Source: an uncultured Bacteroidales bacterium (GTDB taxonomy: Bacteria; Bacteroidota; Bacteroidia; Bacteroidales; Bacteroidaceae). Taken from it: a stretch of DNA of 64,000 nt. A model generated the notes under the pieces. It was not told the origin of the DNA. It did no database searches and was given only the letters and a program-made list of their open reading frames with translations. Where the stretch lies: the NCBI GenBank assembly GCA_937876995.1, contig CALEFD010000019.1:7858-71857 (forward strand). Reading direction: 5' to 3'. This document shows, piece by piece, positions 1 to 64,000 of this stretch (within the stretch, counting starts at the first letter, position 1; each line of letters starts with the position of its first letter). The position numbers were made by a program, and so were the translations under genes.

Positions 1-465
1 GAAACAGAAGTGGTAGGTCCCGGAATAAACAGCAAAATGGATGAGATTCGTGCAGCATACGGCATACTTAACCTGCGTCAGGTAGATGCAGCTATAGAAG
101 CACGTCATAAGATAGCTGTGGAGTACCGCAAAGCATTCAGAGGATTGGAAGGAATCACATTTATGGACGATATGCCGGGAGTAAAACACAACTACTCCTA
201 TTTTCCAATCTTTGTAGATGCCGATAAATATGGCGAAACACGAGATGAGCTGTACTTCCGTATGCGGGAAGAAAACGTATATGGACGCAGATATTTCTAT
301 CCGCTTATAAGCGAATTTGCAACATACAGAGACCTGCCAAGCGCATCGAAAGAGAACCTGCCAAACGCACATAGAATGGCAGATTCCGTTATCTGCCTGC
401 CTATGCATCACGAACTTAGTGACAGCGATTTAGTAAGAATTATCGATACTATAAAAAGAGTATGA
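1..465 (+). CDS. DegT/DnrJ/EryC1/StrS-family PLP-dependent sugar aminotransferase, C-terminal fragment (5' end lies outside the window)
   Basis: Frame 1 is open from base 1 to TGA 463-465. The translation ...GINSKMDEIRAAYGILNLRQVDAAIEARHKIAVEY...ICLPMHHELSDSD resembles the conserved C-terminal half of DegT-type aminotransferases. The stop overlaps the next start (ATGA). Confidence 0.75.
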   Translation, partial: ETEVVGPGINSKMDEIRAAYGILNLRQVDAAIEARHKIAVEYRKAFRGLEGITFMDDMPGVKHNYSYFPIFVDADKYGETRDELYFRMREENVYGRRYFYPLISEFATYRDLPSASKENLPNAHRMADSVICLPMHHELSDSDLVRIIDTIKRV

Positions 466-1673
466 CAATAATAGTTTTAGCAGGAGGTTCAGACCAGATT
501 GCCCTTATAAACGAACTAAAAAAGAGAGGGCATTACACCGTTCTGGTGGATTATTTTGAAAATCCCCCTGCAAAAATGTATGCAGACAAACATATTGTTG
601 CCAGCACTTTAGATACCGACAGAGTAAAAGAGATTGCTATTTCAGAAAAAGCAGATCTTATATGCACAGCATGTACAGACCAGGCACTTCTTTCGGTTGC
701 AAAAGTATCGGAAGAATTGGGATTACCCTGCTATATATCGTACCAGACAGGTTTGAATGTAACCAACAAACTTTACATGAAGAAGGTATTGGTTAATAAC
801 AACATACCTACATCCAGATATGTCATTTTGGACAAAATGGACAGCGAAGCGCTAAAAGATTTCAGTTGTCCGCTGGTAGTAAAACCTGTGGATTGCAATT
901 CATCAAAAGGTGTAAAAAGAATAGATAACATAGAAGAATTGCCTACCTATTTGAACGAAGCCATCAATTATAGCCGCACAAAAACAGCTATTGTAGAAGA
1001 GTTCAAAGAGGGCACAGAGATTTCTGCCGATTTTTACATAGAAAACGGAGTTGCCAAATATCTGTCGGCAACCACATCACTGAAAATCAAGAACAGAAAA
1101 TCGTTCACCATACTTTGCAGTGATTACCCGGCAATTAACAATAGCCAAAAGGAAAAATTAACCACTATCGTTTCTCAGATTGCAAAAGCATTCAATCTGG
1201 ATAATTGCCCCATGTTAGTACAACTCATTGCCAATGGAGACGACATGTGGGTATTGGAATTCAGCGCAAGAATGGGCGGTGGTTCAAAACACAAGCTAAT
1301 AAAAGTGCTATCGGACGTAGATATTATGTCGGTCTATGTGGATAGAATTTTGGGTGATTACCCATCGATACATCCATCTGAACCTGTAAAGTATTGCAAA
1401 ATGATATACATATACTGCAAACCGGGTATCTTTAATTATGTAGAAGGCTTTGAGAGTTTGCAGAAAGAGGGCATCATAGACACTTACTTCCATTACAAGA
1501 CAAGTGGAATGGAGATACATGGTTCAGAAACCAGTAGTGACAGACCTGCGGGTTATCTTATAACAGCATCTACTGCAGAAGAGTTAGCCCATAAACTACA
1601 ATATGCCGATTCCCATTTGGCGGTTATATCGGCAGATGGAGAAGATATAATGTTACACAATCTGTTATCATAA
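462..1673 (+). CDS. ATP-grasp domain ligase (carboxylate-amine ligase type)
   Basis: 403 aa. N-terminal Rossmann-like pre-ATP-grasp segment (IIVLAGGSDQIALINELKKRGH). ATP-grasp core motifs VVKPVDCNSSKGV, IVEEFKEGTEISADF and VLEFSARMGGG. Translationally coupled to the upstream aminotransferase. Confidence 0.7.
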   Translation: MTIIVLAGGSDQIALINELKKRGHYTVLVDYFENPPAKMYADKHIVASTLDTDRVKEIAISEKADLICTACTDQALLSVAKVSEELGLPCYISYQTGLNVTNKLYMKKVLVNNNIPTSRYVILDKMDSEALKDFSCPLVVKPVDCNSSKGVKRIDNIEELPTYLNEAINYSRTKTAIVEEFKEGTEISADFYIENGVAKYLSATTSLKIKNRKSFTILCSDYPAINNSQKEKLTTIVSQIAKAFNLDNCPMLVQLIANGDDMWVLEFSARMGGGSKHKLIKVLSDVDIMSVYVDRILGDYPSIHPSEPVKYCKMIYIYCKPGIFNYVEGFESLQKEGIIDTYFHYKTSGMEIHGSETSSDRPAGYLITASTAEELAHKLQYADSHLAVISADGEDIMLHNLLS

Positions 1674-1683
1674 GATATTTGGT

Positions 1684-2760
1684 ATGAAAGTAGCAATCAT
1701 TGGAGCGGGCAACGGAGGGCAGGCTATAGCAGCATATCTGGCAATGAAAGGATGCGATGTCTCACTAAGCGACACCGATGCAACACGCATAGCCAGACTG
1801 CAAGAAAAAGGAGGCATTGAACTGACCGGTAAAATAGAGGGTTTTGCCAAAATCTCTCATTTTTCCACAGATTCTGCACAAACCATTGCAGATGCAGATA
1901 TTATTATGGTGACAACCACTGCAAATGCGCATAAAGCTGTAGCAAAACATATAGCACCATTCATTGCCGACAATCAGATTATAGTTCTTAATCCCGGCAG
2001 AACCTGCGGAGCACTGGAATTCAAACAGACACTTACAAAATACGGATGTAACAAAAAATACTATCTGGCAGAAGCTCAAACACTTGTTTACGCCTGCAGA
2101 ATAGTCGAAGATGGTATAGTCAACATAATTGGCATAAAAGACGAAGTACTCTTTTCCGCACTGCCTGCATCCCACACAGACCACATACTCAACACTATCG
2201 CCCCCTACTACCCCTGTTTTACAAAGGCAGAAAATATTCTGCGTACAGGATTAGAGAATATTGGTGCTATTTTTCATCCTTGCGTATGTCTGTTCAATGC
2301 AGCTACCATAGAACGACACGATGAGTTCTGGTTCTACAGAGATATAACCGAACAGGTTGCCAAATTCATTGAAAAGTTCGATGCTGAAAGACTTGCTGTG
2401 GGTAAAGCATACGGAATAGATTTACTGAATGTTACAGATTGGATAAAATTTGCATACAACGACACAAAAGGCGATACTCTATGTGAACGTATGAAGAACA
2501 ATCCGGCTTATCACGATATCAAAGCCCCGGGCAGCATCTTTACAAGACAACTGTTTGAAGATATTCCTACAGGAGTTCTGCCCATAATGGAGTTAGGCAA
2601 AGCCGCCGGAATTAAGACTCCGCTATTGGAATCAATTGTAAACATAATAGAGAACCTATTGGAAATGGATTTCCGTACAGAAGGTCGCACGCTCTCCAAT
2701 TTAGGTCTGAACGGTATGACCAAAGAGGAAATCATAAACTACATCAGCAATGAAATTTGA
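1684..2760 (+). CDS. NAD(P)-dependent opine dehydrogenase family protein (octopine/nopaline/carboxyethyl-norvaline dehydrogenase-like)
   Basis: 358 aa. GxGxxG fold (VAIIGAGNGGQAIAAYLA). Along its length it recalls Arthrobacter opine dehydrogenase: ILNPGRTCGALEF, NIGAIFHPCVCLFNAA, DAERLAVGKAYG, NPAYHDIKAP, EDIPTGVLPIMELGKAAGIKTPL, DFRTEGRTLSNLGLNG. Confidence 0.8.
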   Translation: MKVAIIGAGNGGQAIAAYLAMKGCDVSLSDTDATRIARLQEKGGIELTGKIEGFAKISHFSTDSAQTIADADIIMVTTTANAHKAVAKHIAPFIADNQIIVLNPGRTCGALEFKQTLTKYGCNKKYYLAEAQTLVYACRIVEDGIVNIIGIKDEVLFSALPASHTDHILNTIAPYYPCFTKAENILRTGLENIGAIFHPCVCLFNAATIERHDEFWFYRDITEQVAKFIEKFDAERLAVGKAYGIDLLNVTDWIKFAYNDTKGDTLCERMKNNPAYHDIKAPGSIFTRQLFEDIPTGVLPIMELGKAAGIKTPLLESIVNIIENLLEMDFRTEGRTLSNLGLNGMTKEEIINYISNEI

Positions 2761-4618
2761 CATCAGTTCAGAAGATATATTTGGTTTTATCAAGCCTGTA
2801 GTAGATGTTCACACTATGGGTGTCTATACAATAGCCAACCTGCTACGCGATTGCGGGTATAAGGTCATTGTAGCAAAAGATGAAATAAACAGTTCCATTG
2901 AAAAGGTACACAAACTAAACAATTACACTCTTGTAAAACAATGGATTACCCACAATAGAATAAGCCGATTGGGATTCAGTTACCGATTAGATCCACAAGA
3001 GGGTGCCGATATGTTTCTAAGACTATATCATCTGCTAAAGGATGATAATATGTTTGCCGAACAGGGAGGAGAGATAAAATCCATCTGGTTTGCCGGTCTT
3101 CCTGATACCTGTGCCATTGTAAAGGGCAAAACCAATGGCGCAGTACAAGTATTCCCCGGTAACGAAATGCCGGAAGAATCTTTGCGTGCATTAGGTATTC
3201 CAGAAGATTCATTACCTAAATCTCTGAAGAGTCAAAACGAATACGATGATTTCAGAATAGCTTTTGCAAAGAAACTTATAGAACGCGAAGCGTGGAAGAT
3301 AGAGCCCGCACCTGACCACTATGGCTATAATGAGTGCGGAACAGAGAAAGACACCTACAAAGCCAGATTGGAATATGCCCGCAGCCACCATTCACTGCCC
3401 ATAATACGTACCCACTCAGGCCCTTATAACCCAAACAGGAAAGAGGCGCTGAAAGAGTACAATTCCTGGTGCAAAGATTTGGCTGAATCAAAGCTACTGG
3501 ATGTTCTTTCCATAGGAAGTTCCCAACTGACACAATCAAATTTTGGCGAAGATTGGGAAGACAAACCCAACGGAGGTGGTATTCCGGTAAATTCAGAAGA
3601 AGAATATAGAACCATTAAAGAGAATGCCTCACCTATGCTGGTGCGCACATACGCAGGTACTAAAAATGTACCGGAACTGGCTAAAATTCACGAACGTTCA
3701 CTTAACATTTCGTGGCATGCCCTGTCGTTCTGGTGGTTCAATGAACTTGACGGACGCGGGAAAAACACCCTTTTAGAAAATCTGGAAGAACATTTTGAGA
3801 CCGTCAGATACATAGTCTCCACAGGAAAACCGGTAGAACCAAATGTGCCACATCACTTTGCATTCCGTGGCGCAGACGATGTAACCTACATTGTTTCCGG
3901 TTTTTTGGTAGCAAAAGCATTAAAGAGACTTGGAGTTAGGGAGATGATATTGCAAAATATGCTGAATACTCCCAAATACACTACAGGCGTACAGGATCTG
4001 GCAAAAGGCCGAACTTTAATTAAATTGGTTCGCGAACTGGAAGACGACACCTTTAGAGTAAGCATTCAGTCACGTGCCGGATTAGACTATTTTGCTCCGG
4101 ATTTAGAAGAAGCAAAAGTACAATTAGCCGCAGTAACCTGCCTAATGGACGATCTGGAACCGGACAATGAAAACAGTCCTGAGATAATACACGTTGTAAA
4201 CTACAGCGAAGCGGTACGTTTAGCCACACCACCTATTATTAAAGAGAGCATAAAAATCACTCTTAATGCACTCCATTCATACAGATTTGCAAAAAAGATG
4301 GGCCAGGTTCCAAATATGACATATGATAAAGATGTAGAGGAACGCTACAAATCTCTTCTATATGATTCTCGCGCAGCTATCAGATTATTAGAAGAGAACA
4401 TTCCCAATCTATACACTCCGCAAGGCTTTTACAGAGTATTCAAAGAGGGTTTTCTGGCAGTTCCATATCTTATGGACGAACATAAGAAATATCCTAAAGC
4501 CACTATGTGGAAGACTGCACTAAAAAACGGAGGTATATGTGTTGTAGATGATGATGGCAAAACCATATCCACAGAAGAGAGATACAGATACATTATAAAT
4601 AATTTTGAGCAACTGTAA
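2750..4618 (+). CDS. Cobalamin-binding (DxHxxG) domain protein fused to a roughly 450-aa C-terminal domain; possible fused methylaspartate(glutamate)-mutase-like enzyme
   Basis: 622 aa. The N-terminus VVDVHTMGVYTIANLLRDCGYKVIV fits the B12-binding DxHxxG Rossmann-like domain. The C-terminal part (VRTYAGTKNVPELAKI ... VEPNVPHHFAFRG ... VSGFLVAKALKRLGVREMILQN) loosely parallels, in both order and spacing, conserved blocks I recall from the glutamate mutase E subunit. The start overlaps the upstream stop by 11 nt. Confidence 0.4.
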   Translation: MKFDISSEDIFGFIKPVVDVHTMGVYTIANLLRDCGYKVIVAKDEINSSIEKVHKLNNYTLVKQWITHNRISRLGFSYRLDPQEGADMFLRLYHLLKDDNMFAEQGGEIKSIWFAGLPDTCAIVKGKTNGAVQVFPGNEMPEESLRALGIPEDSLPKSLKSQNEYDDFRIAFAKKLIEREAWKIEPAPDHYGYNECGTEKDTYKARLEYARSHHSLPIIRTHSGPYNPNRKEALKEYNSWCKDLAESKLLDVLSIGSSQLTQSNFGEDWEDKPNGGGIPVNSEEEYRTIKENASPMLVRTYAGTKNVPELAKIHERSLNISWHALSFWWFNELDGRGKNTLLENLEEHFETVRYIVSTGKPVEPNVPHHFAFRGADDVTYIVSGFLVAKALKRLGVREMILQNMLNTPKYTTGVQDLAKGRTLIKLVRELEDDTFRVSIQSRAGLDYFAPDLEEAKVQLAAVTCLMDDLEPDNENSPEIIHVVNYSEAVRLATPPIIKESIKITLNALHSYRFAKKMGQVPNMTYDKDVEERYKSLLYDSRAAIRLLEENIPNLYTPQGFYRVFKEGFLAVPYLMDEHKKYPKATMWKTALKNGGICVVDDDGKTISTEERYRYIINNFEQL

Positions 4619-5656
4619 ATGGGAACAGATTATAAATATTTGGTTGGCATACGTTGCTTTACATATAACCAATCTGCATATATATCGGATGCTTTAAACG
4701 GTTTTGTATCCCAGCAGACCACCTTTCCATTTGTGATAATGGTGGTAGATGATGCATCTGCCGATGGCGAACAGGATGTGATCAAATCTTTCATTACCGA
4801 TAATTTTGATGGCAACACCACAAAAGATGAAAGCAGAGATTATGCCGATATCACATTTGCGCAGCATAAAACCAACAAGAACTGCTATATAGTTGCCATG
4901 TTTCTGCATCAGAACCTATACCGCATAGGAGAGAACGCAAAGAAACTGGACTATCTGTCTGAATGGCGTAACTGCTGTAAATATGAATCTATCTGCGAAG
5001 GCGACGATTTCTGGTGTCATCCATATAAGCTGGCAGAACAGGTAAATTATATGGAGACACACCCTGAAACCGGCCTATGCTACACACCTGCCAAAGCCGA
5101 CAACAACGGCAGAAACTACACCAAAGGCAGCGAATATCGCGGATATGGTCACCTGCTGCAGAACAATATGATACCCACGCTGACCGTTCTGTACAGAACC
5201 GAACTGTTTGACCGTTACTATACAGAGATAAAACCCGAGCAGTACAATTGGAAAATGGGCGATTACCCTATATGGTTGTGGATTGCAGCAAAAACAGATA
5301 TAGGATTTATAGATAAGATTACAGCCACATACCGGGTTCTTCAGGAATCGGTAAGTCATAGCACAGATATTGATAAGACCATCTCTTTTATAGAGTGCAA
5401 ACGCAGTATAAGCATATTCTTCAACAATCTCTTTAACCACGCCAACAAAAAGATTGCATCAAAGATAAATGACAAATCATACTGGAAAATGTTTGAAACA
5501 TATCTTATGGCGTACCGTATGGAGAATGCCATAGAGTTGTATAACAGCCACTGCAAACAGTTTACTCTTGCGCACAAAGCAAGAGGATTTGTGCTGTTGC
5601 ACTTCAGCAACTACAGAAAAAAGAGCTGTGAAAGGTGGAGAATGCGCAAAATTTGA
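4619..5656 (+). CDS. Family 2 glycosyltransferase
   Basis: 345 aa. N-terminal GT-A signature (RCFTYNQSAYISDALNGFVSQQTTFPFVIMVVDDASADGEQDVI) and a DxD-like EGDD. TAAATG junction with the previous gene. Confidence 0.75.
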   Translation: MGTDYKYLVGIRCFTYNQSAYISDALNGFVSQQTTFPFVIMVVDDASADGEQDVIKSFITDNFDGNTTKDESRDYADITFAQHKTNKNCYIVAMFLHQNLYRIGENAKKLDYLSEWRNCCKYESICEGDDFWCHPYKLAEQVNYMETHPETGLCYTPAKADNNGRNYTKGSEYRGYGHLLQNNMIPTLTVLYRTELFDRYYTEIKPEQYNWKMGDYPIWLWIAAKTDIGFIDKITATYRVLQESVSHSTDIDKTISFIECKRSISIFFNNLFNHANKKIASKINDKSYWKMFETYLMAYRMENAIELYNSHCKQFTLAHKARGFVLLHFSNYRKKSCERWRMRKI

Positions 5657-5668
5657 TACTTTAGCACT

Positions 5669-7525
5669 ATGAAACCTAATGTTAGCGTAATAATTCCTGT
5701 TTACAATACAGAAAAACTGTTGTCACGCTGTTTGAAGAGCGTGACAGAACAGTCATTGACCAACATAGAGATTATTTGCGTTAACGATGGTTCCACCGAT
5801 AATTCTCTTGACGTTCTACAAAAGTGGGCAGATAAAGACAACAGAATAGTTGTTATTAATCAGGCTAACGGCCGTCAGGGCAAAGCCCGTAATGCAGCAA
5901 TGGCCGTTGCCAAAGGTGAATACATAGGTATGATAGATAGCGACGATTACATACCAGCCAACTATTTTGAAAAGCTTTACAATGCAGCTGTTACCAATAA
6001 TGCAGAGATTGCCATTTGCGGTATTATAAAAGAGAAGCCTGCAGGTAACCGCACTGTTATAGAGTTCAAGGAAAGCACTGTTGCCACCACCACACAAGAG
6101 AAACTGCAAGTATGCAAATGTCCTCCCGAGTTTCATCCTGTAAACAAGTTATATAGCAAGGAGATGTTGGAGCGTATAGGACTAAGATTTGCAGAAGGAG
6201 TACAATATGAAGACGTCATGTTTGTTTTTCGCGCAATCTGCGAAAGCAACAGATTGGTTACTGTGCCGGACATCTGCTACAGATATGTATTGAACAGCAG
6301 TTCCACAGTAAAATCAAAACAGACTGAGGCCAAACAGTTGCAGAAATACAGTGCCCATAAAGCCATGACAGATTATGCAGAACAAAACGGCATTACCATA
6401 CCAAACAGATACAAAAACCTTACAGTAACACATAAATCTATAAGTGGTATCTGTTTGTGGAAAATCAAAGAGAAGAACAACAAACGTACTCTGCGCCTTT
6501 TTGATGCACTTCCGGTCTGGAGCTGGGAAAAAACTGAAGAGAACGCTTTTAACGCACCCATAGATTTAGTCTATATGTGGGTAGATGGTAACGACCCTCA
6601 GTGGCGTGCCAGGCGCAACAGCTACCTGAACGAGACAGAGAGTGAAACATCGGCAAACAACAGCGAAGCCCGCTGGATAGAAAACGATGAACTAAAATAT
6701 TCACTTCGTTCAGTAGAGCTATTTGCTCCGTGGATAAACAGTATATACATAGTAACCGATAATCAGTCTCCCAAATGGCTTAATACAGATAATCCCAAAA
6801 TACACATTTTAGACCATAGAGAGATACTTCCGGCAGATGCTCTGCCCACATTCAGTGCCACTGCCATAGAGAGCTGTATAAGCAATATCCCCGGACTGAG
6901 CGAATACTTTATTCTGGGAAATGACGATCTGATGCTTACTGCTCCCGTTACACAGACCGACTTTTTCACAGAAAATGGCCTTCCTATAGTACGTCTTCGT
7001 AAAGCTGCATTCAACAAACGCAAAGCCCACAAGAAGGGAAACTATCACATAATATTGGACAGGATGCAGAATTTGGTAGCAGAGAAGTATGGCAAAAATA
7101 TCTTCCATGCCCCACACCACTGTTTCGATTCATACCGTAAAAGTATATACAACCACTGTATAGAAGATATGCAGGCAGAATGGAACCATACTGCCCATAA
7201 CAGATTCCGCAACAATTCCGATATGCACAGAAGCTATATTGGTTACTATATGATTGCAACCGGCAAAGGCAAATTGCATAAAGTAGGACGATACGACCTG
7301 TTCAAAAGTTTTGGCAGCAAGATCAAGGCATTCTTCTGCGGAGAATATGGTTCGTATTCGCGCTGTATTCCAATAACCACTCCAAATTTTGACAAGATAC
7401 TTAATAGATATAATCCGCTGATGATCTGCCTTAACGACGGAGAAAATGCAACCGATAACGACCGCAAACGTATGGTGGAATTTCTGGAAACCCATTTCCC
7501 ACAGAAAAGCAGTTTTGAAAAATAA
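5669..7525 (+). CDS. Bifunctional fusion: N-terminal GT2 glycosyltransferase plus C-terminal Stealth-family hexose-1-phosphate transferase
   Basis: 618 aa. GT2 block VSVIIPVYNTEKLL...ICVNDGSTDNS...IDSDDY. Stealth conserved regions follow: CR1 VYMWVDGNDPQW, CR2 NDELKYSLRSVELFAPWINSIYIVTDNQSPKWL, CR3 YFILGNDD, CR4 around FHAPHHCF. Confidence 0.75.
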   Translation: MKPNVSVIIPVYNTEKLLSRCLKSVTEQSLTNIEIICVNDGSTDNSLDVLQKWADKDNRIVVINQANGRQGKARNAAMAVAKGEYIGMIDSDDYIPANYFEKLYNAAVTNNAEIAICGIIKEKPAGNRTVIEFKESTVATTTQEKLQVCKCPPEFHPVNKLYSKEMLERIGLRFAEGVQYEDVMFVFRAICESNRLVTVPDICYRYVLNSSSTVKSKQTEAKQLQKYSAHKAMTDYAEQNGITIPNRYKNLTVTHKSISGICLWKIKEKNNKRTLRLFDALPVWSWEKTEENAFNAPIDLVYMWVDGNDPQWRARRNSYLNETESETSANNSEARWIENDELKYSLRSVELFAPWINSIYIVTDNQSPKWLNTDNPKIHILDHREILPADALPTFSATAIESCISNIPGLSEYFILGNDDLMLTAPVTQTDFFTENGLPIVRLRKAAFNKRKAHKKGNYHIILDRMQNLVAEKYGKNIFHAPHHCFDSYRKSIYNHCIEDMQAEWNHTAHNRFRNNSDMHRSYIGYYMIATGKGKLHKVGRYDLFKSFGSKIKAFFCGEYGSYSRCIPITTPNFDKILNRYNPLMICLNDGENATDNDRKRMVEFLETHFPQKSSFEK

Positions 7526-7531
7526 ACAACA

Positions 7532-7558
7532 TTCCCCCGAAAGTTAATTTCGAGGGAA
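7532..7558. terminator. Hairpin between convergent operons (candidate bidirectional terminator)
   Basis: TTCCCCCGAAA (7532-7542), loop GTTAA, TTTCGAGGGAA (7548-7558). This gives an 11-bp stem with one mismatch, located between the stop at 7525 (+) and the stop at 7596 (-). Confidence 0.5.
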
Positions 7559-7595
7559 CGTCCGCAATTGGAATAATTTTGTACAATACTATATA

Positions 7596-10500
7596 TTACA
7601 TCATCACTTTCTTTCTGTTCACTATATAAACGCCGGTAGCATTTACAGGAACTTTTACTGTTGCACCCGGAGCAACATCTACCCTTGCTATAATCTGTCC
7701 CGATGTTGAATATACTGTAACCACTGTTTCAAAATCAAGTGATGATTCTATATAAATCACATGATTCTTTCCATATATATTCAAACCTCTCAACGGAGCC
7801 TGTTCTGCTATATAATCAGCATCACCACCTATTGGAATATATTCAAGAACATCGCCTCTGGTTGGAGCACCCTGGCTGTTTGTTTTCAAATATACTCGGA
7901 ACGGCACAGCAGCCTCTGTGTTATCACTTGATACAGCAAAACCTGAACCGTTTGCATCTATCTTATAGAAAGAACCTGTTTCGGCTGCAGGTGTATTCAA
8001 ATAGCTACCATATAATATATATCCATTTCTATCAGAAGTTAAATCAGATGGATCATATATATCAATATTTTGTTCCTCTTTTGAAACGTAGGTAACTACC
8101 TGAGCGTCCAATTTAACAGGAGCAGGAGTAGCAGTATTCTCTGCCTTAAAATTGCCGGACATATCAAATTCATAATATGCAACACCCGGATAAGCCACTA
8201 TATATGGAACATTCATTGTTGTCCAGATATAATCGCTATAATTACGTGTTGTATTATAATATTCAAAATAGTCGTCAGCATTTGCATCGTCCCTGTTATT
8301 CTTATTGTAATATGTATCGTACAGGAAGCTGTTGCTTACTGCATTATCACCAGATTCGTATCTTGAGTCATAACCTGCATCTCCTGCATTTGACATAGGA
8401 CGTACAAACTTCGCCATCTTCTCAGCACCTGCTGTCTCTACACCGGTGAATCCACGCAACCAGTATTCGTGTCCCTTATCTGAATCACCATAGAAGTGAG
8501 TTATTTCACCCTTGTCCTGTGTAGTCACCAGATCGGCAGTAAATGGCAGTATCAAACCTTCCCAACCATCTGTACTGCTGTTTGCATAATAAGCAGGTCT
8601 GCGCTGATACCACATATAGTAACCCTTACTGAAACTATATTCCTTTGGTGCTGCAAAGTTCTGCTTATCAACCAGGAATTGGCTTGTAGCTGCTCTATAT
8701 TCTCCTTTCTGCTGTTGACCTACAAGATGGAATAGTGGATATTTTGTTTCCTGCACTACATCTACTGTATTGTAACTCTTTTCAGGGTTTACAATCAGTT
8801 CCGGTTCATTCGCAGCGCTCATCAACACACTGTATGAATCTTCCTGTGAAGCATCGGCATATATCAGCATATTTCTGGTAAGTCCCTTTAGATAAATACT
8901 CTTTACTCCATCAAAATCAAGCCATGTATTATTAAATCCTGAACCAACTGTTTCTGTACCTGTAAAGTCTATAGCTGTTACATCCCTGTCTATAACCATT
9001 TCTTTATATGAATCTGTAAAGACAGCATCTCTGTTATAGTGAACCTCTGTAGCTACTTCTGTAGGCGACTGTACGGTATATGCAGGAGCACGGAATACAC
9101 GATTATCTGCATCCGTTACAGCATCTATCAATTCAGGTTCATAATCAATAGTAACATCATCTACGGTATTGGAATAACTGTATGTACGTTTCTCTATACG
9201 CATAGGATTATCATTATGATCCTTACCCTGCACCAGACCGTATGTCAGGTTCTGACCAAAGAAGATGTAATCATCTGGATAGATAGGAACAAATTTAGCA
9301 GCAGTACCTTTATCAGGATTTCCTTCTACATATCTAATTTCACCTACGCGATATGGTACTTCGCCCTTTTCGTAACGGAAATCACCCGTTTTCATTCTCT
9401 CCTCAACATAATCTGCATTTCCGTATAATGAGGATGGGTTCTCTTTTCCTTTAAATTCTTTAAGAGCAGGGAAAGCTGACACTCCGTTATTCTGTAGATA
9501 TGCGCCATCGCTACCGGAACGTTTTGTGCTGTTAGTAATGTCGCTGCGTTTCTGCTGATAGTAACCGTTCAGGTTATATGCTACAGTTCCATCTACAAAT
9601 TCACGTGTTGTTGCAGCAGTTGCGCCATTACTGTAACTACCGGTGTATTGCGTATTATTGTAATATGAATTTACTACAGAACCACCAGATGCAATTACCG
9701 GAGCTGTAGTTGGTGTAGCCGATGTAGATACCCAACTGTTATAAACCGCTCCGCCATTATCCGATATACCAGAAGTGGTGAATGAACCCGTCACACCTAA
9801 GTTATATACATTACCACATAACTTATCAAACAGTGAATGTGTCAAGCCACCTATTGTATAACCATCGCCATGCAGATTACCCTGGAAACAATTGTTAGAA
9901 TCTTCAACATCACCAAGCTTCCACTCTTTACCCTTATAGTACAATGGTTCTACATCACTCTGTAGTATAAACTCTAAGTTTTCGGCATACTGTATCTGTC
10001 CGTTATGTTTACCAACCCCATCAATCAGATGGTTGTTATACAACTCTATCAAGTAGTCAAATTCATTCAACTGAACCTCTGTACCATTTCTGTTTTCAGT
10101 ATATACATCATCATTGATATATATCTTTGGATTACGTAACATTGCAGGTTTTTGGGAATATGTATCAGTTATTGAATCCACAAACATATATTCCGGATGA
10201 TCCAATACATCCTTCAAACGATGATAGTTTGCCACAGAGAGTCTCACCGGACTTGAATAGGTTTTACCAAGATATGTCTTGGCATAGTATGCTATCCAGT
10301 ATTCATTCTGATACCAATAGAGCGGAGCACGTCCCTGCTGATATGCTACACCATTCTTATGAGCAAATGCATCGTGTTCGTTAGAGAATATCTCAAATCC
10401 ACCGCTCATAATTTCGTAAGCGCCCGGTGTTACAGTAGGTGTATTCATACCCAATACATCGCCGGGCAGTACGGTCTGAGGAGTCTGCAGTTCGCCTATC

Positions 10501-13500
10501 TTAGGAACGCCACTTTCAAAATGTACACGGATATTCACAATATGACGTTCTGTAATCTCTTCAAAGTTCACGCCCTCCTGATCGCTCTCTAAGTAGGTAT
10601 ATTCATAAACCACCGTTACTATTTTGTCTTCTGACAAGTCTCTTACATCGGCACTTCTTGGAACATACAGAGTTGATGTTTCAGTTGGCATAGTACCCTG
10701 CACCTGGAAACCTGTCTGCATATTTACCACGTGTTCATCGTAGGAAGCTTTTGTTATAACATCACCAACAGCTATACCTGTACCCTTAGTTTTTTCTGTT
10801 GTAGTTACTTCTGTTAGCTGATACTCTCCATTATCGGAATTAAGTACGTGTAGATTATTTCTATTCGTAAATCCATCAACACATACATAATATACGCCAA
10901 CCTCGGCAAATGAATACTGCATTACCGAACTTGCTGCTGTATTCTCATCTACTTTTAATTTTTCATAAACAGTATCTATCAATACCCTGCCTCGTGTGTA
11001 GTAACTATCGCCCACTTTGAATGTATTCTTAACTACATAGAATGTATTATCTTCACTCAGATGTTCATCTGTAACGTTTACCATTGCGAATTTGCGCTTC
11101 TCATTAGGCAGTTTTTCAAAATTAACATTATTCAGAACTACGTCTTTGGTTATTTCACTCAATGGTTTTCCATCTATATCGCTTATGTCTAAATCCGTTA
11201 CGGTCAAATTGGTCTCTCTAATGTATTTAGCGGTATAATCCACGCGCGTAGGACCACTGTATCTATTACCATCGTTTTCTGTATTAGGATCAACGTCTGC
11301 CGAAGGATCGTACAAATTTAAATTGCCATCAAAATTTGTACTTAACAAATCGAATGCATCTTTATTGAAAGTGAAATTTACACGTTCGTACGGTTGTACA
11401 CCCGCATATTGCAAAGCATCATAACTATTCGTTTCAATAAACAGATGACCACCAAACTTACCTGTTTTAGTACATAACCATGTTTTTGGTGTATCATTAT
11501 CACTGCCATCTATAGAGAAATAGTTCTTGAACTTCGGATTTATTTTTATAAGTTTTGTATATTCGCTAACAGGAATTATATCTCCATTGTAGCACCACTC
11601 CTCTTCGGCCTTTTCGAATGTCTGAATACACAATACCGCTTCCTCCAGATACTCTCTGACTGATGCATTACTTGATCTCTTATAATCGGATTGGGATATC
11701 ACATTACCTGCTGTAACATACATATCTATCTCCTGACTATTTTCGTCTAAGGTCTTGACGTGAATATTCTCTTTTGCTACGTATGCTATTTCAAACTCAG
11801 CTTGTTCTGTTGGTCGTGCTACATTTATATTATCTGCATCGGTAAGCAAATCCTGCTGCTCCTGCCATAGATCATTATTGATAATATCACCTGCATTGTA
11901 TATATACTGACCAAATATACCGCCTGTTACATTCTTAAATGAAGGACCCTGGATATAACTATCTTTTGTATCAGAACTTTCATAGGTTTCCTTATTTATC
12001 TGCATTGGAACACCGGATAACTGTGAATAATAGTCGTCCCATTGAGCAGGATTGTTCATCTTATATGTAAGCAGGAATCCTTCATCCTTACCCATATTAT
12101 TGGTAGGATGGAAGAAGTAAGATACAGGAACCTCCTTAAAAGCGTCCGCAGTTGTACCCTCAGGATCGTGAATCTTCACTTTCACATCACTGCTCTTTAA
12201 TGTCTCATACGCAGAAGGCAATATTACCTTACCTTTCTTATATGCCAAAGCACCAAGATCATTTCCATTTGTATCTTTTGTTTCGCCATCAATATTCAGT
12301 ACATCATCTATACATACGTATGTTGTCTTTGTAAAGAAAGCCTTTTCCGCTTCTGCAAGCCTGTTGTAATCCCAACTGCTTATAGGATCGTTTGTATGGT
12401 AATACTGACCTGCTATTCTAACAGAATCATCTGCTTCCAATTGTCTACCACCATAGTTCAAACCTTCGTAGTATGCATAATAGCTATCGTCAACACTTAA
12501 CAGTTGTAACTTACCATTAGCACCAGCTGTAATGCTCAGAGGGATAGATACCGATTCTGAATATGATTGCGGAGTACCTGTATAAGCAGATATTGTCTGG
12601 TTGTACAAATAGAAATCACCGCGAACATACCAATAGTGAGCCGGCGAAGTTTTATCACCATTATTAGGATAACAATCATCTACAATCTGTTTAAAACTAT
12701 GCACAAAGTTACCGGATGATGCATACTGCTCTGCATCACCTTCATAATTAAAGCGCTTATATGAAACGGCTTCATTGTTTGATTCAGCCAATGTTACATT
12801 ATTGGCTCCTGAATCTTTTCGTGTACCATGAATATTGTCTGCATAGACATAACCACCACCTTCGCCTACAGCTACATTTATAAGGTCAAGCTGAATAACA
12901 CCGGTAATTGGGCCATAATCTTTTTCTCCTGTCTGTTCATCTATATCCTTTACAATTTCAAGCCATACGCCACCGGCTAATGCTATTATATTTGCGCTCT
13001 TACCATTGTTACGGAACTTTGTACCGGCATTTTCAACTTTAAACGCACGGTAGGTTTCATTTTCTCCCGTAGGCTTATATGCATCTTCACCATTTTCAGT
13101 TACTCGTACAGCGTCATAATAATCTACACTGGAAGATACTGCTCCCAACCTGTTCACCACGTTGTATATACCAAAATAACATCCATGGTCTTTTGTTCCA
13201 TCTGAATTGTAACCACTTATTGGATATTTATCCTTAGTGATTTCATTCAATGAGAGTTCATTAAGTCGGTTAATTGTATATAGAGTAAAATCGGCAGTTG
13301 TGGTTTCGCGGTCTCTTGCACCCTTTAATACAACACGGCTGCCCCAAACACCACAGAAATCGGCACGCTGTATAGTGTTAATCATTCTACCTGCATATAG
13401 TGTTGCCAAACCGGCAAGTTTCCATTTACCCTGTTCTTCCGGTGGCATACTACCCCAAACAGAACCTGATATCTGGTCATCCACAACATACCAATGTTTC

Positions 13501-16500
13501 TTATTATTTGCGTCTGTATATTCGTGATTTTCCAAACAAATATACTTCAATTCATAGTATGCCTTTTTTCTTGGGTGCATTTTGGAATAATCATCGAATG
13601 TGATTTCGTGAGTCAGATTATGATAATCTGTACCATAGTTTGTAATATTCAGTTCTCTGTATCCATCTACAAGACTTAAGTTACCATCGCCATAGAAACC
13701 ACCTATGTTTTCTGTACTTACAGAGACCATATCACAATCAAATACATCCACTACCGATGCAGTTACATTACCAAACACAGTCTTAGCATCGGCCGTCATA
13801 ATATCGGTACCCTGAATTACATTACCACCGGCAAATACAGCATTACGTATGGTAATACCCTGTTCATCCATCTTAGCCCAGCGTTCATCATTAGCATACA
13901 GGGTATTCAAGTCTGTACAAGGAACAAAATCACCAGGATTATAACTATTAGAACCTATTTCAAAGTTTTGCAGAGCAACTGTAACCGGTGTTATCAACAC
14001 CTTGCAGTCTTCTGTCAATTTATCACTGGAATCATAATAGTGACCATCACTCTTTTTCTTTCCCTTAACAGAATAGACATAACCAATGTTACCGCCACCA
14101 AATACGTTACCAGCTCCTTCTTTCAGTGTCGCGTCTGTACCCACATTTCCTCTATGCAGATTAACTTCTGTCTTACCAAATACAAATCCGCTTGAATAGT
14201 AGATATTCTCTACCTCTAATGCTCCTGCTAAAGTATAGCTGAATCCGCGACCGCCACCAAATACATCGCGCTCTACTGTACCGCCATACATTGTAACCTT
14301 AGTACTACCTTCAGTAACCGGTTGAGTCCAATCTACCTCTTTAATGACTCCTTCATCAATCTTCATAGTAGCAAAACCTACTGAAGCTATTTCGCCACCA
14401 CCATATAATGAATGACGTATAGTACCTCCATACATCTCTACGTTGGTATTAACAGCCCAAGCTTTATCACCAAAACCACCACCATACAGGTTACCGTTGT
14501 TGGCAAGCAAATTCAGATCGTCCTGACTGTGTAGTTTTACGTTCGGGAAATATTTTCCTGTATTATAATCGTAATCGTAACCTACATAACCGTTATTCAT
14601 GGTAATATTGGTATTGGTTACTTTACCGCGTTCACCACCACCGTATGCAGAACGAAGAACTGCAGGTTTTCCCCAATCGATATCGGCCTCTTCCAATTCA
14701 TTATTTTTATTATATACTTTTTCTGATAAAGCACCATTCACTACCTGCTTTCGTAAACCGATGGTTACATCACTTTCGCCTTCAATATATCCCTCTAATC
14801 CGCCACCAAATACGCGACGCACCTTACCGCCATAGATTTCCAATATAGAGAGTACCTTTTTATCGGAATCAGAAGAAGACAACACTTTCATATTACCACG
14901 GGAACCGCCACCATATATGTCACCTTCCACTATACCGCCCAACAGACTTACGCTTGTTGCGCCATATACTGTAGCTGTTTCACCATAGCCACCACCAAAG
15001 ACATTCTCTTTTACTGTGGCACCCTTTTCAATTATAATGCGGGTATTTCTATATTCCAGGGCAGTTTCAGGGTCAGCATATACCCAGTGAGCATACTTTG
15101 TTGAATTAGTTGTATAATATTCATCCGCATCCGATTTATCATCGTATGCATATCTTACTGTACCGTCTAAAGCGCCACCATATACATTTCTAACTAAAGC
15201 GCCTTTATCCAGAGTAACCAAAGCATAACCTGTCACTGTATTTTTACCATGACCGGAAGCATAGACATCGGCATAATTATCGATAGATTGCATTACAGGA
15301 GCTTTTATCAGCACATTGGTATTCTTTGTAGCACGATACGATTTATTTCCGCCAAACAAACCTTCGCCTGTAATAAAGGCACCGGAAGAAGCGAACTTAA
15401 CATTTGATTGGCCTACATCGCAAGGCAAGCCTTCTTCAAAACCTACACTACCACCATAAATAGCCTTTACTCTGATGGTTGATGTTTCAGGAACAGTAAC
15501 ATTTGTTGTTTCGCAATAACCTTCGGCAAAAGAGCCGCCATAAGCATAACCTATATTACCTGCAGAGAGATTTACATTTGTAGTCTGCGCACCGGATTTT
15601 GCACCTGCACCATAAACGTTCAATCCCAGATTGTTCATTCCATAAACACTTACGTTGGTTGTTCCGCAATCGTAAGATATAGTTGTAGGTAAATCTTTAT
15701 GAGCAGCACCGAAAGTACCACCATATATTTCATCATAATAGCCACTTACTGCATCTACAGTAGTTTTCTCTACGTAAGAATAGTAAGCGCCACCAAATAC
15801 CTTACTAACCAAAGGTCCTGCACCATTTGTTACACGATCCTGATATGAACCTGTAGCAGCCAGATGAACGTATGTATCTTTAACATCAACTATTCCTGTA
15901 GAACCGCTGAAACCTTGTCCACCGCCATAAACAGCACCTATTATCTTATCCGTTTTAGTTGATGGCGATGCTATATGTACAAATGTATTGGCAGTAATAA
16001 AGTTTGTAGCTGTTTCAGTTACCGCTGTATTTAACACAGGATACTTATCTATTTGGAAGTTAGTATAATTATATGCACCATTTGCTCCACCGAATATATT
16101 TCCATGCACTATTCCGGAATAGTACTGAACCATAGTTTGAGCCTTCACATATTTATTACCATAACCATACTGTCCAAAAGAGACAGAGCCTATTACTGTA
16201 CCACCAAAGTCGTTTGCTCCATATACGTTATTTACAATATTGATAGGATTATCACTACCTGCACTCTGTGCAGAGCCTATAACGACTTTTGCTGTACCAT
16301 CAATATCGGCAAAACAGCTGCCACCAAATATGTCATAGAACTTACCACCCTGAACACTTACAGAAGCAGTACCGCCTACATTACCCTGCAATCCTCCACC
16401 ATACACCTTAAATGCGTTGTAATAACCTTCTCCTGGTTGTATTAGATTTTTATCCAGATTAATTGATGTACTTCCGGTTACAGCACCTAATTCACCACCG

Positions 16501-18986
16501 CCAAATACTTTTAGCACCTGAGCATTCTCTTTCAGATTGATGGTAGTATTACCAATAATTGTAGAATTTTCACCATAGCCACCACCAAATACTGATATTG
16601 CATTCGTAAACACATATTCACCTATCGCTATCGCGGTATCACCACTGTTATATTTATGGAGATTTTCAGAAATAATTTTCTTTGATATCAGATTCTGAGT
16701 TACATCAATAACAACATTTCCATTTACTACACCACTCTGATAACAGCCACCATATACATTTGCACCGGCAAGCACAGAATCTGACAGGCCAAGAGGCGTG
16801 TTTTTATTCCAATCGAGTGATGCAGATGTAACATAACCTTCAGCATCTAATGTGTCATTTAATTTCTTAGGTTCCATTCTGCTGGCAACAGTCATCTTCA
16901 GCTTATAATCACCTGATGAACGCTCTGTAACACCACCTACATATTCTGCGTTTATATTAGCATTTGCTGCAACAATAGCATTGTTGGAACCACCTACTAT
17001 CTTTTCATAAATGGTGATTGATGATGGAATTGTTACATCTATCTGCTCGGTTGTGGTAAGACTACCAACATTTCCTCCTAAATAGAGGGAACCGATATAT
17101 GTTCCTGTCTGGTCCGGAGTTAATTCCTCTTTCCAATCTACGGAGAAAGATGGTTTAAGGTTGACAGATACACCATCCATATAACGTTTCATCTGGTCTG
17201 ATTCTGTCAAATCAATGGAAGAGTTTGCGTCATTTTCATACCACGCAAGAACATCTGAACGAACCATCTGTTCACCATTACTTCCTAAGAACACACCATT
17301 GATAACCACATTCTTACCGATACGGAACTGAGTGGTTGCGTTTGTATCATCCGATTTTAGTGGAGCTGAGTTACCACCACAGAACACATTTCCTGCTACA
17401 TATAACGGATTTTCAGTTGGAGTGCCATCATCATTTACCGGACCTGCAATATGCAACAGTGTCTTTTCCACCTTTGGACGATAAGCATAAAGTGCATCTA
17501 CAGAAGAAGAACCTGGTTCATAATAAAAATCAGATGCTGAAGAAGCCTGGTTATCAGTATATCGATATGCACCGTTACCTGCGCCATAAATACTACCGGA
17601 TATTGAGCTGAAGATTTCAACATTAGCACCATGGTAAACAGTTCCGGATACATCGTTACCTCCATAAACATTCTTAATCTTACCTCCACCTATATACACA
17701 CGTGCTGCATATCCACCATCGAAAGTTATCTGCTTGCCTCCTACTGTGGTTGTATAAGTTTCTTTAACCAGCTCATTAGTAGTTGGTTTAACATCCGCCA
17801 TTCTACAACCACCATATACATTTTCAATGGTCATATATGCGCTCTCTATGGCAAGTATCAAACCATTTGAGGATGTCATATCACCACGGTTACCTCCGGA
17901 ATAGAGGTTTGTTATAGTAGCATCATACAGGTGCCATGTAGGGCGAATAGCCATTACAGCCTTATTGTTACCACCAAATACATTTGTAGCAGTCAGATTT
18001 GCACCATTAAGATATATATCGGTAGAAGATGTTACTGTTGCATTATTACCGCCACCATATATAGCATTGAATGTTCCACCTGTAACATCTACAAGCACTC
18101 TGCCCAATGTTGGTCTGTTTGATACTGTAAGAGTTCTTGTTGGTTCAGTGCCATTCGGAGCAAAATCCTTCAAGGTAATGGAATAGTTACCTTCAGTGCC
18201 AACATAACCATAATCACCATTACCGCCACCAAACAACGAACCTATATTGACATTACCCTTTGCACTTTCTGTTACTCGTACAAAGGCATTCCAGTTTTTC
18301 CAGTTTTCACCATTCGAAATACTTTGAACAGGTATAGAATATGGATCAATATATGGATTAGTTACAACTAATGCATTAGACGATATATTGCCCGATATAT
18401 CATTACCGCCATATACAGCACCAATGTTTAGTGCATTAACACCATTAATCCATACGTATGTTCTTCCCTGAATGTCTGCCATACATGCACCACCAAATAC
18501 AGATCCGGAAACGGTTCCACCAGAAATCTCTACATTGGTATTACCCTGCAATGCAGCCATTTTACCACCGCCATATATGTTATTTTTTACAGAACCTGCA
18601 ACCATATTTACATTAGCAGTACCAAAAACTATGGCTTCTGCACCTTCGCCACCACCATATACACCGCCATATAAGGAACCATTAAACTTTTCTGCACCTA
18701 TAGTACCACCTTTTATATTTACATTTGTAGTACCATACACTTTTCCGTCCTGTCCGCCACCAAATACAGTGCGGATTTGGATTTCAGCTCCATAAATACC
18801 CACTGTTGTGCTTGTCGGATTTCCTTCTACACCTACATTACCCGATTTACCGCCACCATATACGTCACCCTTTATGTCAAGCGCCTGAACAGGCATAATG
18901 CTTAAAACAGAGAGAGCCAACAAGAGTGGACGGAGAACTCTTGCCAACAAACCATTCTGTCTATTATTTGTGGATATTATATTCAT
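7596..18986 (-). CDS. Giant (3,796 aa) secreted beta-helix-repeat surface protein with a T9SS C-terminal sorting domain; putative pilus-associated adhesin
   Basis: Single uninterrupted ORF. N-terminal signal peptide (…LLLALSVLSIMPVQA/LD). More than 40 copies by eye of the degenerate turn motif [VILF]-[YF]-G-G-[GASNC] in the first ~1,770 aa. The C-terminus …VTVYSTSGQIIARVDVAPGATVKVPVNATGVYIVNRKKVMM fits the T9SS type A CTD. The gene starts 23 nt downstream of the last fimbrillin gene. Confidence 0.85.
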   Translation of the reverse strand: MNIISTNNRQNGLLARVLRPLLLALSVLSIMPVQALDIKGDVYGGGKSGNVGVEGNPTSTTVGIYGAEIQIRTVFGGGQDGKVYGTTNVNIKGGTIGAEKFNGSLYGGVYGGGEGAEAIVFGTANVNMVAGSVKNNIYGGGKMAALQGNTNVEISGGTVSGSVFGGACMADIQGRTYVWINGVNALNIGAVYGGNDISGNISSNALVVTNPYIDPYSIPVQSISNGENWKNWNAFVRVTESAKGNVNIGSLFGGGNGDYGYVGTEGNYSITLKDFAPNGTEPTRTLTVSNRPTLGRVLVDVTGGTFNAIYGGGNNATVTSSTDIYLNGANLTATNVFGGNNKAVMAIRPTWHLYDATITNLYSGGNRGDMTSSNGLILAIESAYMTIENVYGGCRMADVKPTTNELVKETYTTTVGGKQITFDGGYAARVYIGGGKIKNVYGGNDVSGTVYHGANVEIFSSISGSIYGAGNGAYRYTDNQASSASDFYYEPGSSSVDALYAYRPKVEKTLLHIAGPVNDDGTPTENPLYVAGNVFCGGNSAPLKSDDTNATTQFRIGKNVVINGVFLGSNGEQMVRSDVLAWYENDANSSIDLTESDQMKRYMDGVSVNLKPSFSVDWKEELTPDQTGTYIGSLYLGGNVGSLTTTEQIDVTIPSSITIYEKIVGGSNNAIVAANANINAEYVGGVTERSSGDYKLKMTVASRMEPKKLNDTLDAEGYVTSASLDWNKNTPLGLSDSVLAGANVYGGCYQSGVVNGNVVIDVTQNLISKKIISENLHKYNSGDTAIAIGEYVFTNAISVFGGGYGENSTIIGNTTINLKENAQVLKVFGGGELGAVTGSTSINLDKNLIQPGEGYYNAFKVYGGGLQGNVGGTASVSVQGGKFYDIFGGSCFADIDGTAKVVIGSAQSAGSDNPINIVNNVYGANDFGGTVIGSVSFGQYGYGNKYVKAQTMVQYYSGIVHGNIFGGANGAYNYTNFQIDKYPVLNTAVTETATNFITANTFVHIASPSTKTDKIIGAVYGGGQGFSGSTGIVDVKDTYVHLAATGSYQDRVTNGAGPLVSKVFGGAYYSYVEKTTVDAVSGYYDEIYGGTFGAAHKDLPTTISYDCGTTNVSVYGMNNLGLNVYGAGAKSGAQTTNVNLSAGNIGYAYGGSFAEGYCETTNVTVPETSTIRVKAIYGGSVGFEEGLPCDVGQSNVKFASSGAFITGEGLFGGNKSYRATKNTNVLIKAPVMQSIDNYADVYASGHGKNTVTGYALVTLDKGALVRNVYGGALDGTVRYAYDDKSDADEYYTTNSTKYAHWVYADPETALEYRNTRIIIEKGATVKENVFGGGYGETATVYGATSVSLLGGIVEGDIYGGGSRGNMKVLSSSDSDKKVLSILEIYGGKVRRVFGGGLEGYIEGESDVTIGLRKQVVNGALSEKVYNKNNELEEADIDWGKPAVLRSAYGGGERGKVTNTNITMNNGYVGYDYDYNTGKYFPNVKLHSQDDLNLLANNGNLYGGGFGDKAWAVNTNVEMYGGTIRHSLYGGGEIASVGFATMKIDEGVIKEVDWTQPVTEGSTKVTMYGGTVERDVFGGGRGFSYTLAGALEVENIYYSSGFVFGKTEVNLHRGNVGTDATLKEGAGNVFGGGNIGYVYSVKGKKKSDGHYYDSSDKLTEDCKVLITPVTVALQNFEIGSNSYNPGDFVPCTDLNTLYANDERWAKMDEQGITIRNAVFAGGNVIQGTDIMTADAKTVFGNVTASVVDVFDCDMVSVSTENIGGFYGDGNLSLVDGYRELNITNYGTDYHNLTHEITFDDYSKMHPRKKAYYELKYICLENHEYTDANNKKHWYVVDDQISGSVWGSMPPEEQGKWKLAGLATLYAGRMINTIQRADFCGVWGSRVVLKGARDRETTTADFTLYTINRLNELSLNEITKDKYPISGYNSDGTKDHGCYFGIYNVVNRLGAVSSSVDYYDAVRVTENGEDAYKPTGENETYRAFKVENAGTKFRNNGKSANIIALAGGVWLEIVKDIDEQTGEKDYGPITGVIQLDLINVAVGEGGGYVYADNIHGTRKDSGANNVTLAESNNEAVSYKRFNYEGDAEQYASSGNFVHSFKQIVDDCYPNNGDKTSPAHYWYVRGDFYLYNQTISAYTGTPQSYSESVSIPLSITAGANGKLQLLSVDDSYYAYYEGLNYGGRQLEADDSVRIAGQYYHTNDPISSWDYNRLAEAEKAFFTKTTYVCIDDVLNIDGETKDTNGNDLGALAYKKGKVILPSAYETLKSSDVKVKIHDPEGTTADAFKEVPVSYFFHPTNNMGKDEGFLLTYKMNNPAQWDDYYSQLSGVPMQINKETYESSDTKDSYIQGPSFKNVTGGIFGQYIYNAGDIINNDLWQEQQDLLTDADNINVARPTEQAEFEIAYVAKENIHVKTLDENSQEIDMYVTAGNVISQSDYKRSSNASVREYLEEAVLCIQTFEKAEEEWCYNGDIIPVSEYTKLIKINPKFKNYFSIDGSDNDTPKTWLCTKTGKFGGHLFIETNSYDALQYAGVQPYERVNFTFNKDAFDLLSTNFDGNLNLYDPSADVDPNTENDGNRYSGPTRVDYTAKYIRETNLTVTDLDISDIDGKPLSEITKDVVLNNVNFEKLPNEKRKFAMVNVTDEHLSEDNTFYVVKNTFKVGDSYYTRGRVLIDTVYEKLKVDENTAASSVMQYSFAEVGVYYVCVDGFTNRNNLHVLNSDNGEYQLTEVTTTEKTKGTGIAVGDVITKASYDEHVVNMQTGFQVQGTMPTETSTLYVPRSADVRDLSEDKIVTVVYEYTYLESDQEGVNFEEITERHIVNIRVHFESGVPKIGELQTPQTVLPGDVLGMNTPTVTPGAYEIMSGGFEIFSNEHDAFAHKNGVAYQQGRAPLYWYQNEYWIAYYAKTYLGKTYSSPVRLSVANYHRLKDVLDHPEYMFVDSITDTYSQKPAMLRNPKIYINDDVYTENRNGTEVQLNEFDYLIELYNNHLIDGVGKHNGQIQYAENLEFILQSDVEPLYYKGKEWKLGDVEDSNNCFQGNLHGDGYTIGGLTHSLFDKLCGNVYNLGVTGSFTTSGISDNGGAVYNSWVSTSATPTTAPVIASGGSVVNSYYNNTQYTGSYSNGATAATTREFVDGTVAYNLNGYYQQKRSDITNSTKRSGSDGAYLQNNGVSAFPALKEFKGKENPSSLYGNADYVEERMKTGDFRYEKGEVPYRVGEIRYVEGNPDKGTAAKFVPIYPDDYIFFGQNLTYGLVQGKDHNDNPMRIEKRTYSYSNTVDDVTIDYEPELIDAVTDADNRVFRAPAYTVQSPTEVATEVHYNRDAVFTDSYKEMVIDRDVTAIDFTGTETVGSGFNNTWLDFDGVKSIYLKGLTRNMLIYADASQEDSYSVLMSAANEPELIVNPEKSYNTVDVVQETKYPLFHLVGQQQKGEYRAATSQFLVDKQNFAAPKEYSFSKGYYMWYQRRPAYYANSSTDGWEGLILPFTADLVTTQDKGEITHFYGDSDKGHEYWLRGFTGVETAGAEKMAKFVRPMSNAGDAGYDSRYESGDNAVSNSFLYDTYYNKNNRDDANADDYFEYYNTTRNYSDYIWTTMNVPYIVAYPGVAYYEFDMSGNFKAENTATPAPVKLDAQVVTYVSKEEQNIDIYDPSDLTSDRNGYILYGSYLNTPAAETGSFYKIDANGSGFAVSSDNTEAAVPFRVYLKTNSQGAPTRGDVLEYIPIGGDADYIAEQAPLRGLNIYGKNHVIYIESSLDFETVVTVYSTSGQIIARVDVAPGATVKVPVNATGVYIVNRKKVMM
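7599..7808 (-). other. T9SS C-terminal sorting domain (CTD) of the giant protein
   Basis: The last ~70 aa form a beta-sandwich-like CTD pattern (…IYIESSLDFETVVTVYSTSGQIIARVDV..G..VKVPV..TGVYIVN…) at the extreme C-terminus. Confidence 0.65.
9723..9893 (-). other. GLUG-motif-like module inside the giant protein
   Basis: CFQGNLHGDGYTIGGLTHSLFDKLCGNVYNLGVTG (nt 9847-9890 encode CFQGNLHGDGYTIGG). It matches the F-x-G-x-[FL]-x-G-x-G-x-T-I-x-G-L pattern seen at the start of GLUG-type surface-protein modules. Boundaries are approximate. Confidence 0.35.
13680..18880 (-). repeat. Degenerate protein-level repeat region (YGGG-type parallel beta-helix turns) within the giant CDS
   Basis: Recurrent VYGGG/VFGGG/IYGGG/LYGGG motifs spaced roughly 20-30 aa apart, from VYGGGKSG near the N-terminus to FYGDGN (about nt 13682-13699). 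The repeats are degenerate at nucleotide level. Boundaries are approximate. Confidence 0.6.
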
Positions 18987-19009
18987 ACTCTTTTTTCTCT
19001 TTAAACTAC

Positions 19010-20044
19010 TTATTGTACCAACATAACAGATTCTTTATCAGTATCGCTTAACGAATAGAGATATGTAGGCACTATATTTACATTCAGTGTATATTCTTTT
19101 GCACGCTCTAAAGTTCCGGTATTAATTAGTCTGATTGATGAATTTGTCACTGTCTGATCTGCTCGCACCAATGTTCCGGCTTTATCATAAACATCATATG
19201 TGACTGTCATAACTACAGAATTCTGTACTCCCGGCACAGAATAGAAAACACCGGCACTCTTTGCAGATGTATTCACCAACTCTAAATTGACAGGAGAAAA
19301 ACTTACGCTATGATCAACAGCAGCACCCTTTGACATAGCATACCCTATTGCAGAGCCATCATTCATTGTGCAAGCTATGTTTACACTCTGATAGTTACCG
19401 GCAGCAGGCTTTAATGTAACCTCCTTTATCTTTATTGTTCTTATTTTGCTATACTTTTCGTGAACCTTAAAGTTCAGAATAACCTTTGCCATTACCCTGT
19501 CCATCATAAAGGTTACATAGTTTCTGGTATCTTCATGCGACTCAACATCTATACTATATTTATTTTTCACCAAATCACCTCTTTTGTCGGAAGGAGTATA
19601 CGTATCATCTACTTTAGTTACTGTTTCTGCCACTGCACCGGAAGAGAGTAAAATCTCTTCTGACATTATAAACGGCACATTTGTAAAAGTGATAACATTT
19701 CCACTAAATGTAACACCGTTTCTCTTTGGTATATATGAATAGATATTGTATTGGGCTGGGTCCAACTTAAGTGACGATTCCCAACTACTTCCATTGTAAG
19801 TGACAGTACTTTCATTCTGCATACCACTTACAAACACTCCCATCGTAGTTGAAACCTGTATAGTACTGTCATAACCAGACAGAGCCTTTGTCTGAATTTC
19901 AATATCCTGCAGATATGGTGCCATAAATTCCACCTTTACACCGGTTTCAAATTCATCAAATTCCGATGCACAGCCTACCATAAGCAGCACCAATACCACT
20001 AAGAAAGACCATTTTCTGAATATGTCAACAATATATCTGTTCAT
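19010..20044 (-). CDS. Divergent fimbrillin-like lipoprotein (paralog 10, nearest the giant gene)
   Basis: 344 aa. Lipobox LLMVGC. Has the conserved [ST]-K-A site (IQTKALSG). Lacks both the F-x-H-x-L-x-Q motif and the C-terminal EI-x-F-x-P-x-V-x-x-W motif shared by the other paralogs. Confidence 0.5.
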   Translation of the reverse strand: MNRYIVDIFRKWSFLVVLVLLMVGCASEFDEFETGVKVEFMAPYLQDIEIQTKALSGYDSTIQVSTTMGVFVSGMQNESTVTYNGSSWESSLKLDPAQYNIYSYIPKRNGVTFSGNVITFTNVPFIMSEEILLSSGAVAETVTKVDDTYTPSDKRGDLVKNKYSIDVESHEDTRNYVTFMMDRVMAKVILNFKVHEKYSKIRTIKIKEVTLKPAAGNYQSVNIACTMNDGSAIGYAMSKGAAVDHSVSFSPVNLELVNTSAKSAGVFYSVPGVQNSVVMTVTYDVYDKAGTLVRADQTVTNSSIRLINTGTLERAKEYTLNVNIVPTYLYSLSDTDKESVMLVQ

Positions 20045-20058
20045 CTCTACTTTCCATT

Positions 20059-21132
20059 TTACCAGTTAAATACAGGAGGTTCGTAAGTTGAACCTTCTCT
20101 CCAATCTTCAACCACCACTGTATTGATTTCAACCTTAGATGCTGTATTGAACCTAAGTGTTACTATATATTTTTTTCCTGCTTCGAACTTATTGATTTTT
20201 ACAGCATGACCGGTTATTTCATGATTAGACTGAGTATTATTTTCATTCTTATTATAGGTTATATTGAATGCCAGACTATGCGGATTAGCATCTCCACCAA
20301 ATTCAAATGGAGCTACCAGCATTTTTGATAACACCAATGGATTATTCTCAACTTCATTTGGAATCTCTGAATCTAAAGGAGAATTGATTAATGGATATTT
20401 ACCATCAGCATAGGTAACACTACTCCATGTTGACAGAGTATTATCAAGTACATTTTTAGTAAATTCTCTATCATCAACCATAACTGCCATCTTGTTATTT
20501 GAATCGCCCAGTATCAAAGAGGCAACTTTAAATTCAACATCTCTCATACTTGCTATATCTGCTTTCACTGCACGGATTTCCAGATATGCAAGTTCGTGTT
20601 TAAGTTCAAACTGCACCTTACCATTACTGAACTCGCTTTGATAAGAGCCACTCTTTGTATCGGTAAGAATATCTTTTGCACGCTCTATCTCATTATCTGT
20701 CATTACAGATTGATATTGTGGAATACCACTAAAAGTCATTGTGCGCGCTGCAAGAACTGTAGTCGGACTGCTACTAAATGGAGCATACGCTGTAAAGATA
20801 TAGTTATCATTATCACTCTTTGACCAGTAGGATACAGGTGAATATGTCCAGTTTCCATCTAAATATGTAACCTGCTGATTCTTCATAACAGGAGCTACAG
20901 CGTTGTTCTGCTGAATGTAGGCAGTTACACCTATACCGGTTTCTTGAATACCTGCAACATCGGATATTAGTGCTTTAGTTTCCACACTGCCTGTAAATGA
21001 GATAGGAATCTTTTCCGCAAAGTCTATATTTTCGCGGCTGCACGATGTTAGTATAGACACTGTTATAAAGAGCATTAACAGCGACAACAAACTATCTTTA
21101 TATCTACCTTCTTTTCTATTCATAACAATCAT
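20059..21132 (-). CDS. Fimbrillin-family (Mfa-like / type V pilin-like) lipoprotein, paralog 9
   Basis: 357 aa. Lipobox ILTSC. ETKALIS site. Degenerate central motif (FELKHELAYLEI). C-terminal VEINTVVVEDW. Overlaps the upstream gene by 4 nt. Confidence 0.55.
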   Translation of the reverse strand: MIVMNRKEGRYKDSLLSLLMLFITVSILTSCSRENIDFAEKIPISFTGSVETKALISDVAGIQETGIGVTAYIQQNNAVAPVMKNQQVTYLDGNWTYSPVSYWSKSDNDNYIFTAYAPFSSSPTTVLAARTMTFSGIPQYQSVMTDNEIERAKDILTDTKSGSYQSEFSNGKVQFELKHELAYLEIRAVKADIASMRDVEFKVASLILGDSNNKMAVMVDDREFTKNVLDNTLSTWSSVTYADGKYPLINSPLDSEIPNEVENNPLVLSKMLVAPFEFGGDANPHSLAFNITYNKNENNTQSNHEITGHAVKINKFEAGKKYIVTLRFNTASKVEINTVVVEDWREGSTYEPPVFNW

Positions 21133-22235
21133 TGTGGTTCTACCATCTCTTCATTACCTGACCAATCTCCGTATGTTGCTTCAAGCGATATTCCATCCAA
21201 ACCTATACGGATATTATACACCAGTTTTTTCCCCATTTCAAGCACCTGCTTAGGATTACCCTGTATATTTATTGAGTAACTGAACGTAATAGTATATGGT
21301 TCAACTATAGTCTCATTCTCTTTCGTTGTTGTCTGGGTTACAGAGTATGTTACATCAAGCGCTGCATCCTGATTCAGAGTCTGAGGAATAAGAAGTGCTG
21401 CTAGATCTGTATTTTCATCCAGTTTTACAGGGACACTCTTTGGTTTATTTGTATCATCATATTCCAATTTCGTTCCCTGTCCCGGTTCCTTATTCAAAAG
21501 AGTATAATCTATAAGATAAGGAACGGTATAAGTATCTGACTCATCATACACATCCCATTGCTGGTTTGCATTTTGACTAAAACTGCCTATATAATACATA
21601 TTTTTTAAGGACAGTTTGTCTATGGTTATTGTAACCTGGTTTGTAGTACCATCTGCAGCAGTTGTAGTAAAATACTCCTGCGGTTTTACAGTAAATGCCA
21701 CCTGCGTAAGAGCATGTTTGAATGTTATTGGAACCGTTTCAGGATGTCCTGCATTGGTTATTTTATCAGCCAGTGGAATTGAATACATAAAATCAACCTG
21801 TGTATCATCAAAAGAGTCTATTTTATAATTTAAAAGAGATACACCATTTGGATATTCAATTTTAGCACCTTGTGAAGACAAACTTGCAGGAGAATATGCC
21901 TTAAAATCCATATATCCCGAAAGTGGCCAGTAGTAATCTACAGGAGTGTTCCACACTGTTCCGTTATGACTTACCACATTACTTTCTATATAGTTAGTCT
22001 GCGGTGTTGCATCGTCTTGATTTGTGAAATAGAATGCACTAATACAGAAACTCTCAGTTGTGAGATATTCTGTACTTTGAGTTATGGCTTTAGATGCTCG
22101 AGCCTTGTTAACCACCGGCTGGAAAGTCATAATCTCTTGCTTTTCTACCGGATTATCCAATGCACACGACAACATTAACAATGCTGAAATAAGCATCATT
22201 GCCACCTTATTGTAGATTCTGCACATTCTATTCAT
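21129..22235 (-). CDS. Fimbrillin-family lipoprotein, paralog 8
   Basis: 368 aa. Lipobox MLSC. ASKAIT site. ITFKHALTQVAF motif. C-terminal GISLEATYGDW. Confidence 0.6.
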   Translation of the reverse strand: MNRMCRIYNKVAMMLISALLMLSCALDNPVEKQEIMTFQPVVNKARASKAITQSTEYLTTESFCISAFYFTNQDDATPQTNYIESNVVSHNGTVWNTPVDYYWPLSGYMDFKAYSPASLSSQGAKIEYPNGVSLLNYKIDSFDDTQVDFMYSIPLADKITNAGHPETVPITFKHALTQVAFTVKPQEYFTTTAADGTTNQVTITIDKLSLKNMYYIGSFSQNANQQWDVYDESDTYTVPYLIDYTLLNKEPGQGTKLEYDDTNKPKSVPVKLDENTDLAALLIPQTLNQDAALDVTYSVTQTTTKENETIVEPYTITFSYSINIQGNPKQVLEMGKKLVYNIRIGLDGISLEATYGDWSGNEEMVEPQ

Positions 22236-22245
22236 ATAGTTTTAC

Positions 22246-23310
22246 TCAATACTTACCTGCAAAACAGTCAAATACAATATCATTGATATCTTCCTGTTCC
22301 CAACCTGAAACCACAGGTTCAAAACGGATTTCGTTATTAGCTCCATTCATTGAGAATCCTAAATGATATACATAGCGTACACCTGCTTTAAATTCCCAAT
22401 TCTTGTTATAATCATACAGACTTACAGAAGCTTTCTGATTTGGACGAGCAGAGTAAATCTGACCATTCAGAGTGAATTCGTCAATATCATAAACTACAGA
22501 TATTGTCTGAATATCTACTTTTAAAGGAGTAGGCACCACTACAAACAGAGCACTCTTGTCTTGAATAGATGTCATACTGTCTATAGAAAGATATCTATCT
22601 TCCTGAGTAAGATATTCATCACCGCTAAACAGCACAAATTCTGTTGTATTATCCAGATTTGACCATTCTCCGCCTTTGCCCGGTTCAGGTCCATCAAGAT
22701 AATCGCCGGTAACGCTTACACCACCTACTCTAACCTCTTTAAGCCTGATTTTACCCTTCAGTTCATCGCGTGTAGTTGCATCGCGTGCAGTAACTACCAC
22801 CTGACTGGAAATATGCTTGAATACCATCTTTACAATTGGCATTTCTGTAGCTATCTGGTCATTTGTAGTTGCTACCAAAGGATCGGCCTGTTCACCTATA
22901 GCACTGCCCAAATTTACATTTGTAAGGTTCCATCTGAATGTCTCATTGACCATTTTCAGTTCTGCATTATCGGCGCTATACGGATAGTATGCGTAGAAAT
23001 CTACAGTTCCTTTTTCCGGCCAAAGATAAACATTGTCGCTCGCCGCTTTCCATTCACCCTCCTTATTCTCTATTACTACATTGTTCATAAGGAAGTTGTT
23101 TGGATTATCATCCACTATAGCAGAGACAGCAAACGATTCGGCTTCGGGGAACGATATTTCACCATTCTCCGATCCCCAAGGATTGATAAGCGCTTTAGTG
23201 CTTACTGTACTTGGACCAAATGTAACTTCTGTGCGTGGTATCAATAGTTCGTTCTGTGAACAACATATCAGCACCACAGCCACTGCTACTATTGTTAAAA
23301 CCCTCTTCAT
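22246..23310 (-). CDS. Fimbrillin-family lipoprotein, paralog 7
   Basis: 354 aa. Lipobox LICC. STKALI site. MVFKHISSQVVV. C-terminal NEIRFEPVVSGW. Confidence 0.6.
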   Translation of the reverse strand: MKRVLTIVAVAVVLICCSQNELLIPRTEVTFGPSTVSTKALINPWGSENGEISFPEAESFAVSAIVDDNPNNFLMNNVVIENKEGEWKAASDNVYLWPEKGTVDFYAYYPYSADNAELKMVNETFRWNLTNVNLGSAIGEQADPLVATTNDQIATEMPIVKMVFKHISSQVVVTARDATTRDELKGKIRLKEVRVGGVSVTGDYLDGPEPGKGGEWSNLDNTTEFVLFSGDEYLTQEDRYLSIDSMTSIQDKSALFVVVPTPLKVDIQTISVVYDIDEFTLNGQIYSARPNQKASVSLYDYNKNWEFKAGVRYVYHLGFSMNGANNEIRFEPVVSGWEQEDINDIVFDCFAGKY

Positions 23311-23378
23311 ATCTATATTTTAGAGGTTAATAATTCTCTTTCTTCTAAATATTGTTCTTTACTATATCAATTACCTGT

Positions 23379-24440
23379 TTAAGGCTGCTGATCAGGCACA
23401 TCGTAATCTTCTTTATAATCATCTTTATCAGCGGCATCTTCACCTGGATACCATTCAGCAACTGAAGGTGAGTAAAGAATTCTATCAGCATAAAGTGTAA
23501 GATTCAATGTATATTTCTTACCCATAGCCAATGCTGTTAAAGCGTCATTTGTACCGGAATTCAGATACACATCCTTACTTGTTGAAGTTGTAACATTATT
23601 ATATGTCATTGAGTAAGAGATAACCAATTTCTGCTGCTGATCAACCAAAGCTTGTGGAATAACCAAAACCGGAGTTCCTACTTCTGTAGCAGTTGTTGAC
23701 AATGCGCCGGTTACTGAGCTAAGTATATTAAATTCAGCTTCGTCATTAGAAGTTTCGCTCCATGAAGCTACAGCACTCTCTGTAACGGTTAATGTTGCAT
23801 CATCATTCATATCCTGTAGAGATATACTGTTGATTTTGAATGTAGCACCAGTATATGTATCTGCAACTTTCGCTTTCACTACAATCTGTGATAGTGCGTG
23901 ATTAAATGTAATACCTACACCATTACCACCATCTGCGACACCTTCTTCATCTGTTGCATAACCTACATTTTGGCTATCTTTTGTCAAACCGGTTCTAGGT
24001 GTTGAATACATCAAATCTACCGGGTCTGTTTCTTTGCCAGCAGCAACAAAAGGAATACTCAATTTTTTTTCAGCTAACGTATATGAGGCTACAATTGAAC
24101 TTGGGGACCATGCAACCATTCCTAACGTACCTGATAAAGGCCAGTATGCAACAGGATTTGAAACAAATGTTTTTTCAGTTGCATCATAAGAACAAACTGC
24201 ACCTTTTCCATCGTCGCCATTAATGTATATTTTTGTTTCTGAACCTGAATTATGATATGCATATAGACCAAAAGAGAGGTCTGAAGGATACTTATTTCCT
24301 TCAATTATTGCTTTTGAATTCACTGCTTTGTACTGTAATGGTGAAAAGCCAATCTCTTGTCTCTCCACAATTGATTCATTCTGGGTGCAGCTAACCAAAG
24401 CTATTGTGGCTAATGCTGCTAAAAATAGACTCTTTTTCAT
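23379..24440 (-). CDS. Fimbrillin-family lipoprotein, paralog 6
   Basis: 353 aa. Lipobox LVSC. QEIGF strand. NSKAII site. DLMYS. ITFNHALSQIVV. C-terminal ADRILYSPSVAEW followed by an acidic tail. Confidence 0.7.
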   Translation of the reverse strand: MKKSLFLAALATIALVSCTQNESIVERQEIGFSPLQYKAVNSKAIIEGNKYPSDLSFGLYAYHNSGSETKIYINGDDGKGAVCSYDATEKTFVSNPVAYWPLSGTLGMVAWSPSSIVASYTLAEKKLSIPFVAAGKETDPVDLMYSTPRTGLTKDSQNVGYATDEEGVADGGNGVGITFNHALSQIVVKAKVADTYTGATFKINSISLQDMNDDATLTVTESAVASWSETSNDEAEFNILSSVTGALSTTATEVGTPVLVIPQALVDQQQKLVISYSMTYNNVTTSTSKDVYLNSGTNDALTALAMGKKYTLNLTLYADRILYSPSVAEWYPGEDAADKDDYKEDYDVPDQQP

Positions 24441-24474
24441 AATTTTTCTGTTTTAGTTATCTCTTTAATTGAGT

Positions 24475-25596
24475 TTATTGTACTTCTGGAACAGTATAAT
24501 CACCACTGCCTGTTTCATCCCAAGCAACTACATCTGGTGAATAGAGAATTTCATCGGCTGAAATGCTCAAGTTCAGTGTATAAACCTTATTCTGTTCTAA
24601 TGTTTCAAGTACATCATCCTTAAACAATGTAACAGTTTTGGTAGTTTCTGTTACTACTTCATCATCATCCACCTGATTGTTAGGATCTACAGTCATAGTG
24701 TAAGTTACTTTCAGAGTAACACCATCAAGTGACTGAGGTATTGCCAAAAGACCATTGCCAGCAGTTTCCGCATTCATATAAGTAACAGTATCACTATTAG
24801 CTGACAATTCTTTATATGTTGCAGGAGCATAGAAATCAAAAGTTGTCAAATCATTAGATACATCAGACCAAACTGCTGCATCATTAGTTACTGTAAGGGT
24901 TGCATTATCTTTAAGGCCAACTACCTGGATTTGCTTCAGATTATAGGTTGCAAAACCACTATAATCTTCTGCTGTCTTTGCAGTAATCTTAATACGGCAA
25001 AGTGCATGGTTAAACAGAATAGGTACACCTTTATATGTAGTTGTATTCAGTCCATCAGCATCATAATTGGTATCATTTGCAGTCTTATCCTTTGTATGAG
25101 TACTCCACATCAAATCCTTTTGGTCTGTTGTACCTGCTACAAAGTTGCTTATAGTCAGCACTGAATTAGCAGAAGTCACATTACCTTCACTATCTGTACT
25201 TACATCTATAGAATGTGTAACATCATCATTTACTGAATATGGTGAATAGGCAACAAAGGTCAAAGACCCCTGCAAAGGCCAGAAACTCTTTGGGTTTGTG
25301 CGCCAATTGCCACTTTCATAACTGACTTTCTTATTGTCTATATACAATTTTGCATCGGCCTTACTTGCGTCGAAAGTCTTGCCATCAGCAAGTTGATAAG
25401 CGAACAGACCAAATGAAGGAGCATCTGTTCCGTAAGTAGCACCGGTAATCACGTTTGCTTTTGTCTGTGAAGCTTTGTAGGCTAATGGCTGGAAGCCTAT
25501 CTCCTGCTGTTCAACTATTGATTCATCTTTTGTACAGCCTGCCAAAACCATTGCGGCAACAGCTGCTAAAAACATACTCTTTTTCATATTTTTCAT
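24475..25596 (-). CDS. Fimbrillin-family lipoprotein, paralog 5
   Basis: 373 aa. Lipobox LAGC. QEIGF. QTKANV site. DLMWS. ILFNHALCRIKI. C-terminal ADEILYSPDVVAW. Closest in sequence to paralogs 4 and 6. Confidence 0.7.
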   Translation of the reverse strand: MKNMKKSMFLAAVAAMVLAGCTKDESIVEQQEIGFQPLAYKASQTKANVITGATYGTDAPSFGLFAYQLADGKTFDASKADAKLYIDNKKVSYESGNWRTNPKSFWPLQGSLTFVAYSPYSVNDDVTHSIDVSTDSEGNVTSANSVLTISNFVAGTTDQKDLMWSTHTKDKTANDTNYDADGLNTTTYKGVPILFNHALCRIKITAKTAEDYSGFATYNLKQIQVVGLKDNATLTVTNDAAVWSDVSNDLTTFDFYAPATYKELSANSDTVTYMNAETAGNGLLAIPQSLDGVTLKVTYTMTVDPNNQVDDDEVVTETTKTVTLFKDDVLETLEQNKVYTLNLSISADEILYSPDVVAWDETGSGDYTVPEVQ

Positions 25597-25611
25597 TATT
25601 ATAGAAGGTTC

Positions 25612-26667
25612 TTATTTAATTGGGTAATTCTCGACATTAGTTGTTTCTGACCATGGAACAATGCTTGGTGAGAATAGAATCTCATCGGCACCAATTGACA
25701 ATGTAATGGTGTACTTTTTATTTGCGTTAAGTGTAGCTCCCACTATCTCGCTAAGTTTCTTAGAAACAGTTTTCTGAGTGTCAGGGACATTTTCTCCATT
25801 AATATGAGTCATAGTGTAAGTTACCTCTAACATAATATCATCTGCCAATGTCTGTGGCATAATCATTAAAGGCAAACCAAGTTCTTTTTCTGCATTATCC
25901 AAACCAAAAGCAGATGATAATGAAACAAATGTAGCATCATCGGTAGTAGTTGTTTTCCAACCATCTACACTACCATCTGTAGCGTTAGTTGCTACAACAT
26001 CTTTAACCACTGTAAGTGTACCTTTATTGGCAACGTTTGTAATCTGAATCTTGTCTATCTGCACAGTATTTGCAGGATGATCATTATTTACAGCCATAAA
26101 TCTAACCTGCGCTAATGCGTGATTAAAGACTACTGGAACACCCTGCTTGCTACTATTTTCGTAAGATGTAGTATTGGCAGTAAGATCATCTGCATCAGCA
26201 ATCTTTGAATACATTAAATCTGCCTGATCTGCCACAGTTGTAGAAGATGAGAAATCTGTTACAGTAAGTGTAGCTGTCTGATTAGCAAAAGCACTATTTG
26301 CAGTTGCAGGCGATACAGCTACAAATGTAAGAGAACCGGACATTGGCCAATAATACTTAATAAAAGCATTACCTGTCCACGGTCTCCAGATCTTGTATGC
26401 ATCTGCGCCGTCGTACGCTACTTCTGTACTAAAATAGCTTTCTGAAGATGCAAAATTTGTCAAATAATCGCCCTCTCTTACCAAAGCTGCAAACACTTTG
26501 AAGTTTGGGGCATCAGTACCATAAATAGCACCTTCAATAGGAGCCTTGGTCTGTTTGAAATTGTAGGCACGGAAACCTATCTCCTGAGGCTCTGATGTCA
26601 GTTCCTCCTTAGCACATCCTGCAAATAGTAACATTGCAGATGTCATAAATAATACGACCTTTTTCAT
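25612..26667 (-). CDS. Fimbrillin-family lipoprotein, paralog 4
   Basis: 351 aa. Lipobox FAGC. QEIGF. QTKAPI site. DLMYS. VVFNHALAQVRF. C-terminal ADEILFSPSIVPW. Confidence 0.7.
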   Translation of the reverse strand: MKKVVLFMTSAMLLFAGCAKEELTSEPQEIGFRAYNFKQTKAPIEGAIYGTDAPNFKVFAALVREGDYLTNFASSESYFSTEVAYDGADAYKIWRPWTGNAFIKYYWPMSGSLTFVAVSPATANSAFANQTATLTVTDFSSSTTVADQADLMYSKIADADDLTANTTSYENSSKQGVPVVFNHALAQVRFMAVNNDHPANTVQIDKIQITNVANKGTLTVVKDVVATNATDGSVDGWKTTTTDDATFVSLSSAFGLDNAEKELGLPLMIMPQTLADDIMLEVTYTMTHINGENVPDTQKTVSKKLSEIVGATLNANKKYTITLSIGADEILFSPSIVPWSETTNVENYPIK

Positions 26668-26707
26668 ATTTTTGTTCTTTAAATTTTTTCAGTTATATAA
26701 GTACTTA

Positions 26708-27703
26708 TTACTCCATATCGACTGTAGATACCTGAACCTCTACCCAATCGTTAATGCTTGGAGCGAAGTTGATTTCGTCAAGTTTGAAGTTCAAGGTATA
26801 GATATACTTCTTACCCATCTGCCATTCGGTTGCAGCTGCATTATTTGCTGTAGCCGGGTTAAGCGCAATATTGAAAGTGTATTCTATATCGTCTGTATTC
26901 TGCATTGAGACTGTAAATACAACATCGGCAGTTGCAGCTGTTTGCGGAATAAATAGCAGAGGCGCACCGTATGTTGCAGCAGGAGTACCTTGAGCTGTCT
27001 CAACAGCTGCTGCACTTGTTTGTGCATAATATGAATAATCTGATGTCTGGTCTGTATTCTTGCTCCAGCCTGCTATTGGAGTAGCCAAAGAATTATTCTG
27101 ATTAAAATCTGCTGTTAAATCTACATTCTTAAAGGTGATTGAATTGATTTTAACTGTTGCATCTGCATAAGTGTCGTTGGTCTGATAGCGGAACTCTATC
27201 TGGCTGAGTGCATGGTTAAACACCATAGGAAGAGCAGCCTGCTCAGGTCCTACATTGTACGCATACATCAAATCAGTTTCTTGAGTATTTGGAGAGATAG
27301 CATAATCTGCTATTGTTGCACCAGTATTCCAGGTAAAAGCAGGAACGGTTGTTTCGGGATAAAAAGCATAGAAACCAACCTTACCCTGATTTGGCCAATA
27401 GTAGTGGTTTGTGGCATTACGCCATTTGTCTTCATCTGCCAAATATGAAATCTCCACACCTTTCATAAAGTTTGGTGCAGCGTCTGCAGCCACATCAGAA
27501 AAATCGCCTTTCTGTGTATAGTAACCCCACACTTTGAACTTTAAATTTTCTGTGAATGTACCTCCGGTAATTATAGCTTTAGTATTCTTACGTACCACTG
27601 CATTGAAACCTACTTCGTTAAGTTCCGGTGTATCAATCTCATTCTGTGTACAAGCTGTCAAGCCAAGTACTGCCAATATTGTAAAGAATTTTAAAGTTTT
27701 CAT
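26708..27703 (-). CDS. Fimbrillin-family lipoprotein, paralog 3
   Basis: 331 aa. Lipobox LTAC. NEVGF. NTKAII site. DLMYA. MVFNHALSQIEF. C-terminal DEINFAPSINDW. Confidence 0.7.
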   Translation of the reverse strand: MKTLKFFTILAVLGLTACTQNEIDTPELNEVGFNAVVRKNTKAIITGGTFTENLKFKVWGYYTQKGDFSDVAADAAPNFMKGVEISYLADEDKWRNATNHYYWPNQGKVGFYAFYPETTVPAFTWNTGATIADYAISPNTQETDLMYAYNVGPEQAALPMVFNHALSQIEFRYQTNDTYADATVKINSITFKNVDLTADFNQNNSLATPIAGWSKNTDQTSDYSYYAQTSAAAVETAQGTPAATYGAPLLFIPQTAATADVVFTVSMQNTDDIEYTFNIALNPATANNAAATEWQMGKKYIYTLNFKLDEINFAPSINDWVEVQVSTVDME

Positions 27704-27750
27704 ATTATTTTCTCCTTATTATATATTATATGGTTCTATTTTTTCTATTT

Positions 27751-28782
27751 TCAAATCTCAAAATCTATGTTATTTCCGGTTTCCCAGTTCTCTACTGTAG
27801 GATCAAAAGATATTTCGTTCAGACCAATTCTTATATTATAGGTGTAGATATATCCCATCTTCCACTCTTGTACTGTAGAGAAATATTTGGTATCGGTAGA
27901 TGTACTGCCATTGTCAAATTCTATGGTATATACTATTTCTACTGCATCTATATCCAAGTTCTGTCCCCACTTGTATCCACTTGCATTTTGCGGAATAGGC
28001 AGAATTGGGGTTCCAACCTGGACAGATGTTGTTCCATCTATAACTAAAGATACAGGCGATGATACCACTACATAATCTGAAGCCTGAGAATAGTTACTCC
28101 AGGAACCTGTTTCGCGTGTTCCATCGGTAGTCGCATAATCTGCCATTGTATTTAAGCCATGCAATACAAGTTTATCTATAGTGATTGCACTTACATTGGT
28201 ACCGGCTGTATAATTAAAGTTACTCTGCGCTCTGAACTTTATCTGCGATAACAGATGACGGAAAGTTACAGGAACAGGGGCAACAGAATTCTTTTTTTCT
28301 GTAATTAAATCGGCAGCCATTAGGTCTATCTGCTTGTTTACATCTGTTGGAGCAACAAAATCTGTAAACGATACACCTTCTGTATATGATGCCGATATAG
28401 TTCCATTAAATTCATACGGACTATAACAAGCAAAGGTTAAAGAGCCCTCTGATGGCCAGAAATATTTTTTTGCAATATTTCTCCAGGAACCATCTGTTGC
28501 ATCCTTTTCTATTTCCACATTATCCATATAGTTTGCTGCTGCCCAAGAACCATCTTCCAATTGGTGGAAAGCATACACTCCAAAGTGTTCTGCTTCATTA
28601 TATGCAGAACCTATAATCCCAAAGACATTTGCTTTGGTGGAATTAAGAGCAACCGCCTTGAAACCTATCTCTTCTCTTTCAACGCTGTACTCTTTTTCTG
28701 TGCAAGCCATAAAGGCTGGCACCAAGGTTAACAAAATGTAATAAAACCGTTTCATGTTATCTGTAAATATTATTTTTTCCAT
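27751..28782 (-). CDS. Fimbrillin-family lipoprotein, paralog 2
   Basis: 343 aa. Lipobox FMAC. EEIGF. STKANV site. DLMAA. VTFRHLLSQIKF. C-terminal NEISFDPTVENW. An alternative start at Met10 (nt 28755) is possible. Confidence 0.7.
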   Translation of the reverse strand: MEKIIFTDNMKRFYYILLTLVPAFMACTEKEYSVEREEIGFKAVALNSTKANVFGIIGSAYNEAEHFGVYAFHQLEDGSWAAANYMDNVEIEKDATDGSWRNIAKKYFWPSEGSLTFACYSPYEFNGTISASYTEGVSFTDFVAPTDVNKQIDLMAADLITEKKNSVAPVPVTFRHLLSQIKFRAQSNFNYTAGTNVSAITIDKLVLHGLNTMADYATTDGTRETGSWSNYSQASDYVVVSSPVSLVIDGTTSVQVGTPILPIPQNASGYKWGQNLDIDAVEIVYTIEFDNGSTSTDTKYFSTVQEWKMGYIYTYNIRIGLNEISFDPTVENWETGNNIDFEI

Positions 28783-28787
28783 TTTCG

Positions 28788-29801
28788 TTAAGGAACTTGA
28801 ATTCTATTCACGCTTATCTCTGTCCAATCTGTAACCTCTGGATTGAATGTAATTTCATTTAAATTGAAATTGAGAGTATAAACGTATTTAGTACTTAAAT
28901 CCCAACTCTTTTGCAATGTTGATATATCTTTAACCAACTGACCGGTCATAACAGTTCCATCGGCTTGAATCATTCTATATGAAATACTGATAGATGTTTT
29001 TGCGTTATCTGCCTTGCTCAGTTCTTGCGGCATCATTACCATTGCAGTTGAATAGGTACTTGCAGTAGCAGAAAGAGACTTCTTATCGTCTGAATACAAT
29101 ATGTTCTCTATCTGGCAGTCTGTATTATCAATCCAACTTCCCATGCTTGAAGGCTGAACATATTTGAATGTTGCCTGCAAATCAACATTTAAGAGTTGAA
29201 TCTCATCTATATAGAATTCCACATCCGGATAGTTCTCTTCTAATTTAAGAGCGAACTCTATTTGCGATAAGGCATGCTTAAACTGAATAGGCAGCGCCGT
29301 TGAACGATTTGTACCTAATGTATAAGCATACATCAAATCTGTATATTTAGATGTTACGTCCAATTTATAATTTTCAACAACCAAACCGTTACCTTTAAAT
29401 TCCGGTGCCTGTACTCCCGATAGCCCGGATGGATATATTGCATAAAAACCAATCACACCTGTTGTTGGCCAATAGTAATACTTATCCTTATTACGCCATG
29501 CTTCAGGGCGTGAAGCATCATTTCCGGAAGTCCATTCTATTTTGAGGCCATCCATAAAGTTCGATGTTGAATTATCTGCAAATTCATTAAACGAACCATC
29601 ATTGGAATAGAAACCCCAAATATCGAATGATTCTGTTTGTGGCAAAGCACCGGCAGACAATATTGCTTTTGTAGCATTACCGGTAACAGCATTGAACCCT
29701 ATTTCCACAGTTTCCGGCATATAGGACTCATTTGTGGCACAAGATGCCAAAAGCCCCAATGCTATTGCTAAAACTGATAATTTCTTTCTCTTCACTTGCA
29801 T
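28788..29801 (-). CDS. Fimbrillin-family lipoprotein, paralog 1 (start revised to an internal Met)
   Basis: The longest ORF reaches 29846 but would overlap the upstream gene by 34 nt. Met16 (ATG 29801-29799) gives a canonical lipoprotein signal, MQVKRKKLSVLAIALGLLASC. VEIGF. ATKAIL site. DLMYA. IQFKHALSQIEF. C-terminal NEITFNPEVTDW. Confidence 0.7.
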   Translation of the reverse strand: MQVKRKKLSVLAIALGLLASCATNESYMPETVEIGFNAVTGNATKAILSAGALPQTESFDIWGFYSNDGSFNEFADNSTSNFMDGLKIEWTSGNDASRPEAWRNKDKYYYWPTTGVIGFYAIYPSGLSGVQAPEFKGNGLVVENYKLDVTSKYTDLMYAYTLGTNRSTALPIQFKHALSQIEFALKLEENYPDVEFYIDEIQLLNVDLQATFKYVQPSSMGSWIDNTDCQIENILYSDDKKSLSATASTYSTAMVMMPQELSKADNAKTSISISYRMIQADGTVMTGQLVKDISTLQKSWDLSTKYVYTLNFNLNEITFNPEVTDWTEISVNRIQVP

Positions 29802-29812
29802 ATCTTCTGTAA

Positions 29813-30916
29813 TTATAAGTCTATATAATGATGTTCCTCTTCCCATTCTGAAACACCCGGTTGGAAACCACCGCCTCCACTACCTGCAGGTGGGTCGGGA
29901 ACAACAATTTCATCCTCAATAATAATCTTATGTTCAGGATTATCCAAAAATTCATCTGTAATATCCTTATGCCACTCTACGGTCTGTCCCGACTGTGTAG
30001 TCAGAAATATAGTTAGCCATAGTTTTGTCTCTTTACCCGGCAATTTACCGAAAGTATTAAAGGTACTGTGTACCATATCATTATCGGCTGCATCACTGCC
30101 TGCATATAGCGGGAAATACAATGAGACATTATCGTCCGATTTTCCCTCCTCTTTAGGATATGCTATAAAATTAGAGCCTATCTGTCCTGTAAGCAGTGCG
30201 TTTGCAGACGCCATGTGCTTGATATTCTTAACACGCACACTTAAGTAATAGGTCTCAACAACTGTCTCTGCTTCTACTTCTACTACCTGTTCTTCCACAT
30301 CGTTGTAGATTGTTACATTTTCACGAGCCACAAACAGATGGTCAGGTTCATAGACTATTTTTGTATTTTCCAGTCCGTCCATTGATTCAGCCCACTCCTT
30401 ATCTTCGTTCGATATGGTATCGCCCTCTATATCATCGTCGTCAATAACGACCGTATCGCCTTCTGCTCTTGTGTGTGCTCTATGACGGGCAGATTTTGTC
30501 TCTATTTCTGCTTTGGACCTGCCTATTACACTAAGCGCCTTATTCTTAATCTGCTGAGAGATTTCGTTAGTATATGCCTCCATCTGATACAACTGCATAT
30601 CGTTACGTATCAGAGTAGATTCTGTATCAAAATTATACACTATCAGTTTGTAATCGCCCGGAGGAACACTTATATAACCACCTTCTGACGGGATATAGTC
30701 TTCTGTAAAACGACGATTTGTATTAGGATCGTAGAATATAACACGCATTACTTCTACTTTAGGAGGTTCTTCTACATTTTGTATTTGCAAATTGATTTTC
30801 AAACGCAGCAACAAGTTCTTATTGAGATCGCTAAGCGGACGCAATTCACATGACGTCAACAGAATTAACGCCATCAAAATTGTAATATACTTAGAATATC
30901 TCCTACTCATATCCAA
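29813..30916 (-). CDS. DUF5119-like lipoprotein (fimbrillin-clan; possible anchor/accessory subunit)
   Basis: 367 aa. Lipobox LLTSC followed by ELRPL. The block VMRVIFYDPNTNRRF...GGYISVPPGDYKLIVYNFDTES is typical of DUF5119. The C-terminus GGGGFQPGVSEWEEE echoes the F-x-P-x-V-x-x-W tail of the fimbrillins. Confidence 0.55.
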   Translation of the reverse strand: MDMSRRYSKYITILMALILLTSCELRPLSDLNKNLLLRLKINLQIQNVEEPPKVEVMRVIFYDPNTNRRFTEDYIPSEGGYISVPPGDYKLIVYNFDTESTLIRNDMQLYQMEAYTNEISQQIKNKALSVIGRSKAEIETKSARHRAHTRAEGDTVVIDDDDIEGDTISNEDKEWAESMDGLENTKIVYEPDHLFVARENVTIYNDVEEQVVEVEAETVVETYYLSVRVKNIKHMASANALLTGQIGSNFIAYPKEEGKSDDNVSLYFPLYAGSDAADNDMVHSTFNTFGKLPGKETKLWLTIFLTTQSGQTVEWHKDITDEFLDNPEHKIIIEDEIVVPDPPAGSGGGGFQPGVSEWEEEHHYIDL

Positions 30917-30921
30917 ATTAT

Positions 30922-32238
30922 TTATTTGCTTTTCAAATTCAAATTAATAGGTCTGACCAAAGAAAACTTAATATTGGTTGGACCAAAATATTTCACTCTA
31001 CCGGCCTTATTGACATCTTTAATCAATCTGTCATAGTTCAAAGATGGATAATAGTGCTGATATGTAATATTTGCATAACCCACAGATGCCGCCATTTCAA
31101 AATTCCACTTTTTCTTCTTTCCTACAGGGAAGGAATATCCATAAGATGCACCTGCAGACCAAATTTTTCCTTGATAACACAAATCAAAATAGTACTGGAA
31201 GTCATATAGGCCGGTATAACCGTATAGCCCAACAAAATGACCGCGCAACTTCTCGTTACGATTTTCAGGTTTTTTAAACCAATATCTTACCTCCGGTCCC
31301 ATAACCCACAATTCATAACACTGTTTGTATCCGTTATGATACCAAGGGAAGATGTCTTCAAAATGCACTGACAGATGTTTACCAATAGGAATTTCTAACG
31401 TAACATTTGGAGCCATCACTGCGTCAAACAGCAAATTAGTTTTAAGAGCAGCTATAGTTACAGGCTCTTTTTCAACCGGCAATCTATCCATTACAGGATA
31501 GTCAATCTCTTTTAATCTATCCGGCAGTGGTTTTACTGTTAGACCTTGAGTATAAAAATTCGTTGGAAGATTATGTTTCTTATATTTGATTTGCACGCCG
31601 GCACCTCTCAATACAGGGTAGTATGTACGATACAAATATCTGTAAACTGCACCCACTGATGAATCGTAGCCCAATCTGTTCTCCATTCTCCACTTTTTGG
31701 TTTCTATACTGATTTCTTCTTCGGGGAAGATAACAGAGAGTACTTTCTCTTTGGTTTTTTCAGAAAGCAATGTATCGTCTTCTACGTATATAGACAAATC
31801 ATCCCACGCTTCTATAACGCTATGCACCAATATTTTTTCCTGCAACATTGGCCAATTTCTGCGCATATATTCGCTAATAACCTCAGTTCTATGCTCTGTA
31901 AGCCATTTGTTACGCAAATACACACCTTCAGGTGAAGATTGTACTACTATCTCAATTTCCAGGATATTTTCTGTTCCTACTGATTCAATTGCCTTGTGCA
32001 ATCTGTCCAAAGATATTGAGTTATCTCTATAATCTTCATACAGTTTCTCATCGTTCAGGCGGAACAAAACATCAGTTTCAAATGTTTCGTAAAGATCTAT
32101 GTAGATGGAGTCAACAAAGAGAGTATCACTTGATGAAGCAGATGTATTAACATCAGCAGGCGCAACCATTGCCTGTACAGGCAGCATAAAGCAGGCCAGT
32201 ACCGAAAACAATATACATTCCAACGCTCGTTTCATCAT
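30922..32238 (-). CDS. DUF3575-type outer-membrane beta-barrel protein with a ~240-aa N-terminal extension; first gene of the pilus-like operon
   Basis: 438 aa. Signal peptide (…ACFMLPVQA/M). The C-terminal part ALKTNLLFDAVMAPNVTLEIPIG...RGHFVGLYGYTGLYDFQ...GASYGYSFPVG...FGPTNIKFSLV matches the DUF3575 pattern I recall from Bacteroidales fimbrial loci. Confidence 0.65.
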   Translation of the reverse strand: MMKRALECILFSVLACFMLPVQAMVAPADVNTSASSSDTLFVDSIYIDLYETFETDVLFRLNDEKLYEDYRDNSISLDRLHKAIESVGTENILEIEIVVQSSPEGVYLRNKWLTEHRTEVISEYMRRNWPMLQEKILVHSVIEAWDDLSIYVEDDTLLSEKTKEKVLSVIFPEEEISIETKKWRMENRLGYDSSVGAVYRYLYRTYYPVLRGAGVQIKYKKHNLPTNFYTQGLTVKPLPDRLKEIDYPVMDRLPVEKEPVTIAALKTNLLFDAVMAPNVTLEIPIGKHLSVHFEDIFPWYHNGYKQCYELWVMGPEVRYWFKKPENRNEKLRGHFVGLYGYTGLYDFQYYFDLCYQGKIWSAGASYGYSFPVGKKKKWNFEMAASVGYANITYQHYYPSLNYDRLIKDVNKAGRVKYFGPTNIKFSLVRPINLNLKSK

Positions 32239-32303
32239 ATTTGTAGTTCTTGCCTTGTTCGCTTTTATATAACACGCACGCTCTCACGCGCGTACATAGT
32301 TCG

Positions 32304-32311
32304 CAAATATA
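32304..32311 (-). promoter_or_regulatory. Candidate Bacteroidetes -7 promoter box (TAnnTTTG) for the pilus-like operon
   Basis: Plus strand CAAATATA equals minus strand TATATTTG, about 66 nt upstream of the ATG at 32238. It is the only TAnnTTTG match on the minus strand in this intergenic region. Confidence 0.4.
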
Positions 32312-32497
32312 TGAAGAAAATCTTGTTCACAACGTGCTTAACGTCAATTTTTGGAGTTACAAATTCAATTTTTTTTCTAAGAGAACAAACTGCCAAAACC
32401 AAAATGTAAGCTATTATTACTATAAAATTTCAGAAAGCATTCGTGTGTTTTTTTTCAAATTAGCGCATCGCACTCTGTTGAATCAACAATAATTTTG

Positions 32498-32505
32498 TAA
32501 GTTTG
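32498..32505 (+). promoter_or_regulatory. Candidate -7 promoter box (TAAGTTTG) for the flippase gene
   Basis: Exact TAnnTTTG match 26 nt upstream of ATG 32531. Confidence 0.45.
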
Positions 32506-32530
32506 CAGAACCAATATAGAGATAGGAATT

Positions 32531-34021
32531 ATGGCAAATAAAATGGCCGCTTTGGCTAAAGACACAGCAATATACGGCGTAAGCAGCATAGTGGGCAGAT
32601 TTATTAATTATCTGCTTACTCCGCTATACACTAGGGCACTGACAGAACAGGCTGAATATGGAAATATCACCTCTATATATGCCTGGACAGCATTCCTTTT
32701 GGTATTTCTTACATTTGGAATGGAAACCACAATGTTCCGTTTTGCCAACAAAGAGGGCGAACATCCGGAAAAAGTATTCTCAACTTCTCTAATTTTTGTT
32801 GGAGGATTGTCATTTATCTTTGCTTTGCTTTGCTGGTTATTTACAGAGCCCATATCTGCAGCAATAGGTTTTGAAAACCACCCTGAGTACATTAGAATAA
32901 TGTCTATAGTAGTAGCTCTTGACTCATTTCAATCTATTATCTTCTCATATTTAAGGCTTCAAAAACGTCCTATCAAGTTTGCAAGCATAAAATTAATCAT
33001 CATCATATTGAACATATTATTAAACCTGTTCATACTTAGATATGTACCTATTTTTTACCAAAACTCAATTATTTTCAAAAATTGGTTCAATCCGTCAGAT
33101 TTGGTACTCTACGTATGCATAATAAACCTGATATGTTCAGCAGCATCGCTACCGGCATTCATACCGGAATTAAAAAACTTAAAGTTTGGATTTAACAAAA
33201 AACTATTCAAACAGATGTTCGCATATTCTGTTCCTATTCTCATTTTGGGAATAGCCGGAATATTAAATCAGGTAGCCGATAAAATGCTCTATCCGCATTT
33301 GGTACCGGGTGAAATAGGCAAAGCTCAATTAGGAGAATATGGAGCTGCCGTAAAGATTGCAATGATAATGTCTATGCTTATTCAGGCATTCCGATACGCA
33401 TACGAACCTATTGTTTTTGGCGCCTCAAAAGAGAGTACAACCAATAAGAACAAATTGTATGCGGATTCTATGAAATACTTCATAATATTTGCACTTTTGG
33501 CTTTCCTGGCAGTAGTATTCTATCTGGATATTCTGATACTGATTTTAGGCCCGGAATACAGATCGGGCGCCAGAGTTATTCCTATAGTTATGATTGCAGA
33601 AATCTTTATGGGAATATACTTTAACCTGTCATTTTGGTATAAACTGATAGACAAAACCTGGTGGGGCGGAGTATTCTCATTTATAGGCTGTGCAGTACTT
33701 TTGGCAATCAACATAATCTTTGTCCCCAAATATGGTTATATAGCTTGTGCCTGGGGTGGATTTGCGGGCTACGGAGTCTGTATGCTTCTTTCATATTTTG
33801 TAGGACAACACTATGCCCCTGTAAAATACCCCATAAAAGATATTGCCATATACATAGTTCTGGCAGCTGTTCTATGGGGAGTTTCCACCATCTTCAAAGA
33901 GCAGGGCATTGTACTCAAGATGTGTATAAAAACCCTGTTGCTATTGGTTTTTGCAGCATACATAATCAAAAAAGATCTGCCACTTAAATCTATCCCCTTC
34001 ATAAGGAATTTTATAAGATAG
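32531..34021 (+). CDS. Wzx-like oligosaccharide/polysaccharide flippase (MOP superfamily)
   Basis: 496 aa. Highly hydrophobic multi-span protein. N-terminus AKDTAIYGVSSIVGRFINYLLTPLYT is typical of polysaccharide biosynthesis (Polysacc_synt) flippases. Confidence 0.65.
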   Translation: MANKMAALAKDTAIYGVSSIVGRFINYLLTPLYTRALTEQAEYGNITSIYAWTAFLLVFLTFGMETTMFRFANKEGEHPEKVFSTSLIFVGGLSFIFALLCWLFTEPISAAIGFENHPEYIRIMSIVVALDSFQSIIFSYLRLQKRPIKFASIKLIIIILNILLNLFILRYVPIFYQNSIIFKNWFNPSDLVLYVCIINLICSAASLPAFIPELKNLKFGFNKKLFKQMFAYSVPILILGIAGILNQVADKMLYPHLVPGEIGKAQLGEYGAAVKIAMIMSMLIQAFRYAYEPIVFGASKESTTNKNKLYADSMKYFIIFALLAFLAVVFYLDILILILGPEYRSGARVIPIVMIAEIFMGIYFNLSFWYKLIDKTWWGGVFSFIGCAVLLAINIIFVPKYGYIACAWGGFAGYGVCMLLSYFVGQHYAPVKYPIKDIAIYIVLAAVLWGVSTIFKEQGIVLKMCIKTLLLLVFAAYIIKKDLPLKSIPFIRNFIR

Positions 34022-34067
34022 TAGGTTTCTTTATATGCCTTTAAGGCACTATATTAAATATATTTAG

Positions 34068-34075
34068 TATTTTTG
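34068..34075 (+). promoter_or_regulatory. Candidate -7 promoter box (TATTTTTG)
   Basis: TAnnTTTG match 23 nt upstream of ATG 34098. Confidence 0.45.
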
Positions 34076-34097
34076 CCCACCACATAGTATTGGTTTT

Positions 34098-34697
34098 ATG
34101 AAAGATTCTATAAAAGAGCTGATAGAGCACGAAGCGAAAGCGATACTAAACATACCTATTGACGACGAATACGAAAACGCTGTCAATCTGATAGTTGACC
34201 ACGTACATAAACTGAATGGTAAACTTATAACCAGCGGCATGGGAAAGGCCGGGCAGATAGCTATGAATATGGCAACAACATTCTGTTCTACAGGCACTCC
34301 TGCGGTATTCTTACATCCCAGTGAAGCTCAGCATGGCGATTTAGGTATTGTTCAGAAAAATGACATCTTTTTACTCATATCAAATTCCGGAAAGACCAGA
34401 GAGATTCTGGAATTGGTAGAATTGAGCAAACAACTTGACCCTTCGCTTAAATTCATAGTTATAACAAGTAAAAAGAATTGCCAGCTGGCTAAATTGGCAA
34501 ATGTAGTTCTTACAACAGGAGCTCCGGAAGAGGTGTGTGCATTAGGACTTGCTCCTACTACCAGTACCACCGTGATGAACGTAATAGGCGATATTCTTGT
34601 AGTGGAAACAATGAAAAAGATTGGTTTTACTATAGAACAGTATAACAAAAGACACCACGGAGGCTATTTAGGTCAACGTTCAAAAAAACTTTTATGA
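34098..34697 (+). CDS. Single-domain (SIS-only) arabinose-5-phosphate isomerase-like protein
   Basis: 199 aa. Strong resemblance to the KdsD SIS domain: SGMGKAGQIAMNMATTFCSTGTPAVFLHPSEAQHGDLG, ISNSGKT, LGLAPTTSTTV, HHGGYLG. The protein ends where the KdsD CBS pair would begin. Confidence 0.8.
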   Translation: MKDSIKELIEHEAKAILNIPIDDEYENAVNLIVDHVHKLNGKLITSGMGKAGQIAMNMATTFCSTGTPAVFLHPSEAQHGDLGIVQKNDIFLLISNSGKTREILELVELSKQLDPSLKFIVITSKKNCQLAKLANVVLTTGAPEEVCALGLAPTTSTTVMNVIGDILVVETMKKIGFTIEQYNKRHHGGYLGQRSKKLL

Positions 34698-35617
34698 GAC
34701 GAGTTTTCGGAATAGGAGAAACCATATACGACATTATCTTTAAAGATGGGAAACCTATAGCAGGTGTACCCGGCGGTTCTGTATTCAACGGTCTTATGAC
34801 ATTAGGCAAATTGGGTGTAAAATGCACTCAGATTAGCGAAGTAGGCAGCGACCAGGTAGGTTTAATCATTAAAGAGACAATGGAAAAGAACGGAGTTGAC
34901 ACCCGTTATCTGTCTTGCTACGAAGGTAAAAAAACCGCCATTTCATTGGCATTTTTAGACCAAAACAGTAATGCCAATTATAGCTTCTACAAAGACTATC
35001 CTAACATACGTTTGGAATTTGAACTACCACAAATGGATAGCGAAGATATAGTATTGTTTGGTTCTTACTACGCACTTAATCCTGCACTGCGCAAACAGGT
35101 GGGTGGTTTCTTAAAACACGCCAAAGAGAGCGGCGCACTACTCTACTACGATTTGAATTTCCGCGCAAATCATAAAGACGAAGTAGAATCACTATATAAC
35201 ACCTTCTACGAAAACTTCTGTTTGGCAGATATTGTACGTGGCAGCGATGAAGATTTCAACATCCTATATGGTGAAACCGATATCAGAAAGATTTATGACA
35301 GTCATATTAAAGGACGTTGCAATATTCTGATAATGACTCACGGAGCAGACGGAGTAGAGATTATAGACAGAGGCAACTATTACAAAATTCCGTCAACAAA
35401 AATAGACAACGTAGTAAGCACTATAGGAGCAGGCGATAATTTCAACGCCGGCATAGCATATAGTTTGATAGCTGAATCCATATATCACACAAATTTGGAC
35501 AGGATAGATGAAACTATGTGGAAAAGAGTCATCACATACGGTATAACTTTTGCCACAAAAGCTTGTCAGACTACCAACAACTATATAGACATAGATGTAA
35601 ACGAGATTTTTCAATAA
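34694..35617 (+). CDS. PfkB-family carbohydrate kinase
   Basis: 307 aa. N-terminal GG motif (PGGSVFN) and C-terminal GAGDNFNAG anion-hole motif. ATGA overlap with the isomerase gene. Confidence 0.75.
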   Translation: MRRVFGIGETIYDIIFKDGKPIAGVPGGSVFNGLMTLGKLGVKCTQISEVGSDQVGLIIKETMEKNGVDTRYLSCYEGKKTAISLAFLDQNSNANYSFYKDYPNIRLEFELPQMDSEDIVLFGSYYALNPALRKQVGGFLKHAKESGALLYYDLNFRANHKDEVESLYNTFYENFCLADIVRGSDEDFNILYGETDIRKIYDSHIKGRCNILIMTHGADGVEIIDRGNYYKIPSTKIDNVVSTIGAGDNFNAGIAYSLIAESIYHTNLDRIDETMWKRVITYGITFATKACQTTNNYIDIDVNEIFQ

Positions 35618-35631
35618 CATAAATATCCAAG

Positions 35632-37587
35632 ATGAAACAGTTCATAAAGGCAGTATTAGGCACACCATTTATAACCTTGCTATGGAATCTGTTAATGGTG
35701 TATATCTGTTTTATGATTTGCAGAATAGCCTTTATCTGGTATAACTGGGATTTATACAGCGGATATTTAGATACAGAATTGGTGCTGAATATGCTAAAGG
35801 GCAGTTTAAGATTCGACACTGCCGGCATTATGTACTTAAGCATACTTTATATATTTCTTACACTTATCCCTCTACACTTTAAAGAGAGAAAAAGGTATTA
35901 CCAAATAACCCGTTGGATACTTATTGTTTGCTGTTCTATAGGTATTGTTATGAATTTGGCAGATACCGTCTATTATCAATTTTCAGGCAAACGCACCACA
36001 ATAAGTCTGTTTACAGAATTTGCCAACGAAAGCAACATAGCGCAGATAATACTGAAAGAGGTTATAAACAGTTGGTACATCACCCTATTAGGCATTGCCC
36101 TTATTGCATTTTTAATAAAGTTCATACGCATTCCTAAAACTATAGTTTACAACAATCTTTGGCACTACTATTTAATACGTCCTGTATCATTTTTACTGAT
36201 GGGCACATTAAGTGTTGCAGGAATGCGCGGAGGTTTTACCAGCAGCCATCCTATAACGTTGAGTAATGCCAACCAATATGTAAACAGACCTGTAGAGGCT
36301 GTAGCAGTTCTTAACACTCCGTTCTGTTTTGTACGCACCTTGGACAAAAAGCAGATGGTTACGCCGCACTATTACACAGAAGAGGAACTGAACGAAAGAT
36401 TCAGTGGAGTAATAACACCCGATTCCAACGCTGTTTTTACCCCAAAGAACGTAGTGGTCTTTATTCTTGAAAGCTTTGGAACGGAATATATAGGAGCATT
36501 AAACAAAGACAAACCAGACTTTGTAAGTTACACCCCTTTTCTTGATTCATTGATAGAAGAGAGCCTTACATTTGAATATTCATTTGCTAACGGAAGAAAG
36601 AGCATTGACGCTATGCCATCCATACTATCCGGCATTCCCATGTTTGTAGAAAATTTTGTTCTCACCCCTACTCTGATAAACAAGAATGTAAGCGGTCTGG
36701 CAGAAGAACTCTCAAACAAAGGCTATTATTCAGCATTCTTTCACGGGGCAGACAACAGCTCTATGGGATTCAAATCCTATTCCCGAAGCATAGGCTACAT
36801 AGACTACTTTGGGTTAACTGAATTCAACGAAGAACCTCAATATGGCGGAATGTCAAAATTCGATGGTATCTGGGCCATCTGGGACGAAGATTATTTACAA
36901 TATTTCTGCGATAAAATGGGCAGTTTTAAGCAGCCGTTTGTATCGTCTATCTTCACCGCTTCATCGCATCACCCCTTTGCCATACCGGAATGGAGAAAAG
37001 AGCAGTTTCCTGAAGGCAATCTACCCATACATAAATGCGTAAAGTATTCCGATAACGGATTACGCCTGTTCTTTGAAAAGGCAAAGGAACAAGAGTGGTT
37101 CAACAACACACTGTTTGTATTTACTGCCGACCATACAAACCAATCGGAATATCCCGAATACCAGACAGAGGTAGGTAAATTCAGAGTACCTATCATATTC
37201 TACACCCCTTCCGGCGAACTAAAGGGACGCAGAAATGCCGTAGCCCAGCAAACAGATATACTGCCTACTATTTTAGGATATTTGGGCTACGACAGACCAT
37301 TTATCTGCTTTGGACAGAATCTGCTAACCACAAAAGACGAAGATACATTTGCAGCCAACTATATAAACGGAATTTTCCAATTCATCAAAGGCGATTATGT
37401 TATTCACTTTGATGGAAATGAACTGATGGCTATGTATAACTACAAAACAGATACCGGCCTTAAAGAGAATCTAAAAGACCGGTATCCCGATATTGCATCT
37501 TCACTTACTGCTCAGCTAAAAGCTGTTATTCAGCAGTATATGGAGCGAATGAACGAAAAGAGTCTGGTTATCAGCCAACTACCTTAA
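35632..37587 (+). CDS. LTA-synthase/sulfatase-family membrane protein (alkaline-phosphatase superfamily phospho-alcohol transferase)
   Basis: 651 aa. About 5 N-terminal TM helices, then an extracytoplasmic domain with [32 protein letters not shown] and TADH, typical of Pfam sulfatase / LtaS / OpgB-like enzymes. Confidence 0.65.
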
Positions 37588-38767
37588 CCTTTAATTTTGC
37601 ATAAGCGCGTTCAGCCTTTGCCAACGCCTTTTCGATGGTCTCATCCTTAGCCAGGATAACACCCATACGACGATGTCCCTTAACAAAAGGTTTACCGAAT
37701 ATTCTAATCTGCACATCTTCTTCTGCAAGAACCTCTTCCAAGTTTTCAAATACCACCTGTGTACCATCACCCTCTACTACTACAGCTTTTGATGCTGATG
37801 GGCCATAGAAGTTGATTTTTGGGATTGGCAATCCAAGTATTGCTCTTGCGTGCAGTGCAAACTCAGAAAGATCCTGTGAAATCATTGTTACCATACCTGT
37901 ATCGTGTGGACGAGGCGAAACTTCGCTAAACAGAACCTCATCACCGCAGATAAACATCTCTACTCCAAAGATACCGTAACCACCCAATGCATCGGTAATT
38001 TTCTTAGCTATATCCTGTGCAGCAGCCAGCGCTTTATCGCTCATAGGCTGAGCCTGCCAGGATTCACGATAGTCACCATCCACCTGATGATGTCCTATAG
38101 GATTCAGGAACGATGTACCACCGCTGTGACGTACTGTTAAGAGAGTTATCTCATAATCGAACTTAACAAAACCCTCTACAATAACCTCGCCCTGACCGGC
38201 ACGTCCACCTTCCTGAGCGCATTTCCAACAGCTATCAGCATCGGCAGGAGTCTTACAAACACTCTGACCGTGACCAGAAGAACTCATAATAGGTTTAACC
38301 ACGCATGGTGTTCCTACCTCCTGAATAGCTGCATCAAACTCTTCTCTGGTAGCAGCAAATTTATATTTTGATGTAGGCAAGCCCAACTTTTCTGCTGCCA
38401 ACTGACGTATTCCTTTACGATTCATAGTAAGGAATGTAGCCTGAGCTGTAGGAATAACATTGTATCCCTCCTTTTCAAGTTCAATAAGTGTAGGTGTGGC
38501 AATAGCCTCTACTTCCGGGATAATCAAATCTGGTTTCTCCTGTTCGATAATCTCGCGCAGACGTGCACCATCCAACATTGAAAGAACGTATGAACGATGT
38601 GCAATCTGCATAGCAGGAGCATTCTCATAACGATCCAAAGCAATAACTTCAACGCCATAACGCTGTAGTTCTATTGCAACTTCTTTACCTAATTCGCCAG
38701 ATCCGCAAAGCAATGCTTTTTTTGCTACAGCGGTAAGTGGTGTACCTATTTTAACCATATTATTCAA
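37571..38767 (-). CDS. purT: Formate-dependent phosphoribosylglycinamide formyltransferase (GAR transformylase 2)
   Basis: 398 aa, near-colinear with E. coli PurT as I recall it: [93 protein letters not shown]. Confidence 0.9.
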
Positions 38768-38770
38768 ATA

Positions 38771-40615
38771 TTATAATTGTTGCATATCATTCAAACGCTT
38801 GTAATATCCGTTCAATGCCAAAAGTTCTTCGTGCGTACCGCGCTCAACAATCTTTCCTTCGTGAAGAACACATATTTCGTCGGCACTCTTTATAGTGGAT
38901 AGTCTGTGAGCAATAGCTATAGTGGTTCTGTCTTTCATAAGACGTTCCAAAGCCTCCTGTACCAAACGTTCCGATTCCGTATCCAAAGCACTTGTAGCTT
39001 CGTCAAGAATAAGAATAGGCGGGTTCTTTAGTATGGCACGAGCTATGCTGATGCGCTGACGCTGTCCGCCGGAAAGCAGACATCCGCGGTCACCTATATT
39101 TGTCTGATAACCATTTTCGGTCTCCATTATAAAATCGTGAGCATTGGCTATTTTTGCAGCCGCAATAACCTGTTCTTCGGTAGCCCCTTTCACACCAAAA
39201 GTGATATTATTATAGAATGTATCGTTAAACAGAATAGCCTCCTGATTAACATTACCCATCATTCCGCGCAACGATTCAAGAGTCATATCTCTTACATCCA
39301 CACCATCTATCAAAATAGAACCGCTGTTTACATCGTAAAAACGTGGCAACAGATCTACCAAAGTAGATTTTCCCGAACCCGACTGACCAACCAGAGCAAC
39401 AGTTTTGCCCTTTGGAACCGTCAAGTTGATTTCGTGAAGCACCTCTCTGCCCTCTTCGTACGAGAAAGAGACATTCTTGTACTCAATCTTATCGGTCATT
39501 GCCGGCATATTAACCGCATTTTCAGAATTGGTTATCTTATTTTCAGCCAACAGAATCTTATCTATACGCTCTACAGATGCCATGCCTTTAGGGATAGCAT
39601 AGCTGGCTTTTGACAACTCCTTGATAGGGTTTAACAAGCTGTAAAGGATTGTGATGTAATAGATAAAAGTAGGAGCTTCTATAGATGCATTTTCACTTAA
39701 AATTAGCGAACCGCCAAACCACAACACCACCACAATAAGAGCTGTACCCATAAATTCACTTACAGGATGAGCCAATGCCTGACGCATATTTACACGAATC
39801 TGTGATGAACGTAATTTGGCACTGCTCTGATCAAAACGGTTAGACATCTTATCTTCTGCAAGGAACGCCTTAATTACACGCAAACCGCCCAATGTCTCTT
39901 CCAACTGCGACATAGTATCGCTCCAACGTGACTGAACTTCAAGTGATTTCTGTTTAAGTTTGCGTCCTATTGTTCCCATTATCCAAACAATAACAGGGAC
40001 TATCAGAACAGAAAAGAGAGTCAACTCCCAACTTATAGCTATCAATGTTCCAAAATAGACCGTTATAAGAATAGGATTCTTGATAAGCATATCCAGAGAA
40101 CTTGCTATTGATACCTCCACCTCTGTAACATCACCACTCATACGGGTTATTATGTCTCCTTTTCTCTCTTTTGAGAAGAAACCCATAGGCAGAGAAAGCA
40201 CCTTATCGTACAGTTTAACGCGTATATCTTTAACCACACCGGTACGCAACGGCACCATAACCGCTGTCGATGCAAAATAGCAACCTGTCTTAAAGAAGGT
40301 GATAAACACCAATACCAATCCCAATATCAAAAGTGTGGTTGATGCACCAAATTGAGATATTGTTTCATTTATGTAATAGTAAAAATTATTCTTCAAAACA
40401 CTGAGCTCCGGCAATCCCAAAAAGCCACTACCTGTTGTCTCTATCAACACATAATCTACTTTGTTGATTTTAAACAAGAGTTCCAGAATAGGGACTATAA
40501 GTGCAAACGAAAACACATTAAGTACAGCCGATAGCAAATTAAACACTACCGATAAGATTAGGTTCTTCTTATACGGAGAAACAAAACGACTTAAAAATCC
40601 AAATAAACCTTTCAT
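38771..40615 (-). CDS. ABC transporter permease/ATPase fusion, MsbA-like lipid/LPS exporter
   Basis: 614 aa. Six-TM ABC exporter domain. Walker A GQSGSGKST, signature LSGGQRQRISIARA, Walker B ILILDEATSALD. Confidence 0.8.
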   Translation of the reverse strand: MKGLFGFLSRFVSPYKKNLILSVVFNLLSAVLNVFSFALIVPILELLFKINKVDYVLIETTGSGFLGLPELSVLKNNFYYYINETISQFGASTTLLILGLVLVFITFFKTGCYFASTAVMVPLRTGVVKDIRVKLYDKVLSLPMGFFSKERKGDIITRMSGDVTEVEVSIASSLDMLIKNPILITVYFGTLIAISWELTLFSVLIVPVIVWIMGTIGRKLKQKSLEVQSRWSDTMSQLEETLGGLRVIKAFLAEDKMSNRFDQSSAKLRSSQIRVNMRQALAHPVSEFMGTALIVVVLWFGGSLILSENASIEAPTFIYYITILYSLLNPIKELSKASYAIPKGMASVERIDKILLAENKITNSENAVNMPAMTDKIEYKNVSFSYEEGREVLHEINLTVPKGKTVALVGQSGSGKSTLVDLLPRFYDVNSGSILIDGVDVRDMTLESLRGMMGNVNQEAILFNDTFYNNITFGVKGATEEQVIAAAKIANAHDFIMETENGYQTNIGDRGCLLSGGQRQRISIARAILKNPPILILDEATSALDTESERLVQEALERLMKDRTTIAIAHRLSTIKSADEICVLHEGKIVERGTHEELLALNGYYKRLNDMQQL

Positions 40616-40639
40616 AAATCACTTTGCAATATTATTCTG

Positions 40640-40647
40640 CAAAGATA
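40640..40647 (-). promoter_or_regulatory. Candidate -7 promoter box for the ABC exporter-purT operon
   Basis: Plus strand CAAAGATA equals minus strand TATCTTTG (TAnnTTTG), about 25 nt upstream of ATG 40615. It lies inside a 7-bp inverted repeat, CTTTGCA (40622-40628) / TGCAAAG (40638-40644). Confidence 0.4.
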
Positions 40648-40765
40648 CGAATAAGCGAGTGAGAAATATGAAACTTGTTTCAATATTTTTCAAAACGAGC
40701 GCAAGTATCTTATTTAAAGATACTAAGAAGTAGCGTAAAAAACAGTAGTTTTCTGTGAAATGTTG

Positions 40766-40773
40766 TATTTTTG
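40766..40773 (+). promoter_or_regulatory. Candidate -7 promoter box (TATTTTTG) for the acyltransferase gene
   Basis: TAnnTTTG match lying inside the longest ORF (40760 start) and 26 nt upstream of the in-frame ATG at 40799. Confidence 0.4.
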
Positions 40774-40798
40774 TGCTTACGAATTGTATTTAAAGGTT

Positions 40799-41746
40799 AT
40801 GCTTAAGAAAATTGCATTTGGAATAACATACGGAGCTATATGGCTGTTTTCACTCATTCCGCTCTGCCTGATGTATCTGATTTCAGATATTTTAGTACTA
40901 CTGTGCTTTCTTATTCCGCCCTTACGATACAGAAAAAAGATTGTCAGGAAAAATTTAAAAGCATCATTCCCCGACAAAAGCAAGAAAGAGCTTCTAAAGT
41001 TGGAATTCAATTTCTATCGCTACTTTTTTGATATGGCTTTTGAAAGCACCAAGGCATGCAGTATGCGTGCCAGGTGGATGAAACGCCACATTAAATTTGT
41101 TAATATAGACAAACTCTACGAACAGTTCAAAACAGGACGTTCCGTTATGGCCTATATGGGACATACAGGTAACTGGGAATGGGTTTCTGCTCTACCCACA
41201 CAACTAAATGCCAAATATCAGGTTTGCCAGATTTACCACGTTCTGGAAAATAGCGTAATGAATAATGTTATGCTAAAAATCAGGGGTGCATACGGAGCAG
41301 AAAGTATCTCTATGGAACGCACACTAAGACAACTTTTAGAGTACAAAAACAGAGGTCAGCAGTTCATAGTGGGAATGATAGCAGATCAGGTACCTTTAAT
41401 GCGCAACATTCACTACTGGACACAGTTTATGAACCAAAAGACACCGGTATTCACAGGAGCAGAACGTATTGCAAAGAAATTGGATTTGGCTGTATTTTAT
41501 GCGGAAGTTATTCGCATAAAACGAGGCAGATATGAATGTGTGCTGCATTTAATGTACGAAAGCACAAAAGACGAACCCGAACACTCAGTTACAGAAAGAT
41601 ACAACCGTATGTTAGAGAATACCATCCATAGCAACCCTGCCATTTGGCTATGGAGCCATAACAGATGGAAACGCACCTGGGAGGGATATCAAAAGTATTT
41701 GAAATATATGGAAGAGAAACATCAACGCGCCTCCAAATCATCATAA
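40799..41746 (+). CDS. LpxL/HtrB-type lipid A (Kdo2-lipid IVA) late acyltransferase family protein (start revised)
   Basis: The ORF track start is 40760. Starting at ATG 40799 gives MLKKIAFGITYG... with an N-terminal TM anchor. GHTGNWEW matches the H-x4-E active-site motif of LpxL-family acyltransferases, and IADQ is present downstream. Confidence 0.65.
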   Translation: MLKKIAFGITYGAIWLFSLIPLCLMYLISDILVLLCFLIPPLRYRKKIVRKNLKASFPDKSKKELLKLEFNFYRYFFDMAFESTKACSMRARWMKRHIKFVNIDKLYEQFKTGRSVMAYMGHTGNWEWVSALPTQLNAKYQVCQIYHVLENSVMNNVMLKIRGAYGAESISMERTLRQLLEYKNRGQQFIVGMIADQVPLMRNIHYWTQFMNQKTPVFTGAERIAKKLDLAVFYAEVIRIKRGRYECVLHLMYESTKDEPEHSVTERYNRMLENTIHSNPAIWLWSHNRWKRTWEGYQKYLKYMEEKHQRASKSS

Positions 41747-43551
41747 AGCGTCTGCAAAATAGCCTTACCGCGATTTTCTCTATTCAGATTTTGTTCCACA
41801 GTACCATTGCCCATATTTTCCAGAACCTTACCTGCTGCATTATCGTATAATATTGCTCCTGTACTGTCAATATAGCAGAAACCATCCACAAAAGTGTAGA
41901 AAGCAAATTGGTCTTTATACTGTTCAGAGAGTACATTTCTGCTAAACAGAAAATCCGAATGATCTATATCCATTTGTGCCAGCAGAGTAGCCGCCACATC
42001 GGTCTGATTCATCAATTTGTCAATTTTGACAGGCTGTTTTACAGCACCGCCTGTCCATATTACAGGTATGTGATGTACGTGCGGAGCACTCTTAAAACCT
42101 GTACGCGGATAGCAAAAACCATGATCCGGCATAAGCACCAATAGCAAATCTTCCCACAGAGCAGTCTGTTTCAAAGAATCCACAAAAGCACCTATACAAC
42201 TATCGGTATAGGCAAACGAATTGCAAATATCATCTTCAAAACGGTTGCTTGGAACCTGAAAAGGTTCGTGACTGCTTAAAGTAAGGAATGTAGTGTGCCA
42301 CAAACTATCTTCGCTATTCTTCAGTTTTTCAAGCAATGCGCTGAAAGTAATATCATCATTCACACCCCATGCGTTTGTCTGACGCTCTGCCGCAGAGAAA
42401 TCGGTATCGGCTGTTATTGACTGATAGCCGTTACTCCACAGATAGCTCTGCATATTGGTAAAGTTTATATCGCCACCATAGAAGAAATCTGTAGAATAGC
42501 CCATTTCAACGAACTTTTTCGCTAGCGAAGGCAGGTTTCTACTCTTGTTTGGCATCTTCATTATAGATTCAGAAGGAAGACCGGGATGGCCATTCAATGC
42601 ACATACTATTCCTCTATCTGTTCTAAAACTTCCTGCATAACAATTACTGAAAAAGACCCCCTGCGCAGCAAGTGAATCTAAATTTGGTGCCACATCCTGA
42701 AGACCGCTTATAGAGGATAGAAAATCACCGCCAAAACCCTCCATTAATATAATAAGGACATTCGGACGCGATGTTTTCAAAAGCTTTGGGGTATCTGAAT
42801 CGGTGGTAGAATAAAGCCCGTTAAAAAGAAGTGAACGTTCCTGTTCTTCAAAATAGTTATACTGCTGCGAATAATCATCCGATTTACTGATAGAACTCAA
42901 CACACTGAAAACAGGATTTACTGCAGAATGATTCAGAAACTGATTGGTACTGTAATAGACCTTTCCTATATTCATTGTAGATTCTTTCAATCCACCGCGC
43001 ATAGACAAAAACAACGGAGCAATAAGCAATACAAAGAACATTGTAACAGGAAATAATCTCTTAACCTTATTAAGTTTGCAATATGTACTATTTAAAAGTT
43101 TGGTTATAACCCAGACCAACAACGATATTAGCAAAACTGCCACCAATACAAACCATATAGATACACTTGCCATTGCCTCTTGTGGCGATTTCAGATAAAA
43201 AAATACCGATGAATCCAACTTAAATCCCCAAAAAGGATAGAGCGCAGCATCGCTTACAAAGGCAAGAGCCAAAGCTATGGCAAGCACTATATTGTAAACA
43301 CGCATTATGGCACGCAGTGGTAAGTTATTCCACCATATAGAGAGAATAATCAAAAGCAGAGGAATGACAAGAAAATATCCTGCACAAGACAAATCAACAG
43401 GAAGAGCATGGTACATTACATCTACATAATCACGCAGTGAGAGCGTTCCGTTCTGATTGGACGCATAAAGCATAAAGAGCGGTTTCTCCACAATGAATAT
43501 CGCCATTAGCGTTATCCAATACCTGAACAGATATAATAAACGTTTCTGCAT
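41722..43551 (-). CDS. LTA-synthase/sulfatase-family membrane protein (second paralogous-type enzyme)
   Basis: 609 aa. Multi-TM N-terminus. NVLIILMEGFGG, NGHPGLP, FFYGGDINF, LSSHEPF, MPDHG. Confidence 0.65.
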   Translation of the reverse strand: MQKRLLYLFRYWITLMAIFIVEKPLFMLYASNQNGTLSLRDYVDVMYHALPVDLSCAGYFLVIPLLLIILSIWWNNLPLRAIMRVYNIVLAIALALAFVSDAALYPFWGFKLDSSVFFYLKSPQEAMASVSIWFVLVAVLLISLLVWVITKLLNSTYCKLNKVKRLFPVTMFFVLLIAPLFLSMRGGLKESTMNIGKVYYSTNQFLNHSAVNPVFSVLSSISKSDDYSQQYNYFEEQERSLLFNGLYSTTDSDTPKLLKTSRPNVLIILMEGFGGDFLSSISGLQDVAPNLDSLAAQGVFFSNCYAGSFRTDRGIVCALNGHPGLPSESIMKMPNKSRNLPSLAKKFVEMGYSTDFFYGGDINFTNMQSYLWSNGYQSITADTDFSAAERQTNAWGVNDDITFSALLEKLKNSEDSLWHTTFLTLSSHEPFQVPSNRFEDDICNSFAYTDSCIGAFVDSLKQTALWEDLLLVLMPDHGFCYPRTGFKSAPHVHHIPVIWTGGAVKQPVKIDKLMNQTDVAATLLAQMDIDHSDFLFSRNVLSEQYKDQFAFYTFVDGFCYIDSTGAILYDNAAGKVLENMGNGTVEQNLNRENRGKAILQTLYDDLEAR

Positions 43552-43557
43552 ATTATA

Positions 43558-44193
43558 CTATTTTCTTCCAAAATCAGCAGGTATTTCACCCCACTTATCG
43601 GTTTCCCATTTAATAATTGGATTCTTAAAACTATTCTGTTGCAACCAACGTTCTGCTGCCTCTATACGTTCAAAAACAGCTTTGGTAGATTCATTAAGTT
43701 CCAATTTTGTTTTGCATTTCTGCTGACGAATCCACAATATGGCATTTCTGCTGTCACTATATAACGGCCAGTCAAGCCCACGCTGCTTGTAAAGTGCCAG
43801 ACAGTGTACTATTGCCAGAAATTCACCTATATTGTTTGTGCCCTTTATTGGACCAAAATGGAATTTCTCCTGCATATCTGCCAGATAGACACCTCTATAT
43901 TCCATCTGTCCCGGATTACCGCTGCAAGCAGCATCTACTGCTATAGCCTGCCTTATCACTTCCGGAGGAAGCAGAATCTCTTTCTTTGCCTTCTGCTCTT
44001 TCTTCTCCTTCTTCTCTATATACAGTTCAGGAGGCGACATATACGCCTCCTCTGCCTGTTCTTTTGTCTTAAATCCTTTATATATAGCTCCTTTCCACCC
44101 TTCTACCTGGTTACGGCACTCCTCCCAGCTATTGTATATGCCCGGATTTAGCCCAATCCAAACCACATAATATTTATTGTCGGAAGAAGACAT
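43558..44193 (-). CDS. Ribonuclease H1 with N-terminal hybrid-binding (viroplasmin-like) domain
   Basis: 211 aa. KYYVVWIGLNPGIYNSWEECRNQVEGWKGAIYKGFKTKEQAEEAY matches the RNase H1 N-terminal domain. The catalytic core is AVDAACSGNPG...TNNIGEFLAIVH...YSDSRNAI. Confidence 0.8.
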   Translation of the reverse strand: MSSSDNKYYVVWIGLNPGIYNSWEECRNQVEGWKGAIYKGFKTKEQAEEAYMSPPELYIEKKEKKEQKAKKEILLPPEVIRQAIAVDAACSGNPGQMEYRGVYLADMQEKFHFGPIKGTNNIGEFLAIVHCLALYKQRGLDWPLYSDSRNAILWIRQQKCKTKLELNESTKAVFERIEAAERWLQQNSFKNPIIKWETDKWGEIPADFGRK

Positions 44194-44211
44194 AAGGAAC
44201 TACTCTTTAGA

Positions 44212-46038
44212 TTACATACGTTCCGGCACCTCTATACCCAACAAACCTGTTCCCAGTTTCAATATTTTACCTACGTTTTCTGTAAGCATCAAGCGGAACA
44301 ACTTCAAACCCTGTTCAGGTTCACGCAACACGCTGAAATCATGATAGAACTGGTTGAATTCCTTTGCCAATTCATAACAGTAGTTTGCTATTACAGATGG
44401 ATTGTAATCTGTTGCAGCCTGTGTTATTACATCCTTAAATTCTGCCAACAGTTGAATAATGGCAATCTCTTTTTCTGATATCATGATATCGTCAGAGAAA
44501 AGACGATTGCTTACATTCAGTCCATCTTCTGCGGCCTTACGCAATATAGAGCGGATACGTGCGTATGTATATTGAATAAAAGGTCCTGTATTTCCATTGA
44601 AATCAATAGACTCTTTCGGATTGAATGTCATATTCTTTCTGGCATCCACCTTTAAGATAAAGTACTTCAATGCACCTAATCCCACAATACGCATTATATC
44701 ATCTATCTCCTCTTGTGAAAGACCATTCAATTTACCCAGTTCATCGGATGTAACACGTGCATTGTCTATCATTTCATCCATCAAATCATCGGCATCTACA
44801 ACAGTACCCTCGCGGCTCTTCATTTTACCTTCAGGGAGTTCCACCATACCGTATGAGAAGTGAACCAAATCCTTACCCCACTTGAATCCTAACTTATCAA
44901 GCAGAATAGAAAGTACCTGGAAATGGTAGTTCTGTTCATTACCTACCACATATATCATCTTATCTATAGGATAATCCTGGAAACGCAGTTTTGCAGTACC
45001 AATATCCTGAGTCATATAAACCGATGTTCCATCACTGCGAAGCAACAGTTTCTGATCAAGTCCTTCTGCTGCAAGGTCAGCCCAGACAGAACCATCTTCC
45101 TTCTTAAAGAAGAATCCCTTTTCCAGACCCTCCATTACCTTCTCTTTACCCTCCAGATATGTTTCCGATTCGTAGTATATCTTATCAAAGCTTACACCTA
45201 AACGTTTGTATGTCTCATCAAATCCGGCATAAACCCAATCGTTCATGGTCTTCCATAGCTGTCGAACTTCAGCATCGCCCTGTTCCCAACGCACCAACAT
45301 ATCGTGCGCCTCTTTCATCAAAGGAGACTGCTTTTCAGCTTCTGCCTTAGCTGCTTCCTGAGCTTTTTCGTCCAATTCATCGTAGTTTTTAGGCAACAAC
45401 GACTTAACTTCTGCACGATAATGTTTATCAAATTCCACGTAGTAATCGCCTATCAGATGATCACCTTTTTTACCTGTCGATTCTGGAGTTGCACCATTAC
45501 CCCATTTCTGCCAGGCAAGCATCGATTTGCAGATATGAATACCACGGTCGTTCACTATATTGGTCTTAACGACACGTGCTCCCGCAGCCGACATAATATT
45601 TGCCAAAGCTGCACCTAAAAGATTATTTCTTACGTGACCTAAATGAAGAGGTTTATTTGTGTTAGGCGATGAATACTCTATCATTACCAATGGAGATTCA
45701 TCGGTAACCTTAGTATAACCGTATTTATCGTCTGAATTAATATCAGTCAATACCTTTAACCAAACAGGAATTGATATAACAATATTCAAAAAACCTTTAA
45801 TTACGTTATAGGAACTGACTGTCGGCATATTCTTTTGCAGCCATACACCTAACTCTGAAGCAGTCATTTCCGGGCTCTTTCTTGAAATCTTCACAAATGG
45901 GAAAACTACCACTGTGAAGTGTCCCTGGAACTCTTTTTTAGTCTTCTGCAACTGCACTGATGCAGGGTCAACATCTTGGTTATACAGAGCCTTTACAGCC
46001 TGCACTACCATACTAACCATTATATCTTCTATTTTCAT
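44212..46038 (-). CDS. argS: Arginine--tRNA ligase
   Basis: 608 aa. Class I HIGH-type motif PNTNKPLHLGHVRNN. KMKSREG (KMSKS-like). C-terminal anticodon-binding DALR-type region. Confidence 0.9.
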   Translation of the reverse strand: MKIEDIMVSMVVQAVKALYNQDVDPASVQLQKTKKEFQGHFTVVVFPFVKISRKSPEMTASELGVWLQKNMPTVSSYNVIKGFLNIVISIPVWLKVLTDINSDDKYGYTKVTDESPLVMIEYSSPNTNKPLHLGHVRNNLLGAALANIMSAAGARVVKTNIVNDRGIHICKSMLAWQKWGNGATPESTGKKGDHLIGDYYVEFDKHYRAEVKSLLPKNYDELDEKAQEAAKAEAEKQSPLMKEAHDMLVRWEQGDAEVRQLWKTMNDWVYAGFDETYKRLGVSFDKIYYESETYLEGKEKVMEGLEKGFFFKKEDGSVWADLAAEGLDQKLLLRSDGTSVYMTQDIGTAKLRFQDYPIDKMIYVVGNEQNYHFQVLSILLDKLGFKWGKDLVHFSYGMVELPEGKMKSREGTVVDADDLMDEMIDNARVTSDELGKLNGLSQEEIDDIMRIVGLGALKYFILKVDARKNMTFNPKESIDFNGNTGPFIQYTYARIRSILRKAAEDGLNVSNRLFSDDIMISEKEIAIIQLLAEFKDVITQAATDYNPSVIANYCYELAKEFNQFYHDFSVLREPEQGLKLFRLMLTENVGKILKLGTGLLGIEVPERM

Positions 46039-46056
46039 ATCTTAATTTTTGCGCTG

Positions 46057-46064
46057 CAAAGTTA
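46057..46064 (-). promoter_or_regulatory. Candidate -7 promoter box for argS
   Basis: Plus strand CAAAGTTA equals minus strand TAACTTTG, about 19 nt upstream of ATG 46038. Confidence 0.45.
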
Positions 46065-46076
46065 CTAAAAAAAGAT

Positions 46077-46084
46077 TACCTTTG
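46077..46084 (+). promoter_or_regulatory. Candidate -7 promoter box (TACCTTTG) for the rhomboid operon
   Basis: TAnnTTTG match in the divergent argS/rhomboid intergenic region, about 70 nt upstream of ATG 46155. Confidence 0.4.
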
Positions 46085-46154
46085 TACCTCATAAAGCAAA
46101 GCTTTGTAATAAAGCAGTCTATTTGTGACGTAAGATTTAAAACTTTTTTTGATT

Positions 46155-46844
46155 ATGAACAAGATTCCAACAATAACAAAAAACCTTTTGATAATCAATG
46201 TACTCTTCTATATGGGTACACTTGCACTGCAAAAGTATGGTATTGATGTACACTCTTTATTCGGACTTCACTTTTTCAAAGCATCCGGATTCAGAATATA
46301 TCAACTTGTAACATATATGTTCCTGCACGAAGGTTTCCAACACATATTCTTCAATATGTTTGCTGTTTGGATGTTCGGCAGCGTACTTGAAAACGTATGG
46401 GGACCAAAAAAATTCCTGATCTTCTATTTGGTATGCGGTATAGGCGCAGGAGTAACGCAGGAATTAGTGCAGTGGGCACACTATTCGCTGACACTTGCCA
46501 ATTACGATAGCGTCAACATGGCAGGCAGAATTATTATGATGGATCAATATCTGAATATGATGCTTACCGTAGGTGCATCGGGCGCCGTTTATGGCATTCT
46601 GCTTGGATACGGAATGACCTTCCCAAACAATGCCATTTACATAATACCATTCCCCTTCCCCATCAAAGCAAAATGGCTCATTACAGGATATATAGTACTG
46701 GAACTTGTACTTGGATTAAGCAACAACCCGGGCGATAACGTTGCCCATTTTGCACATTTGGGAGGTATGTTATTCGGATATATTTTATTAATGTATTGGA
46801 AAAACAACAGGAAGAAAAATGGAGACATTCATTTCAGATATTAA
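46155..46844 (+). CDS. Rhomboid-family intramembrane serine protease
   Basis: The ORF track start at 46149 is a TTG; the ATG at 46155 gives MNKIPTI.... Motifs: HEGFQHIFFNM, catalytic GASGAVYG, catalytic His in AHFAHLGG. Confidence 0.8.
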   Translation: MNKIPTITKNLLIINVLFYMGTLALQKYGIDVHSLFGLHFFKASGFRIYQLVTYMFLHEGFQHIFFNMFAVWMFGSVLENVWGPKKFLIFYLVCGIGAGVTQELVQWAHYSLTLANYDSVNMAGRIIMMDQYLNMMLTVGASGAVYGILLGYGMTFPNNAIYIIPFPFPIKAKWLITGYIVLELVLGLSNNPGDNVAHFAHLGGMLFGYILLMYWKNNRKKNGDIHFRY

Positions 46845-47538
46845 AAACAAGTTCTTATATGGCGACACTCTTACCAGATTAATACTGATTAACGTTGGAG
46901 TATTTGTTGCAATTGCTATAATCAAAGTAGTTTTCATTCTGCTTGGACTAACCGATAATGCCACCTGGAACCACAACTTTGAGTGGAGCTGGAATCTTGG
47001 TGATTTTTTAGCAAGACCATGGACAATAGCAACCTACATGTTTACCAGTTATGGCGTATGGCATCTGCTGTTCAATATGTTCACACTGTATTGGTTTGGA
47101 CAAAGATTTCAGTCGCTCTATACAAATAGCCAATTACGTGGCGTGTATGTATTAGGTGCGTTTTCAGGAATGATATTTTTCACACTTGTATTCAACCTGT
47201 TTCCGGGTCTTCAAACCAAAGATTTTCTTTGGACTATGCCCGGAACATCGACAGCTGTAATTGCCATTGCATCTGCTACTGCATTTAGGGCTCCAAATTA
47301 CATGCAGAAAATACCTCTTATAGGATTTATTCCTATCAAATATCTTGCTATCACTCTTATAGTAACAGACATTGCTCTTATACCTAATATAAATCCTGCA
47401 ACCGATTTTGCTCATTTGGGTGCGGGTTTGTTAGGTTTTCTGTTTGTAAAAAGCCATAGACATGGCACCGATATTACAAAACCTATAACCTCCATTGCTG
47501 TACTGTTAGACAAACTGTTTAGTAAAAAGAAAGATTAA
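46819..47538 (+). CDS. Rhomboid-family protein (second paralog; variant G-x-S-x motif)
   Basis: 239 aa, multi-TM. WHLLFNM, GTSTAV in place of GxSG, and FAHLGAG. Overlaps the upstream rhomboid gene by 26 nt. Confidence 0.65.
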   Translation: METFISDIKNKFLYGDTLTRLILINVGVFVAIAIIKVVFILLGLTDNATWNHNFEWSWNLGDFLARPWTIATYMFTSYGVWHLLFNMFTLYWFGQRFQSLYTNSQLRGVYVLGAFSGMIFFTLVFNLFPGLQTKDFLWTMPGTSTAVIAIASATAFRAPNYMQKIPLIGFIPIKYLAITLIVTDIALIPNINPATDFAHLGAGLLGFLFVKSHRHGTDITKPITSIAVLLDKLFSKKKD

Positions 47539-47540
47539 TA

Positions 47541-48626
47541 ATGAAACTGATAGGCAAAATAGTAATATCACTGATATTGTTGATCAACATTATTGCTGCC
47601 ATAATTCTTATAGTGTGCAGTTATAGTTCATTGGCCGCCCCTCAAGGCGATATGCCCTTAACATCGTTATCGGGGCTAGCATTCCCTATCTTTCTAATTA
47701 TCAACATATTGTTTATTATTTTTTGGTTGCTTTTCTGGAGTAAGGGAAGTTTAATATCTATAGTCACTCTTGTAATATGTATAGGACCGTGCTTGGATTA
47801 TTTTCCACTAAACTTCAAGGCAAAAAACTACACTCCTAAAGAGACAGACATAAAGATTATTTCGTACAACACAGAAGGGTTTGGAACAAAAGTAAATAAA
47901 GACTGGAGCGAAACAAATCCATTACTTGCCTATATAACATCGCAAGATGCAGATATTATCTGTTTGCAAGAGGCATTGATTACCTTAATAGCCCAAAAGA
48001 AAAAAGATAAAAATTTCTTACCCGAATACCCATATTACGCATACTCATCCATAGGCAATATAGCCTGCTTATCCAAACACCCTATTATTCATTCAGAAGG
48101 GATAGGTTTTGAAGGCAAAACAGGCAACAGCTATCTTTATTGCAAGATACTTGTAAACAACGACACATTAGCCGTTTACAATTGTCATCTGGAATCGAAC
48201 AGGCTGAGCGAAGAGAATATAGACCAGTATTGGGATTTCTTTGACGATCCTACTGAAAAAGAGAAAATCTCAGGCCCTAAAACAGTAGTAAAAAAGCTAA
48301 TCACATCATGTAAAGCAAGAGCCACACAAGCAGAGATAATTTCTAACAAAATTAAAGCAGAAACAGCCAAATATACCATTGTGTGCGGCGACCTTAATGA
48401 CACCCCTTTATCTTACACCCACAAACTGTTTGAAAAAGATCTGCATGACGCCCATTCCACAAGTGGTTTTGGTGCAGGCATATCATACCACAAACATCAC
48501 TTGTACTATAGAATTGACCACATTTTCACTAGCAAAAACATTAAATCAAGACATTGTTGGATAGATAACAACATAAAAGATTCAGACCACTACCCCATTT
48601 GCGCTGTCTTAACGCTTAATCTATAG
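47541..48626 (+). CDS. Endonuclease/exonuclease/phosphatase (EEP) family membrane-anchored protein
   Basis: 361 aa. Three N-terminal TM segments. EEP motifs: ISYNTEGF, DADIICLQE, NCHLESN, CGDLNDTP, RIDHIF, SDHYPI. Confidence 0.75.
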   Translation: MKLIGKIVISLILLINIIAAIILIVCSYSSLAAPQGDMPLTSLSGLAFPIFLIINILFIIFWLLFWSKGSLISIVTLVICIGPCLDYFPLNFKAKNYTPKETDIKIISYNTEGFGTKVNKDWSETNPLLAYITSQDADIICLQEALITLIAQKKKDKNFLPEYPYYAYSSIGNIACLSKHPIIHSEGIGFEGKTGNSYLYCKILVNNDTLAVYNCHLESNRLSEENIDQYWDFFDDPTEKEKISGPKTVVKKLITSCKARATQAEIISNKIKAETAKYTIVCGDLNDTPLSYTHKLFEKDLHDAHSTSGFGAGISYHKHHLYYRIDHIFTSKNIKSRHCWIDNNIKDSDHYPICAVLTLNL

Positions 48627-48698
48627 TGTTTTATTCACATTTCTCCTTTTTTTTCAACAAATCTCTACTTTATAAGGTGTAAAAAGGAAATATTTCTA

Positions 48699-48706
48699 TA
48701 TATTTG
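48699..48706 (+). promoter_or_regulatory. Candidate -7 promoter box (TATATTTG) for secDF
   Basis: TAnnTTTG match 87 nt upstream of ATG 48793. Confidence 0.45.
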
Positions 48707-48792
48707 CACCCTTGTAATTAACGGGCTTGAAAATCGTTGGTTTTTGAGCTTGTTTTTGTGATAGACAAATAATAATTAAAAACAAAATAAGT

Positions 48793-51744
48793 ATGCAAAA
48801 CAAAGGATTCGTAAAGGTGCTTGCAGTAGCATTGACAGTTATCTGTCTCTTCTACCTCTCCTTTACCTTCAGAACCCGCGGCATAGAGAAGAGAGCCGCC
48901 GAAAGTCCAATGGGTGAACAGGCCTACCTGGACTCCGTAATGAATGAAAAGGTCTGGTTAGGTATTTATTCATACAAAGAGTGCCGTGAGATGCAGATTG
49001 GTCTGGGTCTTGACCTGAAAGGCGGTATGAACGTTATTTTGGAAGTTTCTGTTCCAGATGTTGTTAAGGCCCTTGCTAACAACACTGCAGACGCAAACTT
49101 CAACGCTGCTCTTTCTGCTGCCAAGAAGATTGCCGTAAACAGCCAGGAAAATTTCGTTGATATTTTCGCATCACAGTATAATCAGATTGTTCCTAATGGC
49201 AATTTGAATGTATTCTTTGCTACTTCACAGTTAAAAGACCGTATCAACGTACAGAGTTCTAACGAAACTGTGATTGAAGTTGTAAAAGAAGAGGTTGAAA
49301 ATGCCATTGACAACTCATTCAACGTACTCCGCACTCGTATTGACCGTTTCGGTGTTGCTCAGCCAAACATTCAGGAATTGGAAGGCAAGCAGGGTCGTAT
49401 CATGGTTGAACTTCCGGGTATTAAAGAACCAGAACGTGTAAGAAAACTCCTTCAGGGTTCTGCAAACCTTGAATTCTGGGAAACATACGATTATTCAGAA
49501 TTGGCAGACGCACTTTATGCTATAGATCGTCGTCTTGCAGAGATAGCTTCAACAGAAGATACTGCTAAGGAAGTTCCTGCTACAGAAGAAAATACAACAG
49601 AAGAAACAGAAGAAGCCGAAAGCGATTTAGCAGCTCTTTTGGGCAACGGAGAGAACAGCAATCTTACTACTACTCAGTTAGAAGAACTAAAGAAAACCAA
49701 TCCATTGCTATCAAGACTTAATCCTACAGGTGAAAATCGTTGCGTATTGGGCATAAGCCACTACAATGACACTGCAGCTGTTAACAAAATGTTGACATCA
49801 GAAGATGTTAAGACTCTTCTCCCAAGAGATTTGAAACTTGCTTGGGGTGTCAAAGCTATTGACAGCAAAGAACAGTACTACGAACTATATGCTCTTAAGG
49901 TTACAAACAAAAATGGTCAGGCAGCAATGACCGGTGAAGCTGTTTCAAATTCATCAGCAGATTTTGATATGCACGGAAGACCTTCTGTTAGCATGACAAT
50001 GAATACTGAGGGCGCACGCGAATGGGCTAAACTGACAAAACAGAATATAAACCGCGACATCGCCATTGTTTTGGACGGTTACGTATATAGTGCTCCAAAT
50101 GTAGAAAACGAAATCCCGGGTGGTAATTCACAGATTACTGGTTCTTTCACTGTAGAAGATACACAAGACTTGGCAAACGTACTTGAATCAGGTAAAATGC
50201 CTGCTCCTGCAAAGATTGTACAGGAAGATATAGTAGGACCTTCACTTGGTCAGGAATCAATCAGACAGGGTTTCATGTCATTTATAGTAGCATTCATCGT
50301 ATTGATGATTTACATGTGCGCTATGTACGGACTGGTTCCGGGTATGATTGCTAACGGTGCTTTGCTATGTAACCTGTTCTTCACATTGGGTATCCTTACA
50401 TCATTCCAGGCTGCTCTTACTATGTCAGGTATTGCAGGTATCGTACTGACATTAGGTATGGCAGTGGATGCTAACGTACTTATATACGAACGTACAAAAG
50501 AAGAGTTGAAAGCCGGCAAGAGTGTTGCTTCTGCTATTGCAGATGGTTACAAGAATGCATTCTCTGCTATCTTCGACTCAAACTTCACATCTATTATTAC
50601 CGGTATTATCCTGTTCTACTTTGGTACAGGTCCTATCCGTGGTTTCGCTACCACACTTATCATCGGTATTATCTGTTCATTCTTTACAGCCGTATTCCTG
50701 ACAAGAATTGTTTACGAACACTATCTTGGAAAGGGTAAGTTGCAGAACCTTACATTCACAACAGGTATCTCAAAGAATTTGATGCAGAACACAAAAATCA
50801 AGTTTATGGAGATTGCAAAGAAATCATCTATAGTATTCGGTATTTTTGCAGTTGTTTGTCTGGCATTTATGCTGACACGCGGATTAAGCAAGAGTATTGA
50901 CTTTACCGGTGGTAGAAACTTTGTTATTCAGTTTGAACAACCTGTTGAACCGGAAGAAGTACGCGATATTTTGGAAGGTGTTATCACAGAAGATAACGTA
51001 AGCGCTATTGCTCTGGGTACAGACCACAAAACTATACGCGTAAGTACCAACTATCGCATTAACGAAGATTCTGAAAACATTGACTCAGAAATAGAAGAAT
51101 TCTTGTTCACTTCTTTGAAAGCAGCAGGCAAGTTAAGTTCTGATTTGGATTTGGCTACATTTATTGACAGAGACAACCGTGCAGGTGGTTCTATCATCAG
51201 TTCACAAAAGGTTGGTCCAAGTATTGCAGATGATATTACAAAGGGTGCTATCATCTCTGTAATTTTAGCGCTTGTTGCAATCTTCCTATACATCTTGTTA
51301 AGATTTAGAAATGTTGCCTACTCAATAGGTGCTATCGTAGCGTTAGGACTTGACACCTTATTTATAATGGGTCTCTATTCAATCTGCTGGGGATGGATGC
51401 CATTCTCACTTGAGATTGACCAGACATTCATTGGTGCTATACTTACTGCTATAGGTTACTCTATCAACGATAAGGTGGTTGTATTTGACCGTATTCGTGA
51501 ATATACTCATCTCTATCCAAAACGTGATAAGAAACAGTTATTCAACGATGCAGTAAATTCAACATTGGCACGTACCATCAACACATCACTCAGTACTTTG
51601 ATTGTTCTTTTGGCTATCTTCTTCTTGGGTGGTGACAGCATTCGTAGCTTTGCATTTGCAATGATACTTGGTGTTGTATTCGGTACTTGTTCATCAATCT
51701 TTATTGCTGCTCCTACAGCATATAGCATTATCAGAAAGAAATAA
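48793..51744 (+). CDS. secDF: Protein translocase subunit SecDF fusion
   Basis: 983 aa. SecD-type N-terminal TM plus large periplasmic domain (LGLDLKGGMNVILEV, IVLDGYVYSAPNV). Two RND-like 6-TM bundles (GIAGIVLTLGMAVDANVLIYER; GYSINDKVVVFDRIRE). Confidence 0.9.
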   Translation: MQNKGFVKVLAVALTVICLFYLSFTFRTRGIEKRAAESPMGEQAYLDSVMNEKVWLGIYSYKECREMQIGLGLDLKGGMNVILEVSVPDVVKALANNTADANFNAALSAAKKIAVNSQENFVDIFASQYNQIVPNGNLNVFFATSQLKDRINVQSSNETVIEVVKEEVENAIDNSFNVLRTRIDRFGVAQPNIQELEGKQGRIMVELPGIKEPERVRKLLQGSANLEFWETYDYSELADALYAIDRRLAEIASTEDTAKEVPATEENTTEETEEAESDLAALLGNGENSNLTTTQLEELKKTNPLLSRLNPTGENRCVLGISHYNDTAAVNKMLTSEDVKTLLPRDLKLAWGVKAIDSKEQYYELYALKVTNKNGQAAMTGEAVSNSSADFDMHGRPSVSMTMNTEGAREWAKLTKQNINRDIAIVLDGYVYSAPNVENEIPGGNSQITGSFTVEDTQDLANVLESGKMPAPAKIVQEDIVGPSLGQESIRQGFMSFIVAFIVLMIYMCAMYGLVPGMIANGALLCNLFFTLGILTSFQAALTMSGIAGIVLTLGMAVDANVLIYERTKEELKAGKSVASAIADGYKNAFSAIFDSNFTSIITGIILFYFGTGPIRGFATTLIIGIICSFFTAVFLTRIVYEHYLGKGKLQNLTFTTGISKNLMQNTKIKFMEIAKKSSIVFGIFAVVCLAFMLTRGLSKSIDFTGGRNFVIQFEQPVEPEEVRDILEGVITEDNVSAIALGTDHKTIRVSTNYRINEDSENIDSEIEEFLFTSLKAAGKLSSDLDLATFIDRDNRAGGSIISSQKVGPSIADDITKGAIISVILALVAIFLYILLRFRNVAYSIGAIVALGLDTLFIMGLYSICWGWMPFSLEIDQTFIGAILTAIGYSINDKVVVFDRIREYTHLYPKRDKKQLFNDAVNSTLARTINTSLSTLIVLLAIFFLGGDSIRSFAFAMILGVVFGTCSSIFIAAPTAYSIIRKK

Positions 51745-51764
51745 TCAACATTTTGATTATATAG

Positions 51765-51796
51765 AAAACGCTCCCAAATCCTGGGAGCGTTTTTTT
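51765..51796 (+). terminator. Rho-independent terminator after secDF
   Basis: AAAACGCTCCCA (51765-51776), loop AATCC, TGGGAGCGTTTT (51782-51793), running into a T tract. Confidence 0.8.
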
Positions 51797-51894
51797 GTAA
51801 CACTTATTTTTTGTGATAAATTTCAAATTTATTTGTACACGTTTTGAAAATTTATTCTTATAATTGCAAATCTACAAACTTAATTACATTTATT

Positions 51895-53553
51895 ATGAGA
51901 CAGTTCTTTATAAAAAACAAGTTTAATGCATTGGTATTAACTCTTGCATTTTTTACATCTCTATCAGCTTTTGCGCAACAAGATGGTTATCCAGAATTTG
52001 AAGACAGTAAGATGTGGATATATGAAGATGGCAGCGCCAAAGTGCTTACATTCGACGGCGTAGAAGCTACTATGCCATTAAAAAAGGTTGCCAAGTATCT
52101 TAAAAAGTACAAAGGTTACAACACCACCAGAATGTCAATTAGAATAGAAGACGAAAGTACAAGCCTAAGTAGCGTAATGCCATTGGCAAAACAGCTCAAA
52201 AAAGCCGGTATAAAAGTGGCAGTTGCGAACAACGATGATATGTTTCAGAGTATGACTATGCCTGAATACAGACGAGCCTACATCTACGACGAAGGAGACG
52301 GATATTATAAATTTGAATTGAATTGCAACAATCAGAACAGCATTAGAAGTAGAAATAATATTATGATTGGCGGTTCCTCTTCTAAATCACATAAAAATAT
52401 CTCTGTAATTGGTGATTTAAAAATGATGAAAGAGTGGATTTCAATGTTCGATGGTCACGGTATAGCTATATTCCCGGAAGATATGCCATATTCCGATGTA
52501 CAACAGATGGCAGAAACAGCTTGGAAATCTGGCATAGGACAGGTATCTCTTATTACAATAGACAAAGATTTAACTGCATTTACCAACTATCCATATTACA
52601 TTACACTTATTCCACAAAACTGCGATTGGAACAAAACATATCCTAAACATAGTGCAACAGAAATTATAAAACTACGTAAAGAGGAACTTTCTGCTTCCAC
52701 TTATTCAACTGATAATGATAGAGAAAGAATAGACCATCCCCTTACACAATACAACACAAACTCGTTATTCTTTAATCCTACTCATGTAATTTCAAACGAC
52801 AAGGAATTTGTACTTGGTGTAAAAGCAACGCAAGGCAATGATTTATGGATAACAGGAAAAAGCGGTCTTGAATTGAGGGCAGGTGGTAAAACATATAAAC
52901 AGACCGGTTATAAAGGTTTAGATGGTTTTGAGAACGTATATTTCTGGGCTCCTATTGCAGGATCATTTAACGAAATATTGACCTTTGAACCTATCCCGGC
53001 AGACGTTGCAATGGTAGATATCTACGATAGCAGTGACAACAGTTTGGTTATTAAAGGATTGGAAGTTTCCAGTGAATACAAGAACATAGAACAGCCCATA
53101 TCTTCATTAGTAGCCGGTCATTACATATTCAAATTTAAAGGCGAACACGATATGTTAGATGCATTAAGCATTGAAAGAGCTGAATTCTCATCTACAGAAA
53201 CCACTCTCTATATGCAGATGTCCATAATGGAGCCACATTCGTTCAAAGGACACGTAGGCAGTGATTTCACCCTGACCTTCCCTAACGGCAAAGAATTAAA
53301 AGCCATAAGATACGAAGGTGTAGAAACCGATGTTGATTTCAACAGAGGCGGAGACCACGTAACTACATACTTCCAGATTGTATTCCCACACATTTCCGAT
53401 ACAGAATGGCCATTGCATAATAGTTCGGATATTCCTGAAGAAGATATTATCAGACCGGTACTGAAAGGAACCCTATGCCACGAAAAAATTGAGATGGAAT
53501 TACACAGATCGATAAACTATAGGCCACAATCCTATATAATTCGCCTTGAATAA
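51895..53553 (+). CDS. Secreted hypothetical protein (start revised to ATG 51895)
   Basis: The ORF track start at 51844 is a TTG. ATG 51895 gives MRQFFIKNKFNALVLTLAFFTSLSAFAQQ (signal peptide). I recognise no family with confidence. Confidence 0.5.
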   Translation: MRQFFIKNKFNALVLTLAFFTSLSAFAQQDGYPEFEDSKMWIYEDGSAKVLTFDGVEATMPLKKVAKYLKKYKGYNTTRMSIRIEDESTSLSSVMPLAKQLKKAGIKVAVANNDDMFQSMTMPEYRRAYIYDEGDGYYKFELNCNNQNSIRSRNNIMIGGSSSKSHKNISVIGDLKMMKEWISMFDGHGIAIFPEDMPYSDVQQMAETAWKSGIGQVSLITIDKDLTAFTNYPYYITLIPQNCDWNKTYPKHSATEIIKLRKEELSASTYSTDNDRERIDHPLTQYNTNSLFFNPTHVISNDKEFVLGVKATQGNDLWITGKSGLELRAGGKTYKQTGYKGLDGFENVYFWAPIAGSFNEILTFEPIPADVAMVDIYDSSDNSLVIKGLEVSSEYKNIEQPISSLVAGHYIFKFKGEHDMLDALSIERAEFSSTETTLYMQMSIMEPHSFKGHVGSDFTLTFPNGKELKAIRYEGVETDVDFNRGGDHVTTYFQIVFPHISDTEWPLHNSSDIPEEDIIRPVLKGTLCHEKIEMELHRSINYRPQSYIIRLE

Positions 53554-53573
53554 GAGTAAAATCAGATATGCAT

Positions 53574-53612
53574 AAGGTGGTGCACTTATAAAGGTGTACC
53601 ACCTTATTTTAT
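53574..53612 (+). terminator. Rho-independent terminator
   Basis: AAGGTGGTGCAC (53574-53585), 8-nt loop, GTGTACCACCTT (53594-53605; one G-U pair), followed by ATTTTATT. Confidence 0.7.
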
Positions 53613-53736
53613 TATACTGCTTTCATCTTCTTTGAAATAATGTATAATTATTTGCATATTTATTCATATATACAATATTTTCAGAGTTTTTCGTATAAAA
53701 TATGCAAAATATGATACAAGAAATGAATTATTTTAG

Positions 53737-53744
53737 TAATTTTG
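53737..53744 (+). promoter_or_regulatory. Candidate -7 promoter box (TAATTTTG) for korAB
   Basis: TAnnTTTG match 41 nt upstream of ATG 53785. Confidence 0.45.
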
Positions 53745-53784
53745 CAACGTCAAAAATGAAAAAATATTCAACTATATAGATATT

Positions 53785-55617
53785 ATGACTGTAAAAGAAT
53801 TAGATCAGGTAGTAGTACGCTTTTCAGGTGACTCAGGAGATGGAATGCAACTTGCAGGAAATATCTTCTCTACAGTATCGGCTACTGTAGGCAACAGTAT
53901 CTGTACATTTCCGGATTATCCGGCTGACATCCGCGCTCCGCAAGGCTCGCTGACTGGTGTTTCAGGTTTTCAGGTACATATAGGCGCTGACAAGGTATTT
54001 ACACCGGGCGACAAGTGCAACGTGCTGGTAGCTATGAATCCGGCAGCTCTAAAAACACAGTACAAGTTCTGTGCTTCCGATGCTGTTATCATTGTAGATA
54101 CAGACGCTTTCGGAGCTAAAGATCTGGAAAAAGCAGAATTCAAGACAGATAACCCATTCGAAGAGATGGGTATTAAAAATACAGTTATCCAGGCTCCTAT
54201 CTCTACTATGTGTAAGGAGAGTCTGAAAGATAGCGGTATGGACAACAAATCTATCCTGAAATGCAGAAATATTTTTGCTGTAGGATTGGTATGCTGGTTG
54301 TTTGACCGTAAGCTCTCACTGGCAGAAGATATGCTGAGATCTAAATTTGCCAAGAAACCTGCTATTGCAGAGGCAAACATTAAAATACTTAATGACGGTT
54401 ACAACTACGGCCATAATGTAGCTGCTAACGGAGCTACAGTTTATCGTATAGAATCTGATGCAAAAGAGAAAGGCCGTTATATGGACATTAACGGTAACAA
54501 AGCTACCGCATACGGTCTTATTGCAGCGGCAGAGAAATCAGGATTACAGCTATATTTAGGTTCATATCCTATTACACCTGCTACAGATATTCTGCACGAA
54601 CTTTCCAAACAGAAATCACTGGGTGTTATCACCGTTCAGTGTGAAGATGAAATAGCAGGTTGCGCTTCTGCACTGGGAGCTTCATACGCAGGTGCATTGG
54701 CAGTAACCACCACATCGGGACCCGGTATCTGCCTAAAGAGCGAAGCCATGAATCTGGCTGTTATAGCAGAACTTCCATTGGTTGTTATAGATGTTCAACG
54801 TGGCGGTCCGTCAACAGGTCTCCCAACCAAGAGCGAACAGACAGACCTGCTTCAAGTACTATTTGGAAGAAACGGTGAAAGTCCAATGCCTGTTATTGCA
54901 GCAACTACCCCCACCGACTGTTTCGATGCAGCTTATCAGGCAGCAAAAATAGCATTGGAATATATGACACCGGTTGTACTTCTTACCGACGCATTTATAG
55001 CAAACGGTTCAGCTGCATGGAAACTTCCAAATCTGGCTGAATATCCTGAAATAAAAGCTCCATTTGTAACCCCCGATATGGCAGGTAACTGGACACCATA
55101 CATGCGTAATCCTGAAACAGGCGCACGCTATTGGGCAGTTCCAGGCACAGAGGGCTTTATGCATCGCATAGGCGGTCTGGAAAAGAGCGCAGCAACAGGT
55201 GCTATATCAAACGACCCTGAAAATCACCATCAGATGACATTGACACGTCAGGCAAAGGTAGATAATATTAAAGTGCCCGATTTAGTAGTTGAGGGCAACC
55301 CAGATGCAGACCTGTTGGTTGTTGGTTTTGGTGGCACATACGGTCATCTGCTATCTGCGGTTAACGAAATGAACGCAAACGGCAACAAAGCAGCATTAGC
55401 ACACTTCAAGTACCTGAATCCGCTGCCAAAGAACACAGCAGAAGTACTTAAAAAGTACAAGAAGGTGGTAGTGGCAGAACAGAACCTTGGACAGTTAGCT
55501 GCATATTTGAGAATGAAGATAGAGGGTATTAAGTTGGAACAGTTCAACGAAGTTAAAGGACAGCCTTTTGCAACCTCTACTTTAGTAAACTATTTTACAG
55601 AACTTATAAAGAAATAA
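53785..55617 (+). CDS. korA: 2-oxoglutarate/2-oxoacid:ferredoxin oxidoreductase subunit alpha
   Basis: 610 aa. The N-terminal gamma-like domain (VVRFSGDSGDGMQLAG) is fused to the alpha domain (GNKATAYGLIAAAEKSG, YPITPATDI, TTTSGPG). Followed 3 nt later by the beta subunit gene. Confidence 0.8.
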   Translation: MTVKELDQVVVRFSGDSGDGMQLAGNIFSTVSATVGNSICTFPDYPADIRAPQGSLTGVSGFQVHIGADKVFTPGDKCNVLVAMNPAALKTQYKFCASDAVIIVDTDAFGAKDLEKAEFKTDNPFEEMGIKNTVIQAPISTMCKESLKDSGMDNKSILKCRNIFAVGLVCWLFDRKLSLAEDMLRSKFAKKPAIAEANIKILNDGYNYGHNVAANGATVYRIESDAKEKGRYMDINGNKATAYGLIAAAEKSGLQLYLGSYPITPATDILHELSKQKSLGVITVQCEDEIAGCASALGASYAGALAVTTTSGPGICLKSEAMNLAVIAELPLVVIDVQRGGPSTGLPTKSEQTDLLQVLFGRNGESPMPVIAATTPTDCFDAAYQAAKIALEYMTPVVLLTDAFIANGSAAWKLPNLAEYPEIKAPFVTPDMAGNWTPYMRNPETGARYWAVPGTEGFMHRIGGLEKSAATGAISNDPENHHQMTLTRQAKVDNIKVPDLVVEGNPDADLLVVGFGGTYGHLLSAVNEMNANGNKAALAHFKYLNPLPKNTAEVLKKYKKVVVAEQNLGQLAAYLRMKIEGIKLEQFNEVKGQPFATSTLVNYFTELIKK

Positions 55618-55620
55618 GAT

Positions 55621-56634
55621 ATGGCAAACGAATGTAAATATACTGCACAGGATTTCAAAGCAGGACAACCACGTTGGTGTCCGGGCTGTGGTGACCATGC
55701 TCTACTTGCAGCACTGCACAAAGCAATGGCAGAAATAGGCGTAGCCCCACATAACACCGCTGTAATATCAGGTATAGGTTGCTCTTCAAGATTGCCATAC
55801 TATATGAACACCTACGGTTTTCACACCATACATGGCCGTGCTGCCGCCATTGCAACAGGTGCCAAAGTGGCAAATCCCGATTTAACCATTTGGCAGATTT
55901 CAGGTGATGGCGATGGATTGGCTATTGGTGGCAACCACTTTATACATGCAATGCGTCGTAACATAGACCTGAATATGATTCTTCTGAATAACCGCGTATA
56001 TGGTCTTACCAAAGGTCAGTATTCGCCTACATCGGTACGTGGTTTTGTAAGTAAATCATCACCATACGGCACAGTAGAAGATCCATTCCGCCCCGCAGAA
56101 CTCTGCTTTGGCGCACGCGGACACTTCTTTGCACGCTGCGTAGCTGTAGATGCTCCCGGTTGCGTAGATGTTCTAAAGGCAGCTGCAAAACATAAAGGTG
56201 CGTCTGTTACAGAAGTGCTTCAGAACTGCGTAATCTTTAATGACGGTACACACGCTGATGTTTATACAAAAGAGGGACGTGCCAAAAACGCCATCTACCT
56301 AAAGCATGGAGAACCAATGTTGTTTGGTGAAAACAACGAATTTGGTTTGATGCAGGAAGGTTTTGGACTGAAAGTTGTAAAATTGGGCGAAAACGGAATA
56401 ACCGAAAAAGATATTTTGGTACACGATGCACATTGTGAAGATTGCACTCTGCAACTGAAACTCGCCATGATGGAAGGCCCCGATTTCCCTGTAGCACTTG
56501 GTGTAATACGCGATGTTGATGCTCCTACCTACAACGATGCTGTTCATCAGCAGATAGAAGAGGTAAAACAGCAGAAGAAGTACCACACATTTGCCGAACT
56601 GCTTGAAACCAACGACATTTGGGAAGTTAAGTAA
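55621..56634 (+). CDS. korB: 2-oxoglutarate/2-oxoacid:ferredoxin oxidoreductase subunit beta (TPP-binding)
   Basis: 337 aa. WCPGCGDH cysteine motif. TPP-binding GDGD...NNRVYGLTKGQ. Confidence 0.8.
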   Translation: MANECKYTAQDFKAGQPRWCPGCGDHALLAALHKAMAEIGVAPHNTAVISGIGCSSRLPYYMNTYGFHTIHGRAAAIATGAKVANPDLTIWQISGDGDGLAIGGNHFIHAMRRNIDLNMILLNNRVYGLTKGQYSPTSVRGFVSKSSPYGTVEDPFRPAELCFGARGHFFARCVAVDAPGCVDVLKAAAKHKGASVTEVLQNCVIFNDGTHADVYTKEGRAKNAIYLKHGEPMLFGENNEFGLMQEGFGLKVVKLGENGITEKDILVHDAHCEDCTLQLKLAMMEGPDFPVALGVIRDVDAPTYNDAVHQQIEEVKQQKKYHTFAELLETNDIWEVK

Positions 56635-56658
56635 CTATACTTAAAACATATATAACTT

Positions 56659-56696
56659 AGAATTAGTCTTCAAATTGGGGACTAATTCTTTTTTTA
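56659..56696 (+). terminator. Rho-independent terminator after korB
   Basis: AGAATTAGTC (56659-56668) and GACTAATTCT (56680-56689) form a perfect 10-bp stem, followed by a T tract. Confidence 0.75.
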
Positions 56697-56711
56697 TATC
56701 AACCACTTTTG

Positions 56712-56719
56712 TAACTTTG
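56712..56719 (+). promoter_or_regulatory. Candidate -7 promoter box (TAACTTTG)
   Basis: TAnnTTTG match 17 nt upstream of ATG 56736, implying a very short leader. Confidence 0.4.
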
Positions 56720-56735
56720 GTAAAAATTTATCATT

Positions 56736-58523
56736 ATGACAGTAAAAGAAAGAATAGAAAACTTGCGTAATTATATGCAACAGTGGGGTTGGAGTGCAGC
56801 AATTATAAGTGGTTCAGATCCTCACAACAGCGAATATACACCGGAAAGATGGCGTCAGAGAGCCTTTATAAGCGGTTTTACAGGTTCAGCCGGTACAGTA
56901 ATAGTAACTATGAACCATGCAGGTCTGTGGACCGATTCACGCTATTTTATTCAGGCAAACAAAGAATTAGAGGGTAGCGGAGTGGAACTGCACAAAGTTT
57001 CACAACCTGACAGCACAGAGTGGTGCAGTTGGCTGGGCAACAACCTGCCAAATGGTGGAACAGTAGGCATAGACGGACTATGTATGAGCAGTGCCGTTGT
57101 TGCAGAGATTGAAGAGTGTATAGCATCTGCAAACGGAAAAATAGAATCAAAAGCAGACTATCTAAACGAAATTTGGACAGACAGACCATCACTTCCACTA
57201 GAAAAAATCTGGCTGCACGACGTTAAATTTGCAGGTCGTCCCGTATCGGACAAACTGCAATGGCTGCGAATGCTTATGGCCGATGCTGAATGTAATTATA
57301 TGCTTATCACCTGTTTGGACCAGGTAGCCTGGTTACTAAACATACGTTCTGCCGATGTTGCATACTGCCCGTTTGTTATCTCTTATCTGCTGGTAGATAC
57401 AGAAAAGGCAGTGCTATTTGTAGAGACAAGTAAAGTTACTCCGGAAGTATCGGATGCATTTTCAGCCGATGCTATAGATGTACTACCATATTCTGATGTT
57501 GCGCAGTACATTACAAATCTGCAACCTGACGGAAATATATTCATAGATCCACAAACCCTGAACTTTGAACTTGAACTGGCTGTTAAAGCAGCTTTCAAAG
57601 AGAATATAGTATGCGGAACATCGCCTGTAGAGCTGGAAAAATCACTTAAAAACAAGGTAGAACAAGAGGGATTCAAACAGGCATATATTCGTGACGGAAT
57701 AGCACAGACACGTTTCTTCCACTGGCTGGAAGATGCCATGGCAGCAGGTACTACACTAACAGAATGCGATGTAGCCGATAAACTGCACGAATTCCGCGCA
57801 GAACAGCCTGGCTTTATTGATGAAAGTTTCCATACAATCTCAGCATACGGAGAGAATGCAGCACTTCCGCACTATTCAACCGAACCGGGCAAAGACGCAA
57901 CACTGAAGCCTTGCGGTCTCTATTTGGTAGATAGCGGAGCTCACTACGACTGCGGTACTACCGATATTACACGTACCATACCATTAGGTCCAACCACAGA
58001 ACTGGAAAAAACAGACTATACTCTGAACATGAAAGCCATGATTAATTTGGCTACCATCATATTCCCGGAAGGAACTCCCGGCTGCCGTCTGGATGCAGTA
58101 TGCAGACGTCCGCTATGGCTTACTATGCGTAACTACGGACACGGTACAGGACATGGCGTAGGAAATCTGCTTTCAGTACACGAAGGTCCGCAAACCATAC
58201 GTCAGAATATGAAAGACCAGCCGCTTATGCCGGGTATGATAACTTCTGACGAACCGGGTGTATATCGCGAAGGCAGTCATGGCATACGTCACGAAAACAT
58301 GATAATCTGCGTTCCCGCAGGCGAAAACGAATTTGGCAAATGGTTAAAGTTCGAAACCATTACCAGAACCTATTTCGACACAGGCGCTATCATTCCTGAA
58401 CTACTTACAGACGAAGAACGCGAATGGCTGAACAGCTTTAACAAAACTGTTTTCGACACCTTGAAACCGTATCTTTCAACAGAAGATTCAGATTGGTTAA
58501 AGAGCAAAACAAAAGCCATTTAA
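56736..58523 (+). CDS. M24-family Xaa-Pro aminopeptidase (aminopeptidase P-like)
   Basis: 595 aa. Two creatinase-like N-terminal domains, then a pita-bread catalytic domain: LVDSGAHYDCGTTDITRT, GHGTGHGVG, SDEPGVY, HENM. Confidence 0.8.
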   Translation: MTVKERIENLRNYMQQWGWSAAIISGSDPHNSEYTPERWRQRAFISGFTGSAGTVIVTMNHAGLWTDSRYFIQANKELEGSGVELHKVSQPDSTEWCSWLGNNLPNGGTVGIDGLCMSSAVVAEIEECIASANGKIESKADYLNEIWTDRPSLPLEKIWLHDVKFAGRPVSDKLQWLRMLMADAECNYMLITCLDQVAWLLNIRSADVAYCPFVISYLLVDTEKAVLFVETSKVTPEVSDAFSADAIDVLPYSDVAQYITNLQPDGNIFIDPQTLNFELELAVKAAFKENIVCGTSPVELEKSLKNKVEQEGFKQAYIRDGIAQTRFFHWLEDAMAAGTTLTECDVADKLHEFRAEQPGFIDESFHTISAYGENAALPHYSTEPGKDATLKPCGLYLVDSGAHYDCGTTDITRTIPLGPTTELEKTDYTLNMKAMINLATIIFPEGTPGCRLDAVCRRPLWLTMRNYGHGTGHGVGNLLSVHEGPQTIRQNMKDQPLMPGMITSDEPGVYREGSHGIRHENMIICVPAGENEFGKWLKFETITRTYFDTGAIIPELLTDEEREWLNSFNKTVFDTLKPYLSTEDSDWLKSKTKAI

Positions 58524-58560
58524 GAAACTGACTTCAATTTCTGTAAAACAACAGATTATT

Positions 58561-60216
58561 ATGTATCACATTGTAAGATTATTTTTAGTAGTAACTATAT
58601 CATCTGTTCTATTGACAGGTTGCAACAGCAATACCAAAGAGCTGTTGCAATCTGCAGAACAACTAATGAGCAGTAGGCCGGATTCTGCCCTAACCATTTT
58701 ACAAAACGTAGATACCGCCAATATAACAAAGCAAAAAGAACAAGCACTTTTTGCCTTACTCTATTCGCAAGCATTAGACAAAAATAACATCAATGTGAAA
58801 GAACGTACCACTATTCAAACAGCTGTAAACTATTACAGTAATCATGGTTCCAAATGCCATAGAATGTTGGCATACTACTATATGGCACGTATTGAACAAC
58901 ACAATAAATCCTATTCTGATGCCATACTTTACCTGGTTAAGGCAGAGAATATAGGTTTAAAGTTAAAAGACCATTTCTATTTAGGGCTTATTTATCGTTC
59001 CTTTTTCGAGATTCTTTATAATGTACATAATTCGGTGGAATCCCTACACTATGCAACATTACAACATGAGGAGTTCAAAAAAACCGGGAAAGAGGCATAT
59101 ATAAATTGGGCATTGAAAGATATTGCAGTAGCTCATTGTGGCGCACAAGACTACAACACCGCCTTAAAGATTTGCCAGGAAGTTATTGACACTGAATTAT
59201 CTAAAAAGCATCCGGACAAATATTTATTGGAAGATACTTACAAGATGCAGGCAATCTGCTATTTTGCAACTAAAGAATATAAAAAAACAATAGAACTTTA
59301 TAACAAAATCACACGTAATAATGCTAAAGCCATGGATGTAGTTTCATATAGAAACCTGGGATTAGCATACATCAGAAGCGGACAAACAGATAGTGCACTA
59401 TACTATATGGATATTGTTAGCAAGTTAGACAGCACCGACCTTTGGCTAAATTACGAAATACACAACTATTTAGGCAACACCGAAGAAGCATTAGCTGCTT
59501 TAAAAATTATAGAAAGATCCTCAAACAACATTATTGAAGAAGTACTAACACAAAATGCCAGCGCTACACTTGTAAAGCAGAAAGAACTTGAAAACATAAG
59601 CCAAGATAAAGAGCAAAGATACAAAACATTAGGTTTTATCTTTATAACTGCGACTATAATCGTTGTATTTACATTGATTTATATTACCTATAAACAAAGG
59701 CTTAAGGCACAAAAGCAAGAAACAGAGAAATATATGCTGACAGTATCTAACTTACTAAACACATTAGAAAATAAAAATATTGAAAACTACAATCTTCAAG
59801 AAGCTAACATCAGGCTGTTTAAGGAACGTTTCAATGAACTGGATTCACTTTGTAATAGGTACTATGAATTATCAGAAAGAGAAACAGAAGAAGCAAAAAA
59901 GGAAAAGATATATCGCAGTGTAAAAAGACAGATTAGTAATTTAACAACAGATTCCAAAACAATAAAAGAGTTAGAAAATAACGTAAACTATTTCAAGAAT
60001 AATCTGATGATAAAATTCAGAGAAGAAGTCACCAATTTGAGTGAAGAAGATTGCACCCTATTCCTGTTATTGGTTTCAGGTTTCTCTACACGTGCTATCA
60101 GTATTCTTATAAACAAAGAAGTAAGAATTGTATATAAGAGAAAATCACGTTTAAAAGAGAATATAAACAAAATTTCAACACCAAACAAGCAACTATTTCT
60201 AAAGCACATTATTTAA
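58561..60216 (+). CDS. Membrane-spanning one-component regulator: lipoprotein signal, TPR-like sensor region, one TM helix, coiled coil, LuxR-type HTH
   Basis: 551 aa. Lipobox VLLTGC. A helical-repeat region (~aa 25-340) rich in Y/A/L pairs. TM helix LGFIFITATIIVVFTLIYITY. Lys/Glu-rich coiled coil. C-terminal LSEEDCTLFLLLVSGFSTRAISILINKEVRIVYKRKSRLKE resembles a LuxR/FixJ-type HTH. Confidence 0.55.
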   Translation: MYHIVRLFLVVTISSVLLTGCNSNTKELLQSAEQLMSSRPDSALTILQNVDTANITKQKEQALFALLYSQALDKNNINVKERTTIQTAVNYYSNHGSKCHRMLAYYYMARIEQHNKSYSDAILYLVKAENIGLKLKDHFYLGLIYRSFFEILYNVHNSVESLHYATLQHEEFKKTGKEAYINWALKDIAVAHCGAQDYNTALKICQEVIDTELSKKHPDKYLLEDTYKMQAICYFATKEYKKTIELYNKITRNNAKAMDVVSYRNLGLAYIRSGQTDSALYYMDIVSKLDSTDLWLNYEIHNYLGNTEEALAALKIIERSSNNIIEEVLTQNASATLVKQKELENISQDKEQRYKTLGFIFITATIIVVFTLIYITYKQRLKAQKQETEKYMLTVSNLLNTLENKNIENYNLQEANIRLFKERFNELDSLCNRYYELSERETEEAKKEKIYRSVKRQISNLTTDSKTIKELENNVNYFKNNLMIKFREEVTNLSEEDCTLFLLLVSGFSTRAISILINKEVRIVYKRKSRLKENINKISTPNKQLFLKHII

Positions 60217-60238
60217 TTTATTACATATCAGCGTTTTA

Positions 60239-60248
60239 CCCCCCCCCC
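60239..60248. repeat. Homopolymeric C10 tract (intergenic)
   Basis: Ten consecutive C, counted directly from the sequence lines at 60181 and 60241. The tract lies 22 nt after the regulator stop codon. Confidence 0.95.
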
Positions 60249-60425
60249 GTGATATAACACTCTGATTATGAGCACATTACAACTTATGTCAGATTTTCAT
60301 TTCTGACATTGTTCATTTTTATACATATATTATTTTGATTATCAGTATATTAAACACATATTCAAATAAGGCTGCATGTCAGATAAAACTGAACAAAATT
60401 ATACATTGTTTCTTCCCTTACTATC

Positions 60426-60433
60426 TAATTTTG
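60426..60433 (+). promoter_or_regulatory. Candidate -7 promoter box (TAATTTTG), followed by an A10 tract in the leader
   Basis: TAnnTTTG match 30 nt upstream of ATG 60463. The A10 run at 60446-60455 lies between the box and the start codon. Confidence 0.45.
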
Positions 60434-60462
60434 CAATCAAAACCTAAAAAAAAAACAACAAA

Positions 60463-60831
60463 ATGATTATCGTTAAGAAACTATTAATTTGTTTAGTTGC
60501 TATTCTTCCGTTACAAATTACAGAAGTAAAAGCAGACGATGTAATAGGAGAACTAAAACCACCTGCAGATGGAAGTGGTAAAAAGCCAAAGTCATTAATC
60601 CCTGAATGGATAGGGTATTCTTACCATAATGGAGTACTAACATTAGATAGTACCATATATATAGAAGGTCTAAGAGTATCTATCACAAATGCTTCAACCG
60701 GATTTAATTACACGATTGTATTACAGAATATAACACAACCTATTAATATAGTACTTAATGGTGGTTTATATTCAATAGAGTGTGAAATAATGGACAATAT
60801 TGTTTATTATGGTGAATTAAACATAGAATAA
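60463..60831 (+). CDS. Small secreted beta-sandwich protein, DUF3244-like
   Basis: 122 aa. Signal peptide (…LQITEVKA/DD). Its size and pattern (YHNGVLTLDSTIYIEGLRVSITNASTG...YTIVLQN...GGLYSIECEI...YYGELNIE) resemble Bacteroidales DUF3244 proteins as I recall them. Confidence 0.4.
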   Translation: MIIVKKLLICLVAILPLQITEVKADDVIGELKPPADGSGKKPKSLIPEWIGYSYHNGVLTLDSTIYIEGLRVSITNASTGFNYTIVLQNITQPINIVLNGGLYSIECEIMDNIVYYGELNIE

Positions 60832-60839
60832 AAGCACTA

Positions 60840-62798
60840 ATGAGACGGCTCTGTTCATCATATAAACTGTTACCACTTGCTGCAATCCTGTTTTCGATGT
60901 TTTCCGGTTGCAGCCATAACCGCCTGTTACGTGAAAGCCTTACGCAGGCAGGCAGTAACCGTCCGGAGTTGGAACGTGTACTTGAACACTACGCCTCCCA
61001 TCCCGAAAAACTTGCAGCCGCACGTTTTCTCATAGAGAACATGCCTGCACATTATTCATACGCTGACAGTTCAGCCATTCATGAATACTACTCCATAGCT
61101 TTAAACGTACTACAATCCGATTTATCGCCTGTAGCACAACGTGATTCCTTATACAATCTTACCAACAGCCGTTTCTATGGTTTGGAATATAATACCATCA
61201 GCGACGTAAAGATAATCAAATCAGACTTTTTGATTAAAAGCATTGATCAGGCTTTCAAAGAGTGGAAAGAACGCCCTTGGGCTGCACATCTTACTTTCGA
61301 TGAATTCTGTGAATGGTTATTGCCCTACAAAGCAGTGGAACTGCAAGAACACGACCATTGGCGTGATACTCTGTCCACATACTTCACATGGGGACTGAAC
61401 AACATGGTTCACGATGATGACACATACGAAACCACCTACAATGCCGCAGGTACCATCCGTAATGAGATGAACTGGCGGCTTAAACCATACGGCGTTTACA
61501 CCGTAAAAGGATACTCCATGCTCAGTGCATCCACACTTATACGCCAAACCTACGGCAGCTGTGCCGACTATGTAAATACAGCAGTACTGACATATCGCAG
61601 TGTAGGCATACCCTCTGTTATAGACGAAACACCCTACTGGGGCCGTTATCGTGCAGGTCACTGCTGGTACACCGTACTGAATAACCGTGGAGAAGAACTG
61701 ACATCGGAATGGGATATATCATCCATGCTTGGCGGTTCATTCTTTATAGACAAACGCATACCTAAAGTCTATAGACATACATACGCCATAAACAGAGAAA
61801 GAGAAGAGTATCTGAAGAAGTCTGCATTTAAATTTCCGTTTGATGTTTGCCGAAAAGATATTACAGACAGCTATTTCAATACATCCGATATAGAGATTCC
61901 AATGCTTAAAGGCATACGCCTGAAAGAGAAATACTGCTACATAGCCACCTTTACCGGCCTTAACGAAGACTGGAGCATAGTAGATTTTGGCATAGTAAAA
62001 CGTGGAAAAGCCTGTTTTAAGAAGATGGGACGCAATGTAATGTATATAGCATTGGGCTTTGATGGCATAAATCTTATTCCAATATCCATACCCTTTATAC
62101 TGCATACCAACGGCAGTATAGAATACATAACACCCCAAACAGCAGAACTGCGTAGCGTAGAAGTACGCAGAAAATACTATCAGTCAAACAACGTAGCCAA
62201 GATGCGCAAACGCATTCAGGGTGGTATCATTCAAGGTTCTTCCACCCCTGACTTTAAACAGACAGACACTCTATACATCATATCATCCACCAATATCCCC
62301 GATAAGATACAGATAGAGACAACCAAACCATATCGCTACCTGCGGTACCTATCCCCTGCAGGCAGTTATGGCAGTATAGCGGAACTTGCATTCTTTGATG
62401 CTGATACCGTAAGAATAAACGGTACTGCAATAGGCAACAGCACAGACAAAGCAAATCTGCAACGTGCTTTCGACGATGATTGGCTAAGCAACTATGAGAC
62501 AGACGATGCCGATGATAATTGGGTAGGTATAGATTTCGGTACTCCTGTTAAGATAAACTATGTACGTATAGTACCACGCAGTGATGACAATGACATACAT
62601 CCGGGCGATGTTTATGAACTAAAGTACTGGAGTGAAAATAACCGTTGGGTATCCAGAGGATTGCAGACAGCAACCGATAACCGTTTGTACTATGACAGCA
62701 TACCAGGCGGTGCATTGATGTGGGTAAGCAACTACACTCGCGGATGGGATGAACGCCCCTTCCTTATAGATGAAGACGGCAGTGTAGAGTGGTGGTAG
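60840..62798 (+). CDS. Lipoprotein with a transglutaminase-like (papain-fold) core and a C-terminal F5/8 type C (discoidin) domain
   Basis: 652 aa. Lipobox MFSGC. YGSCADYVNTAVLTYRSVGIPS...GHCWYTV matches a transglutaminase-core Cys...His arrangement. The C-terminal YRYLRYLSPAGSYGSIAELAFFD...NWVGIDFGTPVKINYVRIVPRSDDN is discoidin-like. Confidence 0.65.
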   Translation: MRRLCSSYKLLPLAAILFSMFSGCSHNRLLRESLTQAGSNRPELERVLEHYASHPEKLAAARFLIENMPAHYSYADSSAIHEYYSIALNVLQSDLSPVAQRDSLYNLTNSRFYGLEYNTISDVKIIKSDFLIKSIDQAFKEWKERPWAAHLTFDEFCEWLLPYKAVELQEHDHWRDTLSTYFTWGLNNMVHDDDTYETTYNAAGTIRNEMNWRLKPYGVYTVKGYSMLSASTLIRQTYGSCADYVNTAVLTYRSVGIPSVIDETPYWGRYRAGHCWYTVLNNRGEELTSEWDISSMLGGSFFIDKRIPKVYRHTYAINREREEYLKKSAFKFPFDVCRKDITDSYFNTSDIEIPMLKGIRLKEKYCYIATFTGLNEDWSIVDFGIVKRGKACFKKMGRNVMYIALGFDGINLIPISIPFILHTNGSIEYITPQTAELRSVEVRRKYYQSNNVAKMRKRIQGGIIQGSSTPDFKQTDTLYIISSTNIPDKIQIETTKPYRYLRYLSPAGSYGSIAELAFFDADTVRINGTAIGNSTDKANLQRAFDDDWLSNYETDDADDNWVGIDFGTPVKINYVRIVPRSDDNDIHPGDVYELKYWSENNRWVSRGLQTATDNRLYYDSIPGGALMWVSNYTRGWDERPFLIDEDGSVEWW

Positions 62799-62871
62799 TT
62801 GATTATAAACAACTTGATAAAACAAGAAAACGATTATAAATAGAAATAACAATAAAATTAATTCAAAGGAA

Positions 62872-63681
62872 ATGAAAAAGAGAATTTTTAAGGCAATGTG
62901 GCTATCAGTGATGGCCGTTGCAGTGGTAACAGTATCAAGCTGTAGCAGTGACAGTGATTTCTTCGGCCTGGATGGTTTGGAAGATATGGATTATTTAAAT
63001 GCTGTAAATAGTTATAATAACTCCACATTCCTTGATTTAGACATTGATACTATAAAAGAATGGAGCACTATGAGTTTATCAATTCTTGACGAGGCAGAAG
63101 TGAGAATGGGGATATCATACGACAAAGATTTGAGACTATTTGCTAAAAATCAGTTGAGTGCTAGTGACTTGAATATTTCAAAAAAGCTATATGATGCGAT
63201 TTGGACTAATTATCAGTCACTTAATGTGAAATTTCACGAAAACAAAAATAATTTGCTTAGAAGTAAATCACGTAGTGTAGAAGGGGGGGGCGAAAATAAT
63301 TGTTTTGTTTTGTCTGCTAACGCTTGTACAGGTGTGCCAATTAGTCGTATTATTGCTCAATGTAACTATGAAGATCCTGGATGGCAATCACGTGGTGGAG
63401 TTGATTTAGGTCATGCCAGTTCTATATTAAGAAATATTGGTTTTCCTGTAACTACTTTGTATGATAGTAATGATATTCGAGACCGTTATGGTAATAATAC
63501 AGTTAGTATTAATGGCATTATGGTCTATTATACAGGACAATATCCAGGATATCATGCTGTACATGCTATACAATATGATGGATCTGGTGTGATTAACAAA
63601 GTAATATACAATGATCCGCAAAATGGAACAAGTAATAATTGGATGGCAGTGTATGCAATTGATTGTATGTTTGTAAGATAA
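62872..63681 (+). CDS. Lipoprotein with a putative C39-like papain-fold cysteine peptidase domain
   Basis: 269 aa. Lipobox VSSC. Candidate catalytic arrangement NNCFVLSANA (Cys) ... GYHAVHAIQYDG (His) ... VIYNDPQNG (Asp), in the order and spacing typical of C39-like peptidases. Contains a G8 tract. Confidence 0.4.
   Translation: MKKRIFKAMWLSVMAVAVVTVSSCSSDSDFFGLDGLEDMDYLNAVNSYNNSTFLDLDIDTIKEWSTMSLSILDEAEVRMGISYDKDLRLFAKNQLSASDLNISKKLYDAIWTNYQSLNVKFHENKNNLLRSKSRSVEGGGENNCFVLSANACTGVPISRIIAQCNYEDPGWQSRGGVDLGHASSILRNIGFPVTTLYDSNDIRDRYGNNTVSINGIMVYYTGQYPGYHAVHAIQYDGSGVINKVIYNDPQNGTSNNWMAVYAIDCMFVR
63283..63290 (+). repeat. Homopolymeric G8 tract inside the CDS
   Basis: gta gaa ggg ggg ggc gaa encodes V-E-G-G-G-E. 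Eight consecutive G, counted from the sequence line at 63241. Confidence 0.95.
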
Positions 63682-63698
63682 ACTGATTTTGATGTGTT

Positions 63699-64000
63699 AT
63701 GAAAAAGCATATTTTACTTATCTTATGCATGCTGTTAGTTTGCAGAATGTACTCCAAAGATGGAGTAACCTTCCAGATTGAAGAGCTTTCAAAGCCTACT
63801 GAATTGTTAAAAGAATACACTTTTAGAGATGCTTATGATGTGATTCTATATTCAATGGGTAGTATAGATTATGGTAAACGTGCAGAACAATCGGACTACA
63901 ATAATATACTATATCATAGCGTTGGTGATAGAAGCTTAGTATTAAACGACGATAATCCATTCTTCAATGGCATGCGCGAAGCATACGCTAACCATCGTCC
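63699..64000 (+). CDS. Hypothetical secreted protein, N-terminal fragment (continues beyond the window)
   Basis: ATG 63699 gives MKKHILLILCMLLVCRMYSKDGVTFQIEELSKP...NPFFNGMREAYANHR, open to the window end. Hydrophobic signal-like N-terminus. No family recognised. Confidence 0.45.
   Translation, partial: MKKHILLILCMLLVCRMYSKDGVTFQIEELSKPTELLKEYTFRDAYDVILYSMGSIDYGKRAEQSDYNNILYHSVGDRSLVLNDDNPFFNGMREAYANHR

What the first reader, a model, noticed from the sequence alone, without database searches (positions are those of the whole stretch)
1..2760. Opine dehydrogenase plus ATP-grasp ligase plus sugar aminotransferase in a glycan operon: a possible N-carboxyalkyl-amino-acid (opine-type) sugar decoration
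A bona fide opine-dehydrogenase-family enzyme is translationally coupled to a DegT aminotransferase and an ATP-grasp ligase, upstream of glycosyltransferases. Opine dehydrogenases reductively condense an amine with a 2-oxo acid. Opine-type substituents such as alanopine or N-(1-carboxyethyl)-lysine are known chemically in some Proteus/Providencia O-antigens. I am not aware of an established genetic basis for them in Bacteroidales. The gene set suggests this order: make an amino sugar, attach an amino acid by ATP-dependent ligation, then carboxyalkylate it.
Basis: inference. Interest (0 to 1): 0.6.

Follow-up and report, generated by a model that had tools for sequence, protein, structure and literature searches.

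The report
Opine dehydrogenase–B12 mutase glycan-tailoring operon

Summary
The three genes are real, intact and tightly packed. They are a DesI-like sugar 4-aminotransferase, an ATP-grasp ligase, and a true CENDH-type opine dehydrogenase with its catalytic His, Arg and Asp present. Two GT2 glycosyltransferases lie downstream.

It encodes a 622-aa protein with no Pfam family. It has an N-terminal DxHxxG cobalamin domain and a barrel whose best structural match is glutamate mutase GlmE (Z 28.6).

- In the 80 closest species-level loci that hold this mutase, the opine dehydrogenase lies directly upstream in 69, across several phyla.
- An ATP-grasp ligase is nearby in 55 of those 69, and a DegT aminotransferase in 44.
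- All paired dehydrogenases carry the Arg/Gly pair that experiments link to acidic amino-acid substrates.
- A second locus in the same genome has an orthologous DegT followed by a PglD-like acetyltransferase and a remnant of the mutase gene. This suggests the three-gene module is an alternative N-acylation system for the amino sugar.

The opine-type decoration idea is therefore partly supported. The likely order is mutase and dehydrogenase first, acting on a free acidic amino acid, then ligation. The pair was noted in 2009 (PMC2667541) and remains uncharacterised. This scan has found the same cassette before on other DNA.

The parts
1..465 (+). 3' part of the DesI-like DegT sugar aminotransferase. 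The full gene is G000:C19:7150-8322 (390 aa as the longest ORF), and the real start may be an internal ATG.
   Evidence: PF01041 E 3e-97 on the whole protein. The best solved relative is DesI, 2po3, E 1.6e-63. TIGR04427 DesI scores 285 bits, below the 650-bit equivalog cut-off. The PLP-lysine motif SFHATK is visible in the translation.
462..1673 (+). ATP-grasp amide ligase, 403 aa, similar to PurD and to L-amino-acid ligases
   Evidence: Pfam ATP-grasp_4, GARS_A and Dala_Dala_lig_C, with a weak LAL_C2 match. PDB matches are 4dim at 1.2e-20 and the L-amino-acid ligase 3vot at 8.9e-12. A homologue lies within 6 kb in 55 of the 69 loci that have the dehydrogenase-mutase pair.
1684..2760 (+). CENDH-type opine dehydrogenase, 358 aa
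   Evidence: PF02317 E 4.9e-39. 1bg6 E 2.8e-79 over residues 3-348. R106 is invariant (65/65) and G194 nearly so (64/65). H198, W253, R288, E292 and D293 are invariant in all 65 aligned sequences.
2750..4618 (+). Single-chain cobalamin-dependent mutase-like protein, 622 aa. It has an N-terminal B12-binding domain with D19-x-H21-T-x-G24 and a GlmE-like TIM barrel. It has no Pfam family.
   Evidence: No Pfam or NCBIfam hit. The AF2 model has pLDDT 91.6. Foldseek's best hit is GlmE 1cb7_B, E 2.8e-13. VIA-align gives Z 28.6, rmsd 3.2 A over 377 residues. The DxHTxG motif is invariant in alignment A2. A PduO-type adenosyltransferase lies directly downstream in 3 related loci.
4619..5656 (+). GT2 glycosyltransferase, 345 aa. 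No hydrophobic (membrane) segment was seen by eye in the translation.
   Evidence: PF00535 E 6.7e-10. A homologue lies directly downstream of the mutase in 20 of 69 loci. Translation.
5669..7525 (+). GT2 fused to a Stealth (hexose-1-phosphate transferase-type) domain, 618 aa. It is the last gene of the operon.
   Evidence: PF00535 E 6e-37, Stealth_CR2 E 2.6e-40, plus CR1, CR4 and a weak CR3 match (E 0.003, below its cut-off).
7528..7562 (.). 15-bp-stem hairpin between the operon's end and the convergent giant gene. It is a candidate terminator.
   Evidence: Terminator-like site in the consensus scan. This is a pattern match only.

Best explanation
This is a six-gene glycan-tailoring operon.

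Proposed steps:
1. A DesI-like aminotransferase converts an NDP-4-keto-6-deoxyhexose, supplied by RmlB elsewhere in the genome, into an NDP-4-amino-4,6-dideoxyhexose.
2. In parallel, the fused AdoCbl mutase and the opine dehydrogenase act together on a free acidic amino acid. The most likely route is a glutamate-mutase-type rearrangement of L-glutamate to a branched 3-methylaspartate-like acid. The dehydrogenase then condenses this reductively with a 2-oxo acid such as pyruvate. The product would be an N-(1-carboxyalkyl), opine-type polycarboxylic amino acid.
3. The ATP-grasp ligase activates one carboxylate of that acid and forms an amide with the 4-amino group of the sugar nucleotide.
4. The GT2 and GT2-Stealth enzymes put the decorated sugar into a surface glycan.

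Shown here: the gene families, the fold, the conserved catalytic and specificity residues, the gene linkage, and the acetyltransferase swap.

Inferred: every substrate, the order of the mutase and dehydrogenase steps, and the acceptor.
For: 1. The opine DH is a true CENDH relative with catalytic residues conserved.
2. The next gene has an invariant DxHxxG motif and a barrel most like GlmE, then the lysine and ornithine aminomutases and methylmalonyl-CoA mutase. The ESM Atlas neighbours are 'cobalamin-binding protein' clusters.
3. The opine DH lies directly upstream of the mutase in 69 of 80 loci, and elsewhere in the locus in 3 more. In an even sample of 400 other Bacteroidales species, all 7 genomes with the mutase have the dehydrogenase next to it. 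Zhang et al. 2009 noted the same linkage in 11 genomes.
4. AdoCbl supply: a PduO-type adenosyltransferase sits immediately after the mutase in L008, L016 and L018, and one is present in this genome.
5. Telek et al. 2024 showed that A111R plus N198G switches CENDH from hydrophobic to acidic amino acids. This protein has R106 and G194 at those positions, as do 65/65 and 64/65 of the aligned dehydrogenases (this protein plus 64 from the loci). This fits an Asp-, Glu- or methylaspartate-like substrate.
6. The pair occurs with no ligase or sugar gene nearby in other phyla, often beside other amide-forming enzymes such as AsnB-like proteins. The acid is therefore probably made free.
7. In the same genome, contig C94 has Wzx, then a DegT 76% identical to this one, then a PglD-like N-acetyltransferase. 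After that comes an 84-codon remnant of the mutase's 3' end, 75.6% identical in DNA to window 4386-4602. The acetyltransferase sits exactly where ATP-grasp, dehydrogenase and mutase sit here. This points to equivalent roles as N-acylation systems for the amino sugar.
8. Related loci are typical capsule or O-antigen loci, with Bac_transf, Wzx, Wzy, GT4, PglD and epimerases.
Against: - No substrate or product was tested.
- The mutase is not a sequence-level member of the glutamate mutase family. It has no PF06368 hit, and hhalign against five GlmE sequences gave only 16% probability.
- Its Z-scores for lysine and ornithine aminomutases (25-27) are close to that for GlmE (28.6), so the reaction type is open.
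- I could not map the GlmE substrate-binding arginines.
- The window's dehydrogenase keeps Asp30 and Asp32, like NADH-using CENDH, whereas the characterised acid-preferring enzymes preferred NADPH.
- This operon has no flippase, polymerase or initiating transferase, so the final acceptor glycan is unknown.
- Eleven of the 69 pair loci have an ATP-grasp but no DegT within 7 kb.
- The C94 swap argument is comparative, not functional.
Confidence: 0.55

Rival explanations
1. The ATP-grasp enzyme first attaches an ordinary amino acid to the amino sugar. The opine dehydrogenase then carboxyalkylates the free amine of the aminoacyl-sugar. The B12 enzyme modifies the product or makes the amino acid.
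For: DegT, ATP-grasp and the dehydrogenase lie in this gene order with ATGA coupling. Alanopine on Qui4N is a known O-antigen substituent. All 26 loci with a DesI-like DegT also have the ligase and the dehydrogenase.
Against: The dehydrogenase-mutase pair is conserved with no ligase or sugar gene nearby in several phyla. The Arg/Gly specificity pair matches enzymes that act on free acidic amino acids. Characterised opine dehydrogenases of this clade use free L-amino acids.
Confidence: 0.15
2. The B12 enzyme is not a glutamate-mutase-type carbon-skeleton mutase. It is an aminomutase or another AdoCbl isomerase, and the dehydrogenase traps its amine or oxo product. The decoration would then be a different, unbranched amino acid derivative.
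For: VIA-align Z-scores for lysine 5,6-aminomutase (27.1) and ornithine 4,5-aminomutase (25.2) are close to that for GlmE (28.6). Sequence-level similarity to GlmE is marginal.
Against: GlmE ranks first in both Foldseek and VIA-align. No invariant lysine is present in the N-terminal B12 domain. In the aminomutases that domain supplies the PLP-binding lysine (my own knowledge); the invariant columns are listed. The dehydrogenase's specificity pair points to an acidic rather than a basic amino acid.
Confidence: 0.12
3. The ligase does not acylate the DegT-made amino sugar. It joins the amine of the dehydrogenase/mutase product to a uronic acid or another carboxylate, giving an amide-linked amino acid on a hexuronate as in the Proteus and Providencia lysine-opine O-antigens.
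For: Opine-type lysine derivatives are amide-linked to GalA in Providencia rustigianii O14. Eleven pair loci have an ATP-grasp but no DegT within 7 kb. L005 has a UDP-glucose dehydrogenase nearby.
Against: In the C94 locus the module's place is taken by an N-acetyltransferase next to an orthologous DegT. All 26 DesI-like DegT loci also carry the ligase. No uronate-forming gene is in this operon.
Confidence: 0.1
4. The dehydrogenase-mutase pair makes a free metabolite, such as an osmolyte or a metal-binding opine, that is unrelated to the glycan. Its position in sugar operons would be incidental.
For: The pair occurs without sugar genes in several phyla. Known bacterial opine dehydrogenases such as CntM make free metallophores (my own knowledge).
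Against: The six genes are packed tightly enough for a single operon, with overlaps or gaps of at most 12 nt. A five-gene block from DegT to GT2 recurs in 16 loci, and the ATP-grasp in 55 of 69. The C94 swap also argues against it.
Confidence: 0.06

Closest known systems
N-(1-D-carboxyethyl)-L-norvaline dehydrogenase (CENDH/ArODH) of Arthrobacter sp. 1C, PDB 1bg6, and the acid-preferring metagenomic mODHs of Telek et al. 2024 (PMC10787698)
   Same: The window protein aligns over its full length at E 2.8e-79, about 45% identity by eye from the printed alignment. It has the Rossmann motif and the catalytic His, Arg and Asp. It carries Arg and Gly at the two positions that give the mODHs their preference for Asp, Glu and cysteate.
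   Different: CENDH has Ala111 and Asn198 and takes hydrophobic amino acids. Neither CENDH nor the mODHs are known to work with a B12 enzyme or in a glycan pathway. The mODHs were assembled from reads without gene context. The window enzyme keeps the NADH-type Asp residues. It is far from octopine DH (E 5.6e-9), and no other opine-dehydrogenase chain appeared in the PDB search at E <= 0.01.
Glutamate (methylaspartate) mutase GlmS/GlmE of Clostridium cochlearium, EC 5.4.99.1, PDB 1cb7 and 6h9e
   Same: It is the best structural match to the barrel: Z 28.6, 377 residues, rmsd 3.2 A, Foldseek E 2.8e-13. The window protein has a DxHxxG cobalamin domain. Its length equals GlmS (137) plus GlmE (483), taking the GlmS length from my own knowledge. 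It is linked to an adenosyltransferase in some loci.
   Different: It is a single chain with the B12 domain at the N-terminus. Identity is only 14-16%. It has no PF06368 match, and hhalign gives 16% probability. No MutL/GlmL-type reactivase and no methylaspartase are adjacent. The context is biosynthetic and glycan-related, not glutamate fermentation. The substrate is unknown.
The 'novel B12-dependent protein family' predicted by Zhang, Rodionov, Gelfand and Gladyshev 2009 (BMC Genomics 10:78, PMC2667541)
   Same: [quoted passage not shown] This matches.
   Different: The 2009 note covered 11 genomes of Firmicutes, Chloroflexi and Thermotogae, and gave no fold, function or glycan context. I did not compare sequences with their set, so the identity of the two families is inferred from the description.
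Alanopine-substituted Qui4N in the Providencia alcalifaciens O35 O-antigen, and N-epsilon-(1-carboxyethyl)-lysine amides in Providencia rustigianii O14 (cited in PMC10609480)
   Same: This is the chemical precedent for an opine-type amino acid attached to a 4-amino-4,6-dideoxyhexose or to a uronate in a surface polysaccharide. The window's aminotransferase is DesI-like, the type that makes Qui4N.
   Different: I found no gene assignment for those substituents in the library, and nothing suggests a B12 enzyme there. The Bacteroidales product has not been determined. Its amino-acid part is predicted to be acidic and possibly branched.
PglD/VioB-type N-acetylation of 4-amino sugars
   Same: It has the same predicted role, N-acylation of the DegT product. 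A PglD-like gene occupies the module's place in the paralogous C94 locus.
   Different: It is a one-step acetyl-CoA transfer, whereas this module needs three enzymes to build and then ligate an exotic acid using ATP.

Membership tests
Opine dehydrogenase (PF02317, CENDH-like) | N-terminal Rossmann dinucleotide-binding motif GxGxxG/A | tested here: met
   GAGNGG at residues 7-12 aligns with GLGNGG of 1bg6.
Opine dehydrogenase (PF02317, CENDH-like) | C-terminal Octopine_DH helical domain above the Pfam cut-off | tested here: met
   134.2 bits against a cut-off of 30, E 4.9e-39, profile positions 2-149 of 150.
Opine dehydrogenase (PF02317, CENDH-like) | Catalytic His-Asp dyad, plus the active-site Arg and Trp | tested here: met
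   H198 aligns with CENDH H202. R288, E292 and D293 align with the CENDH R-x-x-F-E-D motif. H198, W253, R288, E292 and D293 are invariant in 65 sequences.
Opine dehydrogenase (PF02317, CENDH-like) | NAD(P)H-dependent reductive condensation of an amino acid with a 2-oxo acid | not testable with these tools
   Needs an enzyme assay.
AdoCbl-dependent isomerase, glutamate mutase type | Cobalamin-binding Rossmann domain with DxHxxG (base-off/His-on) | tested here: met
   D19-V-H21-T22-M-G24 is invariant in the 12-sequence alignment A2. The model shows an alternating beta-strand/alpha-helix domain over about residues 10-135. IcmF chains align from residue 3.
AdoCbl-dependent isomerase, glutamate mutase type | TIM-barrel catalytic domain like GlmE | tested here: met
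   Predicted structure only: Foldseek E 2.8e-13, VIA-align Z 28.6 over model residues 197-614.
AdoCbl-dependent isomerase, glutamate mutase type | Sequence membership of Met_asp_mut_E (PF06368) | tested here: not met
   No Pfam hit at E <= 0.01. The PF06368 search of the window's own genome found nothing. hhalign against 5 GlmE sequences gave 16% probability, E 0.0016. I therefore do not file it as a glutamate mutase, only as structurally GlmE-like.
AdoCbl-dependent isomerase, glutamate mutase type | Substrate-binding arginines and glutamate of GlmE | tested here: inconclusive
   R206 and R220 are invariant across the family. No residue-level structural alignment was available, and the hhalign match covered only the C-terminal half.
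AdoCbl-dependent isomerase, glutamate mutase type | Use of adenosylcobalamin | tested here: inconclusive
   Support is indirect. A PduO-type adenosyltransferase lies directly downstream in 3 of 80 loci, and one is present elsewhere in this genome. Cofactor binding was not tested.
ATP-grasp amide ligase | ATP-grasp fold domains above Pfam cut-offs | tested here: met
   ATP-grasp_4 49.8 bits (cut-off 27), GARS_A 39.6, ATP-grasp_3 39.0, Dala_Dala_lig_C 36.2. PDB 4dim E 1.2e-20.
DegT/DesI sugar 4-aminotransferase | Full-length DegT fold with a PLP lysine | tested here: met
   PF01041 326.5 bits, profile positions 6-359 of 360. The SFHATK motif is in the translation.
DegT/DesI sugar 4-aminotransferase | Equivalog-level identity with DesI (TIGR04427) | tested here: not met
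   285.5 bits against a cut-off of 650. DesI is the best hit, so the sugar is probably a 4-keto-6-deoxyhexose, but the exact substrate is not established.

The most novel reading that the evidence does not exclude
An adenosylcobalamin-dependent radical mutase, working with an opine dehydrogenase, makes a previously undescribed branched, opine-type polycarboxylic amino acid. Gut and rumen Bacteroidales ligate this acid onto a 4-amino sugar of a surface glycan. This would be the first B12-dependent step in surface-polysaccharide biosynthesis. It would make surface antigen structure depend on corrinoid supply in the gut.
Probability: 0.4. Interest if true: 0.8.

Novelty: new variant of a known kind. 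Interest (0 to 1): 0.62.

Why it matters
- **Enzymology.** The module would give a genetic and enzymatic basis for opine-type substituents on bacterial glycans. It would also assign a first function to a large orphan family of B12 enzymes. That family was found in 465 of about 185,000 species genomes by a pattern scan and has gone uncharacterised since its prediction in 2009.
- **Gut ecology.** Bacteroidales compete strongly for corrinoids. A B12-dependent capsule or glycan decoration would link surface chemistry to vitamin availability, and with it possibly phage and immune recognition.
- **Biocatalysis.** The dehydrogenase clade, with its acidic-substrate signature, is of interest for reductive amination of polar amines.
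- **Testability.** Cultured carriers exist, for example Prevotella sp. P5-92, Prevotella sp. MGM1 and Clostridium sp. Cult2. The hypothesis can therefore be tested directly.

Tried and rejected
- **Sequence searches of the 622-aa protein.** Searches against the PDB, with the single sequence and with a 25-sequence profile, gave nothing meaningful. Only the predicted fold was informative.
- **hhalign against GlmE.** hhalign of the family against five Bacteroidales GlmE sequences gave a weak collinear match only (16% probability). I could not map active-site residues and dropped that line.
- **The search for related loci.** The 25-sequence alignment had no usable conserved stretch. A 12-sequence alignment worked.
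- **ORF-based survey.** My first ORF-based survey undercounted the dehydrogenase at 63-65 of 78 loci, because the longest-ORF rule extended the mutase ORF over it. I replaced it with tblastn counts.
- **Literature.** Searches for opine dehydrogenase together with glutamate mutase, ATP-grasp plus polysaccharide, B12-binding or cobalamin found no description of the pathway. Searches on opine-type O-antigen genetics found only structural chemistry.
- **Phylogeny.** The requested tree with CntM and octopine/nopaline synthases was not built, because those sequences could not be brought in without typing them. I relied instead on PDB search scores: CENDH 270 bits, octopine DH 39 bits, and no other opine-dehydrogenase chain at E <= 0.01.
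- **ArnC-like idea rejected.** I considered that the first GT2 might be an ArnC/GtrB-type lipid-carrier transferase. Its translation shows no hydrophobic C-terminal segments by eye.


Full report
**Observation**

The window starts inside a gene. Locating the window in its genome (G000:C19:7858-71857) and reading the upstream 7.8 kb shows a six-gene operon on the + strand.

| Gene | Window coordinates | Size | Key evidence |
|---|---|---|---|
| DegT aminotransferase | -707 to 465 | 390 aa | PF01041 E 3e-97 |
| ATP-grasp ligase | 462-1673 | 403 aa | ATP-grasp Pfam families |
| Octopine_DH-family dehydrogenase | 1684-2760 | 358 aa | PF02317 E 4.9e-39 |
| Protein with no Pfam or NCBIfam family | 2750-4618 | 622 aa | see below |
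| GT2 glycosyltransferase | 4619-5656 | 345 aa | PF00535 |
| GT2-Stealth fusion | 5669-7525 | 618 aa | PF00535 plus Stealth regions |

Genes overlap or are at most 12 nt apart. DegT and ATP-grasp share ATGA. The dehydrogenase starts 10 nt after the ligase stop. The 622-aa gene starts 11 nt before the dehydrogenase stop.

Upstream lies a divergent pnp gene. Downstream lies a convergent giant gene, with a hairpin in between. A 99% identical locus comes from a Bacteroidaceae MAG from water-buffalo cecum.

**The dehydrogenase**

It aligns over its full length with CENDH of Arthrobacter (1bg6, E 2.8e-79). It matches scallop octopine dehydrogenase only weakly (E 5.6e-9). No other opine dehydrogenase appears in the PDB search at E <= 0.01.

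The catalytic His (H198, equivalent to CENDH H202) and the R-x-x-x-E-D motif are conserved. In an alignment of this protein with 64 dehydrogenases from related loci, H198, W253, R288, E292 and D293 are invariant.

Telek et al. 2024 showed that two spatially coupled positions set the amino-acid preference in this clade. CENDH has A111 and N198 and takes hydrophobic amino acids. The acid-preferring metagenomic enzymes have Arg and Gly there. The double swap reverses specificity between L-Phe and L-Asp. Those enzymes prefer L-Asp, L-Glu and cysteate, with pyruvate as the oxo acid.

Counting along the printed alignment, the window enzyme has R106 and G194 at these positions. R106 is found in 65 of 65 aligned sequences and G194 in 64 of 65. 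This is the best available pointer to an acidic L-amino-acid substrate.

**The gene the finding left out**

The 622-aa protein begins with D19-V-H21-T-M-G24, the DxHxxG cobalamin-ligand motif. The motif is invariant among relatives down to 42% identity.

The family is large and strongly conserved. More than 2,700 clusters were found at 90% identity, and the top hits are 73-78% identical. At 50% clustering, 448 representatives matched. It is annotated only as hypothetical.

A high-confidence AlphaFold model (pLDDT 91.6) matches the catalytic subunit of glutamate mutase best:

| Structure | Foldseek E-value | VIA-align Z |
|---|---|---|
| Glutamate mutase GlmE (1cb7_B) | 2.8e-13 | 28.6 (rmsd 3.2 A over 377 residues) |
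| Lysine 5,6-aminomutase | 3.5e-9 | 27.1 |
| Ornithine 4,5-aminomutase | 1.1e-8 | 25.2 |
| Methylmalonyl-CoA mutase | 2.7e-7 | about 20 |

ESM Atlas neighbours are 'cobalamin-binding protein' clusters, some carrying B12-binding or Met_asp_mut_E domains.

At the sequence level it is outside the GlmE family. It has no PF06368 hit, and hhalign gives 16% probability. I therefore call it GlmE-like, not a glutamate mutase.

A PduO-type cob(I)alamin adenosyltransferase gene follows it directly in three related loci. The window's genome has one elsewhere, along with other B12-binding proteins. No invariant lysine occurs in the B12 domain. From my own knowledge of the PLP-dependent aminomutases, this argues mildly against that chemistry.

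**Linkage**

A scan of one genome per species found 465 genomes with a relative of the mutase. I examined the best 80 loci by tblastn.

- The dehydrogenase ends within -90 to +200 nt of the mutase start in 69 loci.
- It lies 1-2.7 kb upstream in 3 loci and is absent in 6. Two loci lack upstream sequence.
- Of the 69 loci, 55 have an ATP-grasp homologue within 6 kb.
- Of the 69, 44 have a DegT within 7 kb. In 26 of these the DegT is at least 50% identical to the window's, and all 26 also have the ligase.
- In 20 of the 69, the GT2 homologue lies directly downstream. Sixteen have the whole five-gene block.

The loci come from Bacteroidales, Flavobacteriales, Clostridia, Bacilli, Deltaproteobacteria, Armatimonadota, Atribacteria and Gracilibacteria.

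Outside Bacteroidota the pair often stands with no ligase or sugar gene within the distances checked. Its neighbours there include asparagine-synthase-like amidoligases or a PF04199 cyclase.

In an even sample of 400 other Bacteroidales species, 7 carry the mutase, and all 7 have the dehydrogenase next to it. More distant dehydrogenase homologues (25-34% identity) occur without it.

This linkage was already reported for 11 genomes by Zhang et al. 2009. [quoted passage not shown] I found no later characterisation.

**Glycan context and the swap**

Related Bacteroidales loci are ordinary capsule or O-antigen loci. They carry Bac_transf initiating transferases, Wzx, Wzy, GT4, PglD-type acetyltransferases and epimerases/dehydratases.

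Two main layouts recur:
- DesI-like DegT, ATP-grasp, dehydrogenase, mutase, GT2. This is the layout in this window.
- Bac_transf, ATP-grasp, dehydrogenase, mutase, then a more distant DegT.

The window's DegT is closest to DesI (2po3, E 1.6e-63; TIGR04427 at 285 bits, below the equivalog cut-off). The genome encodes RmlB. An NDP-4-amino-4,6-dideoxyhexose is therefore the likely product.

The genome also holds a second locus on contig C94. It reads Wzx, then a DegT 76% identical to the window's, then a 217-aa PglD-like acetyltransferase. After that comes an 84-codon, frameshifted remnant of the mutase's 3' end, 75.6% identical in DNA to window 4386-4602. Between the two homologous flanks, the window has 3.9 kb (ATP-grasp, dehydrogenase and most of the mutase). 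C94 has 0.68 kb (the acetyltransferase).

The simplest reading is that the two inserts are alternative ways of N-acylating the same kind of amino sugar. This is inference, but it comes from the same genome and does not depend on the co-occurrence counts.

**Mechanism proposed**

1. DegT makes the NDP-4-amino sugar.
2. The mutase and the dehydrogenase make an unusual acid from a free acidic amino acid. My preferred version is glutamate to a 3-methylaspartate-type acid, followed by reductive condensation with pyruvate. That second step would also pull the unfavourable mutase equilibrium, by established knowledge of glutamate mutase. The opposite order, with the opine formed first and then rearranged, is chemically possible and not excluded.
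3. The ATP-grasp enzyme is PurD-like and L-amino-acid-ligase-like. It activates a carboxylate and forms the amide with the sugar amine.
4. GT2 and GT2-Stealth transfer the sugar.

A weak argument for 'mutase first' is that mutase-only loci exist (6 of 80). By contrast, close dehydrogenase homologues without the mutase were not clearly seen.

The operon lacks a flippase, a polymerase and an initiating transferase, so the acceptor glycan is unknown.

**Comparison with known systems and verdict**

Alanopine is found on Qui4N in Providencia alcalifaciens O35, and carboxyethyl-lysine amides in P. rustigianii O14. I found no gene assignment for either.

The reading 'opine-type sugar decoration' is partly supported. 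The enzymes and the context fit. However, the obligatory partner is a B12 mutase, the substrate is probably acidic, and the order of steps is probably different.

The module is an undescribed variant of glycan N-acyl tailoring, built from known enzyme superfamilies. This scan has met the same cassette repeatedly on other DNA. I reached the B12/GlmE reading independently, before opening those notes. I used two leads from the notes, the 2009 paper and the acidic-substrate paper, and checked both myself.

Noticed in passing
G000:C94 (L106:6977-9057, minus strand): A second glycan locus in the same genome has an orthologous DegT (76% identical at protein level) followed by a PglD-like acetyltransferase. 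After that comes an 84-codon frameshifted remnant of the B12-mutase 3' end. It looks like a cassette replacement of ATP-grasp, dehydrogenase and mutase.
   Followed up: yes
window 7596-18986 (-) and 19010-30916 (-): A giant 3,796-aa ORF has no Pfam hit. It is preceded on its strand by eleven tandem ORFs of about 350 aa. Earlier notes of this scan read these as a type V pilus operon ending in a T9SS cargo protein. I did not examine them.
   Followed up: no
L001:7150-7210 (window -707 to -647): The longest DegT ORF starts at an ATG whose first 16-19 codons lie before the Pfam match. A near-consensus Bacteroidetes -7 box (GACTTTTG) sits inside them at L001:7178-7185. The real start is therefore probably the ATG at L001:7199 or 7207.
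   Followed up: partly
L013, L026, L029, L039, L047 (around positions 5500-10000): A third layout of the cassette has the DesI-like DegT, then two divergent ATP-grasp genes (21-27% identical to the window's). A 314-369-aa protein lies between them; its representative (L013) has no Pfam family. The dehydrogenase and mutase follow. This suggests a two-step ligation variant.
   Followed up: no
L057, L058, L062, L073 (Rikenellaceae MAGs): Mutase homologues occur without any opine dehydrogenase in the locus. A 727-729-aa protein follows them; the L058 member is a TonB-dependent receptor by Pfam. This may be a different use of the mutase, or a link to corrinoid uptake.
   Followed up: partly
L074, L085 (Syntrophaceae and Deltaproteobacteria MAGs), positions 8300-13200: Here the called dehydrogenase ORFs are 554-556 aa, which may be a start-codon artefact of my ORF caller. 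An asparagine-synthase-like gene follows the mutase directly, matching the 2009 description of the family's neighbourhood.
   Followed up: partly
G088:C12:90476-92338: The closest mutase homologue in the 400-genome sample (78% identical) has one in-frame TAG. This could be a sequencing error, a pseudogene or a recoding event.
   Followed up: no
L001:344-1321 (-), upstream of the window: An AbiH-family abortive-infection gene (PF14253, E 8e-48) lies near the contig start. A small winged-helix-domain protein is encoded next to it.
   Followed up: no

Follow-up and report, generated by a model that had tools for sequence, protein, structure and literature searches.

A type V pilus-like operon of ten fimbrillin-like genes and a giant protein with a T9SS type A sorting domain in a Bacteroidales bacterium

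An operon of a gut or rumen Bacteroidales bacterium carries ten fimbrillin-like genes and ends in a gene for a 3,796-aa protein. This raises the question of whether its products build a single surface structure and, if so, what part the giant protein plays in it. A preliminary description of the DNA had proposed a type V (FimA/Mfa-superfamily) pilus-like operon of unusual composition, and we evaluated that proposal by family searches, structural models and comparison with related loci.

Operon layout and transcription signals

Within the window, by which we mean the whole 64,000-nt stretch that was analysed, the operon comprises 13 ORFs (g1-g13), all on the minus strand between 7596 and 32238, with neighbours 5-68 nt apart or slightly overlapping. 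The order is a DUF3575 protein, a DUF5119/Mfa2-family anchor, ten fimbrillin-like lipoproteins and the 3,796-aa protein. From g1 to g13 the spacers are 5, -34, 5, 47, 40, 15, 34, 68, 10, -4, 14 and 23 nt, where the value of -34 between g2 and g3 reflects the longest-ORF start used for g3; Met16, right before the signal peptide, gives +11. A candidate Bacteroides-type -7 promoter box, TATATTTG (32304..32311, minus strand), lies 66 nt upstream of the g1 ATG and is the sole non-coding TAnnTTTG in the interval 7,500-32,550 of that strand; no full -33/-7 promoter match was found. Internal promoters are possible, since another 20 TAnnTTTG motifs fall within the coding regions of the operon, one of them 73 nt before g11 at 21205. 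At the other end, an intrinsic-terminator-like hairpin (7528..7562, minus strand), consisting of a 15-bp stem and then a T-run, is located 34 nt past the g13 stop codon, and no comparable hairpin was found in any g1-g13 spacer. The operon is probably one transcription unit, running from a promoter near 32311 to the terminator at 7562-7528. Its compactness, lone non-coding -7 box and lone strong terminator all favour the pilus-operon reading, and the claim of a 13-gene co-directional operon behind one candidate promoter is borne out.

The first gene, g1 (30922..32238, minus strand), encodes a 438-aa secreted protein with a predicted outer-membrane DUF3575 domain at residues 263-428 (Pfam E 6e-31). 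Its N-terminal 260 residues have no Pfam match and are conserved in the first gene of three related loci, L008, L019 and L041 (E 1e-39 to 1e-42). The 367-aa lipoprotein g2 (29813..30916, minus strand) belongs to the DUF5119 / FimB-Mfa2 family (DUF5119 E 2.5e-23; Mfa2 29.8 bits against a cut-off of 21.2), and is a putative pilus anchor and terminator. Its lipobox cysteine is Cys23, after which no [ST][KR]A site is found.

The fimbrillin-like array and its divergent last member

The genes g3-g12 encode proteins of 331-373 aa, of which g3-g10 form a tandem block (21129..29846, minus strand). Seven of the ten match the Pfam family Mfa_like_1, with E-values of about 1e-16 to 2e-28: g3 (28788-29846), g4 (27751-28782), g5 (26708-27703), g8 (23379-24440), g9 (22246-23310), g10 (21129-22235) and the more distant g11 (20059-21132; E 7.7e-16), all on the minus strand. 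Both g6 (25612-26667, minus strand) and g7 (24475-25596, minus strand) miss Pfam and are clear paralogs by blastp, matching g5 and g8 at 1e-30 to 1e-59. The HMM search suggested in the preliminary description thus returned DUF3575, DUF5119/Mfa2 and Mfa_like_1 across g1-g5 and g8-g11. A lipobox is present in all of g2-g12, and an aligned [ST]K|A site lies 22-28 residues past the lipobox cysteine in 10/10 pilins (22-25 residues in g3-g10), and is absent from the anchor. In FimA and Mfa1 the maturation site, where gingipains cleave, lies at a similar spacing from the cysteine. Beyond a conserved C-terminal Trp, g3-g10 carry a tail of 10-23 residues. When the profile built from g3-g11 was compared with PDB, it matched 4k4k (E 1e-12) and 3t2l; each entry bears the title 'putative cell adhesion protein', and we take the two to be Bacteroides structures from the type V pilin superfamily. 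In Mfa_like_1-rich loci, g11 is conserved at the penultimate pilin position, and a g11-like gene is found directly upstream of a g12-like gene in L008, L013, L019, L041 and others.

The strongest signal, which the preliminary description overlooked, is that the protein it counted as the tenth 'paralog' forms a subfamily of its own and accompanies the giant almost everywhere. The 344-aa fimbrillin-like lipoprotein g12 (19010..20044, minus strand) has no Pfam match and only weak blastp matches to the array, and its membership in the pilin group comes solely from profile-profile comparison: hhalign gives 88.9% for g12 alone against the array, and 98.7% (E 1.8e-16, 287 columns) for the g12 family profile against the g3-g11 profile. 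With the caveats that g12 forms a separate subfamily and that g11 is distant, the count of ten paralogs stands. Both the T[KR]A site and the C-terminal tail, PTYLYxLSDxD(L)DNP, are conserved across the g12 family, and g12 itself also has a variable patch (19198-19416 in the window). In 70/71 metagenomic loci the gene immediately before a homologous giant is a g12 homolog, at a median distance of 11.5 nt; this adjacency shows a functional link, not contact. Given its strand-like tail and cleavage site, g12 resembles an internal or adaptor pilin rather than a terminal tip, and we regard it as the putative adaptor of the giant.

The giant protein and conservation of the locus

The last gene, g13 (7596..18986, minus strand), encodes a 3,796-aa protein with a Sec signal peptide; Mfa5 is about one third as long. 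In the giant, an [YF]GG-repeat, beta-solenoid-like region spans about residues 40-1650; the middle and C-terminal part, at about 1750-3700, is acidic and non-repetitive, and the protein closes with a C-terminal domain (CTD) of T9SS type A. No Pfam or PDB sequence match was found for g13, and neither Pfam, PDB nor Foldseek detected a pilin-like (acceptor) domain in it. Residues 43 to 1629 contain 37 copies of the [YF]GG motif, at spacings of mostly about 25-34 or 50-61 residues. AlphaFold2 models residues 1-900 as all-beta (pLDDT 87.4) and the last 999 residues at pLDDT 76.2, and Foldseek returned no significant match for either model. For the N-terminal repeat region the matches were nearly all beta-helix adhesins and enzymes (pertactin, Ag43, Awp1, PL6 lyases, phage tailspikes), every one at E >= 0.5 and TM <= 0.18 on the query. 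In contrast to these proteins, the giant has neither an autotransporter barrel nor a catalytic family signature. The earlier description of the giant as a beta-helix protein therefore agrees qualitatively with the all-beta model, the repeats and the list of matches, but not with any Foldseek match of significance.

The sorting domain occupies the last 95 residues (7599..7883, minus strand). TIGR04183 matches the whole protein at E 0.087 and the 95-aa tail at 21.2 bits (E 2e-4), just under the curated cut-off of 23. When the window's own tail is taken together with 44 orthologous ones, the model matches 39/45 at E <= 0.01 (best 1.4e-7), and Gly84 and Tyr86 of the GVYIV motif, like Lys92, vary little or not at all. 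A 74%-identical homolog is named 'T9SS type A sorting domain-containing protein' by NCBI. The assignment of the giant as T9SS-sorted is supported at the level of the family. Clustering at 50% identity divides that family into 195 clusters, and none of its members has been solved or described; homologs from 45 distinct complete metagenomic loci measure 3,701-4,231 aa (median 3,902), and five query segments of g13 (N, mid1, mid2, C and tail) match them along their length.

The preliminary description had treated the array as an outlier from the known pattern, and comparison with relatives shows instead a conserved locus type. Four close relatives keep 10, 10, 10 and 9 pilin genes, one of them lacking g9; relatives with a 63-90% identical g12 have 9-10 pilin genes in unchanged order, and a distant lineage (26% identity) has an array of at least eight. 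In 27/27 metagenomic loci with at least 9 kb upstream, the 10 kb before the homologous giant contain between four and seven lipoprotein ORFs of 250 aa or more in the same direction, counting the g12-like gene. In type-2 loci, a DUF3575 gene is followed by five lipoproteins and a CTD protein; here the g12-giant pair is kept beside an entirely different upstream pilin set, which marks the pair as the conserved unit. The possibility had been raised that this is a common and already characterised arrangement: it is common, occurring in dozens of uncultured relatives, but apparently uncharacterised, as we found no paper describing a pilin-type operon that ends in a giant.

Differences between strains are concentrated in g7, g8 and g11, in a portion of g12, and in two regions of the giant, the N-terminal one and 2301-2500. 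Since surface-exposed parts are expected to vary, we count this pattern in favour of a pilus bearing the giant. The counterpart of g8 is 37% identical in relative L088, 52% in L090 and 74% in L089, whereas g3-g6 and g9 of L088 and L090 are 95-98% identical to the window. In one strain comparison g8 stands at 37% against 97-98% for its neighbours, and the blastn alignment between strains breaks exactly over this gene. Judged from these alignments, g8 is a hypervariable position that behaves like an allele swapped between near-identical strains, and it is the only such position.

Assembly of the gene products and alternative readings

Several known systems resemble this locus in part. Like it, the mfa operon of Porphyromonas gingivalis has co-directional pilin lipoprotein genes, an Mfa2-family anchor and Arg/Lys-type maturation sites, and it ends in a gene whose product is not a lipoprotein but bears a Sec signal and a T9SS CTD (PMC7835359, PMC13655056, PMC8512630); the type-2 relatives share this layout of five lipoproteins and a CTD protein, after their DUF3575 gene. 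Mfa5, which belongs to the fimbrial tip and has a T9SS CTD, stays outside the gingipain and strand-exchange route (PMC7835359, PMC13655056), and its citation as precedent for the giant holds. However, mfa has three or four pilin genes where ten pilin-like genes are found here; the present operon opens with a DUF3575 gene, its pilins are Mfa_like_1 rather than Mfa1 or FimA members, and no vWA or other Pfam domain was found in its terminal protein. Type V pilus operons of Bacteroides (FimA superfamily, Mfa_like_1 or 'fimbrillin family') are likewise modular and multi-pilin, with anchor, stalk and tip homologs. Their 3' end carries a specialised tip gene, where here the T9SS giant follows a dedicated divergent pilin. 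In B. fragilis, 22 operons contain 93 such genes (bioRxiv 10.1101/2024.11.15.621889), an average of roughly four, against eleven pilin-superfamily genes here. Flavobacterium johnsoniae SprB is also a T9SS-exported surface protein of several hundred kDa whose operon includes dedicated partner genes (PMC10202324, which also treats T9SS effectors in general). It differs in its type B CTD, SprF dependence and role in gliding motility, whereas the giant has a type A tail match and pilin-like lipoprotein partners. With its DUF3575 gene, Mfa2-family anchor, ten pilin-like lipoproteins and terminal type A giant, the locus fits the type V pilus-like operon first proposed. We consider it somewhat more probable than not that this is an expanded Mfa-like pilus operon in which the giant takes the role of Mfa5 and g12 serves as its adaptor.

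A different reading, doubtful in our view yet deserving weight, takes the giant to be independent T9SS cargo that is attached to A-LPS after CTD removal and forms its own surface fibril. The pilin-like genes would then be merely co-transcribed, and g12, instead of being a pilus subunit, would be dedicated to the giant as its partner or chaperone in the outer membrane, helping for instance with docking, folding or retention. The giant carries a type A CTD, and such cargo is usually attached to anionic LPS on the cell surface, for which no pilus is needed; this also counts against display on a fibre. The giant is long enough for a fibril by itself and has no detected pilin-like domain. Counting against the pilus reading, it also lacks a vWA domain, the part of Mfa5 reported as necessary for incorporation (PMC7835359). 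The survival of the g12-giant pair beside the different pilin set of type-2 loci also agrees with independence. However, no free-standing pair was seen among loci with enough upstream sequence, every one of which has the lipoprotein ORFs before the pair and many a DUF3575 gene, and g12 retains the pilin hallmarks of lipobox, T[KR]A site and strand-like tail.

We find it improbable that the ten pilin genes encode stalk subunits used as alternatives or variants, chiefly for antigenic or ligand diversity. The swapped g8, the greater variability of g7, g11 and g12 and the missing g9 of one relative are what such a role would predict, but all the genes sit in a single operon with tiny spacers, and for eight or nine positions the relatives have a one-to-one ortholog in unchanged order, a pattern that suggests separate roles kept over time and not cassettes that can replace one another. 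The paralogs are old, at only 21-41% identity by blastp; no inverted repeats of at least 24 nt or near-identical tracts between paralogs were found, nor any recombinase among the genes of the flanks that were covered (1-7,525 by synteny and 32,531-46,038 by Pfam). The suggested reservoir of antigenically distinct stalk subunits is therefore poorly supported. We attach similarly little probability to a non-polymerising surface complex of the lipoproteins, such as a sheath or a platform for binding, acting together with the giant. Few superfamily members have been shown to polymerise and, to our knowledge, many 'fimbrillin-like' lipoproteins never have; no chaperone or usher equivalent is known that could be checked for. 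Some pilin-tip-like proteins remain periplasmic and do not enter pili (bioRxiv 10.1101/2024.11.15.621889). Against this stand the Mfa2-family anchor gene, the conserved C-terminal tails and the cleavage-site motif that is invariant in the pilins and absent from the anchor, which make sense mainly under strand-exchange assembly.

The expanded pilus reading allows us to propose how the products may be assembled. By analogy with the general gingipain maturation of type V pilins (PMC7835359, PMC10202324), g3-g12 would be synthesised as lipoproteins, carried to the cell surface and cut at [ST]K|A by a Lys/Arg-specific protease, with loss of the lipid and first strand and opening of a groove. Neither a candidate maturation protease nor T9SS genes were found in the window. 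The subunits would then polymerise by strand exchange, each through its own C-terminal tail; g2, which lacks the cleavage site, would remain lipidated and both anchor and terminate the fibre, and g1 may act as an outer-membrane accessory protein. The giant would be exported by Sec and cross the outer membrane through the type IX secretion system via its CTD, as Mfa5 does, and g12 would hold it on or beside the fibre. There it may display a rod of very roughly 25-30 nm, by our own estimate from the repeat spacing, together with about 2,000 non-repetitive residues as a distal, possibly adhesive, binding surface.

Layout of the operon and its candidate transcription signals

The preliminary description of 13 tightly packed, co-directional genes was confirmed by an ORF listing, which places the operon on the minus strand of the window (7596-32311). 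In transcription order these are g1 (438 aa; 30922-32238), g2 (367 aa; 29813-30916), ten ORFs of 331-373 aa running from g3 (28788-29846) down to g12 (19010-20044), and g13, the 3,796-aa giant (7596-18986). The spacers from g1 to g13 are 5, -34, 5, 47, 40, 15, 34, 68, 10, -4, 14 and 23 nt, of which the -34 value hinges on the longest-ORF start of g3 and becomes +11 if an internal Met before the signal peptide is used.

A motif scan located a Bacteroides-type -7 box, TATATTTG, upstream of g1 (32311-32304, minus strand). This is the sole non-coding TAnnTTTG on the operon strand across the operon, with 20 more lying within genes. At the other end, a hairpin scan identified a 15-bp stem followed by a T-run 34 nt past the stop codon of the giant (7562-7528, minus strand), and no comparable hairpin was found in the spacers within the operon. 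Given a single candidate -7 box and a single terminator-like hairpin, it is plausible that the whole operon is read as one transcript. A strict -33/-7 pattern scan gave no matches in the operon, and a sigma-70 scan returned sites rarer than in shuffled sequence, its consensus being unsuited to Bacteroidota and the result uninformative for this phylum. A search for an invertible promoter revealed only short, imperfect inverted repeats around the candidate promoter. Separately, a TAnnTTTG at 21198-21205, within g10 and 73 nt before the start of g11, may serve the conserved g11-g12-giant module as an internal promoter, unless it is there by chance.

Surface-polysaccharide genes flank the operon on both sides. 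Downstream (1-7525), synteny with two relatives (L002 and L003) indicates glycosyltransferases, including a Stealth-family enzyme, convergent with the giant. Upstream (32531-37587) are a Polysacc_synt flippase, a SIS-domain protein, a PfkB kinase and a sulfatase-family gene, divergent from g1. No T9SS genes (PorK/L/M/N, Sov, PorV, PorU), protease or recombinase were identified in 1-7,525 by synteny or in 32,531-46,038 by Pfam.

Pilin genes and the giant protein

The Pfam searches proposed in the preliminary description returned the expected families for most of the operon. In g1, DUF3575 occupies residues 263-428 (E 6e-31). Residues 1-260 (window 31459-32238) have no Pfam match, and this N-terminal half is conserved in the first gene of three related loci (L008, L019 and L041; E 1e-39 to 1e-42). 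In a second type of locus, described below, DUF3575 is followed by OmpA and TPR instead (L070:952-2538). The g2 protein matches both DUF5119 (E 2.5e-23) and the anchor family Mfa2 (29.8 bits against a Pfam cut-off of 21.2), and so represents the putative dedicated anchor or terminator pilin, of the FimB/Mfa2 family, of a type V system.

All ten of the following genes can be assigned as fimbrillin paralogs, as the preliminary description had proposed, albeit by different routes. Seven (g3, g4, g5, g8, g9, g10 and g11) pass the Mfa_like_1 cut-off with E-values of 1e-16 to 2e-28; g6 and g7 fall below it, yet are clear paralogs of g5 and g8 by blastp (1e-30 to 1e-59), and g12 is linked to the others by profile alignment, as set out below. 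Pairwise identity among g3-g10 is only 21-41%, which suggests that the duplications are old. A profile of g3-g11 matches PDB entries 4k4k (E 1e-12) and 3t2l, both deposited as 'putative cell adhesion protein', which we take to be members of the type V pilin superfamily.

Each of g2-g12 carries a lipobox Cys, at residues 17-36, and these proteins are thus predicted lipoprotein precursors, as are the subunits of a type V system. By sequence, the ten pilins also belong to the fimbrillin families. In all ten pilins an aligned [ST]K↓A motif lies 22-28 residues past the lipobox Cys, with invariant K and A columns, and the anchor g2 lacks it. This is presumably the position at which Arg/Lys gingipains cut FimA and Mfa pilins before strand exchange. 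Gingipain maturation of pilins ahead of strand exchange has been described in general terms (PMC7835359, PMC10202324). The C-termini of g3-g10 share the conserved motif EIxFxPxVxxW, and a further 10-23 residues extend beyond its Trp as a tail; an equivalent tail is seen in g11 only if it is realigned by eye. We infer that these tails are candidate donor strands.

The last pilin gene, g12, has no Pfam match, its blastp matches to the other pilins are only marginal, and an exact-sequence look-up found no database record. Compared on its own with the g3-g11 profile, g12 gives an hhalign probability of 88.9% over 176 columns. When 33 members of the g12 family, taken from related loci, were aligned and used instead, the two profiles aligned over essentially their full length (287 columns; 98.7%, E 1.8e-16). 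Most members of the family keep the lipobox and a T[KR]A site, mainly TRA, and the family has a strikingly conserved C-terminal tail, PTYLYxLSDxD(L)DNPxI. Against the PDB the family profile gave only a marginal match, to the fimbrial protein BF1861 (E 0.15). On profile evidence, g12 therefore represents a distinct pilin subfamily whose kinship to the other pilins is visible by hhalign only.

The giant was refractory to annotation. The whole protein contains no Pfam family at E <= 0.01, it matches no PDB sequence at E <= 1, and no enzyme signature was found in it. Matches to DUF6110, Anti-RecBCD_p2 and Inhibitor_I36, obtained when four pieces were searched at E <= 10, were at chance level and were treated as noise. 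The translation begins with a Sec signal without a lipobox (MNIIS...LLLALSVLSIMPVQA↓LD, read directly off the translation), as is the case for T9SS type A cargo. Between residues 43 and 1629 the motif [YF]GG occurs 37 times, spaced mostly by ~25-34 or 50-61 residues, in a region with a Gly content of 10-21%. AlphaFold2, supplied with 30 homologs, modelled residues 1-900 as almost entirely beta (pLDDT 87.4, pTM 0.88). Almost all PDB matches that Foldseek gave for this model were beta-helix proteins (Awp1, PL6 lyases, Ag43, pertactin, tailspikes and tapirin), but every match had E >= 0.5, so that the beta-helix fold class put forward in the preliminary description is suggested for the N-terminal repeat region rather than proven. 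If a coil comprises ~28 residues and rises by ~0.48 nm, we estimate that this region would form a rod of ~25-30 nm. Residues ~1750-3700 are non-repetitive and acidic, and a model of the last 999 residues (pLDDT 76.2) gave only weak Ig-like Foldseek matches, none of them significant. The alphavirus E2 and Ig-domain matches of this C-terminal model have a TM score of ~0.06, are generic beta-sandwiches and were not taken as evidence of function.

The preliminary description had also presented the giant as sorted by the T9SS. Searched as a whole, the protein matches TIGR04183 (Por_Secre_tail) at E 0.087, and its last 95 residues reach 21.2 bits (E 2e-4) against a cut-off of 23. Across the family the match is more robust, with E <= 0.01 in 39 of 45 tails (the window's own and 44 orthologous ones). 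In these tails Gly84 and Tyr86 of GVYIV and a near-terminal Lys are invariant or nearly so. NCBIfam scans of the giant and the tails listed type A and did not list type B (TIGR04131), and a 74%-identical homolog is labelled by NCBI as a T9SS type A sorting domain protein. These sequence matches make a strong case for a type A C-terminal sorting domain (CTD) at the level of the family, with the window's own tail just below threshold.

Conservation and variation of the locus

Homologs of the giant were sought with the protein split into pieces. Both of its ends have many homologs in Bacteroidaceae, Prevotella and Bacteroidales MAGs, and an exhaustive search with the middle 1,000 residues yielded 195 clusters at 50% identity (134 at E <= 1e-30), mostly of 3.4-4.7k aa and matching at the same relative position. 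Among the database entries, many of those with 1,000-1,700 aa are fragments or split genes. At L006:3451-15091 and L004:2-7452 giant homologs are split over two or three consecutive ORFs, which could reflect frameshifts, assembly errors or pseudogenes and explains why many database homologs are only this long.

A metagenome scan with an alignment of the giant's N-terminal region found at least 490 matching stretches, and 80 loci were retrieved and their ORFs searched with the window proteins. In 45 distinct complete loci the giant homolog is 3,701-4,231 aa long (median 3,902), and five query segments (N, mid1, mid2, C and tail) match along its length. Of the 71 non-duplicate loci whose upstream sequence extends for at least 1.3 kb, 70 have a g12 homolog immediately before the giant, at a median gap of 11.5 nt. 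At L026:4088-15193, the sole locus with enough upstream sequence but no g12 homolog, the tail of the giant is atypical. Where the upstream sequence reached at least 9 kb (27 loci), the preceding 10 kb always contained 4-7 co-directional ORFs of at least 250 aa with a lipobox-like motif, the g12-like gene included.

Two types of locus can be distinguished. Type 1 loci resemble the window: a g1-like gene comes first, several Mfa_like_1 genes follow, and counterparts of g11 and g12, in that order, precede the giant. Type 2 loci begin with DUF3575 (sometimes with OmpA and TPR), followed by lipoproteins of ~640, 356, 600 and 400 aa, a g12-like gene and the giant; we assume that these sizes echo those of P. 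gingivalis mfa1-mfa5. Just one of the type 2 lipoproteins has a fimbrial Pfam match (FimA). Profiles of the ~640-aa and ~356-aa proteins have no PDB match and no significant hhalign relation to g2 or the Mfa_like_1 paralogs, signal peptides alone being aligned. The proposed pilin nature of the type 2 proteins is therefore based on size, lipoboxes, position and the one FimA match. Elsewhere, very large genes with CHB_HEX_C_1/Fn3_assoc or Peptidase_M26_N follow a giant homolog or fragment (L004:7499-17452, L005:13689-23645, L007:10572-15473), and these genomes appear to contain clusters of giant surface proteins. At L005:1-9900 a C-terminal fragment of the giant adjoins phage- or mobile-element-like genes (VapE, family A DNA polymerase, PDDEXK, MerR), which may represent disruption by an inserted element.

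Close relatives of the window were picked via g12 homologs on long contigs, and four were examined. Identity of g12 to that of the window is 90% in L088, 84% in L091/L092, 73% in L090 and 63% in L089, falling to 26% in the distant L093. L088, L091/L092 and L090 each encode a DUF5119 protein, nine pilins of the Mfa_like_1 type, a g12-like protein and a giant 3,782-3,821 aa long. L089 encodes DUF3575 and DUF5119 proteins, eight pilins of the Mfa_like_1 type, a g12-like protein and a giant of 3,818 aa; with nine pilin-like genes and no g9 ortholog, it shows gain or loss of single array members. In the distant L093 the Mfa_like_1 genes number at least seven, and the giant, 3,726 aa long, again comes with a g12-like gene.

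Across these relatives the pilin orthologs are positional and their divergence is mosaic. Relative to L088, identity is 97-98% for g3-g6 and g9, 94% for g10, 90% for g12, 88% for the giant, 82% for g11 and 79% for g7, and only 37% for g8. The g8 gene (23379-24440) shares 37% identity with L088:5557-6660 and 52% with L090:5547-6674, where neighbouring pilins share 95-98%, and the blastn alignment breaks exactly over it. This pattern suggests recombinational allele exchange or strong diversifying selection. The DNA alignment with L090 and L089 also breaks over 19198-19416 within g12. In the giant, residues 1-1000 and 2301-2500 (window ~15987-18986 and ~11487-12086) are variable, at 58-98% identity per 100-residue block, whereas residues 1301-2300 vary much less: no block falls below 92% identity to L088, and the blocks range over 80-98% in L090 and L089. 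The variable patches in g12 and the giant could be exposed or ligand-facing surfaces.

The preliminary description had raised the possibility that the array is a reservoir of antigenically distinct stalk subunits. That nine or ten orthologs have been kept in order argues against a switching reservoir, and neither long or near-identical repeats between pilin paralogs nor inverted repeats of at least 24 nt were found. The allele swap at g8, the only pilin exchanged, is population-level diversity at one position. The conserved order argues instead for distinct roles, either in a heteropolymer or as a set of ordered adaptors.

Relation to known pili and a possible coupling pilin

Type V pili are major colonisation factors of Bacteroidota. 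To our knowledge, their mechanism is known almost wholly from two P. gingivalis operons, and Mfa5 is the one known T9SS-dependent pilus component. The anatomy of the operon agrees with that of an Mfa-like type V pilus operon, with an anchor that lacks the predicted cleavage motif and pilins that have a lipobox, this motif and a tail. Multi-pilin modular type V operons are known from B. fragilis, which has 93 pilin genes in 22 operons (bioRxiv 10.1101/2024.11.15.621889).

Mfa5, named as the precedent in the preliminary description, proved apt in part of its features. Like Mfa5, the giant is encoded by the last gene of its operon and is a non-lipoprotein with a Sec signal and a predicted T9SS CTD. 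Mfa5, however, has a vWA domain followed by Ig-like domains. Given that the giant has no vWA domain, it is an analogue of Mfa5 rather than a homolog or family member. Mfa5 is not expected to use the gingipain and strand route (PMC7835359), and Mfa4 and Mfa5 are without donor strands (PMC13655056). The gliding adhesin SprB differs in having a type B CTD (TIGR04131) and a SprF/PorP-family partner, where the giant has a tail that matches type A at family level and pilin-like neighbours.

These comparisons allow us to consider how such a protein might be mounted. The giant would leave the cell by the T9SS, as Mfa5 does. Given the near-universal adjacency of g12 and the giant, g12 is the best candidate for a putative element coupling the giant to the rest of the system. 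We tentatively propose, as a possibility that we consider rather unlikely in its full form, that the g12 subfamily is a purpose-built coupling pilin joining two otherwise separate export pathways. The lipoprotein route would take g12 to the surface and strand exchange would place it in the fibre, where its PTYLYxLSDxDLDNP tail, or an opened groove, would capture the T9SS-exported ~420 kDa protein. The pilus would then bear a beta-solenoid 'harpoon' exceeding many short type V pili in length, and the many pilin paralogs retained together would make up a stalk that is an ordered heteropolymer and not a homopolymer. The main rival explanation is that the giant is LPS-anchored via the usual type A route and forms a fibril of its own, with g12 as its private partner.

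A comparative survey of the 'many fimbrillins plus giant' arrangement had been suggested in the preliminary description, which treated the layout as exceptional. The locus type is in fact common in rumen and gut metagenomes, with arrays of nine or ten pilins kept in relatives, and is apparently uncharacterised: we found no published description of the giant family, its pairing with a dedicated divergent pilin, or large conserved pilin arrays before it. With at least 490 stretches and ~130-190 sequence clusters of a 3.7-4.7k-aa protein family without domain annotation, the loci form a much larger natural data set for the question of how Mfa5 joins a fibre. The same divergent pilin stands immediately upstream of the giant in almost every locus examined, which offers a concrete coupling candidate in g12 and its conserved tail. 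Strain variation further marks g8, the g12 patch, the giant's N-terminal region and its residues 2301-2500 as candidate exposed or ligand-facing parts.

If the coupling-pilin proposal were true, it would represent a general, undescribed way for rumen and gut Bacteroidales to mount giant adhesins on pili. Nothing in the sequence indicates a ligand for the giant. Most carriers were recovered from metagenomes of the rumen and gut, so the giant may have a part in attaching cells there to plant fibre, mucus or other microbes.

Follow-up and report, generated by a model that had tools for sequence, protein, structure and literature searches.

A giant beta-solenoid protein encoded at the end of a predicted type V pilus operon is a candidate T9SS-delivered pilus component of herbivore-gut Bacteroidales

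The locus analyzed here, a 64,000-nucleotide stretch of Bacteroidales DNA that we call the window, raises the question of how a giant protein with a T9SS-type tail comes to be encoded at the end of an operon of pilin lipoproteins, and what this protein might do on the cell surface. An initial annotation, made from the DNA letters alone, saw mixed secretion logic in this arrangement: the upstream subunits would follow the lipoprotein route and the giant would leave through the T9SS, so joint assembly would require two export pathways. Our analysis upholds the logic of two export routes, but it poses no new puzzle: the mfa1 operon of Porphyromonas gingivalis is already documented to be organized in this way (PMC8512630, PMC7835359). 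We think it somewhat more probable than an even bet that the giant, a surface protein of ~410 kDa, is delivered by the T9SS and serves a type V (Mfa-like) pilus as an accessory or tip component, in functional analogy to Mfa5.

The gene at issue is the following.

7596..18986, minus strand: giant ORF, 3,796 aa, 413.5 kDa, pI 4.8, last gene of the operon

It is a single unbroken reading frame with exactly these bounds, as first proposed, and it is no assembly artefact, because full-length orthologs are present in 67 or more species-level genomes of ruminant Prevotella/Bacteroidaceae, that of the cultured Prevotella sp. tc2-28 among them. Orthologs range from 2,323 to 4,395 aa (median 3,877 aa), are intact in 69 related loci, and are colinear from end to end in an alignment of 68 sequences. 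A relative of 3,804 aa already on record is 92% identical over the giant's core segment, aa 1650-2200. Among the genomic loci found, all relatives come from herbivore guts. The gene is thus genuine and intact, and there is next to no chance that it is a pseudogene or that a sequencing or assembly error has joined several genes. Some metagenome scaffolds (L003 and L004) do carry an ortholog broken into two overlapping ORFs, but in L023, a GTDB representative that shares the N-terminus of L003, it is intact. Fragmentary matches in a 90%-clustered database are all 1,727 aa or shorter and lie at contig ends or frameshifts. The idea that the C-terminal module exists as a separate protein of ~1,000-1,700 aa was rejected because 69 genome loci carry intact ORFs of ~3,900 aa.

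The giant gene closes an operon of 13 same-strand genes separated by gaps of at most 68 nt, and a terminator follows it. The other elements are, in order of transcription:

30922..32238, minus strand: DUF3575 outer-membrane protein, first operon gene (PF12099, E=6.2e-31)
29813..30916, minus strand: DUF5119/Mfa2-like lipoprotein, candidate pilus anchor (PF17145, E=2.5e-23; PF08842 (Mfa2), E=5.7e-7)
20059..29846, minus strand: nine tandem Mfa_like_1 fimbrillin lipoproteins with lipobox Cys, (S/T)-K-A and C-terminal Trp motif
19010..20044, minus strand: last fimbrillin-like lipoprotein, the tenth and most divergent paralog, 23 nt upstream of the giant
7528..7562, minus strand: terminator-like hairpin, a 15-bp stem then a T-run, 33 nt past the giant's stop codon

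All ten fimbrillin paralogs and the anchor carry a lipobox Cys, in agreement with the earlier claim that the upstream subunits are lipoproteins. More specifically, these genes encode parts of a type V pilus: besides the DUF3575 barrel and the DUF5119/Mfa2-like anchor, there are ten Mfa_like_1 fimbrillins. PF13149 (Mfa_like_1) matches seven of the eight paralogs scanned (E=7.7e-16 to 1.8e-28), a scan that left out those at 25612-26667 and 27751-28782; all ten paralogs align with each other, at 13-46% identity. Some 25 aa beyond the lipobox Cys, a conserved (S/T)-K-A suggests cleavage at this basic site, and nine of the ten end in the motif 'EIxFxPxVxxW'. The last pilin, which lacks this motif and has no Pfam match of its own, is a candidate for a tip or adaptor role.

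Linkage between the giant and the pilins is conserved. In about 65 of 70 related loci, from different species, a gene detected by an HMM of the fimbrillin paralogs lies directly upstream of the giant on the same strand. The sister genome GCA_045590075.1 carries an identical ten-pilin-plus-giant operon, and DUF3575 is also the first gene in two other related loci (L003 and L005). The interval 32238-32531 was searched for an invertible promoter, but only weak 13-nt inverted repeats turned up, with no recombinase gene nearby, so phase variation of the operon is unsupported.

The first half of the giant consists of a putative export signal and a long repeat region:

18882..18986, minus strand: predicted Sec signal peptide (signal peptidase I type), ~aa 1-35, reading …LLLALSVLSIMPVQA up to the cleavage point and LDIKGDVYGGG after it
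13617..18881, minus strand: predicted beta-solenoid repeat region, ~aa 36-1790, with 29-45 units of ~27 aa and inserted sub-domains (e.g. aa ~470-740)

By inspection, the N-terminus has a basic n-region, a hydrophobic core (LLLALSVLSIM) and a V-Q-A site, and it lacks a lipobox Cys. A cleavage site of the form A-x-A|Q-I-x-I-G-G is found in 42 of 68 orthologs, and AlphaFold2 models aa 14-28 as a helix, with strands after it. The repeats share the ~27-aa consensus 'GG..V.G.VYGGG..G.V.G.T.V.I', and their motifs are spaced by ~27-28 aa or multiples thereof. The initial annotation confined YGG-type turns to the N-terminal ~1,770 aa, and this is borne out: its own pattern, [VILF][YF]GG[GASNC], occurs 29 times in aa 1-1770 against 0.34 expected (1,000 shuffles, maximum 3) and 0 times beyond. 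The accompanying figure of more than 40 turns requires a looser pattern ([YF][GA][GA], 45 matches); [YF]GG gives 37, and 35 units are found by an HMM trained on the 29 strict matches. The repeats were rightly called degenerate at the DNA level, because self-matches span just 20-60 nt at 60-90% identity and no real tandem array was found in this region. Length does not scale with repeat number among orthologs (Spearman -0.21, p=0.09; no positive correlation), which fits the proposed stable, ancient structure.

AlphaFold2 gave a confident model of aa 1-1000 (pLDDT 86.4, pTM 0.88) that consists almost entirely of short, periodic strands. Foldseek returned 44 PDB matches to this model, mostly beta-solenoids and including nearly all of the top 28, although none was significant (best E 0.17, TM at most 0.27). 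The reading of aa 36 to ~1790 as a beta-solenoid or beta-helix-like stalk therefore appears essentially right from repeats and model together, even though the modeled aa 1-1000 have no significant structural match.

The remaining ~2,000 aa are non-repetitive, as originally described, and can be divided as follows.

12477..13889, minus strand: most conserved core in the 68-sequence alignment, ~aa 1700-2170
10587..12389, minus strand: less conserved middle region, aa 2200-2800 (30% mean column identity in family alignment A5)
7791..10589, minus strand: conserved C-terminal module, ~aa 2800-3732, beta-rich and multi-domain
9567..9971, minus strand: GLUG-like stretch within this module, ~aa 3006-3140, CFQGNLHGDGYTIGGL…LCGNVYNLGVTGSF

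The core carries the motifs NTIQRADFCG..GSR, GA.DR, YTINR..E.SLN, LDLINV and DDC…AHYW, and it is rich in invariant Arg, Asp, His, Asn, Glu and Lys residues. It has no Pfam or PDB sequence match. Among 1.84 billion proteins it matches just 170 representatives, nearly all of them giants and at the same relative position. The core is a candidate ligand-binding or catalytic site. The middle region has no PDB sequence match below E=0.2. The C-terminal module has at least 172 homologs and 341 genomic loci, and its AlphaFold2 model (pLDDT 82.7, pTM 0.79) has no significant whole-module match among PDB folds, with no Foldseek match at E<=1e-3. The top C-terminal Foldseek matches, to alphavirus E2 and Ig domains, have TM values below 0.3 and were dismissed as generic beta-sandwich noise.

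The GLUG-like module proposed earlier stands in part. Neither the giant nor 45 orthologs match Pfam GLUG (PF07581) or Peptidase_M26_N (PF05342), whereas one family profile (A1) matches PDB chain 3n6z_A, a Bacteroides 'putative immunoglobulin A1 protease', over this stretch (E=2.4e-4). The stretch has many invariant residues and shares with 3n6z, which is of the GLUG / Peptidase_M26_N type, the block F-x-G-x-h-x-G-x-G-x-x-I-x-x-L … LFG…C…N…G. It differs from such modules in having no Pfam match, no HExxH zinc site and no recognizable peptidase. No HE..H or H..EH occurs anywhere in the 3,796 aa, and a peptidase reading was rejected because both HExxH and an M26 match are lacking. Pfam, NCBIfam and PDB-sequence searches of all parts of the giant returned only the weak CTD match described below and the match to 3n6z. 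A search of BFVD gave one unnamed match (E=1e-6), which is uninterpretable. With no Pfam family and no solved relative, the sequence points to an abundant, wholly unannotated family of ~400 kDa surface proteins.

Export across the outer membrane would depend on the tail:

7599..7790, minus strand: predicted T9SS type A sorting domain (CTD), ~aa 3733-3796, preceded by a low-confidence linker (aa 3723-3732)

On the giant itself, TIGR04183 scores 12.8 bits with the whole protein and 20.7 bits (E=3e-4) with the last 130 aa, below the curated cut-off of 23 bits, and Pfam PF18962 does not match it. Across the family, 27 of 34 tails match TIGR04183 with E values of 0.01 or less (best 1.8e-7), and two relatives bear the NCBI name 'T9SS type A sorting domain-containing'. 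The modeled tail has seven strands after a flexible linker (AlphaFold2) and resembles 8gl6_D, the RemA CTD, in Foldseek (probability 0.98, TMt 0.58, E=0.33). Residues S3748, L3750, G3763, G3785, Y3787 and K3793 are at least 94% conserved in the 68-sequence alignment. The assignment of a T9SS type A tail thus seems essentially right at the level of the family, while the giant's own score falls short of the cut-off. None of the core genes porK/L/M/N, sov/sprA, porT, porU and porV was found within the 64 kb window. The T9SS is present in Prevotella intermedia and absent from B. fragilis and B. thetaiotaomicron (PMC5445135).

A precedent for this gene order exists in the mfa1 operon of P. gingivalis, in which Mfa1-4 are lipoproteins and the last gene, mfa5, encodes a CTD-bearing, T9SS-dependent protein (PMC8512630, PMC7835359). 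Mfa5 is required for tip assembly and stays inside the cell in porU or CTD-deletion mutants (PMC8512630, PMC7835359). It is described as combining a vWA domain with Ig-like domains and an isopeptide bond, and its PDB entries span residues 99-664 only (PMC7835359). The giant has no VWA Pfam match, neither it nor four family profiles match the PDB chains 6tnj and 6to1, and sequence and profile searches found no pilin-like domain. By sequence comparison with Mfa5 residues 99-664, the giant is not an Mfa5 homolog.

In the path that we propose, all 13 genes would be expressed as one transcript. Sec would take the DUF3575 barrel, the anchor and all ten fimbrillins across the inner membrane; the lipoproteins would then be lipidated, carried to the outer membrane, cut after the conserved Lys and polymerized by strand exchange. 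The giant would also use Sec, with a signal peptidase I type signal, and its CTD would then direct it to the T9SS for passage across the outer membrane. On the surface it would join the pilus, with the atypical last pilin as the most likely point of contact. Its ~1,750-aa beta-solenoid could serve as a rigid spacer holding out the conserved non-repetitive half, which would be a ligand-binding head for adhesion in the ruminant gut.

The evidence for a pilus component comprises the tightly spaced 13-gene operon with a strong terminator after the giant, the type V pilus parts encoded in it, the CTD match at family level with its conserved tail residues and RemA-like modeled fold, the conserved adjacency to a fimbrillin-like gene, the Mfa5 precedent (PMC8512630, PMC7835359), and a predicted solenoid stalk whose Foldseek neighbors, none of them significant, include adhesins and passenger domains. 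Against it stand the giant's sub-threshold CTD score, with PF18962 matching weakly in just 2 of 45 orthologs; the lack of a T9SS core gene in the window, in a family some of whose members have no T9SS (PMC5445135); and the absence of any pilin-like or vWA-like part in the giant. Gene linkage alone would also fit mere co-regulation of the giant and the pilus. The giant could be an independent T9SS cargo whose CTD is removed and which is anchored via anionic LPS as an adhesin or coat layer of its own. We regard this as doubtful but to be taken seriously: type A CTD cargo is by default anchored to anionic LPS (PMC5445135), the searches of the giant revealed neither a pilin-like nor a vWA domain, and in 35 of 61 related loci the giant is followed by further giant ORFs, as in a 'surface protein cassette'. 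The tight adjacency to a fimbrillin-like gene across ~65 species and the Mfa5 precedent argue instead for a physical or assembly link.

The giant could also be a surface enzyme instead of, or besides, an adhesin, with a polysaccharide lyase- or hydrolase-type active site in the core or a protease part in the GLUG-like module; its substrates would be plant or host glycans of the rumen or hindgut. Right-handed beta-helices are host to many polysaccharide lyases and hydrolases, the Foldseek list for aa 1-1000 includes rhamnogalacturonase, pectin lyase and fucoidan lyase, and the invariant charged residues of the core, the herbivore-gut origin of the relatives and the resemblance to 3n6z all lend themselves to such a role. 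However, these Foldseek matches have E>0.1 and come from a model that lies outside the core, and the giant has no catalytic Pfam/NCBIfam family, no PDB sequence match to an enzyme and no HExxH motif. An enzymatic role is, in our estimate, quite unlikely. Very unlikely is a tail that is merely an Ig-like domain without a working T9SS signal, with export or anchoring achieved otherwise, for example via the DUF3575 outer-membrane protein of the operon. The giant's sub-threshold TIGR04183 score, the missing PF18962 match and the conserved first position of DUF3575 would accommodate this, but most family tails match TIGR04183, conservation extends to the terminal G-[VI]-Y and K motifs, and the modeled fold resembles the RemA CTD. 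To our knowledge, there is no precedent for a DUF3575 protein translocating a 400 kDa protein.

A T9SS-delivered pilus component thus remains the reading that we prefer, and it can be extended, as an unlikely but specific proposal, to a pilus-mounted fiber-attachment device particular to ruminant-gut Prevotella/Bacteroidaceae. The ten-pilin type V pilus would be a dedicated scaffold bearing the 413 kDa beta-solenoid protein at its tip, and the distal core of this protein (aa ~1700-2170) would act on glycans of plant cell walls or of the host, by binding or cleavage. In such a pilus, the ten different pilins could be joined in a fixed order into a heteropolymeric adaptor instead of one homopolymeric stalk. 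If true, such a pilus would be a functional counterpart of tapirins or of cellulosome anchoring. More generally, the ~400 kDa family probably mediates attachment in the rumen and hindgut.

Several known systems resemble parts of this locus. The top Foldseek neighbors of the N-terminal model are the autotransporter beta-helices of H. influenzae IgA1 protease (3h09), Ag43 (4kh3) and pertactin (1dab), together with tapirins (6n2c), all with E>0.1 and low TM-scores. The likeness lies in a long right-handed beta-solenoid that serves as a rigid stalk or binding surface; sequence searches found no homology of the giant to these solenoids, and the autotransporter adhesins use type V autotransport whereas the giant would use the T9SS. 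Tapirins, whose genes lie close to those for type IV pili, are cellulose binders and so offer a functional parallel for the giant. SprB and RemA of Flavobacterium johnsoniae are giant T9SS-secreted gliding-motility adhesins. Like the giant, they are very large, repeat-rich surface proteins with a C-terminal domain for T9SS export; unlike it, they are encoded outside pilus operons and have other repeat types, and no sequence similarity between them and the giant was detected.

With type V pili of the FimA/Mfa1 class in Bacteroidales, the operon has in common its Mfa_like_1 fimbrillins, lipobox, basic cleavage site, C-terminal strand motif and Mfa2/DUF5119 anchor. It departs from them in its unusually many divergent tandem paralogs and in a terminal gene for a T9SS-type protein of 413 kDa. 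The mfa1 operon has three or four pilin paralogs in place of ten and no DUF3575 gene. Where Mfa5 has its vWA domain, the 3,796-aa giant has a ~1,750-aa beta-solenoid. The Mfa5 vWA domain is thought to contact Mfa3/4. Sequence searches of the giant found neither the vWA with MIDAS (genotypes A-C) nor the Ig-like domains with isopeptide bond that mark the Mfa5 family.

In other respects the two systems run parallel. Mfa5 and the giant are each encoded by the last gene of an operon of lipoprotein pilins with an Mfa2-type anchor (PMC8512630), and each combines an N-terminal Sec signal with a C-terminal T9SS CTD, at least by prediction for the giant, so that a single appendage would require the lipoprotein route as well as the T9SS. 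Two tandem mfa5 genes occur in some P. gingivalis strains (PMC8512630); in many relatives of this locus, a second giant gene follows the first. The two-pathway design is therefore known, and what differs here is an unrelated, uncharacterized giant family in the role of Mfa5. Given this locus, the combination of lipoprotein pilins and T9SS cargo is no oddity of P. gingivalis. In hundreds of herbivore-gut Bacteroidales species, a family of much larger proteins holds the operon position of Mfa5, behind a fimbrillin-like gene, and this locus therefore provides a second, evolutionarily independent system, alongside Mfa5, in which to ask what couples the two export pathways.

The locus is most likely a type V (Mfa-like) pilus operon that ends in a gene for a T9SS-type cargo protein. 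Its thirteen genes lie on one strand (7596-32238, minus) with gaps of at most 68 nt. The giant comes last, preceded by 23 nt, and a 15-bp hairpin with a T-run lies 33 nt past its stop codon. In order of transcription, the operon comprises:

First gene, minus strand: DUF3575 outer-membrane protein (E=6.2e-31)
Second gene, minus strand: DUF5119/Mfa2-like lipoprotein (2.5e-23 and 5.7e-7)
19010-29846, minus strand: ten tandem fimbrillin-type proteins of ~330-370 aa (Mfa_like_1 in 7 of 8 scanned)
7596-18986, minus strand: the giant, an uninterrupted ORF (3,796 aa, 413.5 kDa, pI 4.8)

All ten paralogs have a lipobox Cys and, about 25 residues downstream of it, a conserved (S/T)-K-A where type V pilins have their basic maturation site. 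A C-terminal 'EIxFxPxVxxW' block is common to nine of them and missing from the paralog adjacent to the giant. The paralogs are only 13-46% identical to one another and are thus old duplicates; the same ten-pilin-plus-giant layout is found in a sister genome (L086, GCA_045590075.1) at ~90% identity. Fim/Mfa operons have three to five pilins, far fewer than ten, and we count the ten-paralog array as new. Related loci with more upstream sequence likewise have DUF3575 at the head of the operon and several lipoproteins behind it. In the window, 293 nt separate the DUF3575 gene from a divergent flippase gene (32239-32530, minus strand), and this stretch holds a TAtaTTTG box, a Bacteroides-type -7 element, ~60 nt upstream of the ATG (~32305-32312). 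We found no convincing inverted repeats of a phase-variable promoter in this region.

Searching one genome per GTDB species with a profile built from the last 997 aa identified relatives of the giant at 341 loci. The 80 loci retrieved come from ruminant and herbivore gut Bacteroidaceae, Prevotella and other Bacteroidales MAGs, and from the cultured Prevotella sp. tc2-28. Among the 69 loci having complete 10 kb upstream, the ortholog frame begins with a signal peptide and spans 2,323-4,395 aa (median 3,877; 10th-90th percentile 3,576-4,098). A relative of 3,804 aa is also on record, with 92% identity to the core segment aa 1650-2200. Orthologs on two metagenome scaffolds are each split into two overlapping ORFs (L003, 10001-21572, 1221+2669 aa; L004, 10001-21863, 1474+2459 aa). 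These look like assembly frameshifts, not biology, because the giant is intact in L023, a species representative that shares its N-terminus with a split ortholog. The initial annotation had raised the prospect that the giant ORF is itself an artefact of fused genes or frameshifts. It is intact, and 67 full-length orthologs from independent loci align with it colinearly from end to end, which rules this reading out. We count the giants as new: a large, closed, unannotated family of ~3,900 aa in an Mfa5-like role. Also new, in our view, is that across hundreds of species from herbivore guts they are strictly linked to fimbrillin genes; a match to the paralog HMM lies directly upstream, on the same strand, in ~65 of 70 related loci.

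Of 61 related loci, 35 have another ORF of at least 1,000 aa (up to >3,300 aa) downstream of the giant, on its strand; among them are L010, L015-L017, L019-L023, L030-L033, L001 (7499-17452), L002 (5157-12080) and L003 (21569 onward). Where Pfam data exist, these ORFs carry Fn3_assoc/CHB_HEX_C_1 repeats or Peptidase_M26_N. The window has no such second ORF, and its operon ends at the terminator. Outside the operon, the window has the genes of an ordinary Bacteroidales chromosome (capsule/LPS genes, argS, secDF, purT, 2-oxoacid:ferredoxin oxidoreductase), and the following were recorded there:

2750-4618, plus strand: ORF of 622 aa, no Pfam or NCBIfam match
5669-7525, plus strand: GT2 glycosyltransferase and Stealth CR1/CR2/CR4 fusion of 618 aa, capsule phosphotransferase type
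46149-47538, plus strand: two adjacent, slightly overlapping rhomboid-family membrane protease genes (231 and 239 aa)
51844-53553, plus strand: ORF of 569 aa, no Pfam or NCBIfam match
60463-60831, plus strand: ORF of 122 aa, no Pfam or NCBIfam match

The GT2-Stealth gene and the giant gene converge; the former belongs to a capsule/LPS-type cluster at 10-7525.

The giant itself divides into the following parts:

aa 1-35 (window 18882-18986, minus strand): predicted signal peptide, signal peptidase I type, …LLLALSVLSIMPVQA↓LDIKGDVYGGG, without lipobox
aa 36 to ~1790: repeat region, from motif statistics, with an AlphaFold2 model covering aa 1-1000
aa ~1700-2170: conserved core, the best-conserved part of the family in the alignment
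aa 2200-2800: middle region, less conserved than the core
aa 2800-3732: conserved C-terminal module, at least 172 homologs
aa ~3733-3796: tail, modeled by AlphaFold2 as a small beta-sandwich after a low-confidence linker

The repeats are real. The initial annotation described more than 40 turns of the form [VILF][YF]GG[GASNC], which overcounts this pattern; we find 29 matches to it, all within aa 1-1770, very far from the chance expectation by shuffling (mean 0.34, maximum 3). Looser patterns give 37 ([YF]GG) and 45 ([YF][GA][GA]) occurrences, and an HMM trained on the 29 matches to the strict pattern finds 35 units (GG..V.G.VYGGG..G.V.G.T.V.I) at a spacing of ~27-28 aa or multiples thereof. 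The initial annotation also called the repeats degenerate at the DNA level, and this is borne out: Tandem Repeats Finder reported no relevant tandem repeats in the gene, and direct repeats are limited to stretches of 20-60 nt over the YGGG codons, 60-90% identical. Orthologs with more YGG turns are not longer (Spearman -0.21), so stalk length is fixed and does not grow by slippage. The signal peptidase site, assigned by eye, is predicted as A-x-A↓Q-I-x-I-G-G in 42 of 68 orthologs, and the repeat rod would therefore begin at the first mature residue; the window giant's predicted site, unlike these, is V-Q-A↓L. Mature orthologs with the A-x-A↓Q site would begin with Gln, following the Bacteroidetes 'Q-rule', with the solenoid starting at residue 1.

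The model of aa 1-1000 (60-sequence alignment; pLDDT 86.4, pTM 0.88) shows short periodic strands nearly throughout, with a partly helical sub-domain inserted at ~aa 480-630. Foldseek found nothing in the PDB at E<0.1. Its list, all at E>=0.1, consists mostly of beta-solenoids: the passenger of H. influenzae IgA1 protease, RsaA, RTX/serralysin rolls, Ag43, pertactin, tapirins, lyases of pectin and fucoidan, and tailspikes. We regard the repeat region as a beta-solenoid at the level of the class, with several candidate sub-types.

In the core, dozens of Arg, Asp, His, Asn and Gly residues are invariant, in motifs such as NTIQRADFCG..GSR, GA.DR, YTINR..E.SLN, LDLINV..GGG.VYA.N.H and DDC…AHYW. 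Its profile, like the middle region, has no match in Pfam or among PDB sequences. A phmmer search of 1.84 billion representatives returned just 170 proteins at E<=1e-3; almost all have 3,000-4,700 aa and match at the same relative position. As judged from these searches, the core is private to the giant family. The C-terminal module, modeled within aa 2800-3796 (pLDDT 82.7, pTM 0.79), has no significant fold neighbor in Foldseek. In BFVD, a collection of viral predicted structures, the same model has one significant match, the unnamed 570-aa A0A8S5VQE1 (E=1e-6 over 330 aligned columns). Phage-metagenome proteins labeled 'Secretion system C-terminal sorting domain' account for two weak matches. 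Inside the module, the nearly invariant stretch CFQGNLHGDGYTIGGL…LCGNVYNLGVTGSF matches, as a profile, PDB chain 3n6z, a 'putative immunoglobulin A1 protease' (E=2.4e-4). To call it GLUG-like is thus a fair description, although neither Pfam GLUG nor Peptidase_M26_N matches it in any of 45 orthologs. HExxH is also absent from the giant, and we reject a peptidase assignment for this stretch.

We conclude that the tail, which the initial annotation took for a T9SS type A sorting domain, is a type A CTD of divergent sequence; this is well supported at the family level and borderline for the window giant by score alone. TIGR04183 gives 12.8 bits (E=0.087) against the whole giant and 20.7 bits (E=3e-4) against its last 130 aa; with a curated cut-off of 23, the window giant taken by itself narrowly fails the CTD HMM check set by the initial annotation. 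Of 34 orthologous tails, however, 27 match TIGR04183 at E<=0.01, the best at 1.8e-7. NCBI names two relatives 'T9SS type A sorting domain-containing protein'. Pfam PF18962 gives almost no signal, matching weakly in 2 of 45 orthologs. Residues G3785, Y3787 and K3793, which define the last CTD motifs, are conserved at >=94% (family consensus GVYIV…KK..V). The tail model aligns with the RemA CTD of the T9SS substrate complex 8gl6 (probability 0.98, TMt 0.58), with a weak E-value. No T9SS components are encoded among the genes of the 64-kb window.

We propose that the giant would be exported by Sec and then by the T9SS, and would join the pilus via the atypical last pilin. Its solenoid would be a spacer of ~17-30 nm (estimated from 35-64 coils at 4.8 Å) holding out the conserved non-repetitive half, which would serve as the binding head for a putative ligand. 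Argued by analogy, this whole chain of secretion route, pilus attachment and binding-head role is one toward which we lean modestly. Its main rival keeps the T9SS route and reduces the shared operon to co-regulation, making the giant an ordinary LPS-anchored surface protein; we judge this rather unlikely. An enzymatic role of the conserved core, which no family match supports, is considerably less probable still.

The giant recalls giant T9SS adhesins such as SprB and RemA, and beta-helical autotransporter stalks, with homology to neither. Under our proposal it works like Mfa5, yet it lacks a vWA domain and does not match the solved Mfa5 fragment; on this comparison, which covers that fragment, it is not demonstrably an Mfa5-family member. 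In P. gingivalis, signal peptidase and gingipains mature the lipoproteins Mfa1-4, and Mfa5 carries a CTD; mutants in porU or lacking this CTD accumulate Mfa5 intracellularly (PMC8512630, PMC7835359, PMC13655056). Mfa4 and Mfa5, which are without donor strands, are placed at the tip, and Mfa5 is needed for incorporation of tip proteins (PMC8512630, PMC7835359, PMC13655056). The initial annotation saw two export pathways serving one structure, and the upstream lipoproteins and the CTD-type tail agree with this. The idea is not new, because the mfa1 operon already pairs the lipoproteins Mfa1-4 with the CTD-bearing Mfa5. The two operons share the same layout, with lipoprotein pilins followed by a terminal gene for T9SS-type cargo.
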